Position numbers and translations under genes: made by a program. The notes beneath the pieces were generated by a model that did no database searches, was not told where the DNA came from, and was given only the letters and a program-made list of their open reading frames with translations. Below are positions 1 through 64,000 of a DNA stretch of 64,000 nucleotides, piece by piece (within the stretch, counting starts at the first letter, position 1; each line of letters begins with the position of its first letter). Origin of the DNA: Perna viridis (Eukaryota); NCBI GenBank assembly GCA_037379345.1, contig CM074511.1, positions 29,456,862 to 29,520,861 on the forward strand, in the 5' to 3' direction.

Positions 1-439
1 AATATTGGTTGGGCAGATAGGGAAATTTATTTTTCAAAAACATTTTTACATTGAGTTAATGGAGAAACAATCTTGACTATAACAATGCTTGAGCCAAAAT
101 TGCCATAGAGTGTTGTGTGTAATTAATCGTAAATAAATTAAAATACCTATTCAAGTTAAGTTGTTGTTTTGAAAAATTTCTGCTTGATGTCAATATATAA
201 CAGTCAACTCTGTCTAGTAGGTGCATTTAACAAATTCAAATAATTGACTGTTTGTAATGATGTCAACCCCTTTCCAGGGAGATAGTGATACATTGTTCAT
301 CTCATGTTAATGTCGAGATTCTGAAGTTTCATGAGCAGTGGGTCAAAGCTACTTATATGTATTAATGTCTACTAAACAAATTTTTAATTTCTAGCTATGA
401 GCGATTCTGTTCTGATGTCTTTAATATTGTTGTCTTCAG

Positions 440-3400
440 ACAAAGAATTGAAGCCATTTCCACAGCAATATGCTACAGCTCTGTTTTCATTCCTGTATCA
501 TCTAGCAAGCTATGAAAATGGTAAGTTAGAAATTATCTAGGACTAGTGATTGAAAAAGATGAAATCTAAAAAATAATACCATTATTATCAGGTATATGCT
601 TTTTTGTCATTTCACTAAGGTCTGCAATGTACAATTAGTCATAAGTTATGATGTCTCAGTGAAAAAATTATTTTTTTTAAACATACACTTGTGCCTTTCA
701 GTGATATCAACCACCAAGTTAAGTATACAAATACAAACCTGATCAATATTCTTATAACCTATTAGCCACTTTATGAAGCTTTGTTTCAGATAGATAATTT
801 ATGGTCTATTCGTTGAATTAATTGATGTCTGCCATCCATTTCTACGATTCTATGGGGAATGGCACTGAAGCCTACTTCAAATGACTTTTGGACAATATCA
901 TGTGAATATCTAAACTTGCACTCCAGGCTCGTCCAAATTATGCACATGATTTAAGTCAGTATCCTAAATTGTATTTTTCATTTAAGTCAGTGTTCTAAAT
1001 TGTATTTTTCATTTCAATCTAAATGAGAACTGAATAAAATACATTAAAATTTAATTGGTTAGCAATTTCTTGTTGAAATATTCTGTAATTTATTCAGTAT
1101 GTATGTTGAAGGTTCATGGACAATGTAAACATATTAGAATTTTGTATTAATGACTTTGTGTTGTTTTAAAAGGTGTAGAAGCTCTTGTTTCTTGTGGTAT
1201 GATGGAATGTTTGTTGAAGGTCATTAACTGGTATGGAGATACTCAAGAGCACATTACGGTAAGCTTGAAATATAGCATTTGATATCAATGATTTTTTTTT
1301 CGGCTCATTTATCGTAGACATTACCATTGTGACCTTGTATTAATTGTTTTGAAGTAACTGGTTTAGATGACTAGCATCCCTTAGTGTGATTATCACATTA
1401 AAATTCAGCTCAGTAGAAGTGATTTGAAGAAATGAATTAATTCAAGTGTTCTTATTTTAGCAGTTTGTGACAAGAGCAGTAAGAGTGGTTGACTTGATCA
1501 CCAACTTAGACATGGCTGCCTTCCAATCACAGGGAGGATTGTCAATATGTATCAATAGGTTAGAGGTGAGCTATTTTTTAAGATTTAAAGATTAAGAATG
1601 AAAAACAAACTATTATTTGCTCATATGATAAAAACAATTTGAATATGTAAAGTATAAGCTACATACTTATGGACACAGTTTACCAAGTTACATTTTTCAT
1701 AGCTTTTGTGGTTTAAATATGAATTATTAAAGATTTTCTACTCTTGAGATTTTCTTGTCAAACCAATAAATCTTGAGAATTTCATCCATGAAATTTTGAG
1801 TAAAAATTAGAAATGATACTAACAAAAAATGCTTCAAATTAAATACGTGCAAGTAGATTTTGCCAGGTAAATTGAGAATGAGGAGACTGGAATTTTCATC
1901 CCAACCATCCCACATTTCTTCAAAAGAGAGCCATGTTCTTTCCAGTAGCATTTTTAGTAATTTTGTCATTTTGGCATGACGAAATGGTCAAATTAGCCAA
2001 ATTTGGTTGCACTGTTTATTCATCCTTTGAGGTTGTCCCATGTTAAATCTTGTTGGAAACTTATATCAATCAATTATTCATGTAGGCAAGACATGATCTG
2101 TAAGTCATTAAAATACAATGTCAAATTTTCTGTTGACTCTTTCTAGCCTGGATTATATACATGTGTATGACTTGGTGTCTTTTAATATGGACCTTCGCTC
2201 TCCAAATTTCCAATTAACTTATTAAGTGCCCTCTCAACTACAGTTTTGACTGGGTGTTTATATGAAACTTATTTATCCTATCCAGTATGAAGTTGAGATA
2301 TGCAGAGCTGAACAGCCATTTGAGATCAAAGTAGGTAGTCCTGATGAAAACCCTGGTTCTCCTAGCAATGCCATGGAAACAGAAAGCTCTGCCACTGAAC
2401 AAGGATCATCTGTAGATCCAGTACAACCCTCAACATCATCAGAGTCAAATACTATTGTTGTTCAAACTCCTACTAAAACAGGTAAGAATGGAAAGAAGAA
2501 TCACTTGGCCAATTATTTGGTCCCAAATACTCATCTGTAGATTTTTACCTGCTAATGGAGCTTTTCTGTTTGTTCATTCTGCGTAATGTTTATTGAAGAT
2601 AGTTTCAACATAATACATGTAACATTAGATTTAGATGGTGGAGTATAACCTAATAGTACATGTGCAGGATTTACATGTACAGTATATTAAATACAGTTCA
2701 GGTTATAAAAACACATGTAGAGAATGTTTTGTTTCTACTTTTTTAGGTGTAAGCTGTTTTCCTCAGAGAGCTGCTTTACTGAAGTCCATGTTGAATTTTT
2801 TAAAGAAAGCAATACCTGACCCATCTTTCTCAGATAGTATTAGACACTGTAAGTATCATTGAAAATTGATTGTTTGTAATGATTTTCTTATTTAGGATTT
2901 TCCACAACAGGAATGATCTGAAAAAAAGACTTACAGGTTCAATCTATAGATATCATGTAAAATTACTTACGGCTTGGTAATAACAATTTATCAAAAAGTA
3001 GTATATAAAATTCAGTCATGTCAATGACTTATATTGATATTGTACCTAATCAATCGATACAGGCTTGAATGATTGTTAATTAGAATTCATTACTAAAAGT
3101 TAGGATTCATGTCACCTTTCTATTTTTGACAGTGATGGAAGGATCTCTGCCAAAATCTTTGAAGCATATCATCAGCAATGCAGAGTACTATGGACCATCT
3201 CTGTTCCTTTTAGGTAAGGAGTAATTTCTTAAGTAACCAAAAACAGACTTGGTACAAATTATTTGCAGTGTTTTAGGTCTCATTTATGAGTTTTTTATGA
3301 AATAAAATATTGTAGGTGTTAGAATAACAATGTATGGGTATGTCTTCACAATTACTCTTTTGTCATTAGTTAATAGGCAAATATGTATTGAAATAGCAAA

Positions 3401-6400
3401 ACATCTTTTGTTCCTAGATACAACACTTGTAGTAAATTGTCTAATACACAACTTTGATTTCCGCAACAGCTACAGATGTAGTTACAGTATATGTTTTCCA
3501 AGAACCATCACTCCTGTCATCTCTTCAAGATAGTGGCCTTACTGATGTAGTACTGCATGCTTTACTCATCAAAGATGTAAGTGAAAGTAGTCAATCTTAA
3601 TCTCACAATTACAAGGAAAATTATACATGTGGTTCAAAGTTTTTAAGAAAGTGAATATTTTTGGAACTTTAAAAAGATTTTATTGTTATTTGTAAACCTG
3701 GTAAAGCATTTAAAACCATGCCCCAATGGCAGGTGAACCGTTGTATACCTCTTGTCTCCTTGTAACAGTAAATGGGGACTTATCAGCCACATTTTTGAAC
3801 AAATAAAGTGCTGATATGAAAGAAATATTTAATCTCAGTGAATCTAATTAATTCTGATTCTATCTTCAGGTGCCAGCAACAAGAGATGTGCTTTCATCAC
3901 TACCTAATGTTTTCAGTGCTTTGTGTTTGAATGCTAGAGGTCTTCAGTCATTTGTCAACTGCAAACCATTTGATCGACTGTTTAAGGTGTTACTGTCACC
4001 TGACTATTTACCAGCCATGAGGAGAAGGAGAAGTTCAGATCCTTTTGGTTAGGAGACTTATATATTTATTTGGTCGTCTCTATGTAAAAAAATGATTACT
4101 AATGTTTCGGACATCTTAAACTGTTATGTTGACTGAAAGACTTTGTAGAACTTGTCTTCATGCAAAAACATGAATGAACTTTATAAAATTATATGAAGTC
4201 TCATCAGTATTAAGTATGCATAATTATAATTGTAATGTAATGCATGTGTGATATGAAAAAAGTATTATGTCTTCATTGGGTTTAGTGTAGGCAGAATTCA
4301 CTATAGAAAAAGTAACAGATATGGTGAACTTTAACAAATTGTATACCCTTTAAAAAATGTATTTGAATTTACAGTGATCACCAAAAGATCTTATATAAGT
4401 GTAAAAAAACCTTTAAGTAAGTTCTGAAAGGTGAAGACAATGAAAGTACACGGCTTTGACTCTGTGCTATGTGTACATGTATTAAGATTTTGAGTAAGGA
4501 AAAAAGTTCCAAGTTGCCATTATCAGTGACATGCCACCAATTCATTTAGGCCTTTAAAACAAATAGATTTCTGGACTAAAAATCAGATTTCAATATGGAA
4601 TTTCTCAACGATTCTCCTCAATAAATCTCCTTACACTTTCAAAACAGGTGACACGGCCAGCAGTTTGGGAAATGCCATGGATGAATTGATGAGACACCAG
4701 CCTTCTCTTAGGACAGATGCAACTACTGCTATTATCAAGGTACTTGTATTGACAAAAAAGGACCTTTTTTAAGTCTAATATATTTTCCATATATATTTTC
4801 TGGCAAGCATATGATGGTATAATGCTGTCTTTTGTTGAAACAAAAGCCTCCACACATCTTTTTATAAAAAAAAAAAAGTTTCAGGGTTAAAAATAGAATT
4901 GGTATAATTTTTGTCTTTATTAAGAAGAACGCTTAATATTTTATTTTTGTACAATGTCCTGAAAAAAGAAGATTTTGTTCAATTATTAATTCACATTTAT
5001 TGTTATTTATGGTTGTAGAGACCACAATGTTTCCTTCCTACTGAGATTTCAGATTTTAAAATTAGTTCTACAAAAAATATTTATGTATATGATCATTCAA
5101 GAGGCCTATTTTATAATGATTTTAATAATTACTGATTCAATTTTAGCTGTTAGAGGAAGTCTGTGCTTTGGGAATGGACCCAAAGTATATTTGTCAGAAG
5201 CTGCAGCCCAAACCAGATCAAAGTAGATATGTGACACCATCCCCTCGTCCAACAGACAATGTGTCTTCTGATGAGGAAGATGAAGATGAAGAAATGCCTG
5301 CTAACACTCAGGATAATGCTTCAAAATCTGTGTCTGATGTTAGCCAATCAAGCCAGTATGTACATATATAATCATATTTTAGTAAAGATAAATGGTGCAA
5401 CGCCTAATAACATGTATCAAAGACCTTGTTACTTACAAATAAGATACCTTGTAAGCTATATGTCATTCTTGAACATGTTATTGAAGGAAGGTTATGAAGA
5501 AAATTACCTTAAAATATTAATAGTGTTATGGTTTAGCTAGAAAGAAATTGTAAAGATTTTGAAATTACTTCAATAGTGCTTCAAATTATTAAATTTTGAT
5601 TAAGAACATTACCTATTTACTGTAAAATTTCATCCAAATACTAGTAGTGATCTATTACTAATTATAAGTACTTGAGAACTAGCTGTAAAACTTTAGATAA
5701 CCTGAGGACTGATGAGAAATGAGGAACACAGAGGAAGAGTATTTTGGATATTTTGTACTCTTTTAAGACATGTACATGTATGATACTCTTTCAGATCTGT
5801 ACAGAGTGCCCAAGAGAGAGAAGCTATTCCATTGATGGATTACGTTATGAATGTAGTAAGTTATTTATTTTAACTGTAGTAAATAATTTCATGTAAGTAA
5901 CAGTGAATTCATCAGGTCATAAGAGTAGGATAGTTCTTTATCAAACCAGTTTCAAAGCATTATCTTGTTCTCCATTTGATAATTTGTTATCAACTGGAAT
6001 AAAAATAATGCCAAAGAATGGCAAAGTGTAGTGTTACTTGATCTTCTTAGATTCAAGCTAATGCAGCTTGCTACAGATTAAATATATCAAGAATAATTGC
6101 TATGTTTATGTTATGAATGATATATGTTCTTGTAGCTTCACTCAAGATAAATCTAGTATTGCCACTTCTTTTTATACTCCCCTAGACTTACCTATTTAAT
6201 TACATGTAACTTTATAGACATAAATAAGAACTTTGACTTTATTACTCTGAATTTTGTGATACATACCTAACAGGAAACTAATTACTGGGAAACATGCTTT
6301 TGGTTTGTTTTTACGATTTTAGAAGATGCATGCAATTTTATATTTCGTGTTAACACATTGCAGTTACTAATTTTAGATGAAGTTTGTGGAAGCAATTCTT

Positions 6401-9400
6401 AGTAACAACTCAACAGATGACCATTGTAGAGAGTTTGTCACACAGAAAGGTCTACAGCCTCTCATGTCTATCCTAGGAATGCCCAACCTTTCCATTGATT
6501 TTCCTGCCTCTCAGGCATGTCATGCTGTATCTATTGTTTGTAAATCAATACTGGTAAGTAATAACTTGATTGAAGTGAAAAAGTCGAGTTGAATTGTTAT
6601 ATTCCCCTCACCTTGAAACATAAATGTTATCTATTATTTGGCCATTATATCTTCAAAATTTCTGTTGTCTGATAGGTGAAATATGATGTATTACGTTACA
6701 GCAAGTTGAAAATGACTAGTTCTGATTTCTATACAAATCTACATGTATGTAGGCTACTGTCATTTTTCTTAAAAGAACATACATATAGAATGAATTTCTT
6801 AGCATTACTCATTATACACTGATACCACTTGTTCCATTTTTGTCTAATGAAATGTTTTTAATTTTAGCAATTGTCACGGGAGCCTCAAGTACTAAAGCAA
6901 GGCTTATTGAAGTTAGATGAGGTATTGCAAAGTCTTGAAGCACTACACAAGCCACTAGAAGCCCCTGGAGGTTCTGTTCTTATCAGAGAACTTGCAAATG
7001 TTGCACATCTTCCTGATGCCATACAGTCTCCTCAGCTGACACCCCTGCTTCATGCCTTGTCGTCGTGCCATGCCTACATTATGATGTTTGTTCATGTGTG
7101 TAAAATGGGCCAGGTAAGTCATGAAATTTGTATCATGTATCTAAATCTTCAATTTTTGTACTTAATTGACTGTAAAACTTTTCAGAAAAATTTCTTTGTG
7201 TAATGATTGACAGCTTCTAACATGTTGCAGGAAGAAGTGAAAATTAATCCTTTTGCTAATGAGTTGTTGTTAGATCACCATTTTAAATATGTTACGTACA
7301 TATATCTCATATATTCTTTTGAATTATGGAGTCTTTTTCTGTTTGTATACATGTTTTTTTTTCTCTTTCAGTCTGATATAAGGTCAATATCAGTAAACCA
7401 TTGGGGATCTGAACTTGGACTGAAGGTGCTTAATGGACTTAGTAGACTGTATACTTCATTAGTCTGGGAGAGTACAGTACTATTAGCTCTTTGTAGTGAA
7501 GACATTTTACCACCTGGATGTGAATTTGGCAAGGCTGATATGGAGAAACTTCTTCCCAAAGACTTCAAACCAGAAAAAGATGGCAAAGAGGAAGATGGTG
7601 AAGGGAGTTCCTTGACAAGAGAAACAGGAGAAATGGGGAGTAATGGTGTCCGAGCAGCCATGGAGTCATTAACAACATCAGAAAGTATTGGATCACCAAT
7701 GGAAGTATCAGACAGTCAAACTTCTCAAACATCTGACAAAAAGAAGATATCTCCTACTCTTCAGGCACAAATTAAACAGCTAAAACCACTGTTATCAGTG
7801 TCATCAAGACTGTGTAGGACTTTAGCTGAATTATTTGGACTGCTGGTTAAGCTAAGTGTTGGAAGCCCAGTCAGGCAGAGAAGGACCAATACAACAGTCT
7901 CTCCTACCACACCAACCCCGGCTGCACAGGCAGTAGCTAGGGCTCTTACCAAATTGTTAACCAATGGTCTGAACTGGGAGCCTCCTCCTTGGTCTCCTGT
8001 GCCAAAACTTAGGTAATTGAATTCATCATTTCTAAGTTACAGTAATTTTGGAGTATATTTTGTTTTTCACAGATTTTTTCTTTTTCTTATAAAGTATAAA
8101 AAGACATATAAAGTTAAATTGCATGGCTAATTTCAATCTTCAGTTCTTGTTTAAGTGATGATTTGTATGTTTCTTTATGATGAATTTACCCTGACAAGCA
8201 TATATCTGAACATAATTGTTGATACTTATCTCTGAAAGAAACATGCATCTCCTAAATATGTTTTGAATGTAAAATACATTGATCATATATACACCAATTA
8301 TCTGTAGTGGTTTATAGTAAATGTTATGTTGTGTGTCGAGTAATGATCAGTGTTTTTCTGTTTTTCTCCATGAAAATGAGTAACGCTCAATAGAAATCAA
8401 ATTTTAAATTACTAATTATCTTTCCATTGGCTAAATTTCATTCGTCAAAGGTTATAAGAAAAAGTAATCCTGTAGTCCTGCTAACTTCAGACAAATTTAA
8501 TGTTTTCTTGCTTTTCAGATTAACATTCCTGGTTTGCTCAGTGGGTTTTACTTCACCAATGTTATTTGACGATAGAAAGCATCCATATCATCTGATGTTA
8601 CAAAAGTTTTTAGCCTGTGGAGGACAGAAAGCATTGTTTCAGTAAGTTGCTGTAATGAATAGAGTATTGCAAACATCAGCTTTTGCACAATACAAATTTT
8701 CTGAGTGAAGGTTTCAGTGGTGGAAGTTATGTGTCAATGCATGTTGATGAACAACCTGTAAAAATTGTGTTGTATTAATTATTTGTTAAAATGTGTATGA
8801 AAATCGAAGGCATGCTTCAAAGACATTGTAGTTAGTGTTGTTTCTTGATGATGATATAATCTTGACAAGCATATATCTGAAGAAATATGTTGAAATTTAA
8901 ATCTGAAGGAAACACAAGAAAAAAAAATGTTGATTTATGGGACATTCTCAGATTTTGTTTTGTGAGTAGAAATAAACCTTTCCCCCAATGTGTGGATGGT
9001 TAAAATTCAAAATGTTAATGTACATACATATAACAGGTACTGTAAAGCAGGTAATTTTCTTGGGGCTATTTGGTGTATTTTAGCTATCTGTATAAAACAC
9101 ACAAAAAAATTCCTCAAACTATTTACTCAGGGCTTAAGTACTAAGTACACCACTTGCCAAAATGAGAAATATAACATTCTGGATACCTTTTTGCTTAAAA
9201 ATTGCCAAATTTTACCTCTGCCATATGGCAACAACTGAACTGATCTTCTGATTTCAGGGCATTTGAGTGGGCATTGTCATGTGATGGCAAAAAGAAAGGA
9301 GATAACAATGAACTTCCAGGTAACTTCTTCCTGCATATTATATTCAAATCAGCAATTGAACATCTATATTGAACTTATTTGGGTTTTTTTAACAGCTTAA

Positions 9401-12400
9401 GTGATTGTTATACATGTAATTGAGACCTGGGCATAATTAATAAGTGAACATTTTAGGAATGACTTTGACAAATAAAACATAAAAGTTATGCACAAAAATT
9501 ATAATTCTCTTTCTGTGTTGTTTGATCTGTATAAACCAAATTTAAATTGTTTGTTGTTTAAAAATAGATGGAACTGGTGAATTCCTGGATGCCTGGTTAA
9601 TGCTCATTGAAAAGATGGTCAATCCAGAAACTGTAATGGAGTCTAGCCACACACTACCAGAGAAATCTAGTCAGCCAGGATTCGTCCCTTTTAACAAAGT
9701 GCAATATCTGATAAGTACTCAAAAGGTATGTAGAATCAATGTACACGTAAATTTACACTCTCTATGGAAAACTAATACTCTAGCTCAAAACAAATGAAAA
9801 CTGAACTATTTCCCAAGTTTGAAACTTTTTACTAAAACGCTGTGAACAGCCAGGTCTATTGGTTAAAGGCTACTAGGTTAGGATGTCTCCTTATATTGTA
9901 TGATTTTTTTTACATGTAGTTCTTAGAGGAAAAAAAATATCAAATGTAATAACAGTCCTTTCATGGAAATCTACACTATCAATGGGAAACTGTCACATTA
10001 GCTTGAAATGCAAGAAAACTGCGCACATTTCCCAAGTTGGAAACTGTTTGTACTATTCCCAATGAACAGCCTTGCTTATTGGTTGAAGCTAGAACTAATA
10101 ATAATGAGGTATGAAGAAGGTTGATAAATAGATAGTGCCATTGCATAGGTTGAGCTCATTATGGTTCCATTCAGCAAGTCCTCTTCCCATGATGAATCAC
10201 ATTATTGACAAGCATATGTCTAAATGTGTTATGTTAGACAACATTAAAATCTGAGGAAGCTTATGGAGGTTGCTTTGTCAAATCTGTTGCAAGGCTGAAG
10301 AGAAACCAAATTTCTGTAAATTTGTGAAATAACTTTCTGGAAAATAACGGATATAATTTATTACTTCTACATTACAGAAATATATGCATTTTTTTTACAT
10401 TTTTATCATTTTATCATGCAGGCTGCATTTAATGCTGTGATGGAGCTTTGGAATATGAAGCCTTTGAAGGTGTATGGTGGTAGAATGTCCGAGTCCATGT
10501 TGGCTATCCTCAGCCATATCATCAAGGGAGAAATAGTTATCAAGGTAAATGGTTTGGCAAACTCCCATACTTTATGGAGACTGCCTAATGAAAGAAAAAG
10601 ACTGAATGTGAAAGTAATTATTGTGTTGGAGAGAGTAGTCTTGCATTGTGTATCTTCATGTCTGTCATGTGACCTATGTGATTGAATACAGTGCTACAGT
10701 AACAGTAGTGATTGGCATCGTTGGATAGAGGTTTTGTTTAGTAACTTTTATCCTGGTTTTGTAGCTAGACATTATACTAAACATATTGATGGTGTAAATA
10801 ATGAAAAGTATTAATATTGTTTCATCTTTTAGCATTTCAGTGGAATTGGAAACTAAAATTCTTATGAAATTATGTGATGAATGAAGAAAAAGAATAGGCA
10901 TATTGACCTGTAGAATTTTTAATTGTTACATGGATGACTTTCTTGAAAGTCATACCACTTCTCCTATTTTTATATTTTGATAAAAAAAAATTCAATGCAT
11001 TTTGATCAAATGGAAAGCCAAAATCTTTCAATGTTATTATAGAAATATCTAGATAAAGAGAAGCCAGCTGTGGCTGCGGCTGCTGCTGCTACTACAGCTG
11101 CTGAATCTCAGAGTAGTACTGCTACCAGTGCAACACCTGGACCATCACAGCCAACAGAACAAGAACCACAAGTTCATCAGCTCTATTTACAGATGGTAAG
11201 CTTAATTTCAATAACTGAATTTTATTATCTTGTTTATATAGATTGGTTTTGGAGTCATCTGATCAAATTCTTAACCATATTATGCTTAATAACAACATCA
11301 CATTTTCACAAGATCACATGGAATAAATGAATTATCTCAGTGACAGTATGTTTTTGAAATTATTATTAAAATTTGTCGTTTTGAAATTCATTTTTGCTTT
11401 TCATTTGTTTCAAGTTGATTGGTATGGGATTTACGCCTGAACAAAGTACAGAAGCTTTGCTTCACTGTAATACTCTAGAACAGGCTACAGAATACATTGT
11501 CAACCACCCTCCTGCACCTCCTGCAGCCAATGGGGTAAGTTGATAACTATTCATAAATTTACTTATCAAAATGTTCCATGTTCTGATTTTATGATCTTGT
11601 ATCTGTTCAACTAACAACTTTTCATCAACATAGAGAATGAATTTTTCAGAAATTGCTTTCCCAGATTTTTTTTTCTATTTTGGGGTTTCAATCATCACAT
11701 TGAAGATGAGAGAGATGTTTTGATTTGAGGAAAAAAAATATGTTATTGACTTTTGAGTCCAGATATTCATGTAAATTGACCTTTAAATGGAAGAAAAAAG
11801 CTAATGTATGATAGATGGATTGCTTTCACTTTCGATATTAAACCTGAAATTTATTCAGTAATTAGTTTATATTGTTTTTTTTTCTTCATATGAATTGTTA
11901 ATACGAAGAAAGACAGGGTAACAAAAGAAGTCTATTTGATTTCAGCCTTTTAGCAGCGTCTTGGAGATGTCTGAGGAAGACCAAATGATGACTGCTATTG
12001 CCATGTCACTTGGACAGAATGCCGTCATGTCAACTGATGTAAGTACCTATAGATAAACCAAAGATGGAGTGGTTTTAAAAGTGACAAGAGATTTTAATGG
12101 TTGTATGACTGTTTTCAAACAAAATGCAAAATTTTACATTCAAGCACAAAGGGACTAATGCAGAATTGAAAGTGCCATTATACCTGATGTACTCTCCCTT
12201 TAATTTTTTTAATATCTCACTATGCAATCGATTTCTTTATTATCAGGGAAATCAGTCAGCACAAGGGACAGCTGCCACAAGCCAGGCAAAAACTGAGGAA
12301 AAAGAAAAAGATGAAATAGATGAGAAACAGGAAAATGAAGAACCATTAGATAAAGAGGCTTTAGATAACTTTACTAATTCTGTTGTCACTGGTATGTGTT

Positions 12401-15400
12401 TTAGTAAAGAGAACTAGTTGACTCTTGTATCATGAACTTCCATGATTTATTTACATTTAACATTGTTAAGTAATTTAAATTGTATTTTTTAGCAGGGATT
12501 GATGGTTGACTGTAGTAGAGCTTCTTATCAAAGATTTGAAAAAAAAAAACTTGCCTTGTCAGTGAAATAGTACAATTCTATGGTTGTGCACCTAAATAAA
12601 ATTTGTAGCCTATATATTTTATATCCATGAATGGGATGATGCATTGATGATCCTCTCTCTTGTAGGTTGTTTGACGCTTTTAGACTCACTGCCAGAAACA
12701 GTGTATAGGGTTTGTGATTTGTTCATAGTGGTCACACAGAGGAATGGTTCAAAATGGCAGAAAGATGTTTTGTGTACAATAGTTCAGGAGGTAATCTGTT
12801 ACCTTAAGATTGATGATAATCATTTTATTAATTGAATACTATTTTTATGAAGTGCTTGGACTGAATAAAAAAGACCCTTATGTGCTTTGCTCTAGGTGCA
12901 CGTTTCTTGAATCAGATCACATTTTCACCCTTCTTATGGATCTCACCGATTATTTATTCATACATATCAGTGGTAAATAGGTGTTGTTGTTTTTTTTTTA
13001 TTATGTAGAAAAATATTTGACTACTTTAACAACATGCACATGAAAAATAAGTTATTGGTTATTTAATTATGTACTGACTTCTAGGCTATATTTTTTAAGT
13101 AATAATTTTTGCCTAAGATAAACTCTGTATTTTTTTTTTAAGATAAAAGAATTATGTAAAGTGATAATATCAACGGCATCAAAAGAGGAGAGAACAAAGA
13201 ATATAGAAAATTCTTCTAGATTTGCTGCTAGACTTCATCTTTTTAGTTTACTATTTGAGGTATGTATTTTGATTGAATATCAATATTCGTAGTTATCATT
13301 AACATGTTTTGTTTTTTTTTCTAGGGAGATACAATTATTCTTTACCTTGTATTGTTTGGATCAAGTTGGCAATTATATTCCATATACTTTTGTTAATGAC
13401 ATTGAAATGTTGCACTGTGTATCTTCATGTCTGTCATATGACTTATGTGATCGAATACAGTGCTACAGTAACAGTAGTGATTGGCATCGTTGGGTAGAGG
13501 TTTTGTTTAGTAACTTTTATCCTGGTTTTGTAGCTAGACATTTAACAAATGTAAGATACTTTTTTGAGCTAGAATGATGTATTTGAAAGATAATTTTGGG
13601 ACAACTATGACCTGGATGAATTTTTCATTGTTATCTAATACAAGTATGTACTGAAAATCTACAAAGAACCTCTAGCATTTTTTGTTTTATTTGTAAATTT
13701 GTTATGATAAATAATCTGTTATTTTTTACAATACAGGAAGAATTTTTAGTCATTATGAATTTAATCAATGTAGAATAAGTAATTAAACTTCAGACTTGTT
13801 TATTATTCCTCTTTTTATAGGAAATGATGATGCCTTGTGCTGAAACCATTGACACTCTGTTTTTGACAGACACTTTGGTTCAAGTTCTCAATTGTGAACA
13901 AGAATTTATGTCTGCTAATCGGGACATGGTCACTTCCAGGTAGGCAGTATGGCAGAAATCAGAAGCAGGCATTCTTAGTTGTTAAGAAATAATTGTCTTA
14001 GAACTTTTGTGCACTTGTATTGGTAAAAATCCTGTGTCTAAGTTCAAGAAAATGTTAAAAGCAGTAAATGTATGCAGTTAGATTTGTGGAATTCGTACTT
14101 ACCTCATATTATGAATAATATCTTAAAGATCTGGATGAATCAAAACCTAAGTATTTCTATTAACAATATTGTTGAAAATAATATTTTGAGGAAATTTGGT
14201 GAAAAGTAAAGGTTGGCAGTGAAAAAATTTGGTTGTTTTGGTTAATTTGAAACACATTTTTTTTACATCTTATTATGAATTTTTTTTTCAGATGGCTTGC
14301 GCCTTTGCTTTTACTTCTTGACCTGTATGAAAAAGTATCTGTGATATCCAAGAGAAAAGCCCAAGCCATCAAAGTCACAGTAAGTAGAAATAAATGGCTT
14401 AAAGCTGTTGTTTCTATTAATTGCCATTAAGATATTATAGAAGTAGTTTATTTACCTCTGCTGCACTTTTTTTCAGCTGTTATGACATAATTCATATTCT
14501 GCTAGTAAGGAGTGCAAAATTAATAGCTGTTTATTCACTAGTAAGGGTTATTATCTCTTAGTAGGTTATTCCGCAGCTAACATATCTTTTCAGCTATTAA
14601 ATCTTTCTTTTCAAGAAATTAAGAATTTGGTGATGAGAACAATTTCTGTTCCTCTTGTACATGCATATGTCTGAGGTTAAACAAAGTATTTGTCTTGTCT
14701 TGACTAACTACTGAAACTGTCTAGGTGCTCAGTAGTATCTTGAATAAGTTGTTACCAAAAAAAAACATTGAAGCAATTTAAGCCCAAAGTCCTTCTACTA
14801 CTTATGTAAAATGAACAAGTATGGCAATGAAATAATATTTTATGGTGGTGTAGGCATGCTTTTAAACTGCTCTTATAAAAATCAGATGTACATACAGTTG
14901 GTTAGCCTACTTTTATGTGGTATCAAAATATTGATATGTAGCTGTCATAAGTGGAGCTATGAATGACTTCGAGGTTATGACCTTAATTGTTAGGAATAAT
15001 GGTCTAAATCATATTTCAGATTTCCACTCAAAAAACATGAGTAAAAGTGGTTCTCAATGAAATAGTATCACAAGGTTTCATTACCCAAAAGTTAGACTGG
15101 GATTGATTTTTAAGGTTATGACCCAAACCATTAAGCAGAAACAGAGTAAAAAGATTTTTCTTGTTTTCTTTACACCAAATCTTGACTTGACAGATCTGTA
15201 AGAAATAGTAACACAAGGTTCCATGTTATGAAAATGAAGGTTGACAGTGATGTTTAGGATTTTGACCTGAGGGGTTTTGGAATTGGGACAAAAAAGGAAT
15301 TTTTTTTTTTCAGATTTTCATACCATTATGCAGGTTAAAATGTATGGATGTGTATGAAATCATACTGCAATATTCCTTATAACAAAAGGAAGGTTGGATT

Positions 15401-18400
15401 GGTTTTTAAAAAAGATGTTATTGAACATTTGATTTAACTTTGTATTCAGAGCTGTATCAAGCTCAAATGTTATATCCTTGTCAGTGTTTGACCTCAAAAT
15501 CTGAGTCCTATCAAGTTGGACTCTGCTAAGCATTACACCTTAAGTTTTTTTTTTTACCTTAGTGGATTTCGGCTATTTCAAATCCAGATTTTACTGTTAC
15601 AATTCTTTTTTTTTATTGTATATTTACTTCCGATTTTGCCTATTTCTGCTTTTTTTGTTGACCCTGTAAATTCATCTCTGTTTGGAATAAATACTTCCTT
15701 AAAAATGGTGTGTAAATTCATCTCTGTTTGGAATAAATACTTCCTTAAAAATGATGTATTTTTGTGAAACAATAGACATATTTGAATAGTTTCCATTGTG
15801 GTTAGCTTCTTTGTAATGATTGAATATGTCTAGTACCAGGAAGTTGACTTGCCTTTATTTATACCCTCACTCAACAAGTGGGTGGTATATTGGAATCACC
15901 TTGTGTATCTAAATTTTTGTGGCAATTATCTTAACTCTCAGTGGATGGATTGATTAAAAATTGGATGTGTGGCTTCATATAGATAAAGCATATGTTGTTA
16001 GTGATTTTTATTGCTCTCCAATATCGACTTCCTGTACGAGTAGGGGTAATCCTAGCAAGACAATGCAAACTTCATGTTTCAGTGAGACAATAAATGCGCA
16101 CTCATTTTTCAACACAATTGTCAACTACAAACTGTGTTAGTACAGGGTGCTAGATTAAACGGTTGTTTATTCCTCAGTTAGAATTTCATTTCTTCCTGAC
16201 TTATTCCACATCCAACAGATTAGTTTTTACTACATGTACATGTTAATCTTTCTGAATTAAACTATTTTCTATTTATATACATGTGAAGAATCAGCTGTCA
16301 TATGATTCTATTATCCTGTCTCCTTGTTATAATTTTATGAAATCTTAAGTAAACATCATATAATGGAAAACCTTAAAATAAGCTGGGATTTAAATTTACC
16401 TTTATGAGTAGAAGTTTTTATCTTCATCAAGTTCAATATCCAGTGAAGAAAATCAGAAGGCTGCAAAAAGCGTCATTTAAAAAGGTTGAAAGTAGACGAC
16501 CCAGGTGTATGAGATTTCATAGGTCATAGGTCATTAATTGAGAGTCCCTGACCTTAGACTACCACTAATTTGAACCACTGTAAACTGTTATTTTTTTCCC
16601 ACAAACTAGAAATGTTAATAAAACCACTGATGTGTGTGATTATTATAGGTTTTAAAAAAAAAAAATGCTATAAAATCAACAAAACTTGCCTTGGACCTCA
16701 ATGTTAAATGTGTTATACAGAAGATATTTTCTTTGTTAGATGAGTGCAATTTTGATATCATTTACCTCTTTAATCTCCTTATTGATGACATGATTACAAT
16801 TTGACAGGCTAACAGTCACACATGGAAGTGGTTTGATGACAGTAATGGAAGATGGTGTAAATACAGTTTGAGTAATAACAAAACTATTGACGATGCCTAT
16901 CAGGCAGGAGATGTTAATGTACGATTCCAAGCTGGAAGGAGGCGATATACAGTCCACTTTAATTCCATGGTTCAGGTAATGTATTGAAATAGCTGAAATT
17001 CAAGTATACATGATGCATTCAATCTTGATTCTTCTGTTTGATAAATTTTACATTCATTGTATGTTATGATTTGAAAACCGTGCATTTGTGGACGATAAGT
17101 CCTATTTGAAAGTAAAATGCCACAAACACATGAAAAATATTTACTTATTTAATGAATACTGCTTCTTTACCCTTCATCAATGATGAATCTGAACAGACAA
17201 GCATATATCTGAACATTGCCTGTTGAATATCAGAATCTGAAGGACTTAACTACATTAAAATCTAATGATATACATAGAAATATCAAGATGAAGAAAACTC
17301 CAATGGATTTGATATTGATGAAGAACATTTGTATATGTTTCTGAGTACAATGTATTTTTGTTATAACAAAAATGAAATTACTGCTGTTGTTGATATAGAA
17401 ACAGTAACTTGAAACTTGAATACTTTTTTATATAGGTAAATGAAGAAACAGGGAACAGGAGACCAATTATGCTAAATTTACCTGCAATAGAAGAAAAACA
17501 ACAAGCTAAGGAAGATGAGAAATACGGAGTTAAAAAAGGTACTTTTTAAAGAGAAGCTTATTTTATCCCCCATTCCAATAAAGTTTGTTTGAGCTATACA
17601 TGTAAATGGATAATAACTTTATGAGTGTTATAAAGAAGGAACATTAATTGGAAAGAAGTGGGGATAATTCACCATCAAGTTTTTTTTTCTCAACCAACAA
17701 ATTATTTATTTTATGTGTCCTAGCTGGTTACATGCATTGTAGGTAATTAAATCATTGAAAAAATAAATATGTTATGATTCTTACAGAAGCAAAAATGGAA
17801 ACTGAACCCACAGAGAAGACCAAGGATGTACCACCATCATATCCTGGGTTAACACATGATCATGTTACTAATATTATCAGGTATAGTGGATTAGTACTTA
17901 TTTTTTTACACATATTTTGGCAGACTTATTATAGAATTCCTCTGCTCATTTTATGACATATCCTAAAATAACTCAATAACACTTTAGGGATTTGTCCTTG
18001 AAAGTAATGTCCATTTTGTCTTTCATTGGTTTTCAATTTGCCATACTTAGTCGTTCATTAACTAGTGTTTTGAGAAAATATATTATAAACATTATTAAAA
18101 CCATTAAGGGCAGTTGATCTTGTATTAAAATAGCAGTAGGCTAAATTATTAAGTTTTACTTAACATCAGGACGCTTATCCTACCGGTGCACCTGGTCCAT
18201 GCTCTCAGTTGAGTCCGAGTTGCTCATTTGCTTTTGTTACTTTGTATGTATGATTTTAGTTACTTCATGTTCTTTGTTGTGTAAATCTGTTTTCTATGTC
18301 TGGTCTTTGTCCCTGGATTATATTCTTTTGATTACCGCTATAATCTTGATTCTCTTGATTATTCTATGACATTCAAGTTAAATGATTAAGACAGATGCAC

Positions 18401-21400
18401 TAATATTCTATGACATTCAAGTTAAATGATTAAGAAGGATGCACTAAGTAACTTTCAAGATGAGAGTATCTGTTACTATGATGAATCTTAATTGACAAGC
18501 ATATGACAGAAACTTGCATGTTGATTCTGGATGTCTGAGTACATTTGCAATATATAGTTTTTAACAATTCAAAAGTGCAGTTTTTGAGAAACATGACATG
18601 GTAACATACTAAGTATGAGTTTTAGCATTCATAGAAAAAAATACATTGGGTCAGGAGCAAGAAATCTATTAAAATGCATTTTGGAATTAAATAAATGGGT
18701 TAGATGTACTTACCTGAACATATCAGACTTTATTTTCTTCCACTAAATATGTACTTCTGCTATTTCATATCTAGATATTACTGTTCTGTTTTGGTTCCAT
18801 AAAATCATGTCTGTCATATATAGTGATAGAACATTAGCATAGACAGATGGTGATGACTAATGTTATCTATCTTGTACATTTCAGATCTGTGGTTGTGTTA
18901 ATTGGTGTTCCAGTAGAGGCTGATTGTCTTCATGCTGCATTACGTTTAGTGTTAAGATTAACTCGTGAACATAAATATGCCACGTTATTCGCTGATCTTG
19001 GTGGACCTAAATTATTGTTGAACTTGACTCAATCTTCATATTTCCAAGGATTTATTTCTTTAGTGACGTTAATATTTAGACACGTTATGGAAGAAAAGGA
19101 TTCATTACGATATTGCATGGAAAAGGTAATAATTTTTCTTTTTCAACCAAAGCAAAACAATTCAATGTAAGTTTGTGCTTGTGTCCTTGCATTGTGTATC
19201 TTCATGTCTGTCATGTGACCTATGTGATCGAATACAATGCTACATTAACAGTAGTGATTGGCATCGTTGGGTAGAGGTTTTGTTCAGTAACTTTTATCCT
19301 GGTTTTGTAGCTAGACAGACCTTCAGCGTTAATTGTTTGTGCATTTTGTGTGTTCACCTTACAAATATACCTATTTATTTAATATCCTAGAATAAGACTA
19401 TTCCTAATTCCTGAATGAAATAAAATTGAGGAAATCCTTAGAAGTGCCAAGAATCATAGGCATAGAACATGAAAGTATGATTAGAACAAATTTGAATTTA
19501 AAAACTATTGCAGTCATTTATATATAAGAAAGACATTTTTTATGCTCCAGCTCTGCTGTTTGTATTTATATAAACATGTCCTGTGAATAAGTGTTGCAAA
19601 AATCTCTGCAATACTTAATGGGAAAAACATATGTAATGTTAAGTATGCAGCCTCATCTTGATGGTGTACTGTGTGCTGTTGTATATTGAAGACTTTTGAC
19701 TAAATAATACATCAACTTTAAGTTTGTTGACTTTTTGTTGCTCAAAGCTTGGCAACGTTTCATGAGATTGATTTGAAATTTAAAAAAAAAAAAAATTAAT
19801 GGGAGAACTTTCAGATTGTTATCGGGTTTCTAAATGATTGATGGTATTGTGTCTGAGACTTGGTTCGGTGCCACAACCACTTCCTGTTTGATGTCCCTTT
19901 TTATTTTTGGAATGACAGGGTGTCTGTGTCCCAAAACCCATTTCTTCTAATCTTTTTCTCTCTCAAAACCTTAAATAATTAATCCTGGTACAAAATGTAA
20001 CAGTATTATGAATGTTGATATTTGCAGGTTGTTAAAAAAGTTACAACTGGACACTGGGATGACCGAGGAGTCACTCAGCACAGTATGGGCAATAAAGAGC
20101 TTCATTATGTATTGAGACTGCTTGGTCCGGCAGCCTGTAGAAATCCTGAAATTTTTTCAGAAGTTGTCAAATCTATATTACGGATAGGATTACCTCCACC
20201 ATCAAAAAAAGGTACCTTAAATGTTGTGTGTCACCTCTTGATATTGTATAAGTCCTTGCAGTATTGGTTTATTTGTCAGAAAAAAATAGGGGTGTACTGA
20301 TACCCCAAGTACAGAAAATTCGAACAAAGTGTCAAGTTAAGTCTTGATTCATTGTCATGGGGCTCTTGTGAAGGAGTGAATGCCAAAGTGCCTTCAAGTC
20401 AACTTTAAAGTATGAGACATTCCAGAATCTGCTGTAATTGTAAGCACCTTTTTGACAAATTGAATAAGGTACTTTGTATTGAAACATACATTTTTGTATA
20501 TGTTGGCTTTTTTTTTTATTTTGAAGACTAAATAATACTGGATGTGTATTTTTTTATTTCAAAACTAAAAGTATCACGATGGAAATAAATATTGTAATGT
20601 GGAGACTTGCTTATACCTTTAACCTTTAGAATGTTTAGGAGTATTTTGGAGTATTTTCCAAATGAGTTCTATTAGAAAATTATAATGCATTGATATGCAA
20701 ATGGGACAGTGTTTCTAACTAATTGCTAATATGTTGATGCATTTATCAGTGATGAATCTTAATAGACAAGCATATATCTGACTTGTGCATGTGGAGACTG
20801 AGATTCTGAGGATTATGAGAATGTTATACACACAGAACAATTCAAAGTATGCCCGTATGGTCCACAGAAGCCTGGGCTAGATTAAAAATTTAAATTGTGA
20901 TTCAAAGCTTTGAAAGACATTTTGTATAATTACATTTCCTTACTGTTGTGAAGTATATTAGGGTTATTTCAGGAAAATGTATGGGAGGTTTGTACAGCAC
21001 ATTTTTTTTATACCCTACCACCCATAGAATTAAAATTAAATGTTCATAACAAAGTATTACTATGTATGCCTAGAAATACCCCATCCATACAATTTTTTAA
21101 AGATGCAGTCCACCCCCTCCCTTTCCTGTACATTTTTTCCTGGAATAATCCTTATTTTATTTCATCAATGAATGAGGTATGATATGTGTTGTCTTTCCCC
21201 ATTTGATTTTACTTCAATTTCGCTTTACACTCATTTTCTGATGTCTTTTGATGCTGATTTTATCATGTGACTCTGTGAAATGTAACAGCTGAAAACAGTT
21301 GCACTTAACACATGTTTATATCATTAAATGATTGATGTGCATGTGTTTTCTTGTAGATGAGGATGAAATCCGGTTTTATGGTCCAAGTTATCCTCAGCTT

Positions 21401-24400
21401 CTAAAATGTATTGGCAGTAAACGTACAGTTAACTTTACAGTAGAATCTCCTTTGAAAGAAGTCCTCTTTGATCTCCTTAATGCATTGATATGTAAATGTG
21501 ACTATGCTGAAGAAGGTAATTAGAAAAAAATATATAATTTTATGTAGCATAGCAAATATCAGTATAGACATTCTTTCAAGACGTTTTTTATATTGTGTAA
21601 TACAATGTTTGACTTGAGGTTTCAGTGATGAATACAAAATAAGACAAGCATATATCTGAACAATGCCTGTTGATATTATTATTCTGAGACAGACTTGAAA
21701 TAGAGCAATAATTGATTTCAATGATCACAATTACAGCACTTACAATAATGATGTTTATTGAGTAGAGATGGGCTTCCCTCTATTGAATGATCATTACATT
21801 CATCAGGTAGTTATATAGCCAATCAACCTTAAATATCAAAGAAATCACCTGTTTAGTGGTTGTTTGAATCAATGTTTTTTATAAAAAAAAATAAATCTCA
21901 ATTGTCCATTTAACTACATGAGGCAGTACATCAGGTAATTGTAATTTATTCAAAGGAAGACCAATTGTATTCCCCAAACATTATCAGTGTATATGTATAA
22001 TCCATACGGTGGTATTTATCAATTGTTTTTGAAAATTAAATCCATTAATGAAATTAAAATAAAGATTGTGCTCACTATGAAAAACTGGTTGTTTTGTTTT
22101 TACCATTTTATTTCACATGTGATGATTGTTATTGCAAAGAAAAATTCTAGGGCTGATTGGCCCTGTTAAATGTGGTCAAATATAAAAGAATGCATCAGTA
22201 TGATACCTTTGATGGGAGTTCAATGATTTAAGGACATGATATTAATGTTAACTTCATTAGTGACTAATTTTAATTGTTAATTTTATTTATGTTTGATACA
22301 GATAATAAAGTACAAGAACCTAAAACTTTGTTAGAAACAGTGGCAGAAGCTGAAAGAACGATAGCGAGACAGAACAGTGCAATAGATATGGTCACAGAGG
22401 ATGATACTTCTGTAAGACATCTCTTTTAAGTTGCAAGGATTTTGTTTTTACGATTTGAATTTAAATAGTTCAATGAAAAAGTTTTTGAGGATTTTATGAA
22501 AATACAATGTACTTTCCTGTAACTAAATAATCTGTTTTCCTGTAAGCATGGAAATCGTTTTTATTTCAGAATTTTTTGAGGTATAAATGTATTTGAATTT
22601 CATTTTCTACTTTCATTTATATTGTAAATGGTAATAAGTTGGTAAAATCTTCATTGTATTTGACTTGTATCTTGTATTTTGCAGAGTCAAATAGAAACTC
22701 TTTCAGAACCTAGCACATTAAAGGACAATAAGAAAGATTCCAAGGAGGACAAGAAGTTACAAAATCCATTGATGCCAAAGTCTGCAGTATTACGTTTATT
22801 ATCTGAAATGATCAAATCTTACTCAAGTTGTACCAGAATTATTACTAATTATACTTACCATAGTGGACAGTCTGATTTAGTCTCTGAGGTAAACTTCACA
22901 TTTTTGGAAATTTTCATTTACTGTGAAAATTGACTACACAAATATATTACTCTCTATTTAATTAGATTATACAAGTTATTGAATACTGTGTACACAAATA
23001 TTTTTTTAACTATTATTGAGTTGAATATATAAGTCAATGAATGCTGGTTGGGAAAACCTTTCAATGCTGAACCTGCAAACAAAAGTTAATGCCAAAATAA
23101 CTATTGTACAGTATAACTTTCTTTGAGTGTCCTTGAATTTGTTCTCAAAGCATTCTTGTGTACGATTGACCTCTTTTTTCTTGGGTCATTTAGAAATGGA
23201 AGAATGCTACATTAACTTCTACTTCTAGAGACACAAATTGACTTTCATGTTATTTGTGGGTTTTATTGTAGTTACAAGTTGAATCAGATTATGCTACATT
23301 GCAAAGTAATCTGTAGAACAGAACATAAATGATGTGATATGATTTGGCTTTTTCTTTTATTAACATTATGCAATCACAATATTTCATAAGACATGAAGTG
23401 TGGCGAACACATCGATAAATGTTTGAGAAAACCTCGTTTGGAGTAAAATATTTGTCCATGTAAGTCTTGTGTTTTAATTTACTTAGGTTCAAATTGCATT
23501 GTAATAACTGTAACAGGAAGTTGTCTGATCAAGACTGGTTTCACTTCATCCAAGAAACTTGGTCTCTATACAGTTTGATATATTGAACTGTTATGTTGGT
23601 TCTTTTTTTCAGGATTGTACAGTTTTAGCCTTTGTTCTGGATAACTTGTTGCCTCAGTGCCAGAAATATGGAGATAAAGACTGTCCAGCTTATTCAAGGA
23701 TATTCCTTGCCTGTATTGCAGCATGTAATCATAGTCCCGATGCTCAGTTAGCTCTTGTTAGTGAACTAAAAGCAGCTCTTCAAAGAGCTCTGGCATTGCC
23801 AGAAAGTTCTGAAAAGCATACAAAGATTCAATCATTGACCAGTTTGATAAGTGTGATAATTGAGTCGTGTCCAAGTCCAGGCCAAATTCCTAATCAAGTT
23901 TTCAAGGGACAACAGACTTTAATTAATAATATAGTAAAAAGTTTATTGAAGAAAGGAATTGTGACTGATTTAGCAAGAATTCCACATAGCTTAGATTTGT
24001 CAAGTCCATATATGGCAAATACAATTAACTCTGCATTGAAGCCATTGGAAACTTTGTCTCGAAGTGTTAACCAGCCTCTTCAAAGTGTGACAGCTAAAGC
24101 TAAACAGAAGACAGAACCTCCTGTGGCACAGCAGCAAGCTGTTACTGTCACAGAAAATAATGCAACAGGTTTGTACAAGCTTACATCTGGAGAAAATTAT
24201 TGATATTGTATTTATCTTGTATATTGTTCAAATATATAATCATTAGTCTCTGTCTAGTATATATTTTTCTCTGTAGACAGATACCAGATCCTTCAGAAAA
24301 TATTCTGTATTGTGTCTTTTTAATCATTTCGCCAGAAAATGTTATGTTGTGTGATCAGCTTATTACATATTATAGTTTTGTTTGGCTAGTCCCTTAAAAT

Positions 24401-27400
24401 GGTTAATTCTTTCTTTGTTGGGGTTGAACGTCCTAGCAGCAATTTAAAAATGGTTAAATGTTGAAGCATTCTTGTGTACGACTGTTCCTTTCTCATGGGT
24501 CATTTAGGAAGGGAAGAATGCTAAATAAGCTTCCACATCTAGAGGCACAAATTGATTCCATGTTATTTGTGGGTTTTATTGTGGATACACTAATTTAAAC
24601 CCTGACAGTCTTTGATACTTCAGATTTTAGATTTTAAAGATTTTTTCAAGTAGTGATGTTTTTTTTTTTTTTTTTTTAATTTTGTTGAATGCAGCATTTT
24701 TATACTGTAGAACAATATTTCTGTTTAGGAACATTTTTCCTGGATATATTGTATGATATCTAAAAAGTTGTATTTGCATGAATTTTAATAATGCTTTATA
24801 CCACCTGATTATTTTGAATTTTTATTCATACTTTTTGTGTCATGATAGTGCATAGTCTGATTTAGAAAATGATTTTTTTAGTTGCAGAAGCAGCGCCAGT
24901 AGAAAATGAGATAGGAGAGGTTACAATTGAGGACATCACAGAAGAGGAAGAAGACCGTCATGATGAGTTGGAAGAAACAGAAGATTTCAGTGCTGTAGAG
25001 CCTGTTAATGACACTCCAGTATGTGACATTTGCCTGTATTAGATTTTATTGCTGGGTTTTCTATCCCTTTGAAAAGTTTAAAGCAGGTCTTGACTCTTAT
25101 TTATCTCATTTTGAGAACATGTCCCATTGCAAAAACAGATTGGATTTTAAATGAAAAAATAAGGGATATGATTTTTAAGTTACTTGTACATAACATTAAG
25201 AAATATGTTTTTCTCTAAAATGGTGAATATAGGAATGTTATTAAAAAAAAATTGCATTTGCCAGAAGAAGTAATAATCCAAAATTGATTGATAGTATTTC
25301 AAAAATTTATATTAGGCTCCTGAGGAATTGGATGATGTTTTAGATGAGATGTTGAACAGGGAGGGCAACAGAAATCCTGAGAATGAAGTCATTGGGGATA
25401 TTATCATGGATGTCACTGGTAATTTAATGCTTAAGATATATATAGGTTTATAACATAACCTTTAAAAACTTAATGGTTTAAATGACAACTAAAATTTTGT
25501 TCATATTTAAGATGTTTTGATCAAAATCTAAAGGCTTGTACAGATGATAAAATGCACATTAGATACCTAGCCAAACCGAAAAAAACAAACAAAAAGTAGG
25601 TTAGGTTCATTTGTGTTGATATTGCAGCCATCTGTTGTTCATTTGTCCTTCCTTTGTTTGATCAGGAGATGTGTGATGGTGTCATAAAGTTACGTAAAAA
25701 AAAAGAGTTTATGTTTCTGTCTTCTCTACTTAACCTTAATGTATGAAAGTCAAGGTTGCTTTGAAAGGTTATATTTAAATTGAAAATAACCTGGGGACCT
25801 ACAAGATATTTTGTGTTCTTTGTTTTTGACCTGGAAGTGCAGAATGCATGTTGACTCGGTATACTAAGTGTCAGGGTTTGAAAGTACTATTAGTTAGCAA
25901 GCCCGTGTTTAGTAAGATCAGTCACGGTCTAGCAAAATGCTTTATTGTACCGGTCTGGTGGTTTAGAAGAATTTTCCGGAAATGTACCTAGAATTAGTAA
26001 TTTCATAATTCGAACATGCGTCGATATTGATCAATGTCAAGGTAAACCTTCTCAGCCTTTCTCATAACACCAAGGTAAGTATTTGAAGTGTTGGAAATAT
26101 CCGAGTAGTTCCGAAAAAAGGTAAACATGTGACGACACTTTGAAGGGGTATTGAAACGTACCCCTCAAAAATGATCCTCCAATTAAATAGGGGAACAAAA
26201 TAAAGTGTACGAGTCCACGAAGAGGCGCTGAACATTTCAGAATCATTGAGCAAATGTCTAGACATGGCTTTAATACAAATCTGAAAGGGAATAGATGTAT
26301 TGTAAATATTGTCATAAACGCTAGTAGGAATAGTGACTACCACAATAAGACAATAACACAATAACACAAAAAAAGTGATATCCACCATGCCATGAAAGCT
26401 CTGAGTCTGAATATGAATCTGACATTGACTTTCAGTTGGAACCAGATGATAAATAAAAATGTGTTCACTGTTGCAATTAAAATTGTTGTTTCATAGCATG
26501 TTAATCACTTGAAATTTGCGACCTTTCAAGTTCTAAGATAATATTCTGTGTTGTCTTCTAAGTTCCACTTTTGGGTCACTCTGAGCTATTAGTGAAATAA
26601 GATGAGACACCATCAAAATATTTAAAACTCAATATACAGCTTTGTTATATGGATAATACCAAAGATAAACATTTCTACTTTGCTCTGATTTATATGAAAA
26701 GATAGTTTGATGTGATTTTTGAGAAAAAATATTAAAAAAAACTGGAGGTACTGCGATGGTTGCGGACGTCACCATGTCAAATTTGAAATGGATTGCATTC
26801 CATGGATATTACTTTTCATTAACCTTTTACCTGTGTGTAGATTAAATAGACAAGCAATCAGCTGTTTTCTTGTGAGGAACTGTAAATTCTTTTTCTGCAG
26901 TGACTTCAATCTCTTGATAACACACTGGCGACGGACGTGACCAAAAAAAAATTGTTTTCTTTTTCTATCTTCATTTTTTATTATAATAAACAACCAGTTG
27001 TGAGGTAATAATTGGTGTTTTATTATCTTATTACCCCAAAAAGAATACTAAATTTAAAAAAAAGAAAAATATTGTTACTTTTTTCAGAATGCTTTGGTTT
27101 TGGATGTTATTTTGACATGTTGACATTTAGGAATTTAATAACGTCCAGAACTTGACCAAATTGAAAAAGCTGTGTGTTATATTTCAAAAATGAAGACATG
27201 AACAATATTTGTAACACACCATTCATTTCTTTCTCCTGTTTAGCTTGTTTCTGTTCCAGCTTTACAATTGTTGTGTTCACAACCATAGTGTTTTTGGCGT
27301 GAAGATCAAAATCCAGTTACCTTTGGTTGTTTTCTGTCTTTAAACATGTTAAATCATATTACAATGCACATAAAAATGAAATCAAAATGGTGAATACTTC

Positions 27401-30400
27401 TTTATTGATTCTATTAAAACAACAAATAGTATGAGTGCAAAATTTATTAACTAGAGGCTTAAAGGAACCAATGTATCGATCAAGTACTTAAATTTGCCCT
27501 ACAAATGCAATTATTTTGAACAAAATAGTTATTTGTTTAAAAATGTTAATAAAATTTGCAATCAAGGAAAATATAGACATGTAATTAGAGCATTAAACTT
27601 ATGATCTGACTGTAATATTTGTCAATAACCTTTTGCTTTTTATGCAATTTCATTTAAAATGATGTATTTGAAACCTATAGTTAATTCGATGATCGTAATC
27701 AAAATCATAATTAACTTATATTTCATTTTGCAGTTTCTGAAATATTGTGGAAATTTAATTATAGATTTATTACCCTCTAAAAAAAATGGTGGAATTTTAA
27801 TTAATTCCGGTCTGAAAAATGGTTAAGTGAGGTTACTTCAAAATATTTGCAACAAAGTTATTAAGACTTAAGTTACGATGTAATAATAAAATTAACTTAT
27901 ATTTCATTTTGCAGGTTCTGAAATATTGTGGAAATTTAATTATAGATTTATTTCCCTCTTAAAAAAAGTTCACCTTGTCTGTAGTAAAACTTCAAAATGT
28001 TTGCCTAGAATTCAGCATTGAAATTAATCAAAGTCAATCAACCATGCCTAATAAGGATGGGATGCTGACAGACTTCAAACGATACTTGCCTACAATAAGT
28101 AACACGATCATACTATTTGATAAATAAACTTGAACCTTAAACTTAACCAAAGTCAATCAAGCATGAAACATAGGTCAAATTGCCCAAATACGGGTGAGAT
28201 GCTGACAGACTTCCAAAGATACATTTCCTCTATAAGGTACATAGTTTCTTAGAAATTAACTTTGATGCAAAACTTAACAACTCTTAAGGTGGACCAAAAA
28301 CCTCTCTAAAGCCATTTAACCATGAAATATAGGTCATGTGACCTCAATTTTTGGGGAGGAGGTAGCTAGCCTCTTTGTTTCTTAGAAAAAAATTCAACTA
28401 ATAATGTCTGGTATTTTTTTTTCGTCATTTGTAACATCCGAGCAACAAACGTATATCCCCCCTGGCTGAACATGCTGAAATCTTCTTACAGTTGAATCTG
28501 TTTACTACTTCAAGGATGATATTACAATAGCTAAGATGGGACACATTTGTCCTTGTAATTCTATCTTCTCATCAGACAATTAAGTCACAGACATTATTTT
28601 TTGCTTATTGACCACAATGATATTCTTGTACTGTTAAGAATACCTGTCAAATTCTCATGTCCGTTACCAAAAATATTGGTTATCGGCTGCAGTAAAGTAT
28701 TTAGTTTGTATTGATAAACTATCTTGAAAAGTATGTTTAACTGGCTCCATCGTATGTTCATGTTAATTAACTGCTTTCTAAAAAAGTATCAACCGTTATT
28801 TTCCATTTTGCTTGACCGACACACTCACCATTGACTTCTCTGCCATGTTTGTGTATGTACACGGTTATTGATGACGTTAACAACAAAAGGTGACATAATA
28901 AGGCAAAAACGGAACGATAGGTCGGTGTAGGAGAAAATCGTTACCGGGTTTCTCTAACGAGTTTTTGACATTATTAATTGACCGACAGAGATAGAAGTGT
29001 TAATATCAGGGTGAGAAAAATGATTTGGTTGGGAATAAATTAATAAAAAAAAAGTCTGTAACTAATCATCAATGATAGCTATATGAGAAAACAGTTTGGA
29101 TGCTTTCTTAATAGGGAATTTATGACAGCAATATGAAGGTTAAAGTAACAGATGTTTTGACAGACACAGTGATGTCCGTAACCGTCTTTTAAACCAGAAA
29201 ATAAACTATGTTAGGAACAAAAAGTAGATTAGTTTTACCTTTCTGTTTATTATTTCATCCTTTTTGTGTGAAAATCTGCTTTCAATGTATTTTTACTTAC
29301 CATTTGATAATACTCTAACTCCAAGTTTCAACATGGGGTTGATTTGTCCCAAATATGGCTACCATTATCAGTTGACAATCAACATTTAGTAAGAGATACT
29401 CTTGAAATTAGGAGCTTAACTCATATATATTTTTAGAGTCTATGTACATTGATCATAATCACTAGTCCAAGGGTATTTTGAAGGCACATCCAGATTTTAC
29501 TGAGATGTTCCATAGCCTTGAAGTGACAGACGTTATTATTTCCTAATAGCTCAGAATGATCCTTTTATGAAAAATAAACCACCTTGTGTCATTCAGTTCA
29601 GGTTTCGATCAAGGCTATGAAATCAGGTCTAGTAGCTTATTTGCAGGTCTGGGTGTTTTTTTTTTGTCTACTAGACCTGTGGCCTAGACAAATATCTAGA
29701 CTTATTTCGATCCCTGAGTGTATAGGTTAAATAGTAGAATCCCTTAAAGATAAAATCAAAATTTGTTTTACAATTGTAGAAGATGCTAGAACATCAGAAC
29801 ATAGCGATCATGATGATGTATTGATAGATGTGGAGGTACCAGATGAGGACGATATCGACCACCATGACTCTCAGATGGTCAGTCAGGAAATCTCTATAGA
29901 TGATGACCCTGATGAAAACACTCATGGTATGGTTGATTACAAGGGTCAGAGTTTGCGGAGGTTGTTTATAACATTATTTTGGATTGAGTAAATTACGGAT
30001 TTGCTGTCATATATTGGTATAACACTGTTGTCACTGTCATCCATGGTTCCATGGTTTTGTGCAGTAACTTGAATATTAGTTGGATGATCTTCATTTAATT
30101 TTATTACAAGGTTCCAAACCACTGTTATGCCTATAATATTGTTCCACAATATTCTATACCAAAATGGTAAGACTCGGATTGATTTTGGGATGTTAAGACT
30201 TAAACATTTTAGAAATTAGGGGCCTAATGGATGGGAGGGAGTCAGAAACAACCATTTTCCTGGTGTCCAGACATTGTCTTAATTATGAGTGAAAATATCT
30301 TTAATTTTACTACAAGTGTCGTACCACAAAAGGAATAATGAAGTTGATTCTGGGGTTTGCACACTGATTAAATCTAGGTGGTGTTCTGCACGTTTGATCA

Positions 30401-33400
30401 TATTTTGGTTATTCACGGTTTCCAATTAATTATTTTATTATTCATGGTAGAAGATCAAATTTATTGTTTGCTCCTCTTACAGTTCATGATAATCCAGACA
30501 GTGATTCAAACAGTTCTGATGATGATGACCATGATGGCCATGAAGATGATGAGGACGATGATGATGAATGTGATGATGAAGATGAAGATGATGACGATGA
30601 TGATGAAGATGATGAGGTAAACATACAGGTTTTTTTCTTTTATAGTATTAAGTGTTTTGGGTTAAACCATTAACTTTGGTGAATACTTGATGGCATGTAA
30701 ATTGTTGGGTTGATATTTAGCATGATGGGTTGTACTTTATGTTTAAATTTTGTCCATTCTAGTTCATGTTTATAAATTTTGAAAATTAAGGATGATAGAG
30801 GAATTGAAGTCGTACAGGCATAAATGGATTGCTTCTAGTTATTTAAAAAAAAAACAACCAAAAAAATCAAGTAATGATTATAAGTAGTGATATTTGCAGC
30901 AGTAGTAGTCAATGTAAAAGCTTTTTTCAATTTATGGAAATTTTTTAAAGTTTTGTTTTTACTGTGTAAACTTTTGACGGCAGTCTTTGCTTTTGCCTTT
31001 ACCAACTAGTACAAATGCCTGGACATTAAAAATGAGATTAAGCTAGTACAAAAAATTTAAAATATTATTTGCTCATGAGGGAAATTAGTATAATCGTTAG
31101 TGGATTAGGTTAGTAGCAAAACATGTGTGGACTTCAACATTTTGCCGTCACTTTGTACTCATTACCCATTAATTCATTAGTCACTATATATTTCACACAA
31201 ATATTCCATGACTTAAGTCTAGATGCAGGTGAATTGCTGTTGAATAATTTATGAAGTGGACTGGGTAGGAAGGCATTTTTTATCTTTGGACTGTTCATTT
31301 ATTGAATTTTGAATGGTTTATCATTGTATAGGAATATTTCTGTAAAATAATTTAAATGCCTTCTGATCCCTCTTCCAAAAAAAAACCTTGAAAAGCCTAA
31401 AGGGTTTTCCTTATTTCTAGTTAAATAGTACAGGGGCTCATTAAATACAAACCATGCCTTCTTACTTCTTAAAACATGAATTCAACATCACCAAACCATA
31501 CTTATAATTATTTCGTTCAGTTATACTTTAAAGTTGCTGCAGCCTGGGAAGGTCACAGTTGGTGCAAGTAGATTTATTAGGTTTTAGAGCTATTGTAATC
31601 AGTTTAAGTATTACCAGGTCTGTTTAAAATTGTAAAGATAAATTATTTGGCTAGAAAAAAAAAGTATTTCGAAATTTTATTGTAGGTGACATTTAATCAT
31701 AGGTGGTTAGATAATGATGGATTAGGTGCCATGGTAAGTATATCATCAGGACTATTTTAATATTTGGATTTGTAATATATTGGATTACTCCAACTTCACT
31801 TGTAGATTTGGCAATTGTATTCAGTATTAACCAATAGTAAATCATTTGATTTTTACAATTGAATATGTATTAGAAGGAAACTTGGAAGGGTTTGGTTGAT
31901 GTCATCAATTTATCAGAGCAGGAACAAGACCTGGCAAAATAATTTTTCAACCTGTCGGATATTTGGTCTGGCAACCTAACAAAATCTGCTGGACAGAACA
32001 ATTATCTGCCGTGCAGAAAAAAAAACATTTTAAATGTGCCTTGATTCGGACGCCATCTTTAAACTGGAAGTTCAGGTTGTGGCGTGTCTGGTCATCTGGT
32101 CCGGAAATCCTACAAATTTTACCGGACCGGCTGCTTAAAGTACTGGTCATGTCTGACAGTCCGACGAATTTCGCCATGACTTTGGCTGTATTAGTATTAC
32201 CAATGAGCTGTTGTCACACCGCTAGAAATATATTGAAACATGTCTGTTTCTACCCTCTGAGAATTCCATAATTCTGCATTGTTTGAGTTGAATGTTATTC
32301 TCAAATTCCAATCTTTACGGAGTGACTTGTATCTCTGAAATGAATCATGAATTTTCTGATTAAGTCATTTAATTTCTATTGTTAAAGTCATTGTTAGCTT
32401 TCTGGCTTTACTGATCCATCTGATTTAAAGTCATTGTTAGCTTTCCAGCTTTACTGATCCATCTGATCTAAAGCAAAATTTATCTTGTATTTTGCTTTAT
32501 TTAAAAACAATTTTAAGAACATCTGTAAATCTGAGAATATTTGCTTCCTTAATTTGCTAGCTTTTGGTGATTTTTTTGAAAAAAAAGGAACTTGACTATC
32601 GTCCTTGGGTAAAATTCATAAATATTGGAATAAGTTATGAAGTTTGTTAGATTTTGTAATTTGTTAGTCCTGTTGCAGCTTATATTTCTTGTGGAAAATC
32701 TTGTTTCTACTTGCTGTGTTGGTAAACTTTATATCTTCACTTTTAAGATAGATTTGGTGTTCAGTAAACTTTTTTATTTGTACAGAAACAAATTTGGTCT
32801 GAAATTTCTCATATTTTACTATATTTGCATGAACCAGTAGCTGTTATAATTTTCTGCTTTATTTCTTCATTGTATGCGCAACAAATTTTCTGTTACATGA
32901 TGTTTTAGAAGATAAAAAAGGAAACTCATTATGACCCTCTGATCATGGTCTTACAGCTCAATGCTCGAAAGTCATTTTGCAATTTTTTTTTGTAAGTGTT
33001 GATAGTTTTTTGTTGTCAAATATAGTAGTTAGCATTTTTGACATTTTGTGCTGTTCATATAAACATGCTTGCATTGATATGTGGTCTCTTTTGGTGATAG
33101 CTTTAGTGGTACTCAGTTTTCACATTTTTTTATAGAGGTTATCATGTTTTTAATTGAAATTTTATCTACAGATTACCTTGGCTCATGTTTTGTGCTTCCA
33201 TTCATTGGGCTTATCTTTAAAAAAAAAAGAAGTTAGAAAAAAATGGTATTAGAAACTATGTTCACTTCTTTTCTTTTAGGGATCTGACATGGAGAATGGT
33301 ATAGAAGATGACTACCAGGATATAGAACCTGCTCATATGCAGAGACATGACTTCGATGATATTTTCCAGATGGATGATATGTTAATCCCTGGTATGTATG

Positions 33401-36400
33401 TTGGTTGCTATTTTATTTCTATTTTTTCACAATATTTAATAGCTCTAAACTGTTGAAAGAAACGTAGAATTGCTTGCATCTAATGCCGAATGAATTTGGA
33501 ACCATATTATATTTGCATAGCTAGGAACAAATTGCATATTTATACTTTATTGTCACATTCATTACTTCATTGGTCTATAGAGAATGGAAGTATTGTTGTA
33601 TTACCTCGAAGACCTGGGACTTCAATTATTGTCATTTGGTGAGGTAGGTAAGAATTAAGAGATTCAGAACAATTAAGAACTAATTTTTAGTCATTCAATT
33701 GAGTTAAAAAGAGAGAAGTACACAATATAAATGTTTGGTTACATAAAATGGAAGATACTTATTTGAAATATTTTGAAATGGTGTCTCATCAATTAAAAGC
33801 TTTTTTTTTTTTTTTTAAATTTTGTTCAGATGCTCCACACATAATGTTTAACACCATTGACAACAGACAGTTACAGAGACATGAACTACATTTTCCTCTT
33901 TTCATGGATAATGACAATGGCAATGAAGCTATCAGTAAGTTGATTATTTTACTTTCGAAGTATGGTTTGGGACAGATAGCCTGAAGATGTCTGTACAAGC
34001 CATGGTTCAAATTTACATTGAAGCTGTTATCAGTGTATACATGTTCACATTATCACAAAACTTGGTTCTCGTGAACATCATGTTATGAACTTTATTAAAT
34101 ACATGTATGTGTGGAATTTTTTATTTGACAAAAATTTCATTACTTCCTGGGTTAATGTATGGTTAAGAACTAGCATCAATGCTGTGGATTTAGGTTCCAT
34201 GTTTTAATCTGGTGTGGTCAACTAATTTACTGATAAAATATTTTGTAAACATTGGTTTTGAGACTTATATGTTATATGATGAATTATTTACTTTTATTAT
34301 TGAACAGCTAATGCTACTTGCAACGGATTTTTAGGAGACTTTTAACTTTTTAAACCATATTTTTCATTTTCTTTCAGCTCCTTCCATGCCACCTGCTCCC
34401 AGTAATGTCCCTACAAACCATCCCCTGCTGGTTCGTCAGGCAGATCAAACAGTTGTTGGCATGTCACGTGTCAGAGGGGGCAGACAAAGAGGCACTTGCA
34501 GATACAACCCATCAACCCATACACTACATGTGGCTTTACCCAGACAGCCAAATCCTCCTGCTATATTACAAAGGTTTGAACTTTAAAAATATGTGCAATT
34601 ATTATACACTCAACCCCCTTAATAAAGAAAGTAAATTAAAATACCTTTTTGTATATTGGAATTACAAAAGATGACATAATCAGAATAGCATCACAAAGTA
34701 CTGTTACTATAAAGTTTTTTTTCAATAATTAATTTAATTAATATTAAAAACAGGAAGTTTTTCATTGCATTGACAAAACAAATACATGTTGTTTTAGTGA
34801 CATAAGTAGGTTTTATCACCCAGATACTTAACTCACTGAGTGGGTAGATTATTGGAATCACCTCGTCTGTCCATCCAAACAATTATCTCTGCTCCCCATG
34901 AATGGATTAATTTTAAATTTGGTGTGTGGCTTTATATAGATGGGACATATGTTGTAGCAATTTTGGCTATTCAAGTTTTGTACTAGTGGGAGTATACCTA
35001 GCATAACAACATGTTTAAAATTGTTATGATTTAACAAGAAAGGGCTATGAATGTATATACTGGATATTAACACTTTTTGAATGCAGATTATTAGGTCCAG
35101 CAACAGCAGCTGATGTTCTACAGTTGACCAACACGTTCACATCGGTAGCAGGCCCGACCCCAACACGAGTGGTTGTGAGTAGTAATGATGATATCAGATT
35201 TGTTACAAATAGAGATACGATGGACGATGAGTACTTTTATCAGGAATTGTTTCAGGTTAGAAACATTCCCTGTATATAAATGTAGTGTTGTTCTGTATAG
35301 TCCGCTTTGGTGTAGTCAAAATTATACTATTCATATAGCCGTAACTGAAGTTCTGACATTATGTTATATGGGAGATGCTAGATCACTAATCATGGCATGT
35401 TTTTTTTTTTTTTTTTTTTTTTTATCAAATTTGGGGGAGGTTGTGATATTATATTATACATGATATGTACAGGGTGAGAAGAACTATGTCAAATGTGATT
35501 AATTAATAGTTTTATTCAGGCAAGCATGATTTTGCACATTTCAGTAATTTTTTTTTACTCTGTTCACTTGAAGAGAAGTAATGTTAGGTATGTGGGAAGA
35601 TGCTGGCTTTTCTAACTGTCCATCAGAAGTTTATATAATGCAAAATGTTAATTGCTAATTTTCAGTTTTCATTCTATTATTTGGGTGAATTTGGGTTATA
35701 TACAGACAACAGTAATTCATTAATTTGAAAGTAATGGATTTCACCAATGATGACTTGAAACTAATGTCATTTTTACCAAAATTTTACTCTTGGTCATATC
35801 ATAGAGACATTTAGAAATGCTGGTTGTAGGTTGCACTCGCAGTTGAGAACAACACTACATTGTAATATTCATCTTTTATAAAATTGCATGTGTGTTGTAC
35901 ATAGGTGTCAGCTGTCATATTCTTTCAATTATAATTCTGATTAAAAAAAAACCAATCTCCTCAGTTGTGATTGAATGATTAACTTTGGTAATTAAAATAA
36001 CAGGATACATATAGAGTATTTGGGTTAGTTGCATTTGATATGTAAAAGTATTATTGATGACAATATTTTCCTCATATTTCCTTAATCTAAACCTTGATTG
36101 CTGATTTCTATATTTTATTGCATTTCCATTTACTAATACTTCCAAACCTATTGCTATTCCAATACACGAAGAAGGAAGAGAAGAAAAAAAGAGAGAGAAC
36201 AAGCTAAATGAGGGATGTTCCGGAATCAAATGTATGAAGGCTGAATTCTTTTCTAAAACTCACCAACAAACTAAAATTGATGGGTTTTTTTTTCTTTTGA
36301 TATAAAAAAAGCCTCTATTCCTACCACCCATTATAAGAAATGCATCTCCCTTACAATCCATCTGACATGATTCTTTCTGGATCAGCCCTTATCTATATGA

Positions 36401-39400
36401 TTTATACAAAACTATATATTTTGGAGAGAACCTTTCAATTTAACTCTGAAATTAGCTGACACCTCTGTTGTTGCATGTTTGAACCTCTTTCTGTTTAATT
36501 TACATACAATTTTAATGTTTTTGCTTGTTCCAGCAAAACTTACATGTGTCCCGGGGACGGCATTTCAAAAATATATACTTGGTTGTGTGTTGGTTGAAAA
36601 TGCATCTATAACACGGTACTGGGCTTGGAAATTCACTTCTGTGAGTGGTTGTTGGGAAAATGAAGGAACATTCTGTTGAAAGTTGTTTTTTACTTTCTCG
36701 AAATGATCCAAAATGAATCCCTGCCATTGTATAAACCTTTAGTATAGTTGAGTTACGCGCTTTTGTTGGCTTTTGTTGCCGGAAGTATGCGCCATTTTTA
36801 CAGGTGTTCCACGTGGAAATTGCCCCGTGTTTGTTTTGACATTATTCTTTCGGTATTCTCAGGGTTTTGCTGTGACACCTGAACATCAGAAAAGATGTCA
36901 ACTGCTGTTTGTTTATGTGCTTCATAAGTGTTTCTCATCTCTCGATTTTCATGTTGATTAGATTCTTGGTTTTCCTGTTTTGAGGGTTTTACATTAGTAA
37001 TTTTGGGGCCCTTTATATCTTACTTTTTGGTATGATCCAAGGCTCCGTGTTGAAGATTGTACTTAGACTTATTTATTATTATGGTTTATAAGATTGTACT
37101 TAGACTTATTTATTATTATGGTTTATACTTTAAATAAATTGTGTCTTGGATGGAGAGTTGTCTTCATCTTAGAAATTGTCAGAGAGTTTACAACAATGGA
37201 CAAAATTTCCATACCATTAAACAAGATAGCCCCAGTGTGCAAATGAGCAGAATTCTCGATATTGATAAACATCAAGATTACTTTATACTCTCTTGTTCCT
37301 CACCTGCACAGCGTGCATGCAAACTTGTTTGATGCTTAAGTACAGATTTCCAGCTGAAAGTGCTAGGTATACAGGTTACAGACCACCAATTCAACCAATG
37401 AGCATTTGGAACGCAGTCCTACGCAGAAATTACCCCTGTTCCTCATAGTGCTGTGAAAAAAGTTCTCATCTCATTTAAAAAATTTAAACAGTTTCTGAAA
37501 GGAAAAACATTTCTGTACATTTTATAGGTGCATTTTGCTTCTTGTGATGTGAAGCCTAATCTCCATAATGATTTCTAAATATACCCCTATCTTGTGAAAA
37601 CACTGGGATTTCCCATGCTATTTATAGTCACTTCACTTCCGGTGACCAGAACTGCACTGCAAGTCTGCTAACCCCACATGCCATTCTGAGGATTGTGAGC
37701 TGGCATATGTAGAATCATGCTGATATATAGTCCTCTGCAGGTTAAAGTTAAGGTAAAGTCCAGAGAAGCCATTGAATTTTGTGAAATTAGCATAGAAGCC
37801 TATGGGAAGTGGAATTAGTGGTATATAGCCTACAAGAAGAGAAGTTTTCTTGAAATCATTGATCCCTGATAAAACAAATGGATTTTAGGAAACTTCACAC
37901 AACTATCAAGGCAATCATATGGATACACACAGAAAATTCAACTGGTTAGATGAGATACAAAATAGTTTATGGCAATACACCAGCTCCATATACAGTCACT
38001 GTTGTACAGTGTGGATCAATACAACTTCAGCATTATCTTCTGTTTCTCTTCACATACCAAATATCATTGACATGTGATATGAAGTGGTTGTTGAAAATTT
38101 AATATGGACAAATACTCTTACAATTGCGAATACCAGAAAGGTAATCCCTATATTCTGGCCTTCTCCGAATTTGCTCTTAGGCAAGACAAAAATCAAGATT
38201 TAGCTGTGCATTGAAAAATGAATGTTAATATATGAAACGATTTTAATATACAGATATATGAATGCGCATGGTAAAAGCATTAGTCTATACATGAATATGT
38301 GCATTATGCAAGAAATAGGCAAAACAGCGAATATACATATTTTTTAATCAGTGTCTTGGCTAGGCAAAATGGAGGGCTGCAGCGTCCCGCCCCTCTGCCA
38401 TATTACTTCTTTAGTGCTCATTTATAATTATCTGAAGATTACACTTTTGTTAATAAATTACCCCTAGCCAATTAAGAAGTGTCACCTTCATTTACCACAT
38501 CCTGTGGTAATTAACCCTCAGGTATACCTCAGGTAATTATTGGTGATCAATCAGCTGATCAGGGTTGTCAGATGATGATCATTGACAAGTAGAAATTGGA
38601 TCCAGATTTGATCTTTCACCATTTCATGTACAGACAATCATTGGTTAATAATTATTTTCTTTTGTACAATTAATTTCAAAAATATTTTAAAGTTGACAGG
38701 TCTGTGTTATGTAGAACCATGGGTGTGAACAATTGCATGTTGCATATGTTTGTTTGTCGGTATTCAATATGTCGGTTATCTCTGTCAGTTCAATTCATTT
38801 TAAAATTGTCTGTATCTTCAACAGTACAGGTAATTTTTCAAAAGTTATAATTACATTAGAGAACATAGTATGATTTTGAAATTAAATTGGAGCAATATTG
38901 AATATTTGTTACATTTCATTCAACATTTTACCTCATAGTATGTTATAAATGTTAAAAATCACTTGCCCTTAATCTCCTTTATGGTGTGATAGTATACTGC
39001 TTTAAATTCTCCAAAGGCAATGTTAATTTTTGTCTACACATCTTTCTTGTATTATTTAAAAAGAATACAAACATACAAGAAAAGCAAAAAAAAAAAAAGA
39101 ATATATTTCTGACTTAATGGAAACATAAATCTTGAACAAAAAAAAACTTCAAATACACCAATATCCCTTTTTGGTTGAAAAAGCATGCAACATGTTGAAG
39201 TGCCCTCTTCCCTGTGCACCCTCTAATTTCAGATCCTAGCTGGGACACTGATTATATGTAAATGGAATGAAGCATTCATGAAATCATGCAATGTCTTGCT
39301 ATCATCTGTATGAAATACATGTATGTCACATGCAGCTGAAATATATAACACATTAAAGAATCACCATGGGAATACTGTTAAAGAATATATAAAAATTTTA

Positions 39401-42400
39401 ATTTGCTTCTGTTGGTGCCTTTAAAGCTTGGGTTTTTACCTCTATGGGTGGGTAGGAGTGGAAAAATATCGCTTCTGTGGAAGGTTGCCCCAATTTTCAA
39501 GTGCCTTCCTCCCGTCCCATGTATGTTTTACTGGAACGGCCCTTAGATTTGTGTGTTTTGAGATGTTTTCTGTTCACACTTTTTGATGTAAAGAAGATGC
39601 TCCTGGTAGTTTCTATTTTTCACTTTTTAATTTCAGGAGTTGTTTAGCTTTACATTTGAAATATCTTGATGCTTTTTTCTTCTATGCCTCTATGAAATAA
39701 TTTGCTGGCTTTGTTTATAACAAAAATTGAATGGAAATTTTTTATAATTTCCTTTATTGTAAAATTTCTATTAGCAACTTTTATATATTTCAGTCATTCA
39801 TTTTAATATAGGACATGCTGTTGATTTTGTTTGATCAAATGTCATACCAGCAGTAATACTATGGTGGAAATGATAGCAGGGAATACTTAGAAACAGAGAA
39901 ACAATTTGTTTTGCTTAATCTAAATGACGACACTGTCAACTATTAGTTGCTATTTCTATTTCAGGATCCGTTCCTACGTGATAATGAACCATCATCATCA
40001 GGGATGCTGTCCCTCATACCATCAACTCTGACTCGCTGGACAGAGGAGGCTAAAGTTTTGGATGGTGACAGTGTTCATGACTGTGTAACATGTAAGCTTT
40101 TATTAAGCAATTTGGATGAAATCAAAAATATTTTTGAGAATCCTTAGAAAAATCTCAGGAAATTTTATTGAGGTGAAAATATGTTTCTTGCATAGTGTGT
40201 TGTATTACATATAAGTGTGATAATTTAGGAGAAATGTATTGAATGTTCACATAATGTAATTAATTGTACTGCTACATACAAAAGTGAAATAATCTGTTGC
40301 AGTTTTATTTTACACCCCCAACTGGTTAAAAAGTTTACAGTGATGAGAGTAGCTTTGTGTCTCTTACAGCTTTGAAACCAGACATTATTGAAGACATGGT
40401 AAAGAACCGGGACGAGGAACTCGATGAAAGGAAAGAGAAAAGAAGGAAGGTAGCTGAAGAAGAGAAAAGAAAAAGGGAGGAATATGAGGAAGAAATGAGG
40501 TCGAAAGGACTTGATGATCCCTTCTCTATTAATTACAGACCTCCACCACCAGATCCTTCCAAGGTTATTTATTATTGAAAAATGATACATTTCTTTTCAA
40601 AATAAGGACTAAGTATTTGATATCTCTTCTTAAAATTGAATTAAAAAAAATTATTGATAAATAATGTAACAAGCTCTTATTTCACAAACCTGATTTTCTT
40701 CTACTTTAAAGCAGAATTCTGCTTTTTCAGATCTGGATTTTACCGTTATGATTCTTTTTTTTTACTGTTAATTTACTTCCAATTTTACCAATTTCTGCTT
40801 CCGTTTGATGACCTTGTAAAATCAGGTCAGATTTCAGTAATGATAAAGGTTTCAATGTATGAAGTTCAATGATTGTTTACTTCCTGTTTTATACAATTCT
40901 GAACACAGTACAATTGTTCCCTTATAACTTACAGCCAAATCCAGCCATGTTAGTAACAGCAGACAACTGTCCACCTCGTACACCAGTCAACAACATGCCT
41001 TCCTTTGTGAGACCTGGTGGTATTATAGATAACATCCCATTATCAGAAGCCTTGGAAATTCAGGCACGGCAGAGAGAACAACAGGGTAGTGACTCAAGAC
41101 CTCAGGAGGCTGAGACCAGTACTATCAGTAAGATTTATGTTTTTAATTACATGTATATGATTGATGTGGCACTAGGAAAAGAATTTTAAGTATTTTTTTA
41201 GAAAAAAATCTGTCTAATTTGAGTATCTATTATAATGTGGTATTAAAAGACAAGGGGGGGGGGGGGAATTGTTTGAAAGAATGAAATTTTAATGATGTAT
41301 TCTATGACAAAAACAAAGGGAAAATAGAAAACAAATGTTTTTTACATTGATTTAAGGCCTGGTATTAATCTCTGTATATATTTTTGTTTAAATAATAGGT
41401 GCATCAGAAGCAGCTGCAGCTGCAGAAAGAATTGCCACAGTGATGGTAGAGGGAATGTTGTCCTCCTCCACTCCTGCTCCATCGAGTCAGCCAGCAACAG
41501 CAGCTGGACCAGCAGTAGGGGCTGAAGCAGTTACACCTGCAAACCCTCCTCCTATGGTCACACCAGGTGCTCCTGTGCATCAACGAGTGACAGATCTAGA
41601 AAGGTAGGGCATTACTTTTTTTTTTAACATTTCATAGAATAGGGGTAGGATGATGAGAAGAAAAGATATTGGCTCTTGGAATGAAATAAAAAAAAAATCA
41701 GTCACCATTATTTTTATACTCCAGTTCCAATGGGGTTTACTATTTTGCCGGTGTCCATCTGTCTGTTCATTACATTTTTTTTGTGGATATTTTGACACAA
41801 GCCGCATTTTGGTTTTTCAAATAGTGGGATTTGATTTCAGGCTTTTGCAACAAGAACTTCTGTTTGATGACGAAGTTTTTATTTGGTCGTATGTATACTC
41901 AATCTTATTAAAATTAGATTGATGTATACTGAAATGAAATATAGGGGTATCAGTAATGGGTTTGGGCAAACATTGCTTGGATACATGTCTTTTTAACTAT
42001 GAAAAATTTTGCAATGTGTCTTTCAGATTTCAAATGACAAAAATTTAACTGAAATGTGACACATGATGCAGTAGATAATTGGTTTATTTTTTTCAATCAG
42101 TTGTCACAATTAAGAAATTGTATTTCTGTGTTTTGTGTGTGTTTTTTTTTTTTTTTTTTATTTTTTTTTTTTTTTTTTTTTTTTAATACACCAAAACAAA
42201 TATCAACAAATGTAATGTGAGGACTTGTTCTGTATGTTAAAACATTTTGTTACAGATCAAATCCTCCAAATATATCTAATCTGGCATCACTGCTGCTGAA
42301 TGATGAAGATAGTGAGGCTCTAGAGGGTGACAACCCATTGGTACAGATTCTACGAGGTGTTCAACATGCTCAGCAAGGCACAGCTTCCAGCACTTCAGGT

Positions 42401-45400
42401 ATAACAAAATTGACCACGTTTGATCTTACTGTAATTACAGTAAAAATGTAGTTGAGAATAAGAAACATGTATAGTTATTAGGTTGTCCTAAAGCAGAAAT
42501 CAGTGGAAAAATGTTCAAATTTACTCAATTTACTGGATTGACTTAAGTTTGTTTCTGATGACATTACAATCATGAAGATGTAATACTGGAGTTTTGAAGT
42601 TCACATTCATGCATAATGTAGACAATTACGGTAGTGTTCAATAAATACATTTTTTTTGGTTATTTATTTGAATCAAATACTTAATTAGTGACTTACATCA
42701 TATAAATATTTAAGAGGGGCTAGGTCTAATGTTATGATTGAGTGTTTCTAATTGTTATTTCAGTGACAGCATCTGGTACCACAGAGTCTGTTCTAGCCAG
42801 TCCGATACCTGTCATATCTGGAATGGGAAACCCTCTCAATGAACTTATTGGACTACGGTAATTTAATTAGATATTTGAGAATCAAAGGGATATTTATATG
42901 TTGTGTGTCAATAACTGCAGAGCTATTGAGATATGAGCTTTAACTGCATTCTTGTGTACGACTGACCTCTTATACCATGGGTCACATGGAAGGGCTGAAT
43001 GCAACAACAAATTCAGCATATATAGACTAGATTGACTTCTGTGTCATTTCTGGTATTCATTGTTGATACATCATTCTATGGTCATCAGTGATTTAGCTAG
43101 CGCTCACCATTTTCGCCATTGACGAATGATTTTCGAAAGTGGCGAATTTTTCTCGTGCACGATTCGTCGCTTGATATTTCGCTCCCCCCCAAAAAAAAAT
43201 ATCGGTAAAAAAGCCTCTGATGTTCCCATGACCCCATAATTGACAACTTTATTACCTTTCCCAAGCCAATTAGGGTTTTACAATAAACAATCATGACCAA
43301 TGTTTTGATTGCATCACCTTTGATCACACCTTGCTTGATCACCTGATTGAGGCTAATTATCCCGACAAACAAATTAACGGTAAGTGTCATCGTATGTATT
43401 TAAAATGGAAAGATGTTTGGATTTTTCAATCACAGTTCGAATCGCAACTATGTCCGCCATTACAAACTATTTTAGTTTGTCGTCACATGACAACGTACCT
43501 AAAGGTCAAAAGTCTAAAAATAAGTCAAATACTACAAATAGTCGCAGTGATCGGCTATTAAAGTCAAAATTTAAACCAGAGTGGTCAAAGATATTTCCAT
43601 GCATATACTACATAGATGGGGCGATGTACTGCCGTGACTGCCAAGATGCTGGACTTACCAATACATTTTCTATCGGAAGCAACGCATTCCTAAAAGATAA
43701 TATACAGAAGCACATCAACACTGCTGATCATAAACGAGCAGTTCAGTTCTGATATTGGTTCCTTTGATTATAAGATAGCTTTCACTTTGTGGTGCATGGC
43801 TAAGGACAGGAGGTTTATGCATTACTGATCAAGTAAACAGTGCTTTACATTCTTAGACACATGCCAACAATAGTAGCTGATGTATATAATTTTTAGATTT
43901 TTACACACATGATATGTATGACACAGTAACAAAGTATTTTTTTGCATTTTTTATTCATGAATAGTTGCTAATGTAGAAACTGTATGTTATATATTTTTTT
44001 ATTAATATGAAGTATCTGTTATTTATATACCAGTGCTGACATAGAAATAAACATGTTATTATTTATAATATAGTTGTTATAAGTATATGTATATACATGC
44101 ATGCTGATAAATTTGTGACGTGAAAAGAAAAAAAAGTATTGAGATTTAGTCTTACGCAAAAGTGACTAATGGGTTGAAAATCCTGGCTAAATCCCTGTGG
44201 TCATGCATATCTTCTCCTGTGATATGAAGCTGGTCAAAATGTACGTGTATATGTTGTCTTGTTTCATTTTAAAGAGAGCAAGCTTCACAACCTAGCAGTA
44301 TTTCAACGCCACCTCTACCTGATTTTGCTCATGTAGAAATACCCACCAGTCTTTCAGCTGCAGGTGAAGCAGCAGCTACACCAACAGATCAACCACCATT
44401 GCCCCCGCCAGTACCAGGTGCATCCTCAACTATCCTGGAGTCAGTGCCAACCAGCACAGCAGCAGAGGCTACATCCAGCTCATCAACAGAGCCTTCAACC
44501 ACAACTGGTACAGGTAATAACCATTTGTTTGAACTAATTTTTCCCCCCACTAATTACCTTGTCTGTACATCTTGTAGCAAAAATCTCTACTTCTATTGGA
44601 GAGAATGTTTTGCATGATAACTGATGCAGCTTCCAGGTTTGATGTAAATGGTTGAGTCGGGGGGTGGGGGGGTTTGCATACCTCTAATATTGCTGCTCGG
44701 GCATTAAACCCCAATAATCAATCAATCATTAGAAACAAGTTTCATTAATGGGTTTCATTTTCATCTGAGACAAAATAGCTATATTAAAATACATTACGTT
44801 AATGTATTTACAATCACACCAGTCGTAGATTAACCTTTCAATGGAGAGCTAATTTGTAGTTTCATAAGACTGGTGGTCTTCATATAGAGCTTAACTTTAA
44901 GCTGCACTTGCACATTTGTAACTAAAAGTCTTCACAGACAGGCTATTGCAGAATGCAGATGGTTGTAGAGACAGGTTTGATATTGTTACTTCAAAGAAAC
45001 TTATAGAATGTAAGGACAAAAATATGCTGTTACTTACGTTTTCATTTTCATTTCATCCAGAAAGCAGTTTACCAGATGGAGTTGACCCATCATTTTTAGC
45101 TGCTTTGCCTGACAATATCAGACAGGAGGTGATAGCTGAACAGTTGCGTCTTCAGAGGATACAGCAGAGTGCCAGAGATCAGGCTCAGACCGCTCAGAAT
45201 ATAGGGTCAATGGAGGTCAGTCCTGAATTCCTGGCTGCTCTACCTCCCGGTATTCAAGAGGAGGTAAGTTTTGTTTTTGTCTGTATTATCATTTTATCTC
45301 CTTATAACGCATGCAACAATGTTGTATATGGTATGATAATTTTGACATGTTTACAGTTTATCTGTCTGTCTGTCCCTTTTCTTGGTTTACATATAAATGG

Positions 45401-57400: not shown

Positions 57401-60378
57401 TGAACTGAGTTCTCAAAACATGGAGAATTTCTGATTGTTGTTTCAGTAACAACTCAGATCAGACACTATGTAATATAAAATCACCCTGAACCATGGTCAT
57501 GTAGTTGCTCTATCAACATGTCACACTGATTTGGGTGAAACAGACTGCTGTTCTACCAGTTTGTACAGACTTCTGACAGAAATATTTGGAGGGCTTAAAA
57601 TCAAAATTTTACCTTTTTTTTCTTAGATATACTGACATGGAGAGTGAGGATTACTCTTTTTACCAGGGTCTGGTATTCTTACTGGAGAACAATGTTCAGG
57701 ACCTTGGATATGAACTGACATTTAGTACTGAGGTAGGTCACAAAGTTGTTACTAGTGTGATAATAATAGGATAATTAATTGGAAAGAGTGAATATCCAAA
57801 TTATAATCACGAGTGTTAAAAAATTTAACGAGTGTGCCTAACTTGTTCTGTGCACAAGATAAATCTTAATTCATTCTTGGCACGAGTGATTATATTTTGG
57901 TTATTCACGATGACCAACTGATTATTTTATTTAATATATATATTTTTTCCTTTTTTCAATGTAAATTACTATATGAATTCAGACATCAAATCTTGTTTTT
58001 GACAGCTGTAGATTTATTTTAAAATATGTTGTTTATATTTTTGTTGTTAATGTTATATAGACGTTAAAAAACATGCGTTGCTAAGTTTGACTTGTGCTTG
58101 TGTGTCATATACATATAAAGATGCATTTAGCAATGTTTCAGTGCTATATTTAATGTATTATTTAAACTATGAATGAAAACATTTCATTAAGGAATGTCCT
58201 AAATATTGACTTTAGCTGAACCTTAACTACAACAAGCCATATCTGTTTTTTTTATTTTTTCTATGAGATATGTAATAATAATAGGATAATTAATTGGAGA
58301 GTGAATAACCAAAATATGATCACGTGTGGCAAAGAACACCTAGATTTAACAAGTTTGTGTAACTTGTTCCACGCACGAGTGATCATATTTTGGTTATTCA
58401 CAATAACCAATTGATTATCCTATTTATTTTATAGATTTCCTCCATTATTCATTGCTATTTTCTATATGAATTTTATATTTTGTAAAAGGTGGATTGATAT
58501 TTGTGTTGTGAAGTTTTGGCCGGAGAAAGTGCAACAGTAAAATTACCAATTTATTACAGTGAATTATCGATTTATTTATTTTTTTTTTTTTGGATTCATT
58601 TTTTTAACATTCAGTAAATCACTGATATCTGTATGATAACAGAAGTTACCAGATATGTGGACATTGAAAGAGTGAGATCTTGAAACATCAAAATGTGTGT
58701 TGCACATGATTTTTTTATCAGCTCACAAATAAAACTATTTTAAACAACCCTATTCAAATATTAGTATCAATATATATGAACAAATTAAATCAGCTGAAAT
58801 CTATCACATTCTTAGCATTTATTACAAACAAGCATTAAAAACTTCGTGCATTTTAGATTCAAGAATTTGGTGTGACAGATACAAGAGATCTGAAAACCAA
58901 TGGGAGAAATATACCAGTGACTGAAGAGAACAAGAAAGAGTATGTCAAACTTGTATGTCAGGAGAAAATGACAGGAGCCATCAGGAAACAACTTGGGGCA
59001 TTCATGGAAGGGTTTTATGACATTATACCAAAGAGACTAATATCTATATTTACTGAACAGGAGTTGGAATTATTAATATCAGGGTTACCAACGATTGATA
59101 TTGATGACTTGAAGGCTAATTCTGAATATCACAAATACCAGCCTACTTCATTACAGGTAAGAATTAGTCATGTTCCTTTAAGTTTACTCTTAAATGTCAC
59201 ACATTTTTATACCCCCTTCCCCTTTTTAAAATGGGGAAGTATATAGTGGTGATGGTTTCCCTTAATTTGTCTGTTCATACATTTTTATTTGTTTTCTCAG
59301 CAGTTATTTGTTATAATCTCTTGATATTTTGTCAGGTACTTTATATACATGTATGCATGCCATAATACTATAACTCGAAAACCCTTGCAGTAATGTTAAT
59401 AAACTTTGAATACATAACAGAGGTTTCATTAACTTTTTGCAATGCAGTTACCTTCTGTTTTGTAGGAGATTCTTTTGATCATTTTCTTTTATAAATATGT
59501 ACGAAGTTTTCAAATTTCAGGAGGTACCTTTCAGTAGCTTAGGAGGGTAAAAGTACCTGGTACCACCTCTTAATGAAAGGCCTGCATTGTTGTTCTCAAA
59601 TCTGTAAAGCAATGATGTTGATTTATATTCTAGGTGCAATGGTTCTGGAGAGCTCTAAGATCATTTGATCAAGCTGACAGAGCACAGTTCTTACAATTTG
59701 TAACTGGTACCTCTAAAGTTCCACTTCAAGGATTTGCCTATCTAGAGGGTATGAATGGATACCAGAAATTCCAAATACACAGAGATGACAGGTCTACTGA
59801 TCGTCTACCTGTTGCTCACACATGGTATGTCTTTGCTGGTTCAGATAAGATCTGTAATTAAGAGACTTGTGTGAAGATACTATATTATACAGATGTGATT
59901 TTCCTCAGCTTTTTTGCCTGAGAAATATAAAACCAAAATGTGCTGGATTTTATATGAGGAGCTTCAAAAAGTTTTTGCCAGACTAACTCCCCCTGTTCCA
60001 GGTTTTTTCTAAGTTGACCAAAATCATGTCTAATTATAATGGATTTTACTATTGTGAAAGGTGTAATTGGATTTTAAAAAAAAAGCCAGCATTATGGATT
60101 TATCATCGTTACAGAAGAAAAGTTTTTCATTTGTTTAATATATGATTTAAAAAAAAAAAGTAAATGGGAATGGAAAGACAATTCTTGGTTAATTTTTTTT
60201 TTTAAGTAATTAAATTAGAAATATGTGTAACTATATCAAGTGAACTTGAAACACTTTTTCAATTTCTCGTTTCAGTTTCAATCAACTAGATTTACCAGCT
60301 TATGAGACTTATGACAAGCTGAGGAAGATGTTACTTTTAGCAATTAATGAATGTTCAGAAGGATTTGGACTGGCTTAA
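440..60378 (+). CDS. HUWE1: E3 ubiquitin-protein ligase HUWE1 (5'-partial, 65 coding exons in window)
   Basis: GT-AG exons join in frame: 440-520,1173-1258,1464-1565,2286-2481,2747-2848,3133-3213,3470-3576,3870-4047,4648-4739,5147-5355,5795-5855,6377-6553,6868-7113,7372-8012,8519-8641,9258-9319,9568-9725,10422-10544,11043-11195,11415-11534,11946-12038,12247-12391,12666-12790,13143-13259,13821-13939,14292-14379,16808-16975,17436-17538,17787-17880,18885-19125,20028-20211,21357-21515,22302-22411,22685-22888,23613-24168,24882-25018,25316-25418,29780-29926,30483-30616,33280-33391,33830-33934,34378-34573,35087-35255,39965-40091,40370-40563,40935-41127,41399-41603,42256-42398,42764-42857,44275-44513,45061-45263,47173-47449,47850-49012,49893-50050,50903-51019,51606-51823,52923-53150,53815-53997,54681-54881,56240-56515,56830-57100,57627-57732,58857-59156,59634-59824,60276-60378. 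Diagnostic peptides: [43 protein letters not shown] repeats, and HECT ending AHTCFNQLDLP...SEGFGLA*. Confidence 0.97.
4785..4850 (+). pseudogene. Possible decayed SNORD27 copy
   Basis: GGCAAGCATATGA guide remnant and downstream TGTTGA, but no intact C or D box. Confidence 0.3.
7372..8012 (+). CDS. HUWE1: HUWE1 exon, armadillo-like N-terminal region ([13 protein letters not shown]...[14 protein letters not shown])
   Basis: ttcag acceptor and ag|gtaatt donor; lies within ORF 7207-8016. Confidence 0.93.
8171..8240 (+). ncRNA. SNORD27: Box C/D snoRNA SNORD27/U27-like, copy 1 (18S Am27)
   Basis: Box C ATGATGA 8177; guide GACAAGCATAT complementary to 18S AUAUGCUUGUC upstream of D' CTGA; C' TGTTGA; D CTGA 8232; terminal stem ttctt/aagaa. 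Confidence 0.92.
8839..8913 (+). ncRNA. SNORD27: Box C/D snoRNA SNORD27-like, copy 2
   Basis: ATGATGA 8848, GACAAGCATATATCTGA, TGTTGA, CTGA 8903, stem gtttctt/aggaaac. Confidence 0.9.
10183..10259 (+). ncRNA. SNORD27: Box C/D snoRNA SNORD27-like, copy 3
   Basis: ATGATGA 10189, GACAAGCATATG with variant D' CTAA, D CTGA 10251, stem cttcc/ggaag. Confidence 0.87.
10642..10774 (+). ncRNA. SNORA8: H/ACA snoRNA SNORA8-like, copy 1 (18S Psi1056, Psi1081)
   Basis: Hairpin gcattgt/acagtgc, H box ACAGTA, second hairpin, ACA at 10769. Pockets GTATCT/TYG pair 18S CGA-UC-AGAUAC; GGCATCGTT/TGGT pair ACCA-UA-AACGAUGCC. Shares GGCATCGTTGG...CCTGGT with vertebrate SNORA8 as I recall it. Confidence 0.88.
11415..11534 (+). 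CDS. HUWE1: HUWE1 exon, UBA domain (LIGMGF...[14 protein letters not shown])
   Basis: MGF loop and EQATEY motif; splice sites in frame. Confidence 0.9.
11946..12038 (+). CDS. HUWE1: HUWE1 exon, UIM ([16 protein letters not shown])
   Basis: Matches UIM consensus EE..L/M..AI..SL. Confidence 0.88.
13411..13543 (+). ncRNA. SNORA8: H/ACA snoRNA SNORA8-like, copy 2
   Basis: Near-identical to 10642-10774; ACA at 13538. Confidence 0.88.
14462..14585 (+). ncRNA. Single-copy H/ACA snoRNA, predicted 18S Psi866 guide (3' hairpin)
   Basis: Hairpin tgcact/agtgca, H box AAATTA, hairpin tagctg/cagcta, ACA at 14580. 3' pocket TTTATTC/TTATTCC pairs 18S GGAAUAA-UG-GAAUAGG, 14 nt from ACA. 5' pocket TTTTTC/AGTAA pairs UUACU-UU-GAAAAA. 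Confidence 0.8.
14625..14718 (+). ncRNA. Candidate divergent SNORD27-like C/D RNA or decaying copy
   Basis: GTGATGA 14630; ACATGCATATGT-CTGA, versus ACAAGCATATGT in intact copies; CTGA 14711; weak terminal stem. Confidence 0.35.
15665..15753. repeat. Tandem duplication, ~46 bp x2
   Basis: tgtaaattcatctctgtttggaataaatacttccttaaaaatg twice. Confidence 0.85.
16808..16975 (+). CDS. HUWE1: HUWE1 exon, WWE domain ([15 protein letters not shown]...[14 protein letters not shown])
   Basis: WWE signature; continues as [12 protein letters not shown] in exon 17436-17538. Confidence 0.93.
17171..17243 (+). ncRNA. SNORD27: Box C/D snoRNA SNORD27-like, copy 4
   Basis: ATGATGA 17180, AGACAAGCATATATCTGA, TGTTGA, CTGA 17237. 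Confidence 0.9.
18167..18362. repeat. Interspersed repeat with a related copy at ~61940-62140
   Basis: Shared blocks cctggtc.atg, ttcatgttctttgttgtgt, ctgttttct, tatattcttttgatt, aatcttg.t..cttgatt. Confidence 0.6.
18360..18447. repeat. Tandem duplication, ~44 bp x2
   Basis: tattctatgacattcaagttaaatgattaag..gatgcactaa twice. Confidence 0.85.
18474..18541 (+). ncRNA. SNORD27: Box C/D snoRNA SNORD27-like, copy 5
   Basis: ATGATGA 18478, GACAAGCATATGA with D' CAGA, TGTTGA, CTGA 18535, short stem tac/gta. Confidence 0.88.
19188..19320 (+). ncRNA. SNORA8: H/ACA snoRNA SNORA8-like, copy 3
   Basis: Near-identical to the other copies; ACA at 19315. Confidence 0.88.
20744..20813 (+). ncRNA. SNORD27: Box C/D snoRNA SNORD27-like, copy 6
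   Basis: GTGATGA 20749, AGACAAGCATATATCTGA, C' TGTGGA, CTGA 20806. Confidence 0.87.
20959..21154. mobile_element. MITE
   Basis: TIRs tagggttatttcaggaaaatgtat / gtacattttttcctggaataatcctta. Confidence 0.7.
21619..21690 (+). ncRNA. SNORD27: Box C/D snoRNA SNORD27-like, copy 7
   Basis: GTGATGA 21625, AGACAAGCATATATCTGA, TGTTGA, CTGA 21684, stem gtttc/gagac. Confidence 0.9.
23149..23279 (+). ncRNA. H/ACA snoRNA family C, copy 1 (5' pocket for 18S Psi1692, SNORA70-like target)
   Basis: Stem agcattctt/aagaatgct, H box ACATTA, ACA at 23274; three related intronic copies. Confidence 0.82.
23613..24168 (+). CDS. HUWE1: HUWE1 exon ([14 protein letters not shown]...[14 protein letters not shown])
   Basis: Conserved HUWE1 peptide within ORF 23559-24203, with splice sites. 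Confidence 0.93.
24465..24592 (+). ncRNA. H/ACA snoRNA family C, copy 2
   Basis: Pocket TGTGTA/AAGGG pairs 18S CCCUU-UG-UACACA, 14 nt from H box AAATAA; ACA at 24587. Confidence 0.85.
25872..29716. mobile_element. Non-autonomous hAT-like element (hAT5-type), 3.8 kb
   Basis: Imperfect TIRs CAGGGTTTGAAA / TTTCGATCCCTG; 5-bp direct repeat AGTGT at 25867-25871 and 29717-29721; no long ORF. Confidence 0.65.
30483..30616 (+). CDS. HUWE1: HUWE1 exon, Asp/Glu-rich acidic tract
   Basis: GAT/GAA-rich low-complexity exon, in phase with neighbouring exons. Confidence 0.85.
32382..32468. repeat. Tandem duplication, ~43 bp x2
   Basis: ttaaagtcattgttagcttt...gctttactgatccatctgat twice. Confidence 0.85.
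35900..36467. mobile_element. hAT-like MITE
   Basis: TIRs CATAGGTGTCAGCT / AGCTGACACCTCTG; degenerate 8-bp flanks gtgttgta/ttgttgca. Confidence 0.55.
36960..37170. repeat. Interspersed repeat resembling a mussel-type SINE/MITE
   Basis: ccaaggctccgtgttgaag...tggatggagagttgtc motifs recalled from Mytilus repeats; contains a ~38-bp tandem duplication. Confidence 0.45.
42945..43073 (+). ncRNA. H/ACA snoRNA family C, copy 3 (diverged 3' hairpin)
   Basis: Same 5' hairpin with TGTGTA/AAGGGC pocket; H box ACAACA; ACA at 43068. Confidence 0.8.
43086..44197 (+). mobile_element. hAT-like DNA transposon deletion derivative with a TTF-type zinc-finger remnant
   Basis: TIRs CAGTGATTTAGCTAG / CTGGCTAAATCCCTG; TSD TGGTCAT at 43079-43085 and 44198-44204; ORF 43384-43752 FKPEW..FP......MYC..C...F..G......I.KH....DH (ZNF862/hAT N-terminal zinc finger). 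Confidence 0.85.
45061..45263 (+). CDS. HUWE1: HUWE1 exon, UBM repeats ([21 protein letters not shown]; [16 protein letters not shown])
   Basis: UBM/DUF4414 motifs; third UBM is in exon 47173-47449. Confidence 0.93.
45918..46052 (+). ncRNA. H/ACA snoRNA family D, copy 1 (target uncertain, possibly 28S)
   Basis: Hairpin atggag/ctccat, H box ACAGAA at 45980, second hairpin tgtgta..gtgc/gcac..tgtaca, ACA at 46047; paralog at 46922. Confidence 0.72.
46922..47054 (+). ncRNA. H/ACA snoRNA family D, copy 2
   Basis: Hairpin aggaga/tctcct, H box ACAGAA, conserved ACAGACAGACCTGTGCTTT...GGCACTGTGTTTCGCAA, ACA at 47049. Confidence 0.75.
47850..49012 (+). CDS. HUWE1: HUWE1 largest exon ([39 protein letters not shown])
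   Basis: ORF 47828-49030; conserved HUWE1 peptides. Confidence 0.95.
51991..52834. mobile_element. Non-autonomous hAT-like element (hAT6-type)
   Basis: TIRs CAGGGTTTTCATTTT / AAAATGAAAACCATG; 6-bp TSD TATAGC at 51985-51990 and 52835-52840. Confidence 0.8.
52257..52522. mobile_element. MITE nested inside the 51991-52834 element
   Basis: Imperfect ~35-bp TIRs aggc..cacattaaagaatattttcgtttgctctaa / ttagtgcaaacaaacatattttaaattgtggcct; internal gggtaggtag motifs. Confidence 0.6.
53454..53584 (+). ncRNA. H/ACA snoRNA family E, copy 1 (SNORA15-like; 18S Psi1367 + Psi109)
   Basis: acatag/ctatgt hairpin with pocket GAATT/TCAGACA pairing 18S UGUCUGG-UU-AAUUC; H box ATATGA; tcaccc/gggtga hairpin with pocket GAACCAT/CTGATTT pairing AAAUCAG-UU-AUGGUUC; ACA at 53579. 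Confidence 0.88.
54047..54268. mobile_element. Short hAT-like MITE
   Basis: TIRs CAGGGTTTGACACTTA / TTAGTGTGGATCCCTG; near-TSD cttca/cttta. Confidence 0.6.
54943..55734. mobile_element. Tc1/mariner-type MITE
   Basis: Perfect 19-bp TIR CAGTGAAACTTCTCCAAAC; TA on the left flank (right flank is TC); subterminal ccggttt repeats. Confidence 0.85.
55840..55967 (+). ncRNA. H/ACA snoRNA family E, copy 2
   Basis: Near-identical to copy 1; H box ATATAA; ACA at 55962. Confidence 0.88.
56240..60378 (+). CDS. HUWE1: HUWE1 HECT domain exons (6 exons)
   Basis: [45 protein letters not shown] (Cys codon split tg|t at 59824/60276), TAA ending at 60378. Confidence 0.97.
57418..57545 (+). ncRNA. H/ACA snoRNA family E, copy 3
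   Basis: Near-identical to copies 1 and 2; ACA at 57540. Confidence 0.88.
57763..57933. repeat. Palindromic MITE-like element, copy 1
   Basis: Long inverted arms (ataggataattaattgg..gtgaata..caaa..atcac / gtgat..ttttggttattcac..ccaa.tgatta). Confidence 0.7.
58274..58428. repeat. Palindromic MITE-like element, copy 2
   Basis: Same arms as 57763-57933, in the same intron. Confidence 0.7.
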
Positions 60379-61939
60379 TTTTGTCTACTTTGCCATTGAG
60401 GCTATTGTGTACTAGTTTTTTCAATTGTATCAAAACAAAATTTGCAATATTTTATTACTTTATTGAAAAAGAGTGATAGACAAGAAAATAATGAACAACC
60501 TGATATTTGACAGTATTTAACAAAAAAAATTATTACAAATAAGTGTAAAATAGAACTGATTATTTAATTTATTATATTTAATGCATAATTTTGCATTTGC
60601 ACACGTTATATACAATTGCAAGGCTTCTTTTCATTATGGATGTATCAAGTAGTTTCTTATGATGTCAGGCATTACAAAACCTGCATTTAGATATCACTCA
60701 CAGCTGAATGGTAAATATGAGAAGTCCATGGGATGTATATTTCACTCATTTGTTGTTCATTTAATATAAAACTGGATATTCACTGCTCAAGGTGAAGCTG
60801 GGATATTGCTTTTGTGTCAGATAACATGCATTCAGCAAACAGAAAGTAATATTATAAATAGTGCTTGTTACAAGTTTATTAGACACCCTGTTCCAAAATT
60901 TTGTGGGAGGGGGTAAAGTATTACCCGTTTTTTCGTTCTGGGGACCAGGGTCCTTGTTTATGTGTGTAAATACCTATTACGTAATTTTTTTTTCATTGGT
61001 GCATTTCTAGTGCTTGGTGTCTGTCCTATGTTAAATACTTTGCCTTTTTATGCTTTTGTGTTATTTTTTCTTGTTTGTGGATGTATATTATATTAATTAT
61101 GATAATTTGTCCTAGTGCTTTATATTGTGTTTGTCATAGTATAATCTCGTTCATTTTGTTATTTATAATTTATTTCGTGTTTGCTTATTTGTAGGCCATT
61201 GTTTTAGAGCAGCTTCTAATTTTGTTTTGGTCGAATGGTTTCTTTATGAATGTACTAGTTACTGATTAAATAATCTGGAAAACAAATATTTTCAAAGCAC
61301 AAACATTTAGAGGTGACTTCAAGAATTAAATGTTTCCAATTTTTCTTGCAAGTCTTGTTATGTGTATGTTTGTATAAAATGGTTGAGAAAATCAGTAATG
61401 GACAGTCAATGCTATTCATGTTTAATAATGTATGTTATCATTTATGCCATTAAAAGCAAAGGACAAATTAAATTGCAGTAGTTAATGACCAAGTATTGTT
61501 TTTATACTTCTGCTTGTGCTAACCAAGTTTTGTAGTATATAAGATTTTCCCTGTCTGTCTGTCCATCTATCTGACCGTCTGTCCACACATCTTTTAAGAG
61601 CAGTGCCTCATAAACAGCTCATTCAATTAACAGTGTTGTCATCACATGTTAGGTGTGTTTATTGATTTACCAGAACCAAATAAAAGATAGATGAAATCTG
61701 GAAAAAAGTGCTTGATTGGTGTAGAAGATCAGAAAGACAGGTCCCCATTGAGTATTGAAAATATCAGAATCGGGGGATGTGTACAAGAGGAAACAACTCA
61801 ACCAAATATCTGAAAGAAGCCCATGGGCTATATTCCCATACCTTTTGTTACTTGTTGGAAAATCTGGTAAATTATAAACCAGCTGCTGAAAAAATTCCTG
61901 AATCCACCTACTATCAGTGGTGTCTGTTAGGTTTGGATT

Positions 61940-62140
61940 ATTTTTACCTGGTAGATGGACCTGGTCTATGTTACCAGTTTTTAGTAGAGTCCAGGTTGTT
62001 CATGTAAGTTTGTTTTTTAGGGGGTGTTAGTGTTATTTCATGTTCTTTGTTGTGTGTGTCTGTTTTCTCTTCTAGTCGCTATCCTTGGAATATATTCTTT
62101 TGATTTGATTTCCCCTCGAATCTTGTTTCCTTGATTACTC
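61940..62140. repeat. Interspersed repeat related to 18167-18362
   Basis: Shared sequence blocks as listed for 18167-18362. Confidence 0.55.
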
Positions 62141-64000
62141 TTTGGCCCATATCAAGCTGTCATTTGGCTGAACTTACATCACACCCCTACTCGGAATTCT
62201 CTTTTCATTTTCGTTTTTTGGTCTGACGGACGGTAATACTCGCATCTTCATATGTATAATAAATTGTACATTACATGAAAACAATTTTCGCATATATAAT
62301 ATCACCTCGATCAATATAAGCACTCATGCTGGGAATAAAATAGTATGTAATACAGATTTCTGAAAATTGCTTTAAAATATTTTGTAATTATGACGAAAAA
62401 TATCAATCTGGAAAATATGTATTATAAAAATACATTGGAGGAAACACCAATCCTATTCATTTTTAGGATGCTAAGTTGTTTGCTGAAAAGATGGAATCAA
62501 AATAATATATATCGTAATAAGGATTCGTCTGATGTAGTGTTACCGACAATTTAAGTTTTATAATTTATAGAAGGTAAATGATGCGAGGTACTTTTTTTTA
62601 AATTTGTTTTATTAGTATTTTAAAAATACAATTTCATAACGCTTTCTTTAGATAATCAAACAGACGCATGGTTAATACTTACGAGACCGTATTCATTTCA
62701 AATAAAACGTGGATAGTACAGCTTTTCTGGTAAACTTAAGATAATGAGAAACACTTATTTAGAAATGAGCGAGTTATTGATAATGGGGGTGTCTCTTTCT
62801 TTTTTTGGTATAGAATACTACTATATGTTTACTCGTGTATTTCACAGTTGGTTGGCCGACAATGTCAAATTTCAACGAAAGCAAAATAAAAACAAAAAAA
62901 TAACAATCTAACAATAGAAAATTGTGATACCAAGTACCCCCCCTTTTCTATCGTTTTTTTTTTTGTTTGTTTTGTTTTTTTTTATTTTGCTTTTGTTGAA
63001 ATTTGACTGCATTTTCAATGCCAGCTTTCGATTTATTTTATATAGGACAATCCGTACTTTGAAAATTTTCGTGTAATATCACCTATTATCCTGGAGTTCA
63101 AACGGTTCTCACAGAAGTAAGAACACTTTTTACACATTTGTTTAACCACGAAACTCTGATCAGGAGATGTTTTTTTTTTGTCACGAGTTTATACGTTTTT
63201 AAACCGACATTCTGCATAATTAGGTCGTGACAAATGTTTTGAAAGCGACGTTCAACTTGCTGGGAGTATTCCAGTGAACCTCAAAGATAGTCTTCCTTTG
63301 ATTGAATGACTATTTTCTGATAAAGTGGTGTAGATATTTAGATCTAATACAATTAACAAAGAAAGGTCATTTAACGTGTATTTTAATCAAGTTAAATAGT
63401 TCAAATCCCAGTCAACTACCTATCCAAGAGAAGACCAAATCTATTCCCTGAAGGAAACTTTACCGTGATAACTCGCTATAAGTTTACACCAGTTAGTCAC
63501 AGTGTAAAACACCTGATCCTCTCAAACCACATTTATCATTGAATCAGCTTTTTGCTCGAGACATTCATTCTATGACTGACAGCGTGTGAATCAGCAGAAT
63601 AGTTAAGTAAGGAGTGTATGACTTACTTAAGCATGTGAATAGATCGTACATCTTTTTACATTTCATCTTGTAATTTATATTGATGGGCAAATGTTCGTCC
63701 GTTCATCATTATTGTACTTCTAACTCCATACGTGTATACTATTCATAATTCATAAAGTAAATACCTGGTGCAGTTCAGAAATTCAAATGTAATTTTAACG
63801 TACTGCCTTTCTAAATTCATTTTTACAACATGTTACTTAATTAGAGCTTTGTAGTGCACTGGCTGTAGCGCGCACGGTTAAAAAATGCACAATTTACAAA
63901 AACTCGCATGGCAATTTATTTCATCGAGGAAAACCGTATCCTCTTTAGTCAGACTCAATTAACGACAGTTAGACCGCAATTAATCATTATACCCCTCCAT

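What the first reader, a model, noticed from the sequence alone, without database searches (positions are those of the whole stretch)
8171..57545. HUWE1 is a major snoRNA host: about 19 intronic snoRNAs in 6 families
Seen: sense-strand elements with C/D or H/ACA boxes, mostly one per intron, in the order D27,D27,D27,A8,A8,F,D27,D27,A8,D27,D27,C,C,C,D,D,E,E,E. Five of the six families have pockets complementary to 18S rRNA. Established: human SNORD27 is hosted by SNHG1/UHG and SNORA8 by TAF1D, and human HUWE1 hosts let-7f-2/miR-98; HUWE1/Tom1 degrades unassembled ribosomal proteins. Inference: a lineage-specific arrangement co-produces the ribosomal-protein quality-control ligase and small-subunit rRNA modification guides from one pre-mRNA, with families spreading by local duplication into neighbouring introns.
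Basis: partly seen in the sequence, partly recalled or inferred. Interest (0 to 1): 0.88.

Follow-up and report, generated by a model that had tools for sequence, protein, structure and literature searches.

The report
Mussel HUWE1 introns host many snoRNAs
The introns of a mussel's HUWE1 ubiquitin-ligase gene carry at least 24 small nucleolar RNA genes, nearly all predicted to guide chemical modification of 18S ribosomal RNA; related species share the arrangement, so it is a real but fairly ordinary example of snoRNAs settling in a new host gene.

Summary

I found five more:
- a seventh family, G (5956-6078);
- a second F copy, F2 (16098-16220);
- three further A8 copies in HUWE1 introns just upstream of the window.

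Seven copies are SNORD27-like (Rfam 33.6-51.5 bits; cut-off 52). Each keeps 11-13 perfect pairs that place 18S A28 (human Am27) at the methylation position. Family E is SNORA15-like. Families A8, F, C, E and G have pseudouridylation pockets that fit 18S sites. By my offset mapping, all but one pocket corresponds to a human site (Psi109, 210, 866, 1081, 1367, 1692). Family D has no convincing target.

Apart from one E copy in a CCT5 intron, the families occur nowhere else in the 723-Mb genome. Flanking sequence is unrelated between copies. Spliced RNA contigs confirm six exons and four one-per-intron placements.

Three other assemblies, from unidentified species (probably molluscs), carry D27, A8, F and C copies in HUWE1 introns. 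Copy numbers differ, and some intron positions do too.

Not shown: accumulation of the small RNAs, the name "SNORA8", or any functional link to HUWE1's ribosomal-protein quality control. This scan had already noted similar intronic snoRNA clusters elsewhere in this genome.

The parts
439..60378 (+). HUWE1 orthologue, residues ~372 to the C-terminus; the 5' exons lie upstream of the window
5956..6078 (+).
   Evidence: (ceN42 27.2 bits, E 0.007)
8168..8243 (+). SNORD27-like C/D snoRNA, copy 1; 8-bp terminal stem
   Evidence: 47.2 bits
8839..8914 (+). SNORD27-like, copy 2
   Evidence: 40.2 bits
10183..10259 (+). SNORD27-like, copy 3 (D' box CTAA)
   Evidence: 51.5 bits
10642..10774 (+). A8-family H/ACA, copy 1; its 3' pocket fits 18S U1037
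13411..13543 (+). A8-family H/ACA, copy 2
14462..14585 (+). Family F H/ACA; pockets fit 18S U761 and U821
16098..16220 (+).
17171..17244 (+). SNORD27-like, copy 4
   Evidence: 33.6 bits
18473..18542 (+). SNORD27-like, copy 5 (D' box CAGA)
   Evidence: 35.1 bits
18881..19123 (+). HUWE1 exon confirmed by spliced RNA contigs
   Evidence: GT..AG joints in three runs
19188..19320 (+). A8-family H/ACA, copy 3; alone in intron 19124-20025
20026..20209 (+). HUWE1 exon confirmed by spliced RNA contigs
20744..20809 (+). SNORD27-like, copy 6; alone in intron 20210-21354
   Evidence: 36.5 bits
21355..21513 (+). HUWE1 exon confirmed by spliced RNA contigs
21620..21691 (+). SNORD27-like, copy 7; alone in intron 21514-22299
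   Evidence: 50.1 bits
22300..22411 (+). HUWE1 exon confirmed by spliced RNA contigs
22685..22886 (+). HUWE1 exon confirmed by spliced RNA contigs
23149..23279 (+). Family C H/ACA, copy 1; alone in intron 22887-23610; its 5' pocket is degraded
23611..24168 (+). HUWE1 exon confirmed by spliced RNA contigs
24465..24592 (+). Family C H/ACA, copy 2
42945..43073 (+). Family C H/ACA, copy 3; 5' pocket with 12 Watson-Crick pairs to 18S U1643
45942..46052 (+). Family D H/ACA-like, copy 1; no convincing target
46944..47054 (+). Family D H/ACA-like, copy 2; lies with copy 1 between exons that abut in the protein match
53454..53584 (+). Family E (SNORA15-like), copy 1; pockets fit 18S U1323 and U110
   Evidence: 33.3 bits
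55840..55967 (+). Family E (SNORA15-like), copy 2
   Evidence: 37.3 bits; the 5' pocket matches the family consensus
57418..57545 (+). Family E (SNORA15-like), copy 3
   Evidence: 36.3 bits

Best explanation
The window holds most of the HUWE1 gene of a mussel. Its introns carry at least 24 snoRNA genes, 21 of them in the window, all on the sense strand.

The families are:
- seven box C/D SNORD27 homologues;
- 17 box H/ACA RNAs in six families: A8 x6, F x2, C x3, D x2, E x3, G x1.

Inferred mechanism. The snoRNAs are transcribed as part of the HUWE1 pre-mRNA. They are released by splicing and debranching, then trimmed by exonucleases to the ends protected by snoRNP proteins. They then guide one 2'-O-methylation (18S A28) and pseudouridylation at about seven 18S sites (U110, U211/212, U761, U821, U1037, U1323, U1643).

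How the cluster probably arose. Families moved into a long, broadly expressed, intron-rich gene. They then multiplied within it and were homogenised or repeatedly re-expanded. HUWE1 most likely serves as a convenient transcription unit, not as a functional partner.

Shown here: sequence anatomy, copy distribution, host identity, splicing of the host, conservation and covariation.

Inferred: processing from introns, snoRNP assembly, and the modifications themselves.
For: - Host identity.
- SNORD27: near-threshold full-length Rfam hits for all seven copies. Each has 11-13 perfect pairs that put 18S A28 five nucleotides upstream of D'. In the genome-wide model search the seven copies are the best hits, and the weaker hits elsewhere lack the guide or a D box.
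- SNORA15-like E: the 5' pocket aligns to the family consensus. Human SNORA15 guides 18S-1367 (PMC6466398).
- All H/ACA candidates fold as hairpin-hinge-hairpin-tail, with an ANANNA box and an ACA box.
- F, F2 and the L018 F: 10 of 31 pairs keep pairing through changes on both sides, while the pocket strands stay constant.
- C: the 5' hairpin and pocket are almost invariant across three species, while the 3' hairpin varies.
- Similarity between copies ends at the mature boundaries and the flanks are unrelated.
- The families are confined to HUWE1. By contrast, a repeat in the same introns has more than 1400 genomic candidates on both strands.
- Spliced contigs from three studies define six exons and place four elements each alone in an intron.
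- HUWE1 introns of three other assemblies hold D27, A8, F and C copies.
Against: - No Rfam family reaches its gathering score.
- No small-RNA data exist here. The public runs are contigs, which cannot show 70-135-nt products.
- Guide-target scores alone are not significant in this AT-rich DNA. A generic scan gave 333 hits on the + strand against 209 on the - strand, with antisense scores up to 15.5-16.
- Family D has no convincing target, and its 5' hairpin is too short for a normal pocket.
- G is a single copy with no orthologue checked.
- The C/D copies lie 160-600 nt from the next exon. That is far from the roughly 70-nt distance reported as optimal in vertebrates (my own knowledge).
- The mapping of mussel rRNA positions to human sites rests on offsets and on my recollection of the human and yeast sequences.
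Confidence: 0.8

Rival explanations
1. One reading: the arrangement is a selected regulatory unit. It would couple production of the ligase that removes unassembled ribosomal proteins to production of small-subunit rRNA modification guides.
For: Every structurally consistent predicted target lies in 18S, although 28S is twice as long. The host link persists in at least three other assemblies. The role of HUWE1/Tom1 in degrading excess ribosomal proteins is established knowledge that I did not test here.
Against: - No expression or functional data exist.
- Which family sits in which intron differs between species, and copy numbers change freely. That fits neutral birth and death better than a tuned unit.
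- The same genome has other multi-copy intronic snoRNA clusters in unrelated hosts, CHD7 and FAM199X (earlier scan notes).
- One E copy sits in CCT5.
- In vertebrates, snoRNA-host abundance correlations are only modest (PMC13736004).
Confidence: 0.1
2. The elements are independently transcribed snoRNA genes that merely nest in HUWE1 introns, each with its own promoter, as some nematode and plant snoRNAs have.
For: - The C/D copies lie far from the 3' splice sites.
- D_1 and D_2 share one intron.
- One related species has about 11 tandem C units in one intron.
Against: - All 24 elements are on the sense strand.
- The 60 nt upstream of the copies share no motif.
- Four of four checked elements sit alone in an intron.
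Confidence: 0.08
3. The elements are non-functional repeats: retroposed snoRNA pseudogenes or transposon fragments.
For: High copy number. Two copies are followed by A-rich runs. C_1 has a degraded pocket.
Against: - Boxes, guides and stems are kept, with compensatory changes.
- There are no target-site duplications and no dispersal through the genome.
- The elements are conserved in other species.
- A true interspersed repeat in the same introns behaves quite differently.
Confidence: 0.02

Closest known systems
Human SNHG1/UHG and Drosophila Uhg1, multi-snoRNA host genes that carry SNORD27 (U27)
   Same: They carry several intron-encoded snoRNAs, one of which is the 18S-Am27 guide (SNORD27 to 18S-A27, host SNHG1: PMC6466398). 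The mussel copies match SNORD27 full length and keep the guide.
   Different: Those hosts are non-coding 5'TOP genes with one copy per family (my own knowledge). Here the host is a large protein-coding gene of about 4100-4400 residues, and SNORD27 is present seven times.
Human SNORA15 in CCT6A
   Same: Family E has the same 5' pocket and the same target, the 18S Psi1367 equivalent.
   Different: The host differs: three copies sit in HUWE1 and one in CCT5, not CCT6A. The 3' pocket fits the Psi109 equivalent, which SNORA42/80 guide in human. Scores are below the Rfam cut-off.
Drosophila-type intronic snoRNA clusters of paralogous isoforms in consecutive introns, and the CHD7/kismet and FAM199X clusters noted earlier in this genome
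   Same: Paralogous copies multiply within the introns of one host gene, sometimes several to an intron (for this genome; the Drosophila cases are from my own knowledge).
   Different: The host gene is new. This cluster mixes seven families and is the largest seen here, and all its predicted targets lie in the small subunit.
Human HUWE1 as host of let-7f-2/miR-98
   Same: The orthologous gene is used as a host for small non-coding RNAs.
   Different: The RNA class and the processing pathway differ. No let-7 or miR-98 match appeared in the window at E <= 10.

Membership tests
SNORD27 (RF00086), box C/D | C box RUGAUGA near the 5' end, D box CUGA near the 3' end, and a terminal stem | tested here: met
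   All seven copies have (A/G)TGATGA and CTGA. Terminal stems are 8 bp in copies 1-2, 5 bp in copy 3 and shorter in the others.
SNORD27 (RF00086), box C/D | A guide upstream of D' that places 18S A27 at the fifth paired position | tested here: met
   11-13 perfect pairs to the species' own 18S, with A28 at position 5 (a 1-nt offset from human), in 7 of 7 copies and in three orthologous copies.
SNORD27 (RF00086), box C/D | Rfam gathering score of 52 bits | tested here: not met
   The best scores are 51.5 and 50.1 bits; the others are 33.6-47.2. This is a near miss for a model built mainly on vertebrate sequences.
SNORA15 (RF00398), box H/ACA | Hairpin-hinge-hairpin-tail with an H box ANANNA and an ACA three nucleotides from the end | tested here: met
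   The true 3' end was not measured.
SNORA15 (RF00398), box H/ACA | A 5' pocket that fits the 18S Psi1367 site | tested here: met
   7+5 pairs to U1323 at 14 nt from the H box. The pocket strands align to the family consensus.
SNORA15 (RF00398), box H/ACA | Rfam gathering score of 47 bits | tested here: not met
   33.3-37.3 bits.
   No SNORA8 hit on any A8 copy at E <= 10. The best hit is SNORA22 at 24.4 bits. The only weak SNORA8 hit (24.8 bits) falls on the unrelated element G.
Intron-encoded snoRNAs processed from a host pre-mRNA | Sense orientation inside the introns of an expressed, spliced gene | tested here: met
   24 of 24 are sense. Four placements are confirmed by GT..AG joints in RNA contigs from three studies. 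The rest rest on exon homology.
Intron-encoded snoRNAs processed from a host pre-mRNA | Stable mature RNAs of snoRNA size whose production depends on the host transcript | not testable with these tools
   Only contigs of public runs were available, and they cannot show ends or levels of small RNAs.
Retroposed snoRNA copies or interspersed repeats | Poly(A) tail, target-site duplications, and genome-wide dispersal on both strands | tested here: not met
   Compare the true repeat.

The most novel reading that the evidence does not exclude
In a molluscan lineage HUWE1 has become a dedicated, long-lived host for guides that modify only the small-subunit rRNA. Selection would then keep 40S rRNA modification capacity and ribosomal-protein quality control on one transcription unit, while the guide copies are homogenised by gene conversion inside the gene.
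Probability: 0.1. Interest if true: 0.7.

Novelty: new member of a known kind. Interest (0 to 1): 0.45.

Why it matters
The report adds about two dozen unannotated snoRNA genes to a mollusc genome, in seven families. Standard Rfam-based annotation misses every one of them.

It documents a host switch. SNORD27 and a SNORA15-like guide sit in a gene that hosts microRNAs in humans.

It also gives a compact natural system for studying how snoRNA families multiply and stay alike within one gene. The small-subunit-only target set is an unusual pattern that can be tested directly by mapping modifications on mussel 18S rRNA.

It does not change how snoRNAs are thought to work.

Tried and rejected
- Rfam at gathering thresholds gave nothing. 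Rfam names for the H/ACA families other than E are unreliable: SNORA46, SNORA22, SNORA35 and ceN42, all far below their cut-offs.
- The genome-wide SNORA15 model search found nothing, not even the window copies, so it is uninformative.
- The weak SNORD27 model hits elsewhere in the genome lack the guide or a D box. Several are copies of one repeat.
- A generic H/ACA guide scan of both strands was too noisy to find new genes or to give significance.
- I tested whether the extra E copy marks an ancient SNORA15-CCT6A linkage. Its host is CCT5, so I rejected the idea.
- Family D: the best shared target, allowing mismatches, is 28S U799. I judged that unconvincing.
- Look-ups of full-length HUWE1 proteins, of a Dreissena fragment and of one large ENA contig returned no DNA. 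One protein search returned only vertebrates, human included, and I did not use those records.
- Reads: only contigs were available. Run X1 covers introns but not exons, and its kind is unknown.
- I could not identify the species behind the ENA and NCBI assemblies.
- I searched the spliced gene exon by exon, by reference. I built no joined coding sequence and searched with none.

Full report
**Host gene**

The window is AT-rich animal DNA, about 32% G+C. Exon-sized open frames on the + strand match solved human HUWE1:
- window 7207-8016 to residues 905-1127 (E 2e-68);
- window 23559-24203 to residues 2104-2277 (E 8e-55);
- window 58872-59246 to the HECT domain (E 1e-46).

Pfam finds UBM and HECT. 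tblastn of a full-length HUWE1 maps residues 372-4166 to window 439-60375 in order. The first about 370 residues map to the 6 kb just upstream.

Earlier notes of this scan call the genome a mussel. I searched the gene exon by exon, by reference. I made no joined coding sequence and searched with none.

**The observation**

No Rfam family reaches its gathering score.

In E-value mode all seven 'D27' elements match SNORD27 over the full model, at 33.6-51.5 bits against a cut-off of 52. The three 'E' elements match SNORA15 at 33-37 bits against 47.

I found five more elements:
- G at 5956-6078. It has the H/ACA architecture and a weak ceN42 match.
- F2 at 16098-16220. It keeps both F pockets on wholly different stems.
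- Three further A8 copies, plus a 44-nt tandem fragment, in the 5' introns upstream of the window.

The tally for the gene is D27 x7, A8 x6, F x2, C x3, D x2, E x3 and G x1. That makes 24, all on the sense strand.

**Anatomy and predicted targets**

I took 18S and 28S rRNA from this genome.

Every D27 copy has a C box, a D' box, a C'-like box, a D box and a terminal stem. Each has 11-13 perfect pairs that put 18S A28 five nucleotides upstream of D'. This is the human Am27 site, shifted by a one-base insertion (SNORD27 to 18S-A27: PMC6466398).

The H/ACA elements fold as hairpin-hinge-hairpin-tail with ANANNA and ACA boxes. Their structurally consistent pockets fit these 18S sites:

| Family and pocket | 18S site | Pairs | Calls |
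|---|---|---|---|
| A8, 3' | U1037 | 11+5 | 28, 54 |
| E, 5' | U1323 | 7+5 | 28, 54 |
| E, 3' | U110 | about 7+8 | by eye from 53, 54 |
| F and F2, 5' | U761 | 7+6 in F | 54, 84 |
| F and F2, 3' | U821 | 7+8 | 54, 84 |
| C, 5' | U1643 | 12 Watson-Crick in copy 3 | 54 |
| G, 5' | U211/212 | 13 Watson-Crick | 28, 54 |

For the E 3' pocket, the automatic scan paired the same right arm with other left arms.

By constant offsets, these correspond to human Psi1081, 1367, 109, 866, 1692 and 210; I also used my recollection of the human and yeast sequences. All six are documented human sites. U761 has no counterpart that I know of. Family D has no convincing target.

**A caution on guide scores**

Guide scores alone are weak evidence here. 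A generic scan gave hundreds of comparable hits on both strands. The target calls therefore rest on four things:
- complete snoRNA architecture;
- conservation between copies and between species;
- covariation in the stems;
- coincidence with known modification sites.

**Evidence of selection**

Similarity between copies stops at the predicted mature ends, and the flanks are unrelated.

In F, F2 and the orthologous F, 10 of 31 pairs are kept through changes on both sides, while the pocket strands do not change. The 5' hairpin of C is almost invariant across three species, while its 3' hairpin varies.

Except for one E copy at 78-80% identity, the families occur nowhere else in the 723-Mb genome. 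That copy sits, sense, in an intron of a CCT5 orthologue. Human SNORA15 is hosted by CCT6A, a different subunit.

A 79-nt motif in the same introns has more than 1400 genomic candidates on both strands. That is what a real interspersed repeat looks like.

**Expression**

Contigs from three public studies hold spliced HUWE1 mRNA with GT..AG joints. They define exons 18881-19123, 20026-20209, 21355-21513, 22300-22411, 22685-22886 and 23611-24168. This puts A8_3, D27_6, D27_7 and C_1 each alone in an intron.

Contigs cannot show small RNAs, so accumulation of the snoRNAs is untested.

D_1 and D_2 lie between exons that abut in the protein match, so they probably share one intron.

**Other species**

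Exon-level relatives led to orthologous loci.

| Locus | Exon identity to the mussel | snoRNA content |
|---|---|---|
| L018 | 88% | one D27 in the orthologous intron, two A8, one F, seven C (one partial) |
| L021 | 73% | about 11 tandem C units in one intron |
| L022 and L023 (two NCBI assemblies) | 72% | two SNORD27-like copies (48.6 and 42.8 bits) in HUWE1 introns |
| L024 | 68% | none in about 20 kb |
| L025 (a Priapulus scaffold) | 57% over 42% of the exon query | none in about 18 kb |

I could not name the species behind L018, L021, L022, L023 or L024.

Which family occupies which intron differs between species. Copies within a species are more alike than orthologues are. A8 copies are 89-97% identical within the mussel but 72-78% identical to L018, whose two copies are 99% alike. 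The closest mussel A8 pairs lie more than 20 kb apart. This fits gene conversion or repeated re-expansion, not simple spread to the next intron.

**Interpretation**

This is a genuine, previously unannotated snoRNA cluster in a new host gene, shared by a group of related, probably molluscan, species.

Intron-encoded clusters of paralogous snoRNAs are a known arrangement. This scan has already noted others in this same genome. I found no paper linking HUWE1 with snoRNAs in the searched literature.

The small-subunit-only target set is the most unusual feature. The proposed coupling to ribosomal-protein quality control remains speculation.

Noticed in passing
L009:5001-5133 (G000:C7:16869169-16869302): A fourth E (SNORA15-like) copy lies sense in an intron of a CCT5 (TCP-1 epsilon) orthologue. 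Human SNORA15 is hosted by CCT6A, a different subunit of the same chaperonin.
   Followed up: yes
window 57867-57979, 58360-58472, 30388-30439: A roughly 50-80-nt motif is repeated in HUWE1 introns. It is a genome-wide interspersed repeat (more than 1400 candidates, both strands), not a small RNA gene.
   Followed up: yes
L006:6219-6262: A 57-nt tandem duplication copies 13 nt of flank plus the first 44 nt of an A8 snoRNA, directly upstream of the full copy at L006:6277-6410.
   Followed up: partly
L021:17987-20529: A related species holds about 11 head-to-tail C-family H/ACA units (period about 215 nt) in one HUWE1 intron. This is a polycistronic intronic array.
   Followed up: partly
window 43384-43752 (+): An ORF inside the intron that also holds C_3 matches the Pfam zf-C17orf113 zinc finger (E 2.4e-8). 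It may be a transposon-derived or nested gene fragment.
   Followed up: no
window 18461-24460, run X1: One public run of unknown kind holds contigs over the introns, including D27_6, D27_7 and C_1, but none over the exons. It could be nascent or total RNA, or an effect of filtering.
   Followed up: no
L021, many places (e.g. 12545-12635, 8330-8415, 15470-15552): Hairpins match unrelated microRNA models equally well on both strands. They are most likely inverted-repeat transposons, not microRNA genes.
   Followed up: no
window 15665-15756, 18360-18447, 32382-32467: Three short two-copy tandem duplications (46, 44 and 43 nt; 95-98% identical) lie in introns.
   Followed up: no
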